64,000 nucleotides of DNA, taken from Bilabrum cf. latius. Its lineage: Eukaryota. Positions within the stretch are counted from its first letter, which is position 1; every line of letters starts with the position of its first letter. The notes under the pieces are model-generated. The model searched no databases, was not told where the DNA came from, and saw only the letters and a list, made by a program, of their open reading frames with translations. The stretch spans positions 1,178,001-1,242,000 of the forward strand of contig OZ237740.1 in assembly GCA_965178125.1 (NCBI GenBank). Direction: 5' to 3'. Positions 1 to 64,000 of this stretch are shown here, piece by piece. A program made the position numbers and the translations under genes.

Positions 1-2481
1 TCTAGGAGTGGTCGCAAGAGGAGAGAGCGCGCCCTCTCGGCGGACATGGGGGCCTACGAGGCGGCGAGGGCGTAGGGGCTGCTGCACGGCGAGGAGCTGC
101 AGGTGGGACCCGCGGGGCTGTACGCCGAGGACGAGGGGGGGGTGGGTGGCGGTCGCGGGGCCAGGCGAGACAGGCGTAGGAGGAGGCACCGCCGGGGTGG
201 CAGCGGGGGGGTTAGCGACAGGGGCAGGGCCAGGGGTATTGGATCTCGTGATGAACACTATGTGCGCTCGCTCGCTGGAGGTAGCCTGGGTTCCATGGAT
301 GGGCTGCAGGGACAGGGGCAGGGGTTGGGGTTGGGACGCATTGGCGGGTTGCATGGCGGTGTAGATCATCGGCACGGCGTGAAATAGGGGGGTTTCGTGG
401 ATAACGACGACGACGAGGAGGAGGAGGACGGTTCAGGGTCGGTCCGATCCCGGCTCTCCTTCCGGGACGATCGCACGAGGGAGGGGGGCTCGAGGCGGGG
501 GCAGCTGATGCTGGACGAGCATGCGGGTGAGGGCAGGGGGCGGTGGGGGGCGCGGAGGACTCGATCCCAGCGCGCGGGGGAGGGCACCGACCGGTGGTCC
601 CCCGTGCAGCACAGAGGAGGTTTCTTCGAGGGGGGTAGGCGAGGCGGCGAGTTGGGAGGGGCTCGGTTGGGGCTGGGGCGAGGGGGTCAGTTCGACGAGT
701 ACGGTGACCTCGATGGCAGCCCAGGCGGCGGGTCGCTTGGACGAGCCGGCGATCGGTACGAGGCCGGGCCAGGCAGTGCCAACGGGCGCCGCCGAGGGAG
801 GGCGATGACTCGCGAGGAGCGGGCTAGGGCCTCGCTGGAGGAGGAAGCAGCCATCCACAGAGCTGCAGCGAGGCACGCGCGGGCTGCTGCCGAGGCCATG
901 GATCGGCGGGCCATGGAACACGCCCGGCTTCTCCTCGCGGGGCAGCTGGGTATGGGCGGCAGCATGGGTATGGGTATGGGCATGGGAGGGTTCGGCGCCG
1001 CAGGCAGCCAGGCCGCTGCTGCCGCAGCCGCGGCCGCTGCAGCCGCTGTGACGGCCCGCGGCGGGGGAGCGGGGTCACAGCACGCGGCAATGGCGGCCGC
1101 GGCGGCGGCAGCTGCGGCTGCAGCCAGTCCACGCCCCGGTGCAGGTATGGGCATGGGCGGGGGCATGGGCGGGGGCCTGCTGGGTGGCCCTGCGGCAGAC
1201 CCACGCATGCTGCGAGGTGATAGGGGCGGGGGTGGGGGCGTGGGCGCGCGGGAGCAAGAGGGCATGACGTCTCTGCGCAAAGGGGGTCGATCGAGGACCA
1301 GGAGTCGCGGGATGGGGCGGTCGGCCAGAGGCAGGAACAAGCGCAGGGGCATGGACAGGGGCATGGACAGGAGCATGGACAGTGGCAGGGGCAGGGGCAG
1401 GGGCAAGGCGGCGGCCACGTCAGGGAGCTCGAGCGAAGGCGGCCAGGGGCAGGGGCTGCGAGCGGGGGACAAGCAGTCCAGGAGGGATCGAGCGAGCCAT
1501 GGCCAGGGCAGGGGCCGGGGCCGGGGCCGGGGTCGCCGTGATTTCGACTCCGAGTCCGACAGCGAGGAGAGCAGCGATGACAGCGAGCTGGAGGAGTACG
1601 CGGAGGAGCTGCTGCAGGACGCGGGCAAGGGTCCTGCGGCGAGGCTGTTGGAGGCACTGTCTGGTGGGGTAAACACTCTCTGGTCCTCGGTGCAGGGGGC
1701 CTGCGCCCGGCCGAAAGGGGGTGCCCTGCCGCGGACGCAGGCCGAGGCAGAGGCGGCAGAGGAAGCGGCTCGCGCGGAGGGTGGCAGCATCGCGGGATAG
1801 GGCCCGTCCGGGGCGGGCGCCCACCGCGTGGTGCAGGGGGTGAGGGAGGCCGTCGGGGCAGACAACACCGTGATGGTGCTGGGGAACAGCGGCAGCGGCA
1901 GGGGGGGGGGGGGTGCTCAGGAATCGGGAACCGGTGGCAAGGGCGGGGACGGGTTCGCACCGCAGAGCCGGGCGGCCAAGGGATAGGAAGGAGAGGAGGA
2001 GGATGGCTTCATAGTGGGGCTTACCCTGCAACAGCGTGTGGCGTGGGTGGGGCAGGGGCTGTCGAGGGTGGGACATGACGCTGCGTGGGCCCTGGGCCAG
2101 GTGGCCGACTATGTCGGGGTGAACGGGGGCCCCGCCGTGGACTCGGCCATCGGCGCGGCGCACGTGGCAGCATCGGCTGCGGCGGACGCGCTGGATGCCG
2201 CCGTGTCGGATCCGACCCATTCCCAGCCCCAGCCACGGGTGCAGACGCAAGTCTCCGGGGGGTTGTCTACGCAAGGCAGCCCAAGCGCTAGCAGCCGGGG
2301 GCCAGCAGCCAAGGGCGCGTCTTCCTCGCCGGGAGGGCGCCGCGCCGTGGGCACCAGCGGGAGTGCGGGTGATTCGGAGCCGGGAGAGGACGTGGAGACA
2401 AGGGCGCCTCGGGCTCCTGCCACGATCGAGGAGGCGGAGACCGCGGCCACCGCGGTGCTGCCAAGCGCGACACGCAACTGA
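1..2481 (+). CDS. 5'-truncated low-complexity Gly/Ala/Arg-rich protein of unknown function (TAG read as Gln)
   Basis: ORF-track pieces 103-387, 397-1800 and 2014-2481 share one frame that is open from base 1. It is interrupted only by TAG (73, 385, 1798, 1984) and ends at TGA 2479-2481. Poly-Ala and MG/RG repeats; no recognisable domain. Confidence 0.6.
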
Positions 2482-2672
2482 ATGCAGCACCGATTGGTCA
2501 GCGTGATCATGCGTCGGATCTGATCCAATCAAGCGTGCCGAACTTTCTTGAAAGACGAAGAAGTTAACGAACTGTTGCACGCCGTGACTGTGTGATGATT
2601 GCTCGAAATCAAGATTGCAGTTGTTGTTGTCAAGTTGCATTCGCTCTCTCGCTGGTGTGTAGATGCCCTGAC

Positions 2673-3131
2673 ATGCCCAAAGTCCGTGGGAGGGTGACAA
2701 CGAGATAGGCAGGGGCTAAGTTTCAGGAGGTCCGCGATTTGGCGCAGCAGCCTTCGATTCGAGCACCCGGGCTTGGATCGAGGGCGGTTGCAGCGGCGTT
2801 TTCGAGCGCCAACACTTGGCTTCGGGCTCTGTACCATGCTCGGCCTGTCTTGGCAATAGGAGGTGTGATTGGTACCATTATAGCAGTAGGTGGGATCACC
2901 TTGGGAACCGCTGGGTACGCAGGGAATAAGGAGCGGCGAGCACGGCACGACGTTGCCGTGCAGGAGAGCACGACCAAGGCAGGCTTTTTGAAAGAAGGTG
3001 CAGCAATTGCAGAGTTTAATCAGCATGATCCGAACAAACGCCTTGCCTGGCTGGCTCAGGCAGCCGAAGGAAAGCGGATAAAAGGTGCTACACACGAGCT
3101 GAGACCGCCGCGGGCCGGCAGTAGGCTATAA
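2673..3131 (+). CDS. Small single-pass membrane protein (~152 aa), function unknown
   Basis: ATG 2673, in-frame TAG 2706-2708, then continuous with track ORF 2739-3131. Hydrophobic segment VLAIGGVIGTIIAVGGITLG; ends TAA. Confidence 0.5.
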
Positions 3132-3980
3132 TGCGCGGTATGATTCGATGTCTCGATTGTAGAAACTTAGAAGTGTCTGTCCGCATTCAGGATGGGCTCG
3201 AGCAGGTGCATGTCCAGAACGGTGCTGATGCACGGATGACATTTGCGGTCTCGTGCACTTTGAACAGTGGGATGCTACGGGATGCAAATGCGTTGCGGTT
3301 GGGGAGGAACAGAGTCAAGAAAATGTACAACACTCAGTGTACAGGGGCTTGCTGCGCCACGGCCACGCACTGAAGGCCGCGAGCATCCGGCCAAACGGGC
3401 AGCGCTTCGTGTGTGCCCATTGGTCCAAACGGAAGCGAGCTCAGGCTTGCGAGTGGGAAAATGCACATGCGACACGATGATAGATGTACGGTGTGACAGC
3501 CGCAAGGAGAGTGCCCCCTTATGTGTCCTGCACGAGGTATGGTTTGCCGAGTCGACCAAATTGAACTGAAGGCAAGAGATCCACCAGCGACATGTACTAC
3601 GCGACTGCATGATCGCAATCGCAAGAAAATGTGGCAGTGCCAACATTGCGGCCGCAGCTTTGTATTGATATGCAGTATTTTTTGCCGGCGTGGTCTGGGG
3701 ACCTCGTGAAATTGAAAGACCCCGACGGAAGCCAACACCACCGGTGGTGCCGTTGGGGGGAGAAAAGGCAAAGAATGAGCCTAACAGGCGACGGTTCCTG
3801 CACCCAGCACCAATGATAGACTGAGTGTACCACACAGGCACGAGCATAAGAAAGATCCTGACCCTGCGGTGAACCATCCCGAATGTACACCATGCAACAG
3901 GTGGGTCTGCCAACACGTTGAGTTGATTTCACAAAATAGCATACCCCCCCCCCCCCCGTCTGCCAACACCTGGCAATGGC

Positions 3981-6900
3981 TCACTGGTAGGAGGACAGGT
4001 CCTCCACGCGCAGAGTTGACTTGAGCAGGTCCATGTCCAGCACGGTGCCGTCGTACGGGAGGAACTGCACCGTCGCGCTGGGCGGCTGGAACACGAACGC
4101 GTTGTCCGAGAACCGCCCGTGCGCCGCCGTGGTCATCGTGGCGTACACGGCCACGTGGTCGCCGGTCAGCGTGATGTCCACGCTACCGTCCGCGTTGGCG
4201 GTGCTCGCCACGGCGGCCTTGAGCCCGGACGGCCGCACGGCCAGCTTGCCCGGCGTCTGGTTCAGCAGCACGTTGGAGGACACCACGCTGCTGCCGCCCT
4301 CGCTGGCAGACTGCACCAGCCGGGGCGAGGCGCGGGCCGCCTGCCGCTGCTCCTGGGACTGCGTGACGGTGGCCACAAACACCGTCTCCGTCGCGTTGGC
4401 CTCGCTCACGTTGGCCTGGAAGAACTCCACGCTGCCGGGGCCCGCGGGCAGCTTGAGGTCCGCGTCGTGGAAGGTCCTGGAGCTCCCGTCCACGAGGCTG
4501 ATGCCGCGCACCGTGAGGTGCCCCGCGAAGTCGAACGGGAAGTCATTCCGGGCGTAGCACGTGCCGTCCCCGCCGCACGTGGCCATCACGTCAGCGTAGA
4601 TGGACGAGCGGTACCAGTACTGCAGGGGCTTCCACCGGCCTCCCATGACTTGTCCAGGTACTGGGGACGAGTACTCCACGCTGCCCCAGCCTCCCGTAGG
4701 CCAGATCTCGCCGTACTGCCACGTGATGGTCCCGAACATGTTCTTGGAGCGCTGCTGCTCCACCTCGCCCTTGATGTTGAGCGCCTGCGCGATCATGCTC
4801 TGGAAGCACTGCTGCTTGAAGACCTGCTCCCCAGTGGCGTTGAAGTCCTGCTTGCCGAAGAAGGCCTGGATCAGGCCGTCCATCGGGTAGTTGCGCTGGG
4901 CCATCACGTTGTCGCCCGTGCACTTCTTGGCGAAACCGCCCGAGCACTTGTCGCTGGGGGCTCCGCCGTGGATGCCCCAGTGCTCCTTGGCCAGTGTGGG
5001 GCTCATGCTCTCGAAGCTCTGCAGGGTCACGCACCCGAACTCGCTCGCGAACTGGTTCGTGTACCCCACGCCGTACTCGCCCTGCTCCGTGAACTGCGGA
5101 GGGATAAAGGTCGGCGGGAGGTCGATGTTGTCCGGCCCGTTGACGAACTCGTAGTGGTCGCTGCCCGAGTGCTGGTAGGGCCCGTGCACCTCGAGCTTGG
5201 TGTTGTGCTGCAGCCGGTGGTCGTCGCTCGGGGGAGAGTCGTACGAGGCGGGCACGAGGCCCTTGGGGGAGCCGTTGGGCGCGCCCGTGAGCCGGTTGAC
5301 CCCGTGCGCCCACCCGGCGCTGGGGCACGAGGGCCACACCGCCCTGCTCTGGTCCTCCTCGGCCACAATGGTCAGGGAAAAGGTCGCGTAGATGCCCGTG
5401 CTGGTGCCGATGATCACCGCGCACTCGTTGCATCCGTCGATCAGGATGATGCTCGGGTGGTACCCCAGCCTGCGGATCTGGTGCCTGTACTCGGCAGCCT
5501 GCGTGGCGGTCTTGTCGGGGGAGTGGCCCTGCTGCGCGTACTGAAGGTCGTGATAGACCAGCAGCCCCTGCTCGTCGCACTCGTCATACCACGCCTGGTC
5601 CTGGAAGATGCCGCCGCCCCACACGCGCAGGATGTTGAAGCCACCGTCGCGCGCGGAGACGACCATCTGCCTGAGGGCACTGGAGTTCCTCCGGCCCTCC
5701 AGCTCCTCGATCGGGATCATGTTGGCTCCGCGCGCATACACGGCCGCGCCGTTCACTCGGAAGAACATCCCATTGCCCGAGGACCCGTCGGCGTCCTTGC
5801 TGTTCTTCACGTACTCGGGGTCCGTGTCGTTGCCGGTCACGATCACGGCGTACCGGAACCCGATGAGACGAGAGGCGGAGGGCGCGTCGTCCGGTGCCTG
5901 CAGCGCCGCGCCAGACACGGGCACGGGGGAGGACGCGGCAAAGGAAGCAGACACGCCGTACCGCGGCTGGGCGCCGAGGTTGGCGGGCCACCAGAGGAGG
6001 ATGTCCTGTGCCTCTGCCTGCAGTGTGACCGTCACGTTGCTGTGACCCGCGGGCAGGTCCACGTCCTGCGTGGCGACCTGTCCCGCGCCCCAGCTGCCCT
6101 TGACCGTGACGGTACCCTTGGTGGCCGCGGGCGCCCACAGGTGCACGCGCACCTTCACCTGGAAACCCCCGTGCTTGTGTTCCTCGAGGGGGGCCGTGGG
6201 GTAGTCGCCCTGGTAGAAGACGTGCGGGACCAGGTGCGTGAGGGCGGCGGACGACTCGGCCACGTCCACCGTGTACACGCTCTTCCAAATGCCCCGCGTG
6301 AACCAGTTCGTCGTGCCGGGCTGCGCGGGGATGTTCTGGTTCGCGTACGGGGCCCAGTCCCAGCTGTGCCGTGCAGGGGGGGAGGGGAGGGGGATTTGGG
6401 GGGACAACGCATGAGGGGGCGATGGACTGGCAGAAGAAGCGTCGGCCTGAGATCGTTAGCGCTCTTCGCGGCAGGGTCGACATGCACGTGATACATTTTT
6501 CATCGCAGAGAGAGTATCTCACCCTCCAGAACACGCCATGAACCGACCGTCCGTGAACACAGAGTTGTCGAGCAGCACCGTCACGTTGTTGCCATCGGCG
6601 CGAAGATCGCCTACCTTCGCCACCTGGGCCAGCGAGAACTCTTGCCTGCGCTTAGAGCATGAACATTCTAGGCGCCCCGTGGAAAAACCTTCGAAAGGAC
6701 CGCAGAGAGTGGAGTGCTAGACTGGAAAGATCTCAAGTCTCACCTCAGGAACTGGTCCGTGCTGTTTCCAATTTCCACGCCGTTCACGAAAATCCGTGCC
6801 CCCATCTTAATTCCGTCGAAAACCAGCAGAGTATCCGCCCCGTTGCCTGCCTTGATCGCAGCCACGTGATCCGCGCGCAAGCTGAAGCTTGTCGTGTAGC

Positions 6901-7338
6901 GCCATGTTCCATCGTTCCACAGCGAAGAGTTGAGCCAGTTCAGCTCATAGTATGGATCATCAATGATTTCATTCCTCTGCGACGCACAAGAATGCACCGA
7001 AGAGGCGGACGCACAGGCTGCGTTGCGCGTCACACGAGAATCGCGCAAGTGCAACTGCAGCAAGTCGGATGCGAAAGCAAGGCACACTGTGCGTGGGGAC
7101 TCACCTGAAGATCGGTGATCAGATCGCCGGGAACACCAGCTTCCATCGTAATCTGGTGAGTGTCCGAGGTGGCGGTCCACGAGAAGCCGTCCAAGTATAC
7201 TGGATCGGAGCTCGCAATGATTGGGTGGTCCCTCAAGCCAGCGTCTGTTGCAGCGTTGCCTATAGCCGGACTGACCGAAGCACACGTTCCAATGCTACCA
7301 ACGGCTGCTGCAAGAGCAAAGCTTAGCATCGTCCGCAT
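3981..7338 (-). CDS. Secreted glycoside hydrolase family 2 beta-mannosidase-like protein, 4 exons (7105-7338, 6744-6976, 6523-6645, 3981-6363), ~990 aa
   Basis: Signal-peptide-like N-terminus. Motifs VPGDLITDL, DPYY, GGWDWAP, RGANMIP, NILRVWGGG, DGCNE (acid/base) and FASEFG (nucleophile). GTGAG...CAG introns join the exons in frame; stop TGA; no in-frame TAG. Confidence 0.88.
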
Positions 7339-7554
7339 GGTAATTCCAAGCAGTGACCTGACTTTCTGCTGCGTGTGGTTTTCGTATAGTTGCGAGCTGT
7401 TTCGTGCTTCGGGTGACTGTCCGCTGAATCGGGTCGGAAGAGCCCGTATCGTAGCGATGTAGCGGTGGGTATTCTGTTTTCCGGCATCTCGACTGTACCC
7501 ATGCGCGCCTGTAGCATTGCTCTTCCCCAGTGCATCTGCCCCCCGCCGCACCCT

Positions 7555-7637
7555 CCCCCTCCCCCTCCCCCCTCCCCACATCGCCCGACCGACCACTGGC
7601 CTTCCTTGCGCCCGCCCTGTCCATGCCCCTCCAGGCC
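7555..7637 (-). repeat. Dispersed repeat fragment; inverted copy of sequence at ~8381-8500
   Basis: The reverse complement (ggcctggaggggcatggacagggcgggcgcaaggaaggccagtggtcggtcgggcgatgtggggagggg) matches 8446-8498 and 8381-8420. Confidence 0.8.
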
Positions 7638-7999
7638 GTGAGTGCAGGGCATTGCAGCTGTGCAGCACGGATGCGATGGTATGACTGCTGTGACGGGGCA
7701 CTGACGGGGCACAGCACCACAACTGGCTCCGGGCTGGCTGCACAATTCGAGCACTCGTCGGGCCACCCCCCAGCACAGCTATATCAAAGGGTGGTGGCCT
7801 GTAACACGAGCATGTTATTGGGTGTCAACTACAATTTCAACTTCCGTTGGACGCCGCGTGCACTCAGGATGGATCACTTTGTCCCGCTGGCCTCTCATGC
7901 TCTGCGCTGGTTGTTGCGCCAAATCACCACGGTCCGATCAAATCGGAACTCTCCGCGCGCTCCGATCCCTTGAAGCAACCTCCCGCGGTCCCAGTGATC

Positions 8000-8041
8000 C
8001 ACTCACGCAGGCGAGCCCGTTAACCACTCCGGCAAGCTGTC
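8000..8041 (-). pseudogene. Truncated 5' half of tRNA-Ser (acceptor 5' strand, D arm, anticodon arm lacking 3 nt; no T arm)
   Basis: The minus strand reads GACAGCTTGCCGGAGTGGTTAACGGGCTCGCCTGC---GTGAGTG and then diverges. No GTTCGAATCC follows. Confidence 0.75.
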
Positions 8042-9281
8042 ACCTATTCGTGTGAGCGATTTTGTACATTCAAACACTGGTACACTATCACCATCACCCC
8101 TGCCCCTCCACCGGCCCCGACCTGCCCGATCGAGCTACCGCCGCACAGCGCCCAGCCAGCGCAAGATGCAAACATTATGCAAAAAGTCGGTGGTAATAAT
8201 GATGTATAGCAGTTGATTCCATGACCGCAACGCTGCTCCCCGCGCCCATCGGCATGCCACCTGGAGACTTGCCTCCCTCCCAGTCGGTGGCTTGGCCGTG
8301 GGGGGGGGGGGGGGGGGCATCAGCATCGGCTGCATGGCCCGCGTCACAGGCGAGATCGATGCATCCCCCTTGGAGGATGAAAGGAAGGCCAGTGATCGGT
8401 CGGGCGATGTGGGGAGGGGAGAGGGGGAGGATGCCGGCGGGGGGGGGCCTGGAGGGGCATGGACAGGGCGGGCGCAAGGAAGGCCAGTGGTCGGTCGGCA
8501 GGATGCCGGTCAGCGCCCCAAGAGACAGGGGCGATCGGCTGGGGAGCAAGGCTCGGCGGGGCTTCGAGGGCTGCAGATGCATCCGGGAGCAGCAGCAGCA
8601 GCAGCAGCGGTAGGCGAGCGAAGGCCACTCGATGGGCAGCGGGGGCCGCTGCTGCCGGCGTGCTGGGCCCCGAGGACGCTGGCTTGGGCAGACTGGTGCC
8701 CGGACGTGCCGACCTGTGCGTGCCGTCCATCCGTTCGCACGCGCAGGTTCCCTCGCGGCCCATCTCACGAGACCAGGAGGAGGGCGATGAGGACGAGCGG
8801 TTGGAGGCATCGGCAGGGGCAGGGGCAGGGGCAGGGGCAGGGGCCGCGCATAGCAAGTAAGTTCCGCTCTTCTTGGCTTGGCCAGCTGCAAGTCCTGGTC
8901 CGTGCACGTGCTCGGAATTGGAATCGGACTCGCTCCTGTGACGCGGGCCATGCAGCCGATGCTGATGTTCCCCCCACCACGGCCGAGCCCCCGACTGGGA
9001 GGGAGGCAAGTCTCCAGGTGGCATGCCGATGGGCGCGGGGAGCAGCGTTGCGGTCATGGAATCAACTGCTATACATCATTATTACCACCGACTTTTTGCA
9101 TAATGTTTGCATCTTGCGCTGGCTGGGCGCTGTGCGGCGGTAGCTCGATCGGGCAGGTCGGGGCCGGCGGAGGGGCAGGGGTGATGGTGATAGTGTACCA
9201 GTGTTTGAATGTACAAAACCGCTCACACGAATAGGTGACAGCTTGCCGGAGTGGTTAACGGGCTCGCCTGCTAAGTGAGTG
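8000..9281. repeat. Long inverted repeat: arms ~8000-8350 and ~8935-9281, ~585-bp spacer
   Basis: The arms are near-identical reverse complements with a few substitutions, a poly-G length difference and a 3-nt indel near the outer end. The ORF track shows identical peptides on opposite strands (...SWNQLLYIIITTDFLHNVCILRWLGAVRR). Confidence 0.93.
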
Positions 9282-9318
9282 TGCTTTGCACGCGCAGGTT
9301 CGAATCCTGCAGCTGTCG
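9237..9318 (+). tRNA. tRNA-Ser(GCT), 82 nt, long variable arm
   Basis: Acceptor stem GACAGCT/AGCTGTC plus discriminator G; D arm CCG..TGG..CGG; anticodon arm CTCGC-CTGCTAA-GTGAG; variable arm GTGC-TTT-GCAC; T arm GCAGG-TTCGAAT-CCTGC. T-runs follow, consistent with a Pol III terminator. Confidence 0.95.
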
Positions 9319-9607
9319 ATTTTAAATTTCCGCTGCTTTTTGTCTTTCTTCTTTTCTTTTCTTTTTTTTGTTGCTAAACAAGGCTTAATTGGATATATAT
9401 AGGGTGTTAGTGAAAGAATATTAGCTGTTAAATGCGTTAGGCGAACTAATTTTTCCTTTTGGGCGTCTGCGGCAGCCCGGCCGGACGCACACGGCCGCCG
9501 GCGCTTTCCAACGAACTTGTGCTGCTGGACCGCGAACCTTCGCTGTGCTGCCGTCCGTGGTTGCACTTGCGTTCCCTGGACCATAAAGCCTCGCCCAAGA
9601 CTCGGGC

Positions 9608-12600
9608 ATGCCTCGCAAAGGCGGCAAAGGGAAGAGTTAGAAAAAGGCCAAGCATGTGGCGCGCGGCCAGCTGGGCCGAATGCTGATGAAGTCAAAGTCG
9701 AAAGCAGCGAAGGAACGAGCCGCGCAGCGAGCTGCGGGAGAGTTGTGAGAACGCACCAAACAGGAAAATCACAGCCTGCAAGCTGTCCTTTCTGCTCGAA
9801 CAGAACGCCTGGCAATCATTTCCGTCTGAACCCGCAGCATCGACGAGCGAAGCTCGTCGGAACGCCTGGCGTCCGTCACCGCGGTGACCGACTTGGACGA
9901 GTTCATCTCCGCGGCAGAGGTGACGGGGCGGGACTTTAGGGCAGAGTAGCATGAAACAATCATACTGGGCGACGACGGGCTCGTGTACGGAAGCGATGGC
10001 CAGGGCAAGACCCCGCAGCAGGCCGCGGTCGCCAGCTCGGGAGCCGAATCCGACGTTCCGCTACAGATTCCGAGGAAGCCGGACTGGAACGAGTCCATGG
10101 GCGGGAAGCAGGTCGACAAGAACGAGCAGCTGGCGTTCCTTCAGTGGCGCCGCGCCCTCGCCGAGGTGGAGGAGCGCCTTGGGATCGGCGGTGTCCGCGC
10201 CCTGGCCCACCAGATGGAGGTGACCCCGTTCGAGCGCAACCTCCACGTGTGGAGGCAGCTCTGGCGCGTGATCGAGCAGTGTGACGTGCTCGCCCAGATC
10301 GTGGACGCGCGGCACCCCGCCCTGTACCGCAGCAGGGACCTCGAGAAGTACGTGCGGGAGGTCAACCCCAACAAGGCCACGCTCCTCATCCTCAACAAGA
10401 GCGACTTCCTGACGCCGGCGCAGCGGCTCGAGTGGGCGGACCACTACTCGAAGGAGGGCATCGACTTTGTGTTCTTCTCGGCCAAGCACGAGCAGGAGCG
10501 GCTGGACGAGGAGGAGCGCATGCTCCACGGAATGCTGGGAGCGGAGGCGGCCCGCCAGCTGGGGGCCGACGGGCTGGGGCACCTGACCGCCCTCGAGGCA
10601 TTCGTCACGCTCGCGCCCTATCTGCCGGCGGAGGACGACCCCAGGGAGGACAGCCTGCTGGGGGACCAGGCCCCGGGGGACCACCCCGACCGGCTGGGGC
10701 CCGAGATCACGGGCATGGAGATGGAGGGAGATCGGGAGGAAGAGATCAGGGTTTAGCCGCCCTCCCTCCCCTCGGGGGGGGGGGGGGCTGCTACGGCTGC
10801 CGGCGCTGCTACGGCTGCCGGTGCTGCTGCTGAGGTCGGCAGCCGCGCTGCGGGTGCATCCCCTGCCGGTGCGGGTGCTAGCGCGAAGGGGAGCGAGGCG
10901 GTGGCGGAGGTTGGGGGGGTGGACGTCGCCAGGCCTCGCGCGACCGACGGCGCCGGAGGGGGCCACGGGTCGGGCACGAGCGGGGCCGGGGCCGGCACGG
11001 GGGTCGGTGGGGGCAATGACGGCGGCGGCGGCGGTGGAGGAGAGGGAGATGATGGTGATGGTGTGGGCGACGGGGAGAGGAGCGAGGCGGGTGCCAGCGC
11101 GGGGGGGAGCGTCGCCAACTACGACGACCTGGTGCCTGACGCGGGCGAGGGGGGCAGGGATGGCATCGAGTTCCCCTCTGCCGAGAGAGAAGAGGCCGGC
11201 ATCGGCTTCGGGTTCGAGCGGAAGCAGGGCGAGGAGGAGGAGGAGGAGGGCCGGGCGGGGCCGAGCAGCGGCGCGGGCGTGGGTGGAGCAGGTCGGAACA
11301 AGGAGGAGGAGGAGGAGGAACAGCTGGAGGAGGAGGAGGAGGACACGAGTCGGGAGGGCCGCTTCGAGCGGTGGCTGCAGGGCCTGCCTGAGGCGCATCG
11401 CGCCCTGGGCGAGCGGTGCCGACTGTACACGCGCGAGACGCTCATGGACGAGCTGGAGAGGAGGTACGGGCACCTGGTGCTCGAGTTCACCAAGGGCAAG
11501 CTAAGCGGCGCGAGGAGGCGGGCGGACGACGACGACCGCGCCAGGGAGCGGGCGCGCAGGGAGGCCGTGGCCAAGGCCAGCGGGGCCGGGTCCTCGGATG
11601 CCTTCCGCATGGACCTTGCCGTAGTGGACACGACGACCCGGCGGGGGCGCGACTGGGACCAGGGCAAGGAGCAGGAGCAGGAGCAGGTGGGGGGAGGGGA
11701 GCCGGCGGAGGAGGAAGATGGGGACGAGGGCAAGGAGCAGGAGCAAGCCGCGGCTTCCGGGGCGGCCGCGGGGGGTATCTCGACAGTCCCGCAGCCCGCC
11801 GCTGCAGGCCCGGACAAGCGGCGGCGCGTGACCTTTGGCGCCGGCACCAAGGAGCACGAGGGCCAGCGGGAGCCTGCCGGCGAGGCCGGGCACGGGCAGG
11901 AGAAGGAGAAGGACGAGGAGGCCGAGGCCAGGGACCTGGCGGCCGAGGCCCGGCGCGTGACCGCGCTCTCGGACGCAGCCGCCATCTCCGACTCGCTGGA
12001 GATGGCAAGGCAGCGGCCGCTCGTGGTCGGCATGGTGGGCTACCCGAACGTGGGCAAGAGCAGCGTCATCAACGTGCTGCTGGGGGCCTCCACGCGCAAC
12101 CACAACGCCAAGCGGGTGGCCGTGGGCGCGACCCCGGGCAAGACCAAGCACTTTCAAACGCTCCCGCTCAGCGACTCGATCCAGCTGTGCGACTGCCCCG
12201 GGCTGGTCTTCCCCTCGTTCGTCAGCACAAAGGCAGAGATGGTCGTCAACGGCATCCTGCCCATCGACCAGCTGAGGGAGCACGCGCAGCCCATCATGCT
12301 CGTGTGCCAGCGGGTGCCCCGCCTGCTGCTGGAGCGCATCTACGGCATCGCCATTCCCAAGCCCAAGGCGGGCCAGCCGCAGGACCGCCCGCCCACCGTG
12401 CGGGAGCTGCTGGACACTTTCTGCCACGCGAGGGGCTTCATGGCGGCGACCCACGCCGGGTGCGACCACCCCCGCGCCTCCCGCGTGCTGCTCAAGGACA
12501 TGATGAACGGCAAGCTGCTTTACTGCCACCCGCCCCCGTCCTCCATGGATCCGGAGGCCTACAAGGCGGAGACCGTCAGCAGCCGCATGGAGCTGGTCAG

Positions 12601-13270
12601 GCGCGAGGGCGACGGGGACGGGGACGGAGGGCCTGTGGAGCACGAGGGGGGCGAGGGCGAGGAGGAGGCTGCGAGGGCTGCAGGGGAGGGCGCGGATGGC
12701 GGCGGCGTTGCGTCCGCGGAGCTGTACCAGTACGGCCCCAACGTGCTGCGGGCGTCCGAGATCGTGAGGACGGACCCGGTCACTGGGGCCGGTGGCGGTG
12801 GCGAGGCCCAGGCTCGGGGGGGCCAGCAGGACGGCCCGGGCCCGGGCGGGCGAGACGGTCAGGGACCGCAGTCATAGGCGGTGCGAGCGGCTCTGCGGGG
12901 CGTCCCTGGCACCGGCGCGGAAGGGGCCGTGGACGTGGACGGCGTCATGGAGGGTCTGGGGATGGGGGCCGGGGCCGGCCTGGACATTGGGATCGACCTG
13001 GACGACCCCTTGCTGCTCGAGACCCTGGGCGAGAGCGGGGCGCTCGGGGGGCCGGGGACGGCGGCCGCCGACCCTTCGTCCGGCGCGGGCGGGCCGGAAC
13101 CGGCGGCCTCGGCCGGGCAGAATGGTGCCGGCGGCGGCAGCGGCGGCGGCAAGACCCTCACCAAGAAGCAGATGAGGAGGCAGATGCAGGCGGAGAGGAA
13201 GCGATCCAGGGCAAAGAAGGGCAAGCGCGACCCGGACCCGTACGGTACGCAGATCGCTGACTGGGAGTGA
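9608..13270 (+). CDS. LSG1: Large subunit GTPase 1 (circularly permuted GTPase), intron 9745-9837, ~1,189 aa with large acidic/Gly insertions
   Basis: Motifs LASVTAVTDLDEFISAAE, FLQWRRAL, TPFERNLHVWRQLWRVIE, QIVDARHP, NKSD, GMVGYPNVGKSSVIN, TPGKTKHFQT and LCDCPGLVFPSF. One frame broken only by TAG (including 9947, 10754, 12875); stop TGA. Confidence 0.93.
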
Positions 13271-13484
13271 CAGACAGAGAGGGGCGTCAAGGTGTGGTGC
13301 CTGCACTCGGACGGCGTGCCTGGCCGGGTGGCGGTGGTGGCGCTTGCGTGAGACAGTCCGTGTTGAATCGCAGCAAAGTCTTACAAGGTGTGGATTGCAA
13401 CTCGTGACTGTGGTCCTAATGTATCGTTTGTTCCACCATAATTGTGTAAGGCAGCACTATTAAAGTAGGATAACAAAGCCCGGT

Positions 13485-15419
13485 TTACGTCCACCCCAAC
13501 TCTTGCGCAATGTGGGCGAGGGACGCGGCCACGAGAGAGGCGGTGAACTGCTGGTACCCTCCCGACAGAGTGACCGCTACTGGGATGCGGGGACGTCCCG
13601 CCTGCACCCAGACCGGGCCTAGCACCTCGTCCAGGTCAGCCGAGCCGTTGCGCGCCATTTCCTCGAGCCGCGGACCCACGACACCGCACGCCTTGCACAC
13701 GAGGAGGTCTCGCTCGATCACGTACTAGGGCCGCACGGAGAGCCCGGACAGCGGGTCACCGAGCAGGATGTCCGTGCCCGCGTTGTACAGCACGAGGTCT
13801 GGCCTGGCCTTGCGTATGATCTTCGGGAGCTCTTCCGCGAGAGTCTTCAGGTACGACTCCCCGGACTCGCCCGGCAGGATGGGGATGCTGCTCGCTGCAG
13901 CCGTCTCGGCCAGCGCGTCCTGGGGAAAGATCCCCGGCCGGAAGGCGTCCATGATCCACACGGCCCCGCTGCCGGTGCCGCTGGAGCCAGCAGTCGGGGC
14001 ATCGGCCGGTAGGTCGCCAGTTGCGGCCCCCGTCTCACCGTCGCGACTTTGCCGCCGCTGCCGCCGCCTCCGGTCCAGCCTCCTCAGCTCGAACCGGGCC
14101 CGCCTCTCCTCCTCGGAGGAGAAATCGTTCTCGTGGCCGTCGCCTTGGTGGGCGTCCAGGTCGATGATGAGGACCCTCCTCGCGCCCATGGGCACGTCCC
14201 ACGGCCACTGGGTGCATCCTTCCTCAGCGATGCGTTGGCTGGCTTCGCTCGACGATCCGGTCGGGGGAACCTGCCGTTGGCTCGAGGGTGCGTCTCTGCT
14301 GCGAGTGCGGCGCCTGGGCTTGGGTGCGAGTTCGTCTCCTGCAGTCCCCCTCAGCAGCTCGTCCCCCGCACCCGCCCCACCTGCGTTCGGCTCGCGGTCT
14401 CCTTCCGTGCCTGTGCCCGGGGCTGACGCGTGTCTTGCTGACTCGGCACCTGCTGCTCCCATCCGTCGCCCGCTGCTCCCGCCATGCTTCGAGCCCCCCT
14501 CCTGTGCACCCTCAGATTGTTCCTCGGCTCCGAGTCCACCCCCCCCCTCGCCCTCGCCCTCGTCGACCCACCGCAGCGGCCCCAGGCTGCCCTCCCCCCA
14601 CTGCCCGAACGCCCCCAGGCTCACCCTCGCCGCCATGGTCAGGTCGTTGAACGCGCAGAACCCATGCCCACCCTCTGCAGAAGCGTGGTGGAACCCCCCG
14701 CCGAGCACCACGCCAAAGCCCGTGCGCAGGGCCAGCTGCGCCGCCAGCAGGGTGCCCCTCGTCTGCAGCAGCATGGGCCTGAGGGCACGCCAGCGGACGG
14801 CGCAGCCGGGGAGGATGCACAGCGGCAGTTCCATGACCATCGAGGCGCGGTAGGAGTACCCCACGCAGGCGAGGTACGAGGCCAGCTGGGTGGACGCCTG
14901 CTCTCTGGGGGAAGGTTCCCTGCCGGGGGTCACGACCACCACTGGCACCGGCGCGAGGCCCGAGCTGCGGGCCGCGCCGCAGCTGCTCTCGCCGCTGGGC
15001 AGCTCCAGGGCGGGCGGGTCCCGGGCGGTCCATCCTTCGACCGCCCATTGCGCATGCCGCACGGAGCGCACGAGCTGCTCCCGGAAGGCCGCCGCGCCCG
15101 CGTGCTCGCCGAGCGCCCCACGCAGCATTTCCATGGCTCGCCCGTACTTGGTGGAATCGAACGGATGCAAGCGTTCAAGCCCCCCAGCAGTGATATTGAA
15201 CGAATCAGAATAGACGAGAAACGGAAGCTTGGCGGCCTACCCGTCCCTACTTGAACCAGCGTGAGAAGAAGATGCCGTAGCGCGGGCCCAGGACAATAGC
15301 TCGGGAACGGTCCCGTTCCCAGCATCGAGCGGCGGCGTGGGATGCATGGGCCTTCGAACACGGATCGATCGTTTCAATGCGGCCAGCTTGCTGGAATCTG
15401 CCTGCAAGAAAGGGGCCAT
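13485..15419 (-). CDS. HDAC11: Class IV histone deacetylase (HDAC11-like), ~644 aa
   Basis: LVYSDSFNITAGGLERLHPFDSTKYG matches the HDAC11 N-terminus. Also GGGFHHAS, GHGFCAFND, IIDLDAHQGDGHE, YNAGTDILLGDPL and LSGGY. In-frame TAG at 15237 and 13725; stop TAA. Confidence 0.88.
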
Positions 15420-15913
15420 AGCCGCGCGTTGCTAGGAGTGGTACTTGGGTGCGCCCGCGCTGCTGGTTCCTGGTGCTTCGGCTGGATCCCACCACGAGAA
15501 CAAAGCGTATTCCACGCAAAACAAACCATAGAAAGCCGCTAGCGGCGCGAGTATCCACAGTAGAATCGCTGCTGCAATCACTGCGGGGGTGGCAACGGGT
15601 CCCAGCGTGCAATCCATTCCAGAGCAAACAGAGACTCCGATCACAGCCCCAAGGCATCCAATATGAACCGTAAGCTGTGCGCATGTCACAGAAGGGAAGC
15701 ACCACGACATCGCCATGGCAAGCAATGTGCAAACGGTGCAACCGCACCAGTCTTCGTGGGCTGCTCCGGGTCGTGCGGCTGTGTGGCCAGCACATGTGCA
15801 TGCTTGCAGTCGCAAGGAGGCCAGCGAGGAACAGTAAAGGCGTGCACAAGACTTTGCTAATACCAGCAGTGAATGTCATGGCAAGGCAGTTCGTGCGAGC
15901 GGGAGGTGCTGGC

Positions 15914-18900
15914 TCAGCACAGCAGGCCGCCGCCACGGCCCGCCCCTCCCACGGATGCAATCTGCGCGATCGGCACGAGGCTGGGCCGCCCGTGCGCGCA
16001 CTGGAAGGGAAGTTGGCAGCTAGCCAGCTCCATGGCTAGCCCAGCCGCTTGCTTCCACTCCAGCGGGTCATAGAACTTCACCGCCTCCCTGCACGCGCGG
16101 GTGGCCAGGCACCTGTGCACCCCGGTGCTGGAAGCTCTCCCGGACCGGAACACGGCCAGCTGCTCCTCCTCGCCCAAAAGCTCCGACACGCCGACACTTC
16201 CGGAGCCCGTGCCAGCAGGACCATCGCCACCACCCCGATCCTGGCCCCGGCCCCGCCTCCGTCGAGCCGCCCACCGCGCGGCCTCCCGCTGCATCCCTCG
16301 CGCCATCTCGAGCAGGTCGTCCAGCACCAAGGCGCGGCCGAGCACCGACGGCGCCTGTCGCAGCCGAAGTACCGCTCCACTCGCCGGGTTACCCGATGGA
16401 ACGGCCAAGGACCGGGCCACCGAGTCCTCTGGGGGATCGCTGCGGATGCCGTGCTCGCCCGTCTGCAGGCCCCCTGCGCCCCACTGCTCCAGGCTGAACC
16501 GCCAGCCCCACCTCTGCAGGAATGGAGCCGAGACAGCGATCGCACGCCGGTCTGACTCGGAGATGCCCGCACATTGCTCATTGCGACTCTGCGTCGCGGC
16601 CCTGCGGCCGGCACCTGCGCCTGACTGCGGGGCAAGCACCTCCCGCTCCCCGCTGCCGAGGTGAAGCACGCGCGCCCTCGCGGCCTCGCTCCGATGGCGG
16701 TCGTGGCCCGAGGTAGACCCGGGGCACACGAACTGCGAGCGGAGGAGCTGCTGCAGCAGCTCCAGGCGAATTCGTTCATCGGCTGCGTGCTGGTCGATGG
16801 CCAGCAAGAGAGGCGCTGCCCAGCCGCTGGGGCTGCGTGCTGCCCGCTGGCGGTGCGGTCGTGATCGCGAAGAGGGCAGACCATTGCCATGCTGTTGCCC
16901 GGCTGTCGATTCGTCAGACTGAGCGGAAGGGGTGCCGATGCTGCTCCTCCGCTTGCGCTTCCCGCGGCGACTCTGCGCGTCTGCCTGGGGAGCCCCTCCA
17001 CCGGACGAGCCGCCTGCTGCTGCCCCGATAGAGAGCTCGCGCCCCTGCTTCAAAGCTCTTCCATGCGGGGGCGGCGGAGGCAGCCTGGACAGGTCCACCG
17101 GCGGACCAGGCACCAGAGCCAGGATGAATTTCCTGTCGAGCTGTGCAATGGGGCGGCACTGCGCAAGCATGTCGCGGGAGACTGCCACTCCGTGCGCGGG
17201 CAGGCAGTGCGTGGTCGCAGCAGGCTCCAATCGAGCTCGCCGCCTGACGACACAGGCTAGTCCCTTTCGTGCAACCGTGCTCCTACAAGCAAGCAGCCTA
17301 TTCGTGCGCGGTACGGAGCCGGCTCCACCAACTCGCTTCTAGCCGACACCACGTACTCCACCGCTAAAGTACTTACTCCGGGAAGCATCCATGGAGCCGG
17401 AGGCACGACCCGTCCCAGCTGGAACCGAGGCGCTCTGCTGAGGTGTGTGCGCCCCTGCCAGCGGAAGCATTAGCATGGGGCGACCGGTGGCGTCCCTTGC
17501 ACCTGAACCTAATGCTCGAGGCTGGCTGGCTAGGGCAGGCTGCCGCCGCACCATGCGCAACAACTCTGCCGATCCAACCGCGTGCAGACTTGGGTGGCTC
17601 AGCTGCCGAGGCATGCTATGCGGCACGAGCCCAGGCAGGGCGGCTGGTGCGCTCTGCTGCTGCGTGAAGGCGGGCATCTTCTGCGACGAGATGGACGCGC
17701 GGGGCGGCGAGACGCGCCCTGCTGCAGCATGCGCTGCTTCTGGTTGTCTGTGCGGCGGTGGTACCTCCTCCACGGGCCAGCTCGCCGCCGTAGACTCGGT
17801 ACGTCTTACCTTGCGAGCTCGCGCGAGGACGGAAGCGCCAACAGCTGCTGCGTCACCGGGCACTGCCAGCTGCACCTCCTCCCGAACGGACCGCAAGGCG
17901 GCTCCTGCTTTGGCAACCTCGCTCAGCTGGCCTGGTCTGCGGTCCAGTACCTCTGGGGGCATCGAGCGCCCCTCAAAGTAGTCCTGCACGCACTGCTGCA
18001 GCAGCCGTTTGACGGACTCTTCGTCTCGGAAGAGAACATCCGTCTTCTCCGGGTCTAGCGTCACGTCGTAAGAATCGCATGGGCACTCAAGCTCCAGCAC
18101 AAAGGCAAGGAAGCGACGCTTGAAGGCAATCGTGAGCGGAACACCGCCATCATCCACCGATGCACCAGCTGCCCCGCTCGGTAAAGACGGATTCGGCTCA
18201 CTCTCCCGGGCTGCACGGCGTCCGTGGCTCGCCAGCGGCACGCGGCTGATCCTCGCTCGCCCGTCGTCGGACACGGGGTGCAGGTACATGGCCGCCTGGT
18301 CCTGCGCCGCCTGTAGCAAGCGACGAAGGCCCCTGCAATGCCGACCGTTGACATACAGCAACTATCCGCTACGATTTGATGCGCCGATACCAAGCAAGCC
18401 GCCGATGCGCATGGCTGCGCATGAGTTGGTCGTCGTGCCGCTGCGGGATCCTCCGGCGCCTCGGTCTGCCCGCGGGCCAGAAGCAGCACTGCTTGCGGCA
18501 CCGAATCCACGGGTCAACAGGTCAGACCGCACGCACCGCATGCTTTCCGTAGCTTGGGAGCCCAGTATTCGTCTGGCAGTATGGATGGGGCTGTGCGTTG
18601 CTGGAAACCGGACCGCCTTGCTTGCCTTTCCGCCGTCCGCCTGCTAGAACGAGAAGGAGATGTGCGGCCGCGCGCAGGCAATACGTTCGATCCTATCAGC
18701 AGCTTGGCTGGTTGCCAAGGTCCACTGCTGCACCGTGCTGTTCCTCCGGACCGGCATGCTGTGGAATAGGCCGGACACGCGGACACAGCTGCCGCTCCGA
18801 CACCCCGCCAGGAGCCTGCCTGCTGCTTTTTCAGCGTCAACGACGAATGGCTATGATGTCATGCATCCATTTGCATATATCACTTGGTTGTACTCTTCGA

Positions 18901-19352
18901 ACGCTTCCGCTTTGGACGTAATGGCTGCCCCAGCGCTGCACGCCACGATAGACGCCAGTGCCTCCCCACGAAACCCCAAAGTGTCGGGCATGCGGCTAGC
19001 TGATGCCTATTTCGAGGTTGCATAGCGTTCAGCGGCACGGCTGAGCTCTTCTTTCCGGAAGCCGCAGCCGTTGTCGGTGCAAGACACGGAGATCACGCCG
19101 CCGACAGACAAGCTTGCAGCAACCACAATTCTGGTTGCCAGGCTGTCCACAGAATTGGTCAACACTGCAAATAAGAGTCAAGTACCAGCGAGCAAGCGTC
19201 TACGAAGTTAATTTCACGCTTCTACCGCTTGCTACTGCGAAACTTCTTGAGCGAGCACTCTCACATTCCTCAACGACCTACGCAAGGGTTCCGACTGCTT
19301 GCCCGGTCCGTACGACCTGCCTCTACCGGCTGGATAAATGAGAAATATTCAT
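15914..19352 (-). CDS. MLH3: MutL homolog 3 (mismatch repair / meiotic crossover endonuclease), intron 19165-19264, ~1,110 aa
   Basis: GHKL motifs VEELLTNSVDS, DNGCG, YATSK and LGFRGEALASI; middle region QLLYVNGR and YDVTLDPEKTDV; C-terminal DQHAADERIRLE, ACREAVKF and CQLPFQCAHGRPS. In-frame TAGs at 19323, 19278, 19007, 18851, 18644, 18362 and 17339; stop TGA. Confidence 0.9.
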
Positions 19353-19708
19353 GAGTCATCGAGTCCATGCGTGCTCATCGTATCTATGCAAATGCGCGCT
19401 CCGCGGTTCTACTGGTATCGTGCCGTGCAGTTGCCGCACTGCAACGCCGCCAACCATTTCAGATTCTTCGTCTTGTTGGATCGTGTCATCTGCTGAGCTT
19501 GCCATGCAGACCTTGCATCAAGACAATTATGATTGAATAGAGGCGACCTGCACGACGGCCGATTGCAGCACAGCAAAATCAAGAAAAGCAGCACTCAACA
19601 CCACATTCACATCAATCCTACCTACCCATTCTCATTTCGTTCCTCACAGGGAATTTATCACCGTCGCCAGCGCGTGTCAAACGACACATCCGGGGACAAG
19701 CACCAAGT

Positions 19709-22700
19709 TCATCGCTTCTGGAAGTCCAGGCTGTGCCCGAGGACCTGTCCAAGGATTTGGTACCCTACGGCGATCGCAATGATGGCAATGTAGTATTTCC
19801 AACGATCAGCGTACGTCGTGTCCACCAGCTGCTCCACGTACCCTTCTACGGTCTGCAGACGCTCAACACCATCGTCCAGCACCGTAATGGTGGGACAACC
19901 GGCGTCCAGGCGCTCCGCTTCGCTCGCGTCCGCCGCCGCATCGAAGCAGTGCGCCTGGTTCAGAGCCAGCGGCGCGTTGACAAGGAACAGTGGGTTCAGG
20001 TACGTGATCCACCTAAACGCGGGCCCGTAGTTCTGCACCCCGGACGTGAACACTCCGTTGAAGATGGTGGAGGCTAGCATCAGCTCGCCCACGAAGAACT
20101 CAGCCGTTTGCGAGTCCGGGAACGAAGCCGCGAAGAACTGCGACATCAGCGAGAGCCAGAGCCCCGTCAGAAACACGCACACAAGGGTCTCAAAGAACGC
20201 GCTGATCTGGTCAAACCGGAACCCGATGATGGCGTAGACCACCGGGGTGAACACCAAGCAGAGGCACCCGAGGTACACGATCTCTTTCAGCGACATGGTC
20301 ACATAGTATGTGGCCGTGTTGTACATGCCAAGCGACCGCTCCCTGTAGAAGATGGGCCTGAACTTGTAAAGCAGCACCACCTGCGTGGCCAGCGACAGCA
20401 CCCCGCTGGCGGACGCCATGCTCTGCAGGACGCCCACCATGGACAGGGCTCCTCCCTGGCTGTTCTCGTAGTTCAGTCCGTAGAACAAAAGGCCAAAGAC
20501 AAACCCCAGCATGATCAAGGTGGTGAACCGGGACCCGTTAAAGCCGAGGTCACGGTAGCTGTCCGTGAAGGTCCGTTCAAGGACTGCAAGGAACCTGGTC
20601 AGGTCACCGACCTTGGCGCTGGGGACAAGCTTCCGACCTCCCGCCATCGCGTGCGCAGTCTTGCTTCGGGTCAGGTCCCGGGTCAAGCTCACGTAAGCCT
20701 GGGAAGCCCGGAACGTCTCGTAGAGCAGGTGCGAGCTGGCCTGCATCCGCAGCAGCGAGGGGCTCGCGCCCTCTGCCCGCTCCTATGCATCGCCCTCCCG
20801 TCGAAGGGCAGGGAACAAGCCACCCTTGACGATGGCACTCACGCGCGCCCGCTCTGCCTCCAGCTCGTTCAGCATCCACGTGGCGGGGTTCACTCGGAGG
20901 GGGCGCGGCGACGTGGTGGGGTGCGCCTCGATGTGCCTAACGAGATCCTCGCAGCGGTGCCCGATCGGACCAAAGTACACCTGCCGCCCGCCCTTGGCCA
21001 GCAGCAGCAGGTCATCAAAGGCCGTGAACACGTCGTAGCTAGGCTGGTGGATCGTGCACACCACGGTGCGGCCTGTCTGTGCCACGTTCCGCAGCACGTG
21101 CATAACCTATACGGCAGATCTGGCGTCCAGCCCTGTGGTGGGTTCGTCCAGGAAGAGCAGGCTCGGGTTGGCAGCCAGCTCGCAGCCGATGCTCAGGCGC
21201 TTGGCCTCTCCCATTGCAAGCGATCCCGCGGGCCTGCCCCGGATCGAGTCCAGCTCCAGCAGCACCATCACTTCCTCCACAAAGGCCTTCCGCTGCTCTT
21301 CGTCGTTGGCCATGTCGGCGTCCAGCCGCAGCCTGGCAGAGAAATGCAGCGACTCCTCGACTGTGTACGTTGGCATATGCTCGTCCTTCTGCTCGCAGTA
21401 TGCGATCACCGAGGCCCGTTCCTTCTTAGTAGCCTGCTTGCCATTGAGCAGAACCACGCCGCTCTCCTTGCCCTGCGTCTTGCGGCCCGCCAGCACGTCC
21501 AGAAGAGTTGTCTTGCCGGCCCCCGAGGCACCCATGAGGCAAACCAGCCTCCTCGGCTTGGCCAACCCTGACACGCCCCTCACGAGCGGCAGCTCGGTCT
21601 CCGCGATGCTCGCGTGCGACACGGCGCGGGTCAGGTGCCCCCTGTGCCGGGGGCTCCTGAACCCGGTGGACGCCCGCACCACGTTGAAGGCGGCCATCCT
21701 GTCCACCTCTGACAGCATCTTCTTGGCGCGGTTGCCGTCAGAGGCAACAGAGACGGTGTAACGGATGTCGTCGAAGGCCAGCTCCACGGCCTGGCATCGC
21801 GATGAGGCGGCGTGGAAGCTGGAGTTCGGGCTGATGGCCTCTCGAGGGGTGTGCATCTGGGAGGGCTCATCGTCGGCAGCTGCCACGGAGCACTCTGCCT
21901 CAAGGTCGGCGGTTTCTTCTTCCAGAGTTACGTTCACCGCCATGGCATCGATCTCAGCCAGTGCAGCGGCGCTCTTCCCCTCGATGTCGGCCAGTGCAGC
22001 GGCGCTTTTCCCCTCGATGTCCCTGGTGCTGGGCCCCGAGGCAGCCGCCGCTTGCTTCTTCCACGAGCTGGATGACTTCAGAGAGGCCAGGGACTGCTTC
22101 CGCATGGAAGACCTCCTCCTCGAAAGCTCCCTGCGGATGCCCTCGTCGTGGATCCGCTGGGTGCCCGGCTTCGAGTCGAACTTGTGCCTAGCCAGCGCGC
22201 AGTAGGACAGCACGATCCCAAAGACGAACCAGGTCCCGAACAGGTACGCTATGCCGCCCCACATCCAGCCCTCGTGGGGCTCCCGCTGGATCTCAAACAC
22301 ATCCAAGAAGGCGTCTCGCTTAGAGGGGATGCTGAACCCCGCTGGGAGCGCCACAGAGGACCCGTTGGACATGGATCCTCCTGGCTGCGACAGGTTGGCC
22401 GCCAGCATGCCACTGCCCAGCTCAATGGGCTTGTCGTACCTGTCGGCGAAGAACTCGTTGAGCGCCAGGCTGCGGAGCGCCCAGCTGAGCGGGTTAAGGT
22501 AGTACAGCCAGCGCATGAAAATGGGGATGTGGGTTCGGGTCACCAGGAAGCCTGCCGTCAGCTGGAAGATGCCGACGAGGGAGCCTCCCAGGGTGTGCGC
22601 CACCTCAAAGGTCGGGGTAGCGTAGGTCAGCAGCCGGAACCAGCCCGACAGAGCGAGCTGTCCCCCGGACAGCACCATCCAGAAGACTAGGAAGCGCGAG

Positions 22701-24886
22701 AACTGGAGGGTGTAATCAGCCAGAAAGTACACGCACACGGTGATGCAAAGCGCGTTGATGATGGCGATGGGCGCGTGCACGAGGCACACCGACAAGATGT
22801 ACATGAAGTCGTCGAAGATGCCCGATCGAGAGAGCTTGTAGGCCGCTGCCCTTCCATCCATAGTTGCGTGCAGTTCCTGCAAAGGCATGGTTTGGAGAGG
22901 AGCAGGGCGGGGAACGGGTGCTCGGGACCGGGATCGGGCCGGGGCTGATGGCGAACCAGGAAAGGCACCGTGACGCGCTAGAAAGACGCTGAGTTTCATC
23001 TTCTCACCGAAAAATCGAACGAAACATGGACAACAACCATCGTAGCGAGCTGCGGGGGGGCAGAGAGCACACAGACAAGCCGCGTCGATGTCGAGTGTCG
23101 TTAGAAGCCCGCCAGAGGTGGTCGCAATCGCGGCAAAAAGAAATACCGAATGGAAGCGAAGGACCATCGCAACTCGAAAAAGCGGGACAGCGCGCGGACA
23201 AGCAGCGGCGAAGCAACGTATTCTCACGCCTAGTCTGGGGGCAAAGTTGTCCACGTCGGGCCGGAAGAACACCGCTCCGTAGATCAGCCCAAGCACGATG
23301 GACTCGAGCCATCGAACGTTCGTCAGCACGGGGTTCCGCAGAGTGAGGCTGGCCTGCCGGTACATCATGGAGGTGAAGCGCGACCAGCAGTTCACGCTGG
23401 CCCCGTCTCCGAACCGCTGCGACAGGAACCTGCTCGCCCGCAGAAAGACCCCCAGGTCGTCGAAGTCGGCCCCCGCTTCCTGCCCCTGGGGCAGCAGCCG
23501 CGCCCCAAGGGAGGAGCGGGCAGGGGAGGGTCTCTCCCTGTGTCTCCTAAAGGCCTCCGAGTGGTACCAGCCCTCCTTGCCAGTGGAGAGCTCTTCCGCC
23601 GAGGGCACCGCGCCCGTGTGGTGAGCGGGGATGGCCAGCGCCGGGTCTGTGACGAGTGCGGCCAGCCAGTCGGCGAAGTCGCCCTCCTCCGGTGCAGGGA
23701 AGCCCCTCCTCGCGAGGTTGTCCTCGAGCTCCTCCCTGGGCCCGTGGTAGATCACGTGCCCGTCGCTCAGGAGCACCACGTCGTCGAAGAGCGCGTACAT
23801 GCCCGGGGTGGCCTGCTTCAGCGCGAGCACCACGGTCGAGTCCGTGGATCTGGCGTACTCCTAGAGCCGGAGCACCACCTCCTCCGCGGCGGCGGCATCC
23901 AGCCCTGCTGTGATTTCATCCCCACAGAGCACGCGTGGCTCGGTCAGGAGCACCTCACCGAGGGACGCCCGCCGCATCTGGCCGCCGCTGATGCCTCGGA
24001 CTGTGGAGCTCCCCACGTTCGTGTCGGCGCATGCCTCCATTCGAAGCATCTTCAGCATCGCCGCGGCGCGACTGTCTGCTTTGAAGTACGAACGATCCTA
24101 TGGACTAGCCAAATCTTCCTAGATTGCGCCGAAGGTTGCTCCCGCGGCGAACTGCGGGCGGAAACTGACACGGAAGAATCGAGCGAGGGCTATTTCAGGT
24201 CGAATGCTGACTCAAGTGCCAGCAAGTTCGACGAACTCACTTCAAATATTTCTCTTGTAGACAGCATAGGCTCGTGGACGTCAGTCTGATCCACGTATGA
24301 GGCGATCCGCCGAGGGTCTGCGCCTGAGACGCGGCGCAGGTCCGCGGGATCGCGGTCATTGAACGCGACCTATCCCTCATCTGGTTCTTGCCGCCCAGAA
24401 ATGAGCTTCAAGAGAGTCGAAGACCCACCTCCGGGGTTGGCAAGCACGAGAGTCAGCGTCCCCGGCGTCAGTCGCACTGCGTGCTAGGACAGGTCACACG
24501 CAGGTGCTGGCATTAGTGGGGCGCATCACTCTACTGAGGCGTTCCGAAGTCAAAACTGTCTCACTCGATGTAGCTGATAGTACGTTAAAGCTAACGGGAG
24601 CCTCATCCCAGGCACCACACGACAGTGTGCTGCCAAAGAAGCTCAGCAGGTCGTCCGGCTGCTCTTTTTGCGCGTGTCTTTCCGCTTGAACGGCTGCAGA
24701 GCGCAAGTCAACGCGTATTCTCGGTCTTGCGCACTTTGATGCCAAAGTCTACGCATCTAAGTACCGTTTCCAGTCCGCTGGTGCTTCAGCAGCGCATTCT
24801 AAGCCAGGTGCAGCCCGAGATTGTCGGCTGGAGTGAAGCTCGGCATCGCCGCGAGATGCGTCGTGAACACCGGGGCTTCTTGCCAT
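19709..24886 (-). CDS. Full-size ABCG / pleiotropic drug resistance (PDR)-type transporter (NBD-TMD-NBD-TMD), about 4 introns
   Basis: NBD1: LTLVLANPGGGSST, YVDQTDVH, RGISGGQMRR, GDEITAGLD. NBD2: LMGASGAGKTTLLDVLAGRKT, FLDEPTTGLDARSA, VCTIHQPS. Two hydrophobic TMDs. In-frame TAGs at 24370, 24119, 24098, 23861, 21107 and 20783; stop TGA. Intron boundaries were inferred by eye. Confidence 0.88.
21958..22021. repeat. Two-copy 33-bp in-frame tandem duplication (DIEGKSAAALA) in the ABCG linker
   Basis: Direct duplication with one substitution, visible in both DNA and translation. Confidence 0.8.
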
Positions 24887-25314
24887 AGGATTCTAAACCA
24901 TGTGGTCTTCTTGCTATATTTTAATTGCATTGCTGAGATCAAGCTTTGGTATCGTCTGCATATTCAGGGAGAATGCCCCGACGTGGCGATTTCCGGCGCC
25001 GTCGCGCGAACTGGGCCGTTTTGGTCGCAACGCCGTGAAGTTGGCTCCGAGTTGGGTTGCGGCACATGCAAAAGTACATGCAGAATAAGATGTTGTACTC
25101 CATAAGCTGAGGTATGCATGGTACACTTGCGCCTCCATGCAGCATAGATTGCAGAAATCAGTCACTGGCAAGATAACATGGATATCGTGCTGCCAACTTC
25201 TATAAAGATGAAGACACAAAGTCGGAACACCTGGTGAGGCAAGCCAAAATGAGCGTGCATACAAAAGATAGCAACTTCCAACCAAACGTACATACCGTAA
25301 GAATCCTGCCAACA

Positions 25315-28300
25315 TCAGCGAGCCGGGGCCCCGGCCTCCCGCACCACCGCGCCGAACTTGTCCGACATGACAAGCAGGGCGAACCTCTTCACGCGGTCCA
25401 GCGCGTCAGTGTTCACGGACGAGTAGTCGAACACGCCCCGCAGGTCCGTGTAACCGTCCTTGAAGAAGAACGCGTCGTCGGCTGCCCCGCTCGGGCTTGC
25501 CGTCCCGAAGGCCTTCACGTACACCCTAGGCAGCGGCCTTCCGGTCGCTGCCTCGACCACCTTGACCCGACCGAAGGCCTCCTGCACGGACACGCGCATC
25601 GAGTTGCTGAAAAACGTGGCCGTCCGGCGCTTGCCCCCGGCCACGGCCTCCACCAGCACGTTGGAGCCGGCTGCGTCCAGCGGCAGCGGCACAGTCTTCT
25701 CCTGAGTCTTGTGCTCTGCGCCTGCTGCAGCCGGGGTGTCCACTCGCAGCACAGCGTTCGGACGCACGTACGAGAACTTCCGAGAGTCCCCGCCCGCCGA
25801 GGCGAAGGGGCTGGTGGAGAACAAGAGCTCCACATCCATGCCGTACACGGACAGCTGCACCCCGTCCACGTTGGCCGTCGTCAGGCGAGCCTCGGCCTTG
25901 CCGTCCGCGCCGCGACCCACCTCCATCTCCAGCACAGGCTCCGTCTTTGCCATGGCCGCCTGCTGCTTCTCCCGGATCAGCTCCTTGCCCTCATCTTCGT
26001 CCCGCTCGCCCTCCGCAAAACCCTTCTTGGCGGCCCCTCCCCCCGCAGTGGCCGCCTCCTGCAGCTGAGAGGCCATCTCCACGAACTTGGCCCTCCACCG
26101 GGGCACGGGGTGGGCCTTGTAGGCCTCTGCAACCCGTCGGGCGGTCTCGAGGGGATGCTCCCCATCGAGGTGGTAGAAGTCAAGGTAGGCCGCCATGTAG
26201 TCGTACTGCAACACGGACCAGGACTAGGCAGCACCCGAGCCGCCTCCCGCCGCCCCGCTGGATGCCGCGCCGGCAGCACCTCCAGCGATGGAACCCTCGG
26301 GCGCGGGCACCTTGGCAAACGTCGCGTGCGCCTCCTCGATGCGGTCCTGCAGCACGAAGAAGTACGTGAGGGCGAGCAGCTGGTGCGCGGTGGCCGCGCC
26401 TGTGCCCAGCACCTGGTACCCGAGCAAGCGCAGGAACCTCTGGTACTGGTTCTTCAGGTCGCGGTTGGTGATCCTCTGCTGTGTGCCCAGCCGGTGCGCC
26501 CTCGCGTTGACCAGGGGCGCGTACTCAAAGTGCGTGTACACGTTCGTGTTCCTCGGGTCCCTCGTCTGCATCATGGCCGTGGCCAGGCCCCCGGGGTCAG
26601 CGGACGAGTCGCCCACGCCCTCCTCGAAAGAGACGCGCAGCAGGTTGGAGCGAAGGATGGGCTCGGCCAGCTGGCGCATGGTGGACAGAGCAGCCGAGGA
26701 CTGGCTCAGGTAGTCCCGGATGCCCCGAATATCGCGATGCTTAAAGGCGTACCCGCACACGTCCTTGCTGAAGAAGCAGCGCTCCCGCAGCGCCCCGATG
26801 ATGGCCTCGTACGCACTCTTGTTGGCGCACCGCCACGCGCACTGCCGGACGTCCACGCCGTCGTAGATGTTCTCCGTGCGCAGGAACTCGATCACCTCCT
26901 CGAGCGTGCCCTCGTTCGCCACAAACGCCCACGAGCGGGTGTCCACCTGCGTGGGCACCAGCACCACGTTGACCCGCTACGGGGACGCGAAGGCCACTAG
27001 CTTCTCCTGGCTGGCGGCGTGCACGGGGTAGTGGTCGAACTGCCCGGTCGTGGGGAAGTAGAAGAAGTAGTCCCGCGTCTGGGTCTGGTAGGAGCCCAGC
27101 GTGATGCTCCAGGTCTTGGTCACGAAGCCGTTGCTGACCGGCACGGCGCCCTGCGGGATCTGCATCAGCACGTCCAGCTGCTGACGGCGGCGAGACACGT
27201 TGGTCGCCACGATGCGCGCGCCGTACTTTTTGTTCCTCAGCAACTCGGAGCCGTCCAGGTACTTGTCGACCAGCTCGCCACCCTCCCTCCTGTGGGGGTC
27301 CTCAGGGTCGAAGTACTGCTGGCCTACCAGGATGGTCGAGCCCGTGGGCGCTTCGGCCTCGCTCACGTCCTTGTTGAAGAGCACCAGGGGCGACTCGGTG
27401 GCGCCATAGTGGATCCTGCCGGCGGTCGCCCGGACGTCGGAGGCCTTGGGCATCTCGAACGGCAGGTCGAGCACGGCCAGAGCCACCAGCATCGAGGTCA
27501 CGTTGGACGTGCACAGCGTAAAGTGGGGAGACACGAAGCCCTTGTCCGGGTCTGCCGCCGCGGCCCGATGGGCGGCGAGGTCGGCCCAGAAGGGCGAGTT
27601 GGGGACGAGCCCAGGGCTCTGTCCTTCCGCCTGCACCTTGTAGTACTGCGACTCGGCGAACTCTTCCGTCTTGTCCATGCCGCGGTAAGTAGGCCGCTAG
27701 ATCGAGGCCCTCAGAGACATGAGCTAGCCTTCTGCGACGTCGAATCCAATGTCCTCGTCCTCGCTCTCATCCTCGTCCTCTGCCATCATCGTGGCAATGT
27801 CCATGGATTCCGCCATCGCGAGCGAGCGTCGCTGAGGCATCGCTTGAGCCATGGACTTCCTGGCTCTCGACGGCATGGCCCTGGATCGCATCGGCATAGC
27901 AGCCGCTGTAAAGTCCATTGCCATCGGTGCCGCCGATGGCATCGGCATGCCACCGCCACCGAACATGGCAGCAGCAGCGGAAGGGGCGGGTGGCGCCATC
28001 TACCTGGCTTTTTCCACCTGGGCGGCGAGCCGGTCCGTCTTGCCGTCATCAAGCGCATTCCCAGCCAGTGCAGCGTCAAACACCTGGTCCATGCGGGATC
28101 GAGGCACGGGGTTCGCCTCCGCCTGATCCTTGAAGTCCTTCTGCACACCCGAGGCACGCGGCGCGCGGCTCACCAGAAGCGCCTTCTCCAGAGCATTGAG
28201 GTACTCGATGCGGCCGGGCTCAGCGAACGCGCTGAGGTCGTGCCCCAGCACGAAATGGTCCACCAGCTGCTTGGCACGCTTGCACTCGAGGTACGGCCGA

Positions 28301-31300
28301 ACCACAGAGTCGAAGAAGGCCCGGTCCTTGAAGTACAGGAAGAGGTGCAGCTCGTGGCACGCGTACTTGCTGTACTTGGCCTTCTTCTCAGAGTCCGGCA
28401 GCGACGACCAGTTCCCAAGGAACGACCAGTCGCCCTGCAGGTCGCTGCGCCCGCTGATTGACGTGAGGAGGCCCATGGCGGACTGCAGCGTGCCGTACTC
28501 CTCAGCCTTGGTGTCGGACGCGGCCGCCATGGCGGCGGTCTCCCCTGGCCGCAGCACCCTTGCCTGCCGCATCTGCACGAGGTGCTTGGCCGTGTCGAAG
28601 GACTCGACCAGGGCCAGGTTGCGGTAGCACGGAGAGCGGTAGTCCTCGGCGGGGCCGTCTGCACCTCCCGCGCCGGACGCCGCCCCAGCGGACCCACCTT
28701 CACTGCCGTCCGTCTCGGCGGAGGGTCCCGGCAGCACCGCATCCACGCCGCGCATGGCGCTGTGGAAGGCGTCCATGGCCACGACGGTCACGAACACCGG
28801 ACCGGAGAGGCCGTCCGAGTTGAGTGCCCGGGCCACGTCGGCGCCGCGGAGCTCCTCGGCGGACACCTCCACCACGCCGTCCGGTCCCGGCCGCAGGTTG
28901 GACAAGAGCACGGAGGGCGCCGCAAGGAAATCGTGGTAGGGAGAGCCGCCCTGGGAGCCGCCCACCCGCCTCGCTGCCATCTTGCGCTTCTTGTTCTTGG
29001 AACCCATCATGCCGCCCCTGGCCGACGCGGCGCTCGCAGACGCGAACGCGTCCCCGGACGCTGCCGTCTGCTCGTCGGTCGTGGTTTTGCGCTGCGCCCA
29101 CGGGTTCAGCAGCAATCCTGGCCGGGGCAAGAGGTTGCCCGGGAATGCCTTGGCAGACTGCCGCTGCAGCACGTACACGGCCTCCTCGCCGAGCTTGGTG
29201 GCGCCCAGGTAGCTGGACTTGGGCACGATCACGCCGAACTGCTTCGAGACGTGCTCCCCGTCGGAGCCCGTCTGTCCCAGCGAGGGAAAGAGCTCCTGCC
29301 GCCCCGCGTAGAAGTGCGAGGCCAGCAGGTGCACGCGCACGCCACCCTTCTTCTGAGAGGCAGGGATCCCGCCCGCCACCCGCACGCGCAGGGCGCCGCT
29401 TTCTGCGTCAAAGGTGGCCTCTGCGATGGCGAGGGCGGGGGCCTTGGCCCGCGGGACCAGCTTGGAGGGCCCGCTCAGCACCAGGGACAGGTCGGACGTC
29501 CGGTTCTCGATGTCCTCTGAGAGCACGCGCAGGTGCACCTCGTTGGCGGCACCCCCGCAGGGTGTCGGCCGGAAGATCTTGAGCACGTACTGCCCGGGGC
29601 CAAGGCCGCTGGCCTGCAGGAAGCCGTCGGCGGTGGTTTGCAGATTCCCGGTGCAGTCATCGATGACGTCATCATTGGTGGTGACCCGCACCAGGCGCAC
29701 GTCGGTGGGAGACACAGCCCCGTCGGTTGAGAAGCCGCTCCCGTCCACGGCGGGCTCGGCGCCGGCGCCGCCGCCCCCCGCCGAACCGGCCGCCCCTGCG
29801 CCGCTGCCAGCACCACCGCCCGCAGAGCGGAACGGGATCCTAAGCTGCACCGCGTCGGTGTCTCTTGCCGCCAGCTCGTCCGAGAAGACCGCGGCCTCGT
29901 GGTGGTTCACCTAAAAGGTACGGTTCTGCACCCTGATGCGGGCGTCGTTGCAGTGCGCCTCGATCGAGGTGACGTGAGGCAGGCTGCCCAGGTACACCTA
30001 GCCCTTGGAGTCGGTGCCGAGTGAGGGGAACTGTACTGAGCTCGAGATGAAGTCCGTGTGGGCAGTCACCGTGACGGACACCTGCTGCACCGCCTCCCCG
30101 GACTTGCCGAGCACGCACAGCACGTACTGCCCGCCGGACCGGCGCAGGTAGAACTCGGCGATGCGGTCGGTGGTCTGCACGTCGTTCACGTTGACAGAGT
30201 ACGAGGAGGACAGGGACTGCTTGGCCCCCGTGTGGGAGACCTCCACCTTGGCGTCTAGCGAAAATGACAGGCTGGCCAGGTTCTGGGGTACCGCCAGCAC
30301 CAGCTGGGTCTCCTCCCCCTCGGTCAGGACCACGTCGTCGAATTTGCGCGTCGCGTCCACGCCGTCGATGTCTCGGCTCCGCACGCTCACGCGGATCTCC
30401 TTGAGCGCGCTCAGCGGCACGCGGGCGCTGCGCTCCCCGCCGTGCACCACGAACAGCCGGGGCCGCAGGACCACCTTGGCCTTGCGGCTGTCCTTGACCA
30501 GCTGCTGGGTGTCCATGTGCCAGGCCACGTCTAGCTCGTAGCTCTCGCCGTACATGGTCAGGTTGTGCAGGGACGAGAAGGACCACCCGCCCGCGCCCGC
30601 GCCAGCAGCACCGGCGCCGGACGCCGCGCCACCGGATCCGGGCTCCTGCAGGGTCAGGATCATGGTGCGAGAGCCGGGGGCACCGGAGAAGGGGATGATG
30701 ATGTCCTCGGCGGGCTCGCCGCTAGCTGTGGTGCGCTCCACGTCAGAGGCGCGGTACTCTCGGCCGTCGATCCAGGCCGTCACCCGGTCGGCCGGCAGCG
30801 GCTGGTTCTTCTCGTCCAGCACCCGCAGAGCCTGTCCAGCTACGTTGGCATACGACACGAACCGAAGGGCACCCTTGCGGATGAGGCAGCGGGTGGACTT
30901 GCCCCCGCCGATGAGCTCAACCACGAAGATGCCGCGCACGTCGGCGCGCAGCGGATCGGGGGAGAACGTCTCGGTGTGCGCCACGGCGGGCGCCTGCCCG
31001 TACTCGAACGTGCTCTCCCAGGTGGGCACCAAGCCGTCCAGCTCGACGTCGGTGCGCACCTCGGTCTTCCTGTCCTTGTAGTACGCGGTGGTGCTGATCT
31101 CGTACACCTTCACCTGCAGCTTGTTCACGTTCTTGACCCTCACGCTGAGGTTCACTGGCTCGGCGGGGTCGAAGAGCTCCGCGTTGGCCTTGGTGAAGGA
31201 CACTTCCACGCGGTCCATGAGGCCCTTGGCGGCGCCCTCGCCCAGCACGCGCACCCAGTCGCGCTGTTCCCCCACGCCCGCGAGGATCTTCTCCTCCGCC

Positions 31301-33384
31301 TGGGTCCGCTTGAGCCAGTCCGTGTGCACGTGGTCCTGCAGCAGGCTCATGTCAGAGCCCATGTCCTTCAGGAGGTCGCGGAGGCCCTGCACCACGAGCT
31401 CGCCGTCGCTGGAGGCGCTCACTGTGGGCAGCGCCAGGGGCACCTTGTACGAGTTGGGCACCCTGCTCTTCTCCTTGTCCCACCCGCGGGTCATGTCTGT
31501 GTACGCGCGGTCGGGCGGCAACTGGTAGGCGATCGTCTGCCGGGGCATCTTGAGGAAGGCCACGAAGGCGTCCCTATCCGAGGCGGGCGAGCCGGTGGAC
31601 CTCCAGGTGTCCAGCAGGCGGTAGTAGGCGACGAGGTGCCGGATGTAGTTGTAGGCGGGCGGCAGGGACAGGCGGGTCACCAGCGCCTCGATCGCATCGA
31701 GGTATTCCTTGCGCGCCGCAGGGTCCAGCGAGACGTCGAGTCCCTGGGGCGGCTGCACCCGGGTGACCAGCGCGTGCACCCACTGCCGATCGTTCTTGAT
31801 GTCGGGCACTCGGCCGTTGGACCACAGCTGCATGAGCTCGTCGGTGGTCATGTCCTTGTAGTACCTCGCTGCAGTGCTGCGCGTGCCGGGCAGCACTGGC
31901 TTCTCGACCCCCCTTGAGCCGCTCGTCTTGAAGAGGATGGTGGAGAAGGCCTGGAACATGGTGGGCTCCTCGGGCAGCAGGGTGTCCCTGTCGCTCGGGT
32001 GCGTGCACAGGATGTCCTCGACGACCTTCACGCGGTCCATCCCCGCAGGGAACCCGTGCGCCAGAACGAAGGCGCGCAGGGTCATCGCGTACTCCTTCTC
32101 ACCCGCCGCGGCCTTGATCCGATCTAGGGTACCCACGACCTCGGGGTGCTGGGGCGCGCCATGGTCACCTACCAGGTCACCCACCCAGCCGCGCTTGCTG
32201 GAGAGCCGATGTTCCTAGTCGCGGGCCTCCGGGAATCCTCCGTGTCTGCTCACGGCCCTCTCGATGAGTGACTTGGCGCTGGTGGGGGTCCCCTCAACGG
32301 CGCTCTGCAGGCCGGCCCCGGAGGGACGCACGGCCGCAGCACCGCGCCTGGGCTGCTTGCTGTGGGAGGTCGACGGGCGGATCTTCTTCTCGAGCGCCTT
32401 GATGGCTTCCTGCAAGCACTCAGGGGTGTTGGGTGTTGGGTGGTGAGGGGGGTACGGGTGGGCTCGAGCTCGGGCTTGGGAGAGTGCGCTCGACACCAGC
32501 AAGAAACACACGCTATTTCGCCCTTCCGCTACGCCTTAAATGCTAGGAGGAGTTCAGTCAATACCAACTCACGGCGTCCTCCGGTGTGGATCCGTCCTTG
32601 AACTGGATAAGCTGCTTGCGGAGAGCGTGCCGCTCCTTGAGCGCCCTGAACCTCGAATCGTGCTCGCGGTCGAGTTGCAGGGCCATGAGGCGATCCTCAA
32701 TTTCACTGGGGTGGCCTGCGGGCGCAACGTCATAAGGAACAAAGACTCTGGGGCGTTGGGACCGCCGTGGTGCACCGCTACGGCAGAGGGGCAGAAGACT
32801 GTGGCCATGGCTGTACGGCCTCAGTGCTAGGCCTCCTTGCTAAGTAATATCACACGTAGAATCCTCGTGCCTCGGTATCAGAGCTGCAGGGCGGCACCTT
32901 GCTTGTACTGCGCGCCACCGTCAGGCACCCCGAGAACGGGAGCCACAATGCTTGGCGGCACGGCATCCTGGCATTAGACAAGCACATGCTGGCATCAAAC
33001 CGAGCAAATTCAAATTTAAATCCATTGAATAAAAACAATACATGAGTTTGACAGGAGGATCAGGCTAGCAGAATCGCAAGACGACGCAGTTGCTGTTGAC
33101 CCAGATCCAACAACTCGGCACCCTGGAACATACCAGAGCCAGCCGACACCAGTAAGTCTTACCCTGGCACTCTGAAAGAAGGCAGAGCATCTGCGTCTGC
33201 TCGATGCTGCCGGCAACCAGCTTTTCTTCGATCCATTTGGCCTTGTTCTGCAGAAGATCGATACGACACGCACGCAGTCCATCAAATGCTCGAGCACTCG
33301 GGATGCATAGGACTGTTGCAAGCTAGACGATCTTACATCTACTTGTATAAACTCTTCAAGCTGATCGACAGACAAAGAGTCCAT
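25315..33384 (-). CDS. Very large (~2,500 aa) uncharacterised protein; several short 5' exons then one long exon (~25315-32411)
   Basis: Track ORFs from 25315 to 32511 lie in one frame joined by TAG (26224, 26977, 27697, 27724, 28000, 29911, 29998, 32215). Strong GC3 bias; C-terminal RPLPRVYVK...FFKDGYTDLRGVFDY; stop TGA. The 5' exon structure and the ATG at 33384 are tentative. Confidence 0.78.
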
Positions 33385-33939
33385 CTTGGCGGGCAGTCTG
33401 GGAGTGCAACATGTCGGCGATCCCGCCGCGCGACTGGGCATCCAAACAACACTGTATAATATTTTCCAAAACGGATTTTCTGCAGTCCTTCTTTTCGAAG
33501 TAAAACCGACACAAAAGGCCTAGTGCATGTTCCTAGTTAATGATCTGCATGTATTGACCTTGAGTTTTCGCTTCAGCATGCATGGCCTGCTTTGTAAGAC
33601 ATCAGTACGGCGTTCCTGAGGAACGCAAGGGCCCCTTGCGGCAAGGCCTGCAATCACGGTGCTGCTGTGCCTGCATGTCAAATGTCTTGCTGGACAGGGT
33701 AGGCGGACCCACAGGTAGCGCACAGCAAACTCACGCTGTATCAAGGCTTTGTGATATAGACAACAGTGCAGATTTCCCCCTCGCCTCGGGCTCCCGCGAC
33801 AACCTTGCGACCGCATTTTGCGACCACTTGCGCAGCATGCCTGCAGTGCACGATGGCGCGCTGCATCCAGCAAGCATTTGTAGTACATTTGCTCACATCT
33901 ACAACACGCGGCTTCAGCGCTCAATTTGATAGTGCATAC

Positions 33940-34760
33940 ATGGCAGCAGTTCCATCCGATACACCTGCGCGTGCCGACGAAGAGTCTTCGGACGATGACG
34001 ATTACCAGCAGTTTAAAGGTAGGTTTGCGGCTCCAGATATTGCGGACCATGCAGTGGTGGTAGCACAAAATGCCGGGATAATTGGGGTGTTCTCTCTATT
34101 TCTATTGTATATTCCGCCGCAGTGGTAATTATTGGGGACGGGTCGGTCGGAAAGACGAGCGTCGCTCACAGGTTTGCTTCCGATTCTTTCGAGTGGACGT
34201 ACAGGTAGACGGTTGGAGCAGATTTCTACCTGAAGCAGTTGTCTCTTCCGAACGACACTCAGGTTGCAATGCAACTTTGGGATATTGGCGGGCAGTCGCT
34301 CGGCTCAGCAATGATGAAGGCCTACTTGACTGGGGCAGACTGCTTGGTGTTTGTGTATGACATTACTAACAACGAAAGCTTCAGCAACTTGGAGGACTGG
34401 CTGGAGGTTGCAAAGTCTTCCTTTAAGGACCAGGGAGTAGACCTGCCGCTGTGCGTGCTCATGGGTAACAAAACGGACCTGTCCCATGTCCGCACGGTGA
34501 AGATGGCTAAGCACGAGGAATTCGCCAAAACAAACGCCATGGGGCAGTTTTTGGTGTCTGCCAAGACCGGAGACCAGGTCCAGACAGCCTTTTTCCGGAT
34601 CGCCGCGGATCTGGCCAAGGTACCCCTCACGAGGCCAGACGTGCAAGTGCACAGCAAGGTCGTCAGGGCAGAGATAGTGAATCACCAAAAGGACGACCCT
34701 TCAGTTGCTGCACCCGTTCCTCCGAAAGAGGACAAGGGAGGTGTTTGCGTCGTTTCTTAA
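33940..34760 (+). CDS. RAB28: Rab28 small GTPase, intron 34019-34122
   Basis: FKVVIIGDGSVGKTS, YR*TVGADFY, QLWDIGGQ (Rab28 signature), VYDITN, NLEDW, GNKTD, SAKTG and a C-terminal CaaX (CVVS). In-frame TAG 34206-34208; stop TAA. Confidence 0.9.
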
Positions 34761-34947
34761 GAATCATGCCTCTTGTAGGCGATTCTAGATGTAATTTATT
34801 TTCTTCATTTTCATTTTCGGATATGGTTACAACCGGTGGCCCAACGCCTCCGGACCAGACCGAAAACGGGTATCTTCATAACAAAATCAAGAGCCAGCCA
34901 GTGATTCTCACTGGCTTCTTGGTTTGGCAAAACTCTGGTGGTATACC

Positions 34948-37900
34948 ATGCAGAGAATCGATGACGTTTAGACAAGATCTGTGCCCGGCCAGTGGTTGCG
35001 AACAGCAAGTCTGGCCGCTTTGACTGCCGTTGTTTGGCTTTCTAGAAGATCTGGTGCAGTGATAACCTATGTGCCCTATCCAAAAGAGCCTGTTGATTAC
35101 AGTTCTCCTATTCGACCCGATTTACCTTCCTACGAACGCTGTAAAGCGACGCACCGGTGCAATCGTGCAGAGCAGGCCTATAACTTGTCTCAGGCCAGCT
35201 TTCAGTTCCAGAAGCAGATATACGCGGATGGATTCCGTGAAGTTGCGGATTCGTTCTATGATTTTGAGGATTGGAGGGCGGGGTCTGCCCCCTGGGGGCT
35301 AGACTAGGCGTATTTGCTTGGGCACGCCAATGCAACGAAGGGAGCGCATTTCAATCCATTCGATTTTGAGTCAGTAGGAGGTCGGCTGTACTTGAATCAC
35401 AGTGCAAGAATCACGTGGGACACCGATACGGCGACTGCACGCATAGTGCACGATGGTCTGCCTGAGCTTGGCTACACGTAGCCCGACAACTCATCGGGCA
35501 ATGCGACGGCACCACCGCCCTCGCTAGCACTAGGCCTTGATGCGATGCTGTACAATCCAGAGCCTGCATCCAGCGTGTTCATCGCTGGTGACATCGTGTC
35601 GACCCGCCATGGCGCCCAGGTTGCCCTCTTCTCATTCGAGAGCATCTTCGTCGGACCAGGGGTGCTCATGAACGTGACTGGCAGCCGACCGCTTGTTGTA
35701 CTCAGCAGATCGTCGGCAATTTGGGACTCGCCAATCGAAATTGAAGCTGCCACAGCTGGGGTGAGACACATTTCATCGCAGCAGCGCATCATAATGTGCA
35801 TCTCATTTAGCGTGTTCTCGTTGCAGTGAAGAAGCTGCCGCTCACCTCTCACCTCTTATTTGCACACCTCTCAATTTGACGATGCATGCACGCTCACTCA
35901 CAGCAATTCTTCCATCGCATCGCAGGGATTTCCTGGCGCCTCGAACTTGTCGCGCGCGGACGGGCTGGGCGTGGACGAGCAAGGCCCCGGCAGCGCCTCG
36001 AGGAGGGTCTACTCGTACCAGCTGGACCTGCAGGCCACCAACGTGGACGAGGTGCAGCAGGCAGAGACGTTCGTGGATGCCGGGCAGACGCTCCGGGGGT
36101 CGTTCGTGCTGTCTTTCCGAGGCAGGAGGTCGCATCCTATCCGGGTGGGTGCAGAGCCGGGCGAAGTGAGGCGGAGGCTGGAGTCGGCCTGGGCCGAGGC
36201 AGGCAGCCTGCGGGTCACGAGGGGCCAGCGGACGCAGAGGGGCGGGCACGTGTACAATGTGACATTTGCCACCGCCGTGGGTGCGCAGCCGCTGATGGAG
36301 ATAGAATCCGCTGGGCTGTCCGGGCGAGGTGCGGGAGCAGCGACGCGCAGGCTGCGGGCGGGTTCAGAGCTCGGGGGCGCCTTTCAGCTCGCATGGAAGG
36401 GGACCAACACGACCCTCGTGCCCGTGACAACAACGGCAGATGAGCTGCGGGAGGAGTTGGAGCGCTCATGGGGCCCAGTGGGCCTGGACCACGCCCTGGT
36501 CCGGCGCACCAACCCGAGGGCAAGGAGGACGATGGCGTGCGTGGACGGGTCCTGCGGCGTGGGGGGACCAGGCTCAGCATGGGGCCACACATACACCATC
36601 CACATGACCACTGCGTCCAACAACCGGCAGGTTGTGTTCCCCACGGACCCGCGGGCGAGAGACGCCCTCCCAGCCGAGCCCGTGCTCCTGCGCACCGCAG
36701 GGCTCACCGGCGAGGGCGCGAACGGGACGCTGTCGGCTCTGGAGCTGACTCATCGGGCGCTGGCGGCAGGGGTGCAGCGGGGGCTGCTGGTGCCATCGCT
36801 GCCTGCCAGCGTGAGCTACGGCGGTGCGGGGGCAAGTCACGGCGGGGTCGGGGGGCTTGGGCACGCCAGGCACGGCCCTGTCGGCCCTGTTGGCTTCTCA
36901 GAAGCCTCGTTCGATCTGCTCGGAGGATCTGGCGGCGCGCTCGGAGGAGCCACGGTGGAAGAAACGGTGTCCCGCCTGTCTCCGGACGTGTTTGGCGACG
37001 GCCTGGGAGGGGAGAACACCACCGGGGTCGGCGGTGCGGGAGGCGGCGCGGTCGAGTTGGTGGCAGTGAACGACTTGGTGATCGGGCCCTCGGGTGGCAT
37101 CGCTGTGAACGCGGAGGACGGCACGGAGGGGTGGCGCGGGGGCGGCGGAGGGGCAGGTGGATCGATCGTGCTGGCGGCCGGCGGCGCCGTGGCGTTGCAT
37201 GCCCCCCTCATGGCATTGGGGGGCGCGGGGGGCGCTGGTGTCGGGCGCGGGTCCCGGGGTGGCGGTGGGGGCTCGGGCGGGCGCGTCGCGATTTTCGCGC
37301 AGAGCGTGAGCGTGCTAGAAGACGGTCAGGTGTTTGTAGAAGGAGGACCCGGCGGGCCGGATGGCCGGGGCGCATCGGGGCTGGACTCGCTGGATGGGTA
37401 GGACCTAGCCGGGGACTATGCTTACCCGTACGGTGAAGGTGCGCCCGCACCCCCAGCCCGTGTCGAGGGCGTGAACATTGACGGGGGCAGGGGCTCGTCG
37501 GCCGTGTACACTGCTGGTGGCTGCCAGTTTGGGGTGGATCCATTCGTGGGCGGAGCCGAAGGGACGCAGAGGAGTCTGCGCGTCGACACTCGCCCCCTTG
37601 TGAGGACCGAGGCGGGCGACGCCATCGTGCCTGCCCCCTTTGCCCAGAACGGGCCCGCCGTGCAGCTCCCTGCCAACGGGACAGGCATCCAATGGATCAG
37701 GAGGGGTGCCAACCAGACCGTGCCGGACGACGCGCCTCAGGCACTCAGGGACGCCGTGGATGCTCACGAGCTCGCCGTGGCGAACGGAGACCCGAGCGCG
37801 GCTGCTGCAGCTGCGGCTGCCGCGCAGGAGGCCTTCATGGAGTACGGTGGGTCGGGCTTCTACGGGGCCGATTGGGGTGCAGACGCTCTGGGCCCATCGA

Positions 37901-40900
37901 GCGCCTCGTTCGGGCTCAACGCGACCGGGGCGGCGCTGCCGTACCACTCCTCTTTTGTCCCGGCGGGGGCCCGGCCGGAGCGGGTGACCGTGTATGCTCG
38001 CATGGGCGGGTATGACCTAAGCGGGGCTGCCTCCGGCGCAGGCCCCCACGTGGCGCTCCATGAGCACGACTTCGCGAGCGCTGCCTATGAGGAGCACGTG
38101 CTGCGGTCGGTGAGCCGGGAGTCCATGGGCCAAGGTGGCCCACCGGCGCTCTCGCAGAGCCTGCTGGCTTCAGAGGGGAGCTTCCCCGGTGGATCCGGCG
38201 GGGCAGGCCCAGGCGGGGCCGCCGGGCCGTACGGGATCGGCATGCCGCGGGATGGCGGAGTGGGCGGGGGCTTCGGGGGGGACGGCGTGGTCATGGTGGG
38301 CGCGGGCGTCGTGAGGGGCGTTTGGAAGCACGGCAGCAACTACCGCCACTCGCCCGGCGCGGCCATGCACCCCCGCGCAGAGGAAGCAGAGGCCGGCAGG
38401 GGGAGCCCGGCTGAGTACGACCGGTGGTACAAGCTAGACGTGTTTCTCAACTGGGAGAACCAGACGTATTCGATGCGGCTCGACGACGTCGCGGTGGTGC
38501 GGGCCTAGCCCTTCAACGGGAGCTCGCTGCGGAGGATCGGGCTGTACGTCAGCGGGCCAGGGGTGGCCTACTTTGACGAGGTGTACGCCGGTCCGGACGA
38601 CACGATGGGCTTCGCGTGCCCCGAGTCGGCGCCGAAGCCTGGCCTGGTTCAGGACCTAGCTCTCGCCGGGTCTGCCGCGGAGAACACGAGGGCAGACCTG
38701 CTCGCCACGCTGTCGCCGGCCGTGCGGGCTCAGGCCACGGACGACCTGGCCATGCGATCCCGAGTGCAGGATACCGTGCCGGGGCTGGACGTGCACACGG
38801 CCAGCGCAAGCCAGGAGCTTGCCATGGAGCAGAAGCTGATCGACCGATCGATTGCTGATGGGGATGTCACCCCTGGCGGCACGCTGCACATGGATAGGCC
38901 TGTGCAGAGTGGCTGGACGGCCGAGGACGTGGGCCCCGAGACCACGCTCCATCCCATGGTGCGTCACGATAACCACCTGTCACAGAGGGAGAGGTACCAG
39001 CACGAGTCGCAGGGCGGGCTGGTGTTCTTCGACGGGGAGGGCCACCGGGATTTCCACTCCGACATCAAGACCAAGACCGCTTCGGGCGACCACAACGTAA
39101 GCCACGGGTAGGTGCACTACGGGGCGATGCTTCACGTTCCGGGTGACGCTCCACCTGATGTGCTGGTGGATGCGGCATCCTCATCGGCAACGCGCGGGCT
39201 TCAGGTGCTGCCTGCTGAGCGCATCTCGTTCCTGTTTGACCAGCCCGAGTTCGACGCGCCCGCGGCACAGGACGAAGACGACGGGGAGGGCGGGGCCTGG
39301 GCGGCCCACGTCGCAGCTGCCTTGCCGGGCTACGAGAACCCTCGCGGCGGCTTTAGAGCGGCGCCGTGGCCGCAGCGGCTGGACCCCTCTGCGCAGGGTG
39401 GGCGGGCGTACGGCTCAGCGGGAGACTTTTCGACGAGGGGCGGCTTCGAGAGGGACCTCGTGTCTGGGAGTGCCGACACGGACGATCTGTCGGCGAGAGA
39501 GCGCGCGCGCATGCGCCCGAGCTACGGAGGCAGCAGCGGGCGAACGTACTGGTTCGGTGAGCACGACTCGCGGCCGACGCAGGGCACGGGGCGCCCCACC
39601 CCTGCGGGCGCGACGGGCATCCCGCAGTACGGCTTCATCCGAAGAGGGGGCGTGTTCGCGTGCAGTACGAATGACTTCGTGTCATGGCGATTCGAGGGCA
39701 TGATGTACTCGTTTGACAACATCACCGGCCCTGCGAACGTCGAAGCCTCCTACTACGCCAACCAGGGCCCTGACGGGGACCTGCCGGGCGACGGCGTCGG
39801 GCCTGGGGCACCTGCGCTCCCGCCACAGCCTCTTTACCGGTCAGAGCGGCCCAAGGTGCTGTACAACAACCTCACGCGCCGCTTCGTGATGTGGCAGCAC
39901 GTGGACGATACTCCCAACCGGACTGTGCGCGCGGCCGGGATTGCCACTTCGAGATGGCCCGGCGGGCCGTACACGTGGAACCGTACCTTCTTGCCCGACC
40001 TGAACGAGACCACGGACCTGACGGTTTTCCAGGATGCGGACACTGGAGCGGCCTTCCTGGCTCGCACGTATTACGAGACAACAGACTACTACCTTCCCGC
40101 GCCCGTGATGCAGCCGGTGTGGGAGTCGGTCAAGAACCCCGATGGCAGCACCAACTTCGCGCTCAACTACCACCGCGCCAACTACGAGCGGGGCTACGAT
40201 GACCCGGACGACATCTACCGGCAGAGGTGGAGACTGGAAGACCTCGACTGGAGGGTGGTTGCGGGCGACTGGGTGGAGACATACGACAATGCTCGCAATC
40301 TCTTCCGCCTGGAGAACCAGCAGACGGGCGTGGTGCGAGAGTACGCACCAAACGACCGCGAGCTGCTGCTGGACGACACGCTGGATCCGAACGAAGCTAG
40401 GTAGATCCAGGGGCAGGGCCGCCCCCCGGTGGTATCCCGGTACCTGAACCACTCGGACCCCTCGAACTCGGCGTGGTCGCCCTCGAGCGTCCCCGCGGTT
40501 CTGGCGCAGCCCTGGCAGCAGAACTACGAGGACTTCAACATCGCAGACAACCCGACGCACGCCACAGTGGCCGACCTGCTGATCGCCCCCGAGGTCGTCG
40601 TCGAGTCGCGGCGCGCCAAGTTCCTAGCTATCTCTCAGCTTGACGAGAACTACACGGACACGACGGGCGTCTTGCGTGTGATCGAGGGCGAGATGGAGCG
40701 GCAGACGGACCTCATCGCAGTCATGGGGCAGTACGGGCGCTTCGGGTGGGAGAGCGGGCAGAGCATCCGCACCACCTTCGGGTACGACGTGGAGGGCCGG
40801 GAACAGCCGTTCGGCTTTGTCGAAGAGGTCGACTGGTTCGACAGGCACTGGCAGTATACACCGTCCCTCGGCCCGGGCTCGAGGGCGCTGGACTTTAGGA

Positions 40901-41277
40901 ACTTCCGGGACCGGCAAACTTCCAACGAATGCCCGAGGAAGCACTACGTGGCCAAGCAGGAGCACGCCAGGTGCCAGCGAGTGCTTCGCTTCAACACAAC
41001 GGCCGAGGACTCGCCCGCGCAAACCAACTTTGAGTTCGAGCAGATCAGCTACGCGAGGGCCACGGACACCTCCGAGTACGAAGAGTGCCTGGCGAACCAC
41101 AGGCAGCTGCTGCTGGAGTATCAAGAGTGCCTGCGCGCCATGGAACCGGATCTGGACGATATCTCCGAGTGGAGCGTTGGGTACAGGGAGTGCGTGGGAG
41201 GAGGCGGGCAGTGCGGCCCTCCACCGCTTGGGGCAATGCCGAACAGCACGTACGGCTTCCCAGCTTTTGTGCCATGA
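34948..41277 (+). CDS. Large (~2,050 aa) probably secreted protein with Gly-rich repeats and a C-terminal GH43-like beta-propeller domain; intron 35761-35925
   Basis: Single frame joined by TAG (34969, 35305, 37399, 38506, 39109, 40402). Hydrophobic N-terminal segment and GGGGSGG repeats. GH43-like motifs TYWFGE, GVFACSTNDFVSWRFEG, ERPKVLYN, FVMWQH, GIATS..PGGPY and DLTVFQD; stop TGA. Confidence 0.78.
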
Positions 41278-41801
41278 TCGAGGCCAACACTTTTACTTAC
41301 GACAGTTCCGAAGTCCCGGAATGATGAATCGCCTGCTGATCGGATTGGTTCTCGCTCTCGAGCACCGTATCTGGAGCCACACATTGAAATTCTGTTGCAA
41401 GATCATGTCTCAGAGAAACCAAGGAAGGGTACCGCTAAATCCCACATTAGTGTGGCTGGCCATGAAGCAACACGGCTTGCCAACTGATCCTGAGACACTT
41501 GAGGCGGTGAGACGCCGAATCAGTCGCGCGCTTGTCGTGTTGCTGCAACTAGCAATGGTCACTATTGCCTTGCCAGTAAATTCATTTCTATTTATTATTG
41601 CAGTATAAAGACGAGTTATGTGCAGTACTAGAGAGCGAAGGAGTGGATCCAGCCGTAGTTGATCTGTCTGGGGTATCGGCGGCTGGGCTGAGCTAGAGTG
41701 CCCCGTCCGTTGGTCCGATAGAAGCTGCGGACGGTCTCAGTGGTAGCGATTCTGCTGTCGAAATTCAGGCGTAGAACAAAGGACAGATCGATCCAGCGGC
41801 A

Positions 41802-44216
41802 ATGGCTAGGTTGCAGACTGCCGCGGCATCCGCTACCTCAACTGATGCCACCGCGGATAGCCACGAAGCGGAGCAAAAGTCTGAGCGAGGCCTCCCCACA
41901 ATGACTGTGCAAGCATTGAGTGCGTTGCCGTCCCAGTCGCAGTATGAACGGTCGCTCATGCACCGCGACATGATCACGCATGTGGTGTCGAGCCGAACGA
42001 CAGATTTTCTCGTGTCTGCGAGCGCAGACGGAATCATCAAGTTCTGGAAGATCACCCCGACCAAACTCGAGTTTGTAAAGCTTTTTAGAGCTCACGTGGG
42101 AGCAGTGACAGCAGCAGCATTGTCGCCGGATGGCCAGTACATGTGCACCTGTGGCGCCGACTGCGCCTTGAAAGTGTACGACGTGCGGGCCTTCGAGATG
42201 GTTGCCATGGTGGGAATCGGCGTCCAGGCCCTTGATGCTGCATGGCTCGGCAATCCACAGGCTGGTGGTGTGGGCGCCAGGATAGCGGTGGCTGCAGCAG
42301 GCACCAAGGACGTCCTTGTCTTTGAGCCGATCGCGGCAGTGTCCCGCACGAGAGAACAGAGCGCGGGCTCGGGCCTGGGATCCAGTGGACAGGGGGGAGT
42401 AGGACGCGCGGCTGGTATGGGACCTGGTCAAGCTGCGATGGACGATGGAGAGGACGGAGTGCTCGTGCTTGGGAGGGCAGGGAGATCCGCACCCACATCC
42501 TCACAGGCATCTGCGTCTTCATCAGCATCGTCTTCGTCGTCGTCAGCTGCGGCTGAGAGCGGCGCAAAGCCAGGGTAGTCGGGCGCTTTACAGCCTTCGG
42601 GTCGGTTTCAGGGGCACCGCATGCCTGTGTGCTGCATCGCGTACTGCCCAGTGACCAAGCTGGCCGTATCTGCCGATGCCAAGGGCCTCGTGGAAGTGTG
42701 GGATGGTGCCTCGCTCGGGAGACCAACCGCAGAGCAAGTGATGTGGTCCCGCAAACTCGAGACAGACCTCTTTATGCTAGCCAAGGGCAAGCGCATACCA
42801 TGCCGCGCAAGCTTCTCTCCGGATGGGAGTCGGTTCGCCATCCTTGACACCGAGAATCGGACCGAGGTGTTTGACGCGTCCACTGGCAAGGTTCTCTTGT
42901 CGGCAGACGACAGCGCGAGGGCGGTTGCGCTGCAGCACAGCAAGCTGGGCGACGGGGTGCCCGCTGCAGAAGTTGGAATCCCGCCCATCGCGCCCCGCGA
43001 CTCTTTGCAGATCGGTCGGGCCTCCGCGGCTGACAGGCAGCTGCGGCAGGGTCTTGAAGAGCTCCTGCAGCCCAGCCCCGGGGCATCGAAGAACCTGCCA
43101 TCATCGGCATTCCGCGTGCAGCGGCCCTCTGTGTGCTTCGACCGCGACTCTCGCGTCCTCCTCACGTCTGCCATGGACGGGATCCGCATGCGAGAGCTGG
43201 ACGGAGGCAGGGTGGTCCGCATCGCTGGCAGCCAGGAGACAGCCGAGAGGCTGACCGGGTTCGCGCTGTACCAGGGCGCGCCCGAGCTGGACGCGCTGCA
43301 CACCGGCTCTCTGCGCGCCATGAAGATGGCGGCGGACTAGAAAAGCAACTAGGCCGCCGGGGGTGCGTCTGGTGGCAGCGGCGGTTCCGGCACGGCTACG
43401 GCAGGTGGTGCAATCGTACCTGCCCTGTACTGCGTGGCGCACCGCCGTGCCAGGTTCTACAGCCTCACGAGGCGCTCACCGGAGGACGTTGCCGCTGCTC
43501 TAGGCTCTTCTGCCGGAAGCCACGGCCTGCACGGCCGGGACATAATGAATGAGCCGCCCTCTGAGGCGGAGCTTGCAGTGGCGAGGGCAGCGATGGGCAG
43601 CGGGGGCGAGGACGGTGAGCAAGGGGCGGCCGGCGACGGGGCGGCTGGCGCTGCGGGCGGCGATTCCGGACTAGAAGGCTTGCTGTCCGGTAGCGGGACG
43701 ATCGGGAGCGCGTCGAGCCATCCGGGTGTGGGCGGTTCCGGCCGTGTCACCATCGTGCTGCACACCTCAATGGGGGATCTCTCGCTTCGACTAGAGGGCG
43801 CGCTGGTGCCCAAGACGGTGCAGAACTTCGTTGGGCTCGTCAGGCGCAAGTACTATGACGGGCTGACGTTCCACAGGGTGATTCGTAACTTTATGGTGCA
43901 AGGAGGAGACCCCAAGGGAGACGGGACTGGAGGGGAGAGCCTGTGGGGGGGCACCTTTGACGACGAAATCGTGAGTTCGCTGAGGCACGACTCCAAGGGT
44001 GTGCTCTCCATGGCCAATGCAGGCCCCGGGACGAATGGTTCGCAGTTCTTCATGACGCTGAAGGCAACCCCGTGGCTCGATGGCAAGCATTCGGTCTTTG
44101 GCAAGGTGGTCGGGGGCTTGGACGTCCTGGATGCTATGGGAACAGTGCGAACCGAGGGAGACAAACCAGTTGAGCCGATCACTATCCTATCGGCGGAGGT
44201 ACAAAACGATGAGTGA
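41802..44216 (+). CDS. PPWD1: WD40-repeat plus cyclophilin protein (PPWD1/CYP71), ~804 aa
   Basis: LPSQSQYERSLMHRD, SASADGIIKFWK, LEFVKLFRAH, KLETDLF and RDIMNEPP; cyclophilin domain FHRVIRNFMVQGGDP, LSMANAGPGTNGSQFF and WLDGKHSVFG. In-frame TAG at 42576, 43338 and 43350; stop TGA. Confidence 0.92.
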
Positions 44217-44624
44217 TTGCAAGCAGCAAGTGAGCAAGAGAATCTTTGCCTCGCGGGTGACCACGTTTTGATATTCTTCTTCATTATTTGCCGGTTCTAA
44301 CCAAAGCTTGCTAAATCTGCCTTGGATTGGCGCCCACTAAGTGCTCAAGGTTTAGCTGTGCAGTGATAGCGTTCTAATCAATTTCACAGAATGCAGCGAG
44401 TATTGGGATCGACCCCTTCACCGCTTGTAAGGTGCTGCTTCGGCGTGTTCGTCCTTTGAGCACGTATGGTTTTGAACGTAGCACCAATTTGGAATCTGTT
44501 GGTGTCACTGTGATAGTACCAATGAAATATTACATGTAGACTTGACTGATTCGTTGGTATCCGCCGCGTTTTAGCTTTGATTGCGACAACCTCAAGGTAC
44601 TTGTATCACTCTTGTACACCGCAG

Positions 44625-47600
44625 CCACCGTGCTAGGTGCAGCTAGCTGCATTCCTACAGCCGTCCAGTGACGAGGAGTTTGTCTATAGACTTTCACACG
44701 TATATCAATGGCAATCTGAGGCGTAGGTAAGGCCGGCACCCTCGATGTCTTGTTGCTTTGATTCCTTCGGATTGCTGAACATTTGCCCCATCCTCGTTTC
44801 CCGATATTCTTCCAGCGCAGATGGACTTGATGTCATGGCAGCCAATATTTGATCGCATCGATGCCATTATGCGACGAACACTGCGTCGGTGTCCATGGGT
44901 CCTGATCGATAGTGCTCTGACGCCTCCATCAGTGGATGCTCTGTGTCAAGCCTCTGCTTTGTTAGCGCACTGCGTTCGCTTCACCGCAACCACGATGCGC
45001 CATTCATGTCATTCGACAAATTACTCTTCGATGGAGGTGAGCGAGTAGCTGGGCAAGAGATTCAATGCAACGCAGTAGTCACGTCCCCGTTCCGCCCACT
45101 TGTGCACACCCACGCTGAATACACGCCCTCTCCCCTCTGCTCTTTGCCTGCCCTTGCCCAGGTGCTAGCGCTACTTCTGGGTGCCAGAGATGATGCACTC
45201 TACGAGCTGGCCGCAGAAGCCATCGCATCTGTTGCGTTCAACCGGCAGTATACTCTGCGCCTGAAGGACTTCGAGGGCCTCTCCGGACTGCCGCCACGCC
45301 TCATCCCGCGGCTCCTCGAGATGGCGGCTGGGCATGGCTTCAGTGGGTTCGACTGCGGCGGCGGTCAGAAAACTCACACCGGAACTGATGCCACAAGCCG
45401 AGCCCCGGCCTGCAAGAAGTCCATGATCGAGGCGCTCCAGGACGTCGAGGACCACGCCCTGGAACGAGGCACCGACGGTGCGGCCGAGCAGGGCCGTGGC
45501 TGGGCGCGCGGTGGCATGTTTGGCGATGCAGATGGTACGTCGGCATTCATGTAGGGCCCGTCCGACTCAGAGCGAGACCCAGACAGCGCTGCCTCGAACG
45601 AGTCGCCCATGCTTGCCCAACCCGACCGTGGATCCCCACGCTCGGGTGCTCCAGCGCAGCACCCGGCGAGGTTTAAGGCGAGCCATCCAGACATGGGCGT
45701 GCTAGCGATTGACTTTGTGTCTCGCAGGCCTGCCGCTGAAGATGCCCCAGACGTTGCCATGCGCCGGCGATCAAGTGTTGCATCCGTGGATGACCCCGCT
45801 GTGGGCAAGCCATAGGGTGGAAGGGGCGCAGCAGCATCCCAAGACCGTGGCTCGGCGGCGGCGGCAGCAGCGACGAGCTCTTCTTCGTCATCATCATCGA
45901 AAGCTGCATCCTTCTCGCAGCACAAAGGCAGCGCAGCATCTTCGTCGAGTGCTGGTGCAGGAGCCTCTGCTGCTGGCAGTGTGCCCATGCGCGATGATGA
46001 TGCCGAGGACGATCACCCAAAGGAACGGTTCGTGCCCGTCAGCGAAGAGGACCCAGACGTTGTTCTGGCGTAGATGGACGTGCAGCGCCTCAGCAAGCTG
46101 CCAAGAATGCCACGGAGTCGTGGTGCAATGATCGTCATGTGCGCAGCTCGGGGCGCGCTGCATATGCTGGGCAAGGCGACGGAGAGGGAGGCCCTCCTCC
46201 GTGGCGAATTTGTACCTGCAAGCCAAGCTGCCCTCGAGTACTCTGCGGGGCGCCGCCTCGGAGAGGCTGCAGGTCCATCGAGCGGTGCCGGTGCGACAGC
46301 AGGCGCAGCAACCCATGGCAGACCGAAGGTGCAGTCGCCAGTGTACGGACGATCTTGCCCCACGTGGATGGTCGTGGATGACATCGCACGGCGGTACAAG
46401 GTTCCGCTGTCTCTGCGATTCTGCCTGATGTGTCGCGTCAGGGCAGCAAGGTAGCTCACACACCCCAGCGTTGCGATCCGCAGAAGGCATTTGCGCATGC
46501 AGTTGCTGAACACCACCAGCATTCTCGCCTTGAACCAGGCCCTACTTGAGTCGAACAGTACATCGGTAGCAATGATTGCTGTGCTGGATGCAATGGAGAT
46601 TTTCAATCCTAATCCCAGTGCGAGGCTGCTGCAGTTCGCAGGCCTTCTGACCATGGGGCTATCAACTTCAGAGGAGGCTAGGGACAGCGAGGGGCCGGGG
46701 GTGGCCGCGAAAGCGTGGCTGAAGCAGCTGGATCAGCCCGCCGCCCAAGGTGCTCACGAGGCTGCGCTGGCGGCATTAAACGTCCCAAGACTGGTTAACA
46801 GCATCACAACGCCAGACTTTTTGGCTCGGCTTGGCCAGCAGTACCGACTTGGGGATCCGTCTGCGGAATACGCTGTGCAGATGATTCGCAGGGGCTCCTT
46901 GGACACATATGTAGAGGATGCGTACGTTGCAGCGGAGGGAGAATTCCTGCGCGACCCTTCGGATGCGGACAGATCAGCCCATCACGATGAGCCTACGTGC
47001 GCGTACGCAACAGCTCCCGACCAAAGTCTTGAGACGGGCAGGCCGGTGTCTTTGCCCGCACTTAGCCACTCAGAGGTAGCAAGCGAATCGAAAGTGGCTG
47101 AAGTCGCCGAAGAATGGCTGCGCAGGCGGCAAAGTGGCCATGGAAGCCCTCGACCCCTGCCCTCGGATGAGTCCGGTGGAGCTGCCGGGCAGGCAGCGAT
47201 GCCCAAGGGAGACTCAGACATAGACGCGGTAGACAGCACCCTCCGAGATGCCTAGCACGCAGCCGACGTCCGCCGCAAGGGCGGTAGCGAGACTGAAGCC
47301 TTCTCTGACATTGGGATCGTGACACCCCTGTTGCGTCGATTACTTGGCAGAGTGCAGCGAGGAGAGCCTCCTCCAGCCATCGCCAACGCGATTCAGTGCT
47401 TGCTGCGCGAGAAGCAAGACGTGGCAGACAATTTGACTGGGCTTTCTGCACCAGCCTCTGCGCATGGTGGGTATGGTCCAGCGACAGCCTCGGTATTTAC
47501 GCACGAATTGGGGCGAGCTATGACGGCTGCCAGAGAGACACGGCTGTTGCTTGATGAGTATCACGCAGTTTGTCCGAGCACATTTCGTGGACTGGCAGCA

Positions 47601-50600
47601 GCAGCCATAGACCAGATCTTGCAGGCGGAGCAAGTCGATGATGGAAACCCGCTGCTTCAGCTCGTTGGCCCAGCTGCAAGTGCCATCGGAATATGCAGAC
47701 CTTCTGGACCTTCAGTTCACGCCGCTCGGTGGGCTAGTCGCGTGTCGGCACGTTCTTCGGTGCCTCGCTGTGGCGCCAGGTCTTACATCCACCTGCACCC
47801 AATGATGCACCTGTGCACTGAACTCTCTGGAGGCAGTGACAGCCTCGAGTCTCGCCAGGAGCACGCAATCTAGTCATTACCTCCAGCCGGGGCGGCAATC
47901 GCCGCGGGCCACCCTATCGAGCTGGAGCTCGGCCTTGCCATGCTTCGTGGATTGGCGCCAGTCACTGGGCTTACCTTTGCTGCCTCGAGCGATCGTGGAG
48001 TTGACCCGGAAGTGCAGCGCCTGTCATCTCATGAAGACCTGGCGACCTCCCCGCTGAGTCCGGGCAGCGGACCAGCACGTGATGCAGCTTCAATCAGTAG
48101 CGATATCTCTCCTCTGGCTAAGCAAGAAGATCTGAAAGTCCCACCGGAGGTAGCGGCGGCCGGCACCGCTGGCGCGCTTGGCTTTGATGGTCGGGTTTCA
48201 TTTCAGCTTGAGTCCAAGGCTACACAGCTAGGACCGGATCTGTCAGCATCGGAGCTGCTCGCAGATTCGAGACTAACTTGGAAGCTGGATGCAATGCAGA
48301 CGCGCGCCCTGCGTCTCGCCTTTGCAGTGCCGAACTGCTCGCATCTTCTTGTTCCGTCGGCCGGTGTTCCTGGAGGCGAGTACACGACGAACAAGTAGCA
48401 CCTTCCACCGTTTGTCGACATAAAGCATAATCTTGCGCGGCTCTCTAGCAGGAAGCTAGCTACCCAGCCGTCGGCTGGGCTGGCAAAGTCGGCCTGGTCG
48501 GACTCAATGCAGTGGCAAGCGCCTGTTTTGCCGGCTCCGTGGGCCGATACACACCTGAGCAAGGCGGGCTGCCATGGTGGGATGGCGGGAGCGTCTGGCA
48601 AGGCCGGCTTTGGCAGCATGGACATGGTACAGCGCTTGTTTACAGGAGCTGACACCAGCCCGTGGACGGCTGCGGTCCCTGCAGGTGTTGGGACCATTGA
48701 CAGCAAGTGGATCAAGACAGCTTCACACGACGAGGCTTAGAACATGATATCTCTGCTTTGCGCAACCATGGTATGCGGTTTGAGCGATGACAGGAAGTCT
48801 GCCAACGCAGTAGGAGAAGCTGCGGTGGGACTCGTGGGAGTGCATGCGAGAAGCATTTCGCAGCACGAGTGCCTTCTTCGTGGCTTGGTACTTGTGCATC
48901 GCGTGATGGTGGATGGGACCTTGGATCAGTACGGAGACCCGGGCAGTACACCGGAATTTGTGGGAGAGATGAAACCGCACGCTCGTGCAGCAGCTCGAGC
49001 GCGTCAGCTGCTTATGGATCACCACATGAGCTCCACTGTTGAACTCAGCCCCCCGCCAGGTATCGCCGAGCTGGAGTAGCACCTGCGACGGTTGCGTCGG
49101 TCTGCCGCCACAAGTGCGTCGAGCAGCTCGTCGCCGTCTGCACAGCCTTAGGCAGACTACTCAGATGGACTGTGCAAGTTGAGTAGAATCGAACACGACC
49201 CCATCGTCACACCGCCGTCGTGGAGAGATCCAGGCCGCCTGCTCGGTGCTCCAGTGCGAAACAGAGAGCTAGCCGAATCGCTTCGCAGTGCCACTGCTAG
49301 CAAGTACGATGAACTGTTTGGCTTCGTGCAGATTGAAGACACCCCCGCGGAAGCCCTATCGCCAATTTATACTGCCACAATGCCGCTGTCTCCAAGGCAG
49401 CGGTGTGAAACAGTCATTCTTAGCAAGGTGATTCACGGCGCTCTGCAGCTGGCCGAGGGCGTTGAACTCATGCAACCGTTACTAGTCATTCACGAAGCTG
49501 ACCCAGACGAAGGCAAGGACTCAGCTGCGGATCAATAGAAAAGCAGCGGTTCAGGTGCAGCTTCAAGCGCGGCATCTGCAGCAATGGAGGATGATGAGCA
49601 TGTGGCAGATAGGGAGCCAAGCCATCGCCGAGCCCGAGTTTCCCCTGAGCTGGTCGAATCCTTGTACGGTATCGCAGGTTCCGGAGCCCTGGTGGCATCG
49701 AGAGATTCTGATTTCATTGCATTCGTGAAGTGTGTTTTGGCATTCCCTAGAATGGTGGGGAGGGTGGTATATTAGCGAACGTTGGAGATCCTGGCCCACG
49801 CTGTCCATGAGGACCCAGGCAGAGCTTCGGTGTTGCATTAGAGTGGAATATCTCCGTTGTTCGCATAGTCCATTCTGAATCGCCAGCTTCCGCCGGGACC
49901 AGATGTTATGCTTATTGCCGCGCGGCTGTTGGCGGGCTTGTTGCTTCCAAAGACTGGCTGCAGGGCGCTATTGCTGGAGTGCGACCCGGTGCGGCCGCCG
50001 ACGACCAATGTCCGTGAGAGCATTGATGGGTCCCAGCCAACAGTTTCGTCGGATACATCGTATGCTGAGCTGCTCCGCAGTCCCTCAAGTATTGAGATCA
50101 GGGCCCGGGCTCCTGCTGACAGAAGTTTGGATATTGCTCTCGCAAGGCAGGACGGTCCTTTGCTGCAGCGCGCTCTGCGGGACAGTAGGGATGGCCAACT
50201 TGACAGCGCCATACTCCTAGAGCATATGAGGACCTACGCTGTTGGCGTGAATGTGTATTCGAGCGATGTATCATTGGACGGTGACTTGGACGAGGCATCA
50301 AAGACGAAGGAGCTCACGCATGCAGACAAGTGCATCGGCGCAGCCCGAACCCGAGGCTTGGCTGCGTTGGTTTCTGGACTGATCGGCGGTCTCTGGAATC
50401 CATCTCTAGCATGTGGTGCTGGCTGGTTTGATGTACCTAGCACTAGATCGAATGAGCTTGGGTGGGTGTATGACTCTGGTAGAGTAGCCTAGTGCGGGAT
50501 CGATTCATTCTGTAAAACTGTTGGATGGGACAGCTGGCAGACCCTCCATTCGCCGGAGCAGTCGTTGAGTCCAGAAAGCAGCCTACCCCCCTTGTTCGGC

Positions 50601-53600
50601 GTGGTTGAAGATCGACCCGCTCGGGACCACGATGCAACTCGTTCGGGTGCGGTTGACGATCGAGCTCGCCGCCTGCATCACGCTCCCGTCTCTCGCAATT
50701 TTTCCTTCAGCCACGACTATGAGGATGACTATTGCACAATTCCTATGCTAGGATCCAGTGAAAGGAAGCTCAATGGTTTCATCTTACGCGGAAGCCACTC
50801 CCAGAAACCAGTGCAAAAGACGGGTTTCAACATGGCTGGAAGCACAGAAGTTGCAGCTGCTATCAATGACATTGCCAAGCTGGAGCTGGATTGTATCGAA
50901 TTTAAGCGAGCTTGTGCTATCGCAGTCGTGTCGAATATCTCTAGCATGAGAGCATCCATGTTTCTCGCAAGGGGTGCAGGTATCAATTGTGCCATGAAAG
51001 GTGTTGCGGATTTGTGTGATCTGTCATCTGTAGCTTCAGCACCAGGCTAGGAGGATGTGCTGAAGGCGAACGATTTGGCCATTATAGAAATGATTTGCAA
51101 ATCAAGGTAGCGGCAAGGGCTGCTTCACGTCTCGCAAATGCTTAAGTCACTGGAGGCAGGCGTGCTACGGCAAGTATGCCAGACTGAAGTGATGCCTGGG
51201 TCTTGGATGGCTCATACAGGCGGGCTCCGGCACATTAGGGCAATCATGCAGCCATTTGGACCATTGATGCTTGCGCATAGCCGCACTGGTACTGGACCCA
51301 CGGGGGCTTCCTAGCGAGGTAGCTCTTTTTCCGACTAGGCAGGGGGCAACAGTGGCACGCAGCATGAGCGTTGTGATGATTTCGGCTACGATTCAGTGTG
51401 GCCGGCGCATTCCACCCTTCCTTTTTCTGCTGCGATGCTGCACCTGCTGCTGGATTCTTACCACTTGTCTTTGCCGGCACACCTATTGACGTACTCAGGA
51501 CAGTTTTGGCGAGTCGGTGTAGACGCTACGGAGGGGCTGTGTAAGGGCGCACGCAACCTGCAATTCAATGCCAGGCATGGCTCGCACATGGATTCACTAA
51601 GCGGTCAGTCTCCGGGTGTCCACCGGACGAAGTAGAGCTCCGAAGCCGAGCACGAGTCCCGAGTGGGCCAGATGAATTTGCTGCTGGCAACTGTAGAGAA
51701 TCTCCGGCTAGATTTCTTGTCTTGCGATGACTTTGGTTCTGGCAGCCGTCAAACGAGGTCTGGGTCTCCAGACCGGGCTCTTGACTTTCCATCTGGCTTC
51801 ACGGCTTTGAATCAAGTGTTCATGACCCACTGCCCAGCTTAGTTTGTTGCTGCATGCACGTCTGCCACATTGCACGATGTTGCCGTCGCGGAGAAGTATG
51901 CCCTTGTAGATCATGACGGGGCCGGCCTCCAGGTCACTGGCTGTGCGCTGCACTTACCATCAGATTGCATCGACCTGGTCAGAGTTGCTTCTACTCCGCT
52001 GGATGCATCCCTTGCCAGCGCGTCGGATCCTAGCGCGTTCTTGCGTGGCGTTGCTTGCCACGGTCGGCCGTACGTTGGTCGTGGGAAGAATAAGATTTTG
52101 TCTCCGCTGCAGGCATTGATCGGCGGACTTTCTATTGCGTCCATACCAGGCTCATCTGCAAGCTCGCTAGATGGAATCCAGCGTGATTTGGGAGAAGCTG
52201 GACTGCCATCGGAATTAGCCCTGCTGCAGCAATGGTCAAGGTGCTATCTTGCCCAATCATCTTTGCTTCGACTCAGCTCTGTAGGCAGGTAGCTTGCGGG
52301 ATTTGTAAGGCAATCTAGATCTGCGATTGATGACGTCGACACGCAGCCCAGTCAGCCGGAGATCATGCAAGCGCAGCTAGAAATGGAAAGGTACCGCACT
52401 GGCCTGGACGGTAAGCCCCTCAAACGCACGGATGTAGCCGCCGCGGGATTCGAGCTAGCGCACGCTCGCAGAGCAACCGCATGGATGCTGCGATGGATGC
52501 AGCCACTTGTGGATGTGGTGTTGCAGGAAGGTCTTCTCGTTCGACTCTCCAGACTTTTGGCAGCATGCCATCTCGAATCGGCGGCGGTCGACTTGGCACA
52601 CACTCGGATGCTATTTGACGCAGCACCTAGCCGATCCGTCGACCCTCTAAAGTCTCTGCTGCCACGATCGTGTGCGAATGTCGAAGGGTTCATTGAGTAC
52701 CCGCCTGCAGGATCTGGATAGGCCAGCTCTCGAGGGGCCCAAGTGACCCTCCCATTGTCGCCGATGCTTGCAAGTCGCTGCGCTTTAATGAACTCTTGCG
52801 GGGCGCTCGGCACCATGATAAAAGCTCTTGGAAATGAGCTTATCTACATGCCAAAGTCCGTCCAAATCCCGCACAAGATACACGTCTCAAAGAAGGAGGT
52901 GCTGGCGCTGCGTCTCGCCGTGTGGGCTGGGCCACTAATGCGACAGTCAGCTGCTGCTTGCAACATGCTGCTGTTACTTCCATTTGCTGACTGCCCATGG
53001 ATGTGCCCATTTGATCTCAAGGCAGCAGTGGAGTCTGTACAAGTCTGCCTGGCTGAAGTGTCTGGGCGAGTTGATGCCAGCGAGGTGTTGCGAACCCCTG
53101 CGTCTTAGTCGATGCGAACTGGGCAGACTGCTGTTGTAGACGAGTTACCAGGCCCAGGTTTCTCTGCAAATGACGACGCATTCTCGAGGCTATTTAGCGG
53201 AATCAGTGATCCAATCATCTTGTCAAAGGCGGACTCGAGCCAGGTGCAGGTACCAGGAGCTCCTAGAGTTGCGTCTGCTGCTTCTGGAGCAGGGGCGAGT
53301 AGCGTTGAAGAGGCCACGCCCATCTTGGATTCACTAGCAGATCAGTGCTCTGCCAGACTCAAAGAGGCTGAAAAGCTTGCTCAAGTGTGCTCAGATGCCG
53401 ACCGAGGCGCAAAAGACGCACCAATTGCCGTCAGCAACGCAATAGCTAGCGTGATAAATATTCCTGCGCTCTCAGCAGACCGCTCCAAGAAGTCTCGAGG
53501 CACGAGGGCATTTCAGCCATCCAGCTCCCGATCGAGTCCATTCTTTCGATCCATGCACGTGTTGAGCTGCAGCGGTAGCTTGAATGCGATTCGCGTAAAA

Positions 53601-56600
53601 GCACTAGCTTGCTTAGGATCCGAAGTACGCCGGGCCCTGTCGGACAACAGTACGAGCGCAGATGTCGACCTGAACCTGGGCAGATACTACTGCCCGTCTG
53701 CATCGGGTCTAATATCCATGAATAGGTACGGCATCGCACACCGTGTGTTTTCCTGTGCTAGGTTTGTGGTCCAACAGATGCACGACGAAGATGCTGCAGG
53801 AAGTGGTCCTTTGCACTGGCTGCAAGACTCCAAGCTTGAGGTTGCTGCCCGAGCTGCATTGGGAAGCAAGGCTGATGCGGACGTTGAACAGGTTGTGGAT
53901 TCTTCTCGAGCGTCTATTAAGCGCAGCGCCTTCATGGCCACAGCATCAGCCGCTGTACTGATGTCGAACACCGCAGGAAATCTAGACGTTCCCGGAATGA
54001 AGTTTCCAACTCTTGGCTCGTCGCAAGGACTTGTTGACAGCGATGTGGACCAGCTGCGAGACCACATGGCAAGCTCAAGGGAGCCGTTCTCTTTTTCGTC
54101 GAGTAGAACACACGTAGAGCGTGTTAAGGATCTTTCTCATAGTGTTGATCAGCCCTTTTAGCAGGTCGGAATGTCAGATGATTCGATGGGACAAGCCGCC
54201 GGTGCCAGCGATATGTCTGGATCGCAACAGCATGCTGATGATCTGGTATATTTGACCAGGTTCATCGCAGCTCGGGTTTGGGTGCTGCATGTAAATCCCA
54301 CACTAGCTGCAATTTTGGATGAGCAAGCCGCGAAAGAGAGTTTCTCAGCGGGACCGGACGTGACTGCCCTGGCAACGACCAGGGCTGCGAGGCAGGAGTC
54401 TCTGCTGGGACGGTAGGCTGCCATGTCCGCGTATAGGGAGTATCCAAAGGTCAAATCGGGGCAGTTGCCATTTGAAGGACTATCTGAAGCAATGGTGGGA
54501 ATTTGCTCTGAGCCGCAGCCTGTATCTCACTAGTCCCTGTACTCCATGCCTGGCCGATCGGTCGTGCAGGAGTGTATTGGCGAAATTGAAGTAGTGTCAG
54601 CTCAGCGCTCAAGTGCGACCGGCCTGGCACTAGGATGGAGCGGAAGGGTGCTTGAACAGATTGTCCCTGACTCGATGGAGCTTCGACATGCTCACGCGGC
54701 GGTACAGCAGCAGTTTCTTCTTGACTTCTTGCCTGTTGGGCTCCACTCTTGCTTCTCGACTCTGCCACAACACGTCTCCTCGGTGATTGTCAAGCTTTTG
54801 TCCGATGTTCAAATGTCATACGAGCCGAGTGATGAAGACAAAGCGAAATCTGGGTACGGAATCTAGCAACAGTACGCAAGGCAGCAAGGTTTTGGGTTTC
54901 TTCCATCCGATGAAGGGTCCACCTCCTAGAGTCAAGCAAGCTTACTGCCATCGAAACCATCCGTTTCAGATGCTATCCGAGTGGCAAGGCAGAGTATTCG
55001 AGGTGACTATGACGCTGTTCGGGGCATAGGACGGACACCTGGGTCATATGCTACAGATAGATCGATTTTGGAGGGTGTTGAGCACGTTCACACCGACTCA
55101 ATGGGGCTCATTGATTCTGGAGTGCAATGGAGACGGGATGCTTCTGCAGGCGATTAGAGAATTCCTGAGGATGCTGCAAGCGACAGCAGTGTCCTCGGAA
55201 AGGTTGCCAAATCGATGGACAAGCAGGTAGATCGCACTGAACGGTATGAAAATGGGGAGCTGTAGGATGATGCGTTGCCTGTGAGCGACCCATACCACTC
55301 TCATGTCCCGAGTCGAATTGGAAGCTTTGGGCATCTTCCGGGGAGTGCTTTCGATGCAGCAGCTACCCACAGTACGCTGCCCATTTTGTGCAAGCGATTG
55401 GATGCTTTCGTTCAGCCAGATCCTTGGGATGTCACCGTGTCGGAAATGCTTCCAATGAAGCCTACCAAGAAGGGGTCTGCTGCAACTTTGATGGTCAGGC
55501 AGCACGGGAGCAGGCTGCCTCCTACGAGCTGGGGGGCGCAATGTGCGAGGTCAAGACTGCCGAATTCCCTTCTTTGGGCAACGGGTGGGCTCGTCTCTCG
55601 CACCACGAACTCGAGCTTGCACTACCGAGACATGAATGCCAGCGATGAGTTGAATCACATCGCTACAGACAGTCAGTTGCTCGACCAATCGACGTTTTTT
55701 ATGAATAGGGAGCGTTCAGGGGTATTTAAAAACCAGTCGATGCTGCTCGGACTCGATTACTTTGCAGTTAAGCGTGATCCGCAGCACGCTGTACGAATTG
55801 AAAGACACTAGGGTCAAGCGACAGTGGAGGACTTCGTTCGAGATGCCAGCTCATCTGAGACTTTGACACATCGCGACTTGATTAGGTGCAAACAGATGTA
55901 TTGGCAAAGTGGAACTCCACAGGCCCGGTCGGAGGTGCTCGTGCACGAACTGCAGGCCTACCCCTTCGAGCAATCTACGCCGGAGCACTTCTAGAATTTG
56001 CTAGGATCCGGTGGCGTTACTCACAGGCTCGGCGGCATGCCACAGCAGCTACGTGCACTTGCCAGATGTAACGGGACCCAATCGAGGTCCAGGGTGTCAG
56101 TCGTGAATGGCCTTAGGCCAGAGTGGGTACCGCTCGGCATGAAGGGCTCGGCTTGGAATCGCCAAGGTGCTGCAAGTCGGCTGAAGAACGACGAGTGCGG
56201 CGCCGCTCTTGAGCTTGCGCTGACCTGGTCAGGCGGTTGGGCACCAGTGAGCAAGCTAGCAGATGCTGAAATAGCCGCACAGGATGCAGTGCGGCGTTCG
56301 CAAGGCCAATTCAGGGCCCCGATTCTGCCGGGCTATGGATGTGCTCTGTATGGCAGAGGTGTAAAGCGTCAGATGGTGACTCCCACGAAGCAGCTCACAG
56401 CATAGTTGGACCTCGCCGCGGTGCTTGCAGCACACCGTAGGGGTCGTGCAGTGATGGCTGCTGCTGCCATCTGGCGGCACTGCGCCCCGTATGCCGCTCT
56501 GCAGGTGGCTGAGGTACCTGTGCCTGGATCGGCAAGATCGGTGCTGCCTGGGACCGTCGATGCAAGGCCTGCTTTCTTACCGACCCTGTGTAGTGGAGAC

Positions 56601-59600
56601 GTACTGAGAGGTCCGCTGTAGCAGCTGTTGCTCGCACACCCAAGAGTTCTGCGGTTTGTGTTTCCGAGTGGCCATCCAGCCAGGCCAGCGAACGCTGGAG
56701 TTGACCGGTATGCTATATTTAGGGGTATCAGCAAGTGCATGTTTGATGCGTGTAATTAGCTTGCACTGCTGTTAGACTCGCCCGGTGGGCCTAGAGATAG
56801 CTGCAGGTCTAGAGAGGATGAAATCCGCGCCCTCGACATGCAAGCAAGTAACTTTGGTCGTATGCTGCTTGCCGTCCTTGATACTGTCCCAGACTCATCC
56901 AGGGCCGACATCCTGGGACTTCGGCATGCCAACGCCGGTGATGGCCCCCATGGTGTGCTACCAGAGGTACTATGTGCAACCCTTGCAGCTCTACAGCGCG
57001 CTGCGCCACTCGCCGAGTCGGTTCCACTTCGCAGCTCCCCCGTGTATAACGCCTCGGTCGGCGCCAATCGACCAGTCCTACCTCTTGAGCCGCAGACTGG
57101 CGCAATGTTGAGCAGCATGGATTGCGCCGAGGCTGTTTGTGATCTGCTAGTTTACTGCTTGGCGGAGGGTGTATTGCGCGCTGAGGCCGGAGAGCTAGGC
57201 TTTGAGACTGCCAACACATCCACTGTGGCAGGTTTGCTTGCTGTAGCTGAGGCCGCGGACTCCCGAATGGATAGTGTATCATTGGTCCCGTTCGATCGTG
57301 GAATCAAGTTGTTGCGTTCCGTGACCGCCTTGCTGCGGCTTGCAAAGCCAAATTCGAAGGCTGTATCAGCGGTGATGCGCCTGCTCAAGGAGCTCGTGAA
57401 GGACCAGCGGCTGGCACGACACTTTGCCATGCATGGTGGCCTAGAGTCATTGCTTGCAATGCAGTCGTTCAATTGGAACGACTGCCTGGTTGGAGATGCT
57501 TCGACAATCTTCCAAAGGATTTGTACGGAGCCTGCGGAGTCTTGCAGGAGCTTCCGTACCGCAATCATAGCTTGCATCAAGGAGAAACAGGCATCAATGC
57601 ACGCCAAAATTGACGAAGCTGCTGTTCAATTCAGAAAGATGGTTTCGACTACTACCTTGGAAACAGGAACAGTGGTAGACTCCGCGATACGCCACGTATA
57701 CAACGCTGGGGCTGCAAGCCAAGGTGATCCAGTCAGCAATGCTGCGCCTTCGCTGAATGATTCAGCATAGGCTGCCATGAGTGATGGCGAATCAGGCACC
57801 GCTGCAGACGAGCGTAGCGCTGCCAGTTCCAGCGATACACTCGAGCGCAAAGAAGAGGATACATCTGAAAGCAAGACTGAAGACGCATCTGAGAGCAAGG
57901 AGGAGGATGCATCTGAGGGCAAGGAAGAAGAACCTTCTGGCAGGCAGGGGCGAGTTATGGCCACTTCTACAAGTGGCACCAGACCCGCACCAGCAACCCT
58001 TGCAAAATCATCAGACCATGTATCACGTGGGTCCAAGCGCGTACGAATAGCATCGGAACGCTCTCCGAGCTCTCTTCGCGTTTCTCTCGGTGAGCTGGTT
58101 GGAGACTTGAAAGGCTACGTGCAGCGTGACCCTGCCGTGTTTATTATGGCGTTGCTATCGGTTGCAGATGTTTAGGATGCCCATCGAGACGGTCTGTTCG
58201 ACCTCATTGCTTTGTATAAAGCATTGCGTGGTGCGGTGCATGTAGCTGCGCCAGAAGGCGAGGAGCTGTCCTACAATCCGACCGACATCCCTCCCATTTC
58301 GGTAGGTTTATTGTCTGAGGGTGATGCGCTCAAGGCCTAGCGTGTGGTTGCTACTGCAGTTGCAGAGATCACGGTGCGTCGTTCTAACATGAGCCGCGCC
58401 AGTAGTGCCGCTGGCACATCGATTGAGCGTTCCAGGAAAACCAAGGCGCTTTCACTACCACCTGTCGTGGCTGGATACCTTGCTCGAATTCCACAGGTGC
58501 AGGTGGCGGCATCTGCACTGGCATGGATGCTATGCAATGAGACATGTTCCCTACTTGGCTTCTCTTCGCGAAAGAATCGCACTGCATCCGAACTGGTGCA
58601 AGATCGGGCCTCTGCAGGGTGGAGTGGACTGCAGCGCGACAAGCACATGATGGCTGAAGCCCGAAGTGTTCCACTAGCACTCTGTGCCCACAGGATCTTG
58701 CATATTGTGACTCAGCTTTCACCGTCATTTCGGATGGCGGTGGCGACTGTACCTGCGGAGACACACCCGCTCATGCTGCACACCAAGTCAGCGCTAGAGG
58801 TGTGCATCGGGCGCACGCCCGGGTAGAAGCCGCAAGCGATCAATAATGATGCAAGCGTCCAACCAAAATCTCGCACCAACAAGGCGGCCAGCGAACACGC
58901 CAGCAGTCTAGCAGCCGTTCCATTAACACGGACCTCGAGCTAGGTTTCTCGCTCCAGCGGTCGCTCTCGGAAGAGGAAGCGTGCATCACTGTCGAGCAAG
59001 CCTGGCTCGTCAAACGTGCCAGCTACTCGATTGCAATCGAATGGCACTGCGACACCGAGCTTAAGTCGACATTTCGGACGGTCTTCAGACGGGTAGATTC
59101 TGATGGCAACCTCTGCAGTTGCTGGAGTGCTCGGCAAGCAGAGGCCGGAAGATGCTTTCCTGCTTCCAAGCCCGTTCATGCAGACGCTGTTGCTGCGAAT
59201 TATGCCAGCCATGAACTCAATGGATAACCCTGCGGTCGCTATTGGCCCGAGCCGGGGCGTTTTGCCTCTGGCGAGGCTGATCGCGGAAGCGCCCGGAGGC
59301 ATGTCCAGAACACCGCAGACTGGAACAACGGCTGGTCACGATCCAGTTTCTACGATGACGGATGGGTTTGCTGGGTTTGCGTACACGCGTTTTGACTGTA
59401 ATGTTCTATCGTTGCAAGACGCACACACAAGGCTAATTGCAAGTAGGACGGCTTTGAATGACCAGTCAAAGCAGATGCCACCTGGCAGCATGCGCGCCAT
59501 GCCATCAAGCGCTGATTTTGAGTCTCACAGCCGATATTCAACTCGAATTATAAGCTTAGGGGGGGGAAGACCATTTAGTAGCTTTGGCGTCGACCTTGCA

Positions 59601-62600
59601 GACATCCCAGGTCAGAATCGCGTTCATAATCACATCGTGCTGCCTGCCACAGCAGCTCGAGCGCTGTCCCGGCGATCTGTTCTACTGCTAGCCGCTTTTG
59701 CAGCTGACAGCGTGGAGGGCAAAGCATCGGTGGCTCAGCGAATCGTGTAGACGGTGCGAATGGTGGCTAGCAACAGATCGCTTCGTTCCATGCGACACAA
59801 GGTAGCCGGCTCTGGCAATGGCAAGAGTCAGTGGACGTTGTTTGCAACTTTGGAAGAGAAAGCAACGTGTTTGATGATGTGTTGCGTAGCAATTTCTACT
59901 CTCATTGCTGGTGGTGGCCATCCGGAGCTTGCTGCAGAGCTGCATGGGCGCGGTTTGGTCGAGTTGTTACCCAGAGCTCTTTCATCAGCTCTTGGTGGAA
60001 CGAGCACCGGAAGCGGGTCGCGGGACTCACACCTGCTGCGACAGCATGGAGTACCCGTCGGAAGACCATCACTCTGCCTATCCTAGGCTGTTTCGCTTCG
60101 TCATAGCGTTCTTCAAGCAGTCGGCGAACTCTGCCGCCCGGAGTACATTGGTATCTCTACGGACCGTCTGGCTCAAAGGCTCAGGGAGTTGCACGACAGT
60201 ACCACCAAGGCCCTTGGCCAGGCACGGTCTAGTGCGAGGCATCGTGGCAACACGGCTCGTACCAGTTCGCAAGTTCCTGTTCCAGCTCGAATTAGGCAGC
60301 CTTCGAGCCCTGGCAGTATGTTTGGTCGGGCTCGGTCAGCTTCAATGGAACTTGCAATGAAGGGTACGATGACTCCCAGGCGATTCGGTGCCGGTTCTCA
60401 GCCACGGTCGTCAACACATGCCGTGGAATCAGTGAGTCTCGCGCATCTACAGGGCGCCAGAACCGCCGGAACGAGACAGGAAGAGTTGGAACCTGCTGTT
60501 CAAAGTTCCTCTGTGCGTGCCCCAGTACCAGCTCCTGGTGCGGATTCTAGTCGGACCGCCGTTACTGGCTCTCCGACGACCAATGCCTCTGAATAGGACC
60601 AAAGCTCGCGAATGAATGCCAGGATCACGGTTAATATTGAGGGGCTCCCTGACGGGCGGCAACCCAGCAGTGATGCTGTGTCTGCAATCCTTGAGCAAGT
60701 GATTCGGGATGTTGCTCAGCAGATGCCAGCTGGCGCTACCATCCAAATCGTTGGTAGACTAGGCGGATCCGGGGCGGCTGGGCCAGCATCATCATCCAGC
60801 GGACCGTCCGCATCAGAGGGCGCAATGCAGTCTGACGATGCTGCATCTGAAGAATCATTTGCTCTGGGACTGAACGCGGACGATGAGGATGATGAAGATG
60901 ACGATGAATCAATGATTCCAGAGGATGACGGAATTATGGCAACAGGGTACGACAGTGATGCTAGCCATCCTATTCCGATACTGAACAGCGGCGGGCGCGA
61001 CAGGTTAGTGGGCAGCGACCTTGCCATGCCAATCAACCCATTTGCGTCTGATACTGGTCGCTCCCGGCAGAACTCAGACGATTCGGGTGGGACTGAAGCC
61101 AGTGGCACGGGGGGTTTGCAGAGCGGCGCGTCTGGTGTGCAAGACCTGGATCAGTATTCTGATGCCATTCGCGAAATGGCCGAGACTGGTGAAATCGACG
61201 GGGCTGACCTAGATATCATGCAAGACCTTGAAGCAGAAGCCGATGGCTGGCAAGATATGGATGGATTTGGTGATGGACACGATTTCGATGACGGAGAAGG
61301 TTTTGAGTACGAAGATGAACCCGATGATGACGGGTTTGGCGAGCTTGGTCGCATGGTAAGGCCCATGTCACCTAGTGAGGAGCAAGGAGATGCCTCTGAA
61401 GGCGTCATGTTCGATCCATCGAGGGGATTGATAAGCATCTACGATAGCGACGGTTGGGGTAGGCGGCATGGCCTGTCTAGTTCCTCTCTGCAAGCACTCG
61501 ATCCAGTTGATGAAGCCGATGAGGACTTGGACGAATCGAATCGTACGTCAAACGACCGTGACTCTGAGGGTGCAGGCGATGCAATGAGCAGCGAGCAGCC
61601 TTCTATGCGACAAGATGCCGATGAATAGAACCGCAATGCTGCCGAGTCAACAGCTGCTGAGGAAGCAGCTCAGGGTTCCTCTGTTGAAAGCCAAGACAGC
61701 ACCGACGAAGAATCCGGCAGAGGGTCGCCTGACACGGCACACGCAGACTGGATTGCTTTGCCTGCCTCGTTCATTTCCGCGTTGAGGGATAGCATATCTG
61801 GAGACGGAGTGGCAGAAGTTGAGTCGAGGGCGCTCAACTTTTCTGAAACATCCGAGGGTATGCAGCAGCAAGATTTGGAAGAGATTGTGCAGCAGCTGGA
61901 GCAGCTTGAGAGTGACGCACCAACCTCAGCAACTTCTCGGTCAGTCTAGCCAGGTTCTAGGCAACTGCCTGGGAGATAGAACCTGTCCCATCGTTTACGG
62001 TTGCACTCGAGCACCAGCGGCTTGCATCGATTGGAGTTCATAGGAGGATTTCCGTTCGCGGAGTCCTTGAGTGCCTTGCTGGATGAACGGAGACGATCGA
62101 ATAGGCCAGATGGTGGGAGGGAGCGGAGATCCTCAGGTGCGGCAGAGCGCGCCAACGAATTGCTAGAACATTTTGACTACATGCAGAGGCTGGCATCCAC
62201 TGGCGCAGAGGACGCTCCCAATGGTCTTGGACGAGGCAGGCCTCCACGGCGACAAAATGCGGTTAGGTCTTTCGTGCCCTCAGCGAGTCAACAAAGCTCG
62301 TCGATGCCGGGCACCTCCAGCGTACCGGTCCGCCGAGCTGCATCGCGTCGCCGGCCCAAGCAGATGCTTTTGCGGTTTGGTCATCACTCTTCCAGGCTTC
62401 CTGGTACCCGGTCAGGCAGTCGCGCCGACCAGGGCTCACAGCTTAGTGATATAGTCCCGCATGGTACGCTGCCGTGGAAGACTAGTACCAATACGAGATT
62501 TTCGCGTTCAGACCCCAGCCTGTACTCACCGCTTGCTCTCGGGACCTAGTTTCGTTTGGCGGAGGCGTATGCAGCTGCAGGCAGGCGGCTCCCGCGTGGT

Positions 62601-64000
62601 GATCAGGCAGCTGCTGCGGTACCTCCAGCATCCCAGTTGATCGATCACATCATGACAGTGTTGCAATCGATCCTGGTCGACGGCATTTAGGATGGCTCCT
62701 CGGTTGCAGGACAAGCAGCTGCTATGCTTCGGCAAGTGTCAGCGTCTTCGACTTCGCTTTCGACCGGCACTTTGTCGCTTCTACTGCTGGCTTTGCTTGG
62801 CGACAAAGGCGGCCTCACGCTCTCTGCTGCAAAGAAAGCCGTGCTCGAATTCGGCGGCACAAAGTTGAGTGACTCACCGCTCGCAGTTGCGGAAGCCATT
62901 CTTTTCGGATCTAAGCATAACGGCAATACTAGCTCCTGTGACGATTCCTTGGATGCAATTCTGGAAACAGATACCATGGATCAAACGATGATTTTGTATC
63001 CTGGTCCTATGTTCGACCGATCGGCACTGCCGGCATCCATTCTTACAGCCCAATTCAAATATGCAGGTGCAGTAGAGAAGATTGAATCTGGTGGCCTGGG
63101 CTTTGAGCGTGCACGTGTCTGGCCACCACTAGCGCTCACAAATGGTACTGCAGGTATAACCGGGGGTGTTCCATTGGTACAGATACATGGATCCACTGCA
63201 GTGGCATTGCAGAGTTGCGAGCGTGCAGCTCAGCGACTGGCACCGGCCTTGCCTGTTGCCAACACCGGCAGCAAGTCTCCGGCAAAACTGTCAAATAGCG
63301 CATAGTGGAGCTCCCGGTGGCTAGTTGATGCCATGGCGGGCAGTTTGCAAAGCGTGTCTTCTGCTGTTGCTCTCGGTGTCTTCTACCGGAGAATTACGGT
63401 ACAATCAAACGATCGCGTTGCGTTACTAGGATCGCCAGACTCCTCGTGGGATGGCAAGCAGCCGATGCTCTTTGATGGTTGTTTCGCTCAAACTGCATTC
63501 TGTCGACAGGCATCTGTGTTGCCGGAATCCTTGCAGGACGCTGCTTTGCGTGATATGTCCGGCCTCATGATGGCGCGACGCTGGTACTGTCGCCACTAGC
63601 CGGATGATGATGGGCGCAGAACCAGATTCAGGGGTGGAGACGAAGCAGAGCTGTTTGTTTGTAGGCATGACAGGTTCTAGCCAGCGCGATTGGGCCTTGC
63701 ATTGACTAATCCTACCGCTGGAGACAGTGCGCCAAAGTTTGATGCAGATGAACCTGCTGAGCGCGCAGGAATACTGGATGCGCCGCTCGAGTACGGCACG
63801 TCCATTCTGCGATGTGTGGAGGCAGACCTTGAATGCAAGCTTCTTAGTACGAGTGTACAGGATCGCTTGAAACTCGCGAGGCAGCCCCTAACTGCACTCA
63901 GTGATACCTCTCCTGGGTCTAACAACTTTCTCGCGAACCTTCAGAATCGGGCAAAGATTCGTGTGCGCAGGTCTCGTCTCTCTCGATTCTTAGGCAGAGA
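44625..64000 (+). CDS. Giant HUWE1/Tom1/UPL1-like E3 ubiquitin ligase (N-terminal armadillo-type DUF908/DUF913 region; HECT domain expected beyond the window), exons ~44625-44726, 44821-45036, 45162->64000
   Basis: MDLMSWQPIFDRIDAIM resembles HUWE1 ELYHWVDLLDRFDGIL. NYSSME|VLALLLGARD resembles LYSSIEHLTTLLASSD. DUF913-like AVHEDPGRASVLH*SG...QLPPGPDV near 49800; acidic disordered tract at 60850-61700. One frame from 45162 to the end containing only TAG stops. The start codon is unresolved. Confidence 0.78.
57859..57930 (+). repeat. Three-copy 24-bp in-frame repeat (D-[TA]-S-E-[SG]-K-[TE]-E) in the HUWE1-like gene
   Basis: gatacatctgaaagcaagactgaa / gacgcatctgagagcaaggaggag / gatgcatctgagggcaaggaagaa. 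Confidence 0.65.

What the first reader, a model, noticed from the sequence alone, without database searches (positions are those of the whole stretch)
1..64000. Non-standard nuclear genetic code: UAG reassigned to a sense codon (most likely Gln)
Seen: adjacent ORF fragments of LSG1, HDAC11, MLH3, ABCG, Rab28, PPWD1, the HUWE1-like gene and two large unknown genes stay in one frame. Once introns are removed they are separated only by TAG, with homology continuing on both sides. Known: nuclear UAG-only reassignments are rare; reported cases include the fornicate Iotanema (Gln), a rhizarian (Leu) and some phyllopharyngean ciliates. Inference: this GC-rich, intron-containing genome does not look like those, so it may be an independent and possibly undescribed origin of a table-15-type code.
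Basis: partly seen in the sequence, partly recalled or inferred. Interest (0 to 1): 0.96.

Follow-up and report, generated by a model that had tools for sequence, protein, structure and literature searches.

The report
Nuclear code reads UAG as glutamine
In this GC-rich eukaryote the usual stop signal UAG is used inside ordinary genes as a codon for glutamine, while UAA and UGA still end genes; this change of the genetic code is known from only a handful of lineages.

Summary
Read with TAG as sense, the window opens frames of 6382, 2406, 1815 and 1500 codons. The longest frame is 917 codons under the standard code and 1166 with TGA as sense. Ten frames (17,669 codons) hold 91 in-frame TAG, 0 TAA and 0 TGA. 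Ten TAGs lie inside alignment blocks to solved LSG1, HDAC, MutL/MLH, ABCG, Rab28 and PPWD1 homologues.

The residue is glutamine. Close relatives' proteins put Q at 5 of 7 of our TAG sites, and one relative's DNA reads CAG at an eighth. A metagenome relative, L001, carries 73 in-frame TAG and no TAA or TGA in 6544 codons. Across 93 aligned TAG sites, Gln beats every other residue by at least 28 nats. One Rab28 TAG aligns with Q of human Rab28.

TAA is not sense: 0 seen against about 22 expected. TAA ends Rab28 and the HDAC11-like frame, and TGA ends eight frames.

Contigs from two other runs lack a GT..AG intron yet keep all five PPWD1 TAGs.

No tRNA-Gln(CUA) or eRF1 could be examined, and the lineage could not be placed. 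The window is far more GC-rich than Amoeboaphelidium. I file it as a new member of a known kind.

The parts
44853..63998 (+). Giant frame open to the window end: 6382 codons with 54 TAG, 0 TAA and 0 TGA. Downstream of the intron (from 45162) it has 6279 codons with 53 TAG, 152 CAG and 86 CAA. 'HUWE1-like' rests only on a weak DUF913 match.
   Evidence: relatives
45035..45159 (+). 125-nt GT..AG intron near the 5' end of the giant gene. It is skipped in one low-depth contig of run X5, with only 20 letters on the shorter side.
   Evidence: table 5
41604..44216 (+). PPWD1 (WD40 plus cyclophilin), exon 2 to a TGA stop. In-frame TAG at 41694, 41772, 42576, 43338 and 43350.
41506..41602 (+). 97-nt GT..AG intron of PPWD1. 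It is absent from contigs of runs X5 and X6 and present in X1 (record 1 spans it).
35830..41277 (+). 1815-codon frame with no known family, 4 TAG and a TGA stop. At the TAG at 40402 a ~91%-identical relative (X7) reads CAG.
34017..34760 (+). Rab28 GTPase. The TAG at 34206-34208 aligns with Q of human Rab28. The gene ends ...CVVS followed by TAA.
25315..32535 (-). 2406-codon frame with no known family, 8 TAG and a TGA stop.
19709..24211 (-). Full-size (PDR-type) ABCG transporter with 5 TAG. Those at codons 117 and 1035 lie inside the two nucleotide-binding domains. The middle of the frame looks like an intron read in frame.
15914..19177 (-). MLH3/MutL-type mismatch repair gene with 5 TAG, three of them inside the ATPase block.
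13485..15875 (-). Histone deacetylase gene (HDAC11-like) with 3 TAG and a TAA stop.
9830..13270 (+). LSG1 large-subunit GTPase with long low-complexity inserts, 3 TAG and a TGA stop.
3981..6455 (-). Beta-mannosidase-like (GH2) main exon with no TAG. An upstream exon with Glyco_hydro_2_N2 lies in 6740-7783.
1..2481 (+). Gly/Arg/Ala-rich frame with 4 TAG and no family. Whether it is coding was not shown.
9236..9319 (+). tRNA-Ser(GCT), the only tRNA in the window. There is no tRNA with anticodon CUA here.

Best explanation
The window comes from the nuclear genome of a GC-rich, intron-poor eukaryote whose code reads UAG as glutamine, while UAA and UGA remain the only terminators (the pattern of NCBI table 15). 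UAG is an ordinary Gln codon beside CAG and CAA. It makes up about 18% of Gln codons in the 55%-GC giant gene and about 8% in the more GC-rich genes (arithmetic). The trait is shared by a ~91%-identical relative and by a far more distant relative, so it belongs to a clade rather than to one strain.

Shown: the in-frame use of TAG, its equivalence to Gln, and the exclusion of TAA and TGA from coding frames.

Inferred from other UAG->Gln lineages, not seen here: a tRNA-Gln with anticodon CUA, which cannot read UAA, and an eRF1 that no longer recognises UAG. An example is the GTS-motif change reported for Iotanema (PMC9161772).
For: (1) Frame lengths and controls. In-frame counts are 91 TAG, 0 TAA and 0 TGA in 17,669 codons.

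(2) Homology runs through TAG in one frame. Ten TAGs lie inside alignment blocks to solved homologues: ABCG 117 and 1035; MutL 57, 109 and 178; PPWD1 587 and 591, with 333 between blocks; Rab28; HDAC 717; LSG1 40.

(3) Purifying selection continues past a TAG. Of the 40 window-versus-X7 differences that were printed (of 1650), 34 are at third codon positions, including 17 of 20 downstream of the TAG at 40402.

(4) Gln from close relatives. Protein fragments of relatives (92-98% identical) cover 7 of our TAG sites and read Q at 5, E at 1 and Y at 1. X7 DNA reads C for the T of the TAG at 40402, giving CAG. Five fragments stop exactly at our TAG sites. Three stop where we have CAG, CAG and AAG.

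(5) Gln from a distant relative. L001 has a 6544-codon frame with 73 TAG, 0 TAA and 0 TGA, 40% identical to ours over 5357 columns. Of 93 TAG-versus-residue pairs, Q is the commonest (21). In well-aligned contexts it is 14 of 28. The log-likelihood for Gln exceeds the next residue by 28-45 nats at every filter.

(6) The Rab28 TAG aligns to Q in human Rab28, 'ykQtigldf'.

(7) TAA is not sense. There are 0 in frame where about 22 would be expected if TAA:TAG followed CAA:CAG (134:542), and 0 against about 65 expected in L001. TAA follows the Rab28 C-terminal CVVS. TGA follows the PPWD1 C-terminus, which aligns to residue 644 of 646 of human PPWD1.

(8) The TAGs are not assembly errors. 18 in-frame TAGs lie in listed X5 contig pieces and 10 in listed X6 pieces, all with no differing letter. 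The X5 and X6 contigs that carry the five PPWD1 TAGs lack the 97-nt GT..AG intron.
Against: Against distant homologues the TAG sites are mostly variable positions and do not by themselves point to Gln. ABCG aligns with K and S. MutL aligns with I at the 'ATSK-I' motif and with S. LSG1 aligns with R or K. HDAC aligns with A and A. Ypt7 aligns with A. Only Rab28 gives Q.

The close-relative sample is biased. Long fragments are found precisely where a relative has replaced TAG, and only 9 fragments were recovered in two searches whose candidate lists were capped.

The kind of runs X5 and X6 is not on record; the tool guessed 'RNA?' and, for X5, 'probably DNA'. Retention of TAG in spliced mRNA is therefore probable, not proven.

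No tRNA(CUA), eRF1 or peptide evidence could be examined, because no genome is held. With only 10 terminators seen, occasional use of TAG as a stop is not excluded.
Confidence: 0.9

Rival explanations
1. The code is ambiguous: UAG is mostly Gln but also serves as a terminator in some contexts, as UAA does in Blastocrithidia or all the stops do in Condylostoma.
For: It cannot be excluded from 10 terminators. For Scotinosphaera, PMC8271138 conjectures such dual use.
Against: 0 of 10 frame ends is TAG: 8 are TGA and 2 are TAA. TAG is frequent inside genes, up to 53 in one gene, which would be costly if it often terminated.
Confidence: 0.05
2. Both UAA and UAG encode Gln (table 6 type, as cited for Amoeboaphelidium, several ulvophytes, oxymonads and diplomonads), and TAA is simply rare because the genome is GC-rich.
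For: UAR->Gln is the commonest nuclar variant (PMC5304391 and PMC11687900, passages read). The sole non-TGA terminators are two TAA.
Against: CAA is used 134 times in frame, yet TAA is never in frame; about 22 would be expected. In L001 there are 105 CAA and 73 TAG but 0 TAA, against about 65 expected. TAA sits right after the Rab28 CaaX-like end and at the end of the HDAC homology.
Confidence: 0.02
3. UAG encodes another residue: Leu as in the rhizarian exLh, Ser as in Scotinosphaera, or Glu, Tyr or Lys.
For: MutL has I/L-type residues at the site of MLH3 TAG57. L is the second commonest partner of our TAGs in L001 (6 of 46). Single relatives show E, Y and K at TAG sites.
Against: The likelihood over 93 sites puts Ser, Asn, Thr, Lys and His 28-52 nats below Gln, and Leu lower still. 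5 of 7 protein sites, 1 of 1 DNA site and 2 of 3 fragment ends among close relatives are Q/CAG.
Confidence: 0.02
4. The TAGs are artefacts: assembly or sequencing errors, pseudogenes, sites corrected by RNA editing, or tiny introns.
For: None beyond the general prior. X5 and X6 are not certified RNA.
Against: The same TAGs, with no differing letter, occur in contigs of two other runs from other studies. Two further lineages keep TAG-rich open frames under third-position-biased divergence. All gene families are affected while TAA and TGA are never in frame.
Confidence: 0.01

Closest known systems
Iotanema spirale (fornicate) nuclear code: UAG->Gln, with UAA and UGA as stops (PMC5304391 and PMC9161772, passages read)
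   Same: Same codon, same residue, and UAA kept as a stop.
   Different: Iotanema is a gut-dwelling anaerobe known from a transcriptome, and its free-living relatives use the standard code (PMC9161772). Here the genome is GC-rich, with the stretch lying on a contig of at least 38.9 kb. The code is shared with a relative only 40% identical in the giant protein. The lineage is not placed, so kinship to Iotanema is not formally excluded. The eRF1 GTS motif could not be checked.
Phyllopharyngean ciliates and Protocruzia tuzeti: UAG->Gln only (PMC11687900, passages read); NCBI table 15 (the table number is recalled)
   Same: Same reassignment. UAA is not reassigned, and a tRNA(CUA) cannot read UAA.
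   Different: The phyllopharyngean data set there spans GC up to 53.6%. The window is 54-70% GC and holds many genes in a row with spliceosomal introns. It does not look like a ciliate, though that is not a test.
UAR->Gln codes (table 6 type): Amoeboaphelidium protococcarum, Dasycladales, Cladophorales, Trentepohliales, oxymonads, diplomonads and many ciliates
   Same: A stop codon is reassigned to Gln, and TGA is the main terminator.
   Different: Here TAA is never in frame and is used as a terminator. Amoeboaphelidium genomes are 40.5% and 39.9% GC (PMC10608142 Table 1).
Rhizarian exLh (UAG->Leu) and Scotinosphaera (UAG->Ser)
   Same: UAG alone is reassigned, and UAA is kept as a stop.
   Different: The residue here is Gln.
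TAG->Gln recoded phages (code 15; PMC9523058, abstract seen in the listing)
   Same: Same codon-to-residue change.
   Different: Those are bacteriophages. Here the genes are eukaryotic nuclear genes with GT..AG introns.

Membership tests
UAG-only -> Gln nuclear code (table 15 pattern) | TAG occurs in frame inside conserved protein-coding genes, with homology on both sides. | tested here: met
   Ten TAGs lie inside alignment blocks to solved homologues. There are 91 in-frame TAG in ten frames.
UAG-only -> Gln nuclear code (table 15 pattern) | TAG sites correspond to Gln in relatives. | tested here: met
   Close relatives read Q at 5 of 7 protein sites and CAG at 1 DNA site. Across 93 L001 pairs, Gln is best by at least 28 nats. 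The Rab28 TAG aligns with Q. Distant homologues at 6 other sites are uninformative.
UAG-only -> Gln nuclear code (table 15 pattern) | TAA and TGA are not in frame and act as terminators. | tested here: met
   0 TAA and 0 TGA in 17,669 codons, and 0 in 6544 codons of L001. The terminators are 8 TGA and 2 TAA, and two of them sit at conserved C-termini.
UAG-only -> Gln nuclear code (table 15 pattern) | UAG is retained in mature mRNA, with no editing or micro-intron. | tested here: inconclusive
   Contigs of X5 and X6 that lack the 97-nt GT..AG intron keep all five PPWD1 TAGs. Neither run is on record as RNA.
UAG-only -> Gln nuclear code (table 15 pattern) | A tRNA-Gln with anticodon CUA. | not testable with these tools
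   The only tRNA in the window is Ser(GCT), and no whole genome is held.
UAG-only -> Gln nuclear code (table 15 pattern) | eRF1 is altered so that UAG is no longer recognised. | not testable with these tools
   eRF1 is not in the window and no genome is held.
UAR -> Gln code (table 6 pattern) | TAA as well as TAG is in frame at Gln positions. | tested here: not met
   0 TAA against about 22 expected in the window and about 65 expected in L001.
UAG -> Leu or UAG -> Ser codes | TAG sites correspond to Leu or Ser in relatives. | tested here: not met
   Ser is 36-45 nats below Gln, and Leu is not among the best eight residues.
Context-dependent stop/sense codes | The reassigned codon also terminates genes. 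| tested here: inconclusive
   0 of 10 terminators is TAG. The sample is too small to rule out rare use.
Amoeboaphelidium (aphelid) genome | Genome GC of about 40%. | tested here: not met
   The window GC is 0.54-0.70 in every 4-kb bin, against 40.5% and 39.9% (PMC10608142 Table 1).

The most novel reading that the evidence does not exclude
The window belongs to an undescribed or not yet recognised eukaryotic clade that independently reassigned UAG alone to glutamine in a GC-rich genome. The clade has at least three sampled lineages: the window's organism, a ~91%-identical relative, and a relative only 40% identical in the giant protein. If so, it would be the first such case outside fornicates and ciliates. 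It would also be one with long genomic contigs and probable RNA data at hand, making the split between UAG and UAA decoding directly testable.
Probability: 0.45. Interest if true: 0.78.

Novelty: new member of a known kind. Interest (0 to 1): 0.72.

Why it matters
Nuclear codes in which UAG and UAA have different meanings are rare. The papers read list Iotanema, one rhizarian, Scotinosphaera, Protocruzia, a few phyllopharyngean ciliates and one oligohymenophorean. A further, clade-wide case in a GC-rich genome bears on two open questions. The first is how the ribosome and eRF1 tell UAG from UAA. The second is whether high GC, which makes TAA and TAG rare, eases capture of a stop codon.

There is also a practical consequence. 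Standard-code gene calling breaks this organism's genes into pieces. The public protein collection holds its relatives only as fragments that end at TAG. Its proteome and any phylogenomic placement will therefore be wrong unless the code is set.

Tried and rejected
Whole genome, 18S and tRNA set: not held.

Earlier notes of this scan: nothing by place, by words or by sequence.

Sequencing runs: no RNA holder listed. Parts of the giant gene that X5 and X6 contigs do not cover are left uninterpreted, and contig depths were not used.

Placing the organism:
- The word-indexed protein search with PPWD1 returned only two bacterial WD40 proteins.
- The exhaustive search gave 150 PPWD1-like proteins at about 40% identity.
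- A FastTree of 121 of these (those of 540-900 aa; the other 29 were left out for length) puts the query with unnamed P0013 and P0014 (support 98).
- Names looked up for 30 of the 150 gave only Sphaerothecum (P0019), a legume CYP71 (P0021), a mite, an unnamed MMETSP transcript and Fluviicola cyclophilins. None of these is near the query.
- Two Atlas look-ups (beta-mannosidase and an ABCG piece) gave families but no usable taxon.
- A scan of prokaryote genome contigs found no relative.

Other checks:
- Rfam found only the tRNA.
- No HECT or other solved homologue was found in the last 1544 residues of L001, so 'HUWE1' is unconfirmed.
- A Codetta-like reading from distant solved homologues did not discriminate: at 7 sites they give Q, K, S, I, S, R/K and A.
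- Pyrrolysine and selenocysteine were considered and dropped. The codon is in nearly all genes, the relatives have Gln, and TGA is never in frame.

Literature: nine searches found no report of UAG->Gln in a GC-rich non-ciliate. Subscription journals are not covered. Supplements were not asked for, and the taxon tables of PMC5304391 and PMC11687900 may list further cases.
Full report
WHAT IS THERE. The window is 54-70% GC. It carries a row of ordinary eukaryotic genes on both strands:
- a GH2 beta-mannosidase-like gene;
- LSG1;
- an HDAC11-like deacetylase;
- an MLH3/MutL-type gene;
- a full-size ABCG transporter;
- a 2406-codon gene and an 1815-codon gene with no known family;
- Rab28;
- PPWD1;
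- a giant gene that runs off the window.
These identities come from Pfam and from solved structures. The name 'HUWE1-like' for the giant gene rests on a DUF913 match at E 4.1e-4, below Pfam's cut-off, and I could not confirm it. The only RNA gene found is tRNA-Ser(GCT).

THE OBSERVATION. Under the standard stops no frame exceeds 917 codons. Reading TAG as sense opens frames of 6382, 2406, 1815 and 1500 codons. The same trick with TAA gives at most 917 codons. With TGA, the commonest stop triplet in this GC-rich DNA, it gives at most 1166. Over ten frames (17,669 codons) there are 91 TAG, 0 TAA and 0 TGA in frame. The two other frames of the same DNA carry 73 TAA and 627 TGA. At the off-frame stop density of the giant gene, a 6279-codon gap free of TAA and TGA has a chance of about e^-126 (my arithmetic).

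Homology runs through the TAGs. Ten of them lie inside alignment blocks to solved homologues: both ABC domains, the MutL ATPase, the LSG1 N-terminal block, the HDAC fold, Rab28 switch I and the PPWD1 propeller region. Some of the 91 TAGs sit in introns or leaders read in frame, so 91 is an upper bound. The beta-mannosidase-like frame has none.

NOT AN ARTEFACT. Contigs of four public runs were laid on 40000-59999.
- X1 holds the stretch without a difference and may be the source.
- X5 and X6 come from other studies and other organism labels. Their listed pieces cover 18 and 10 of the 50 in-frame TAGs with no differing letter.
- The X5 and X6 contigs that carry all five PPWD1 TAGs skip exactly 41506-41602, a 97-nt GT..AG intron. 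X1 contains this intron. This is what spliced mRNA looks like.
- The two runs are not on record as RNA, and the tool's own guess for X5 leans to DNA. I therefore rate 'UAG is kept in mature mRNA' as probable, not proven.
- X7 holds a relative with about 8.5% different letters. Only 40 of the 1650 differences were printed. Of these, 34 are at third codon positions of the 35830 frame, including 17 of 20 downstream of the TAG at 40402. The frame therefore stays under protein-level selection beyond the TAG.

WHICH RESIDUE. Three independent lines point to glutamine.

(a) Close relatives. Two capped protein searches recovered nine fragments (92-98% identical) from assemblies of relatives. They cover seven of our TAG sites and read Q, Q, Q, Q, Q, E and Y. 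X7 DNA turns the TAG at 40402 into CAG. Five fragments end exactly at our TAG sites, so the stop-type codon is kept there. Three end where we have CAG, CAG and AAG. This sample is biased towards replaced sites, because long fragments arise there. The direction of replacement is still telling. At about 94% protein identity, a radical change at most TAG sites would be absurd, whereas TAG<->CAG as a silent change is expected.

(b) A distant relative. A metagenome contig, L001 (19.6 kb, GC 0.54), is one open frame of 6544 codons with 73 TAG and no TAA or TGA. It is 40% identical to our giant protein over 5357 columns. I took substitution profiles from that same alignment and scored the 93 TAG-versus-residue pairs. 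Gln fits them best by 36 nats with no filter and by 28 nats in the best-aligned contexts, where 14 of 28 partners are Q.

(c) Rab28. The TAG in switch I of Rab28 aligns with the Q of human Rab28.

Against this, distant solved homologues at six other sites show K, S, I, S, R/K and A. These are variable positions and neither support nor contradict Gln. The I of MutL after the ATSK motif is the one odd case.

UAG ONLY. CAA is used 134 times in frame and CAG 542 times. If TAA were Gln too, about 22 in-frame TAA would be expected in the window and about 65 in L001. None is seen. TAA follows the CaaX-like CVVS end of Rab28 and ends the HDAC frame. TGA ends eight frames, including PPWD1, whose end aligns with residue 644 of 646 of human PPWD1. 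No frame ends in TAG, but ten ends are too few to exclude rare dual use.

MECHANISM. Two things are shown: UAG is decoded as an amino acid that behaves as Gln in evolution, and UAA and UGA terminate. Two things are inferred from the described UAG->Gln lineages: a tRNA-Gln(CUA), which by wobble rules cannot read UAA (argument in PMC11687900), and an eRF1 that has lost UAG recognition, as in the Iotanema GTS->GGS change (PMC9161772). Neither gene is in the window and no genome is held. UAG's share of Gln codons is higher in the 55%-GC giant gene (53 of 291) than in the GC-richer genes (about 37 of 470). This fits an ordinary synonymous codon that follows local composition.

WHOSE GENOME. I could not place the organism.
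- Amoeboaphelidium, the algal parasite cited for stop->Gln, has 40% GC genomes and is cited as UAR->Gln. It does not fit.
- Ciliates, the rhizarian (Leu) and Scotinosphaera (Ser) do not fit by residue or by genome style.
- Iotanema is not formally excluded.
- In a PPWD1 tree the query joins two unnamed environmental proteins, and the 30 names I could look up were not near it.
- Relatives occur in runs labelled 'protist metagenome' and in a metagenome contig. I draw no habitat from that.

VERDICT. It is a known kind of code (UAG->Gln, with UAA and UGA as stops) in what is probably a lineage not yet on the published list. Nine literature searches found no such report. That library omits subscription journals, supplements were not seen, and the lineage is unplaced. 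I therefore file it as a new member of a known kind, with about 0.45 probability that it is an independent, undescribed origin.

Noticed in passing
window 8007-9271: An inverted repeat with 302-nt arms (8007-8308 and 8970-9271, 98% complementary, 661 nt apart), plus shorter inverted pairs to 7541-7637. The right arm overlaps the first 36 nt of the tRNA-Ser gene (9236-9319). It looks like a foldback or TIR-type element, or a partial inverted duplication, in the intergenic region.
   Followed up: partly
window 44853-63998 and L001 1-19632: The giant gene has at least 6279 codons in the window after one 125-nt intron and is still open. Its relative is at least 6544 codons, open at both ends. No HECT or other solved domain was found in what is held, and only a sub-threshold DUF913 match was seen. 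The protein's identity is open.
   Followed up: partly
window 1-44000 versus 44001-64000: GC drops from 0.62-0.70 to 0.54-0.59 at the start of the giant gene. That gene uses TAG for about 18% of its Gln codons, against about 8% in the other genes.
   Followed up: partly
window ~35030-44290: One 9162-nt contig of run X5 spans the 3' part of the 1815-codon gene and all of PPWD1, with only the 97-nt intron removed. The two genes are about 230-330 nt apart, so their transcripts may overlap or be read through.
   Followed up: no
window 25315-32535 (-) and 35830-41277 (+): Two large genes (2406 and 1815 codons) have no Pfam family. The 1815-codon protein has a long Gly-rich repeat region near residues 330-520.
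   Followed up: no
window 19709-24211 (-), about codons 330-470: The ABCG frame stays open through a stretch with no transporter homology (Cys/Ala/Pro-rich). It is probably an intron that happens to lack TAA and TGA in frame. Gene models here need RNA data.
   Followed up: no
window 42051-44007: One X5 contig joins 42051 to 44007, skipping 1955 nt. The ends are TC..TC and the shorter side has 34 letters. It is not an intron-like joint and may be a chimeric contig or a repeat.
   Followed up: no
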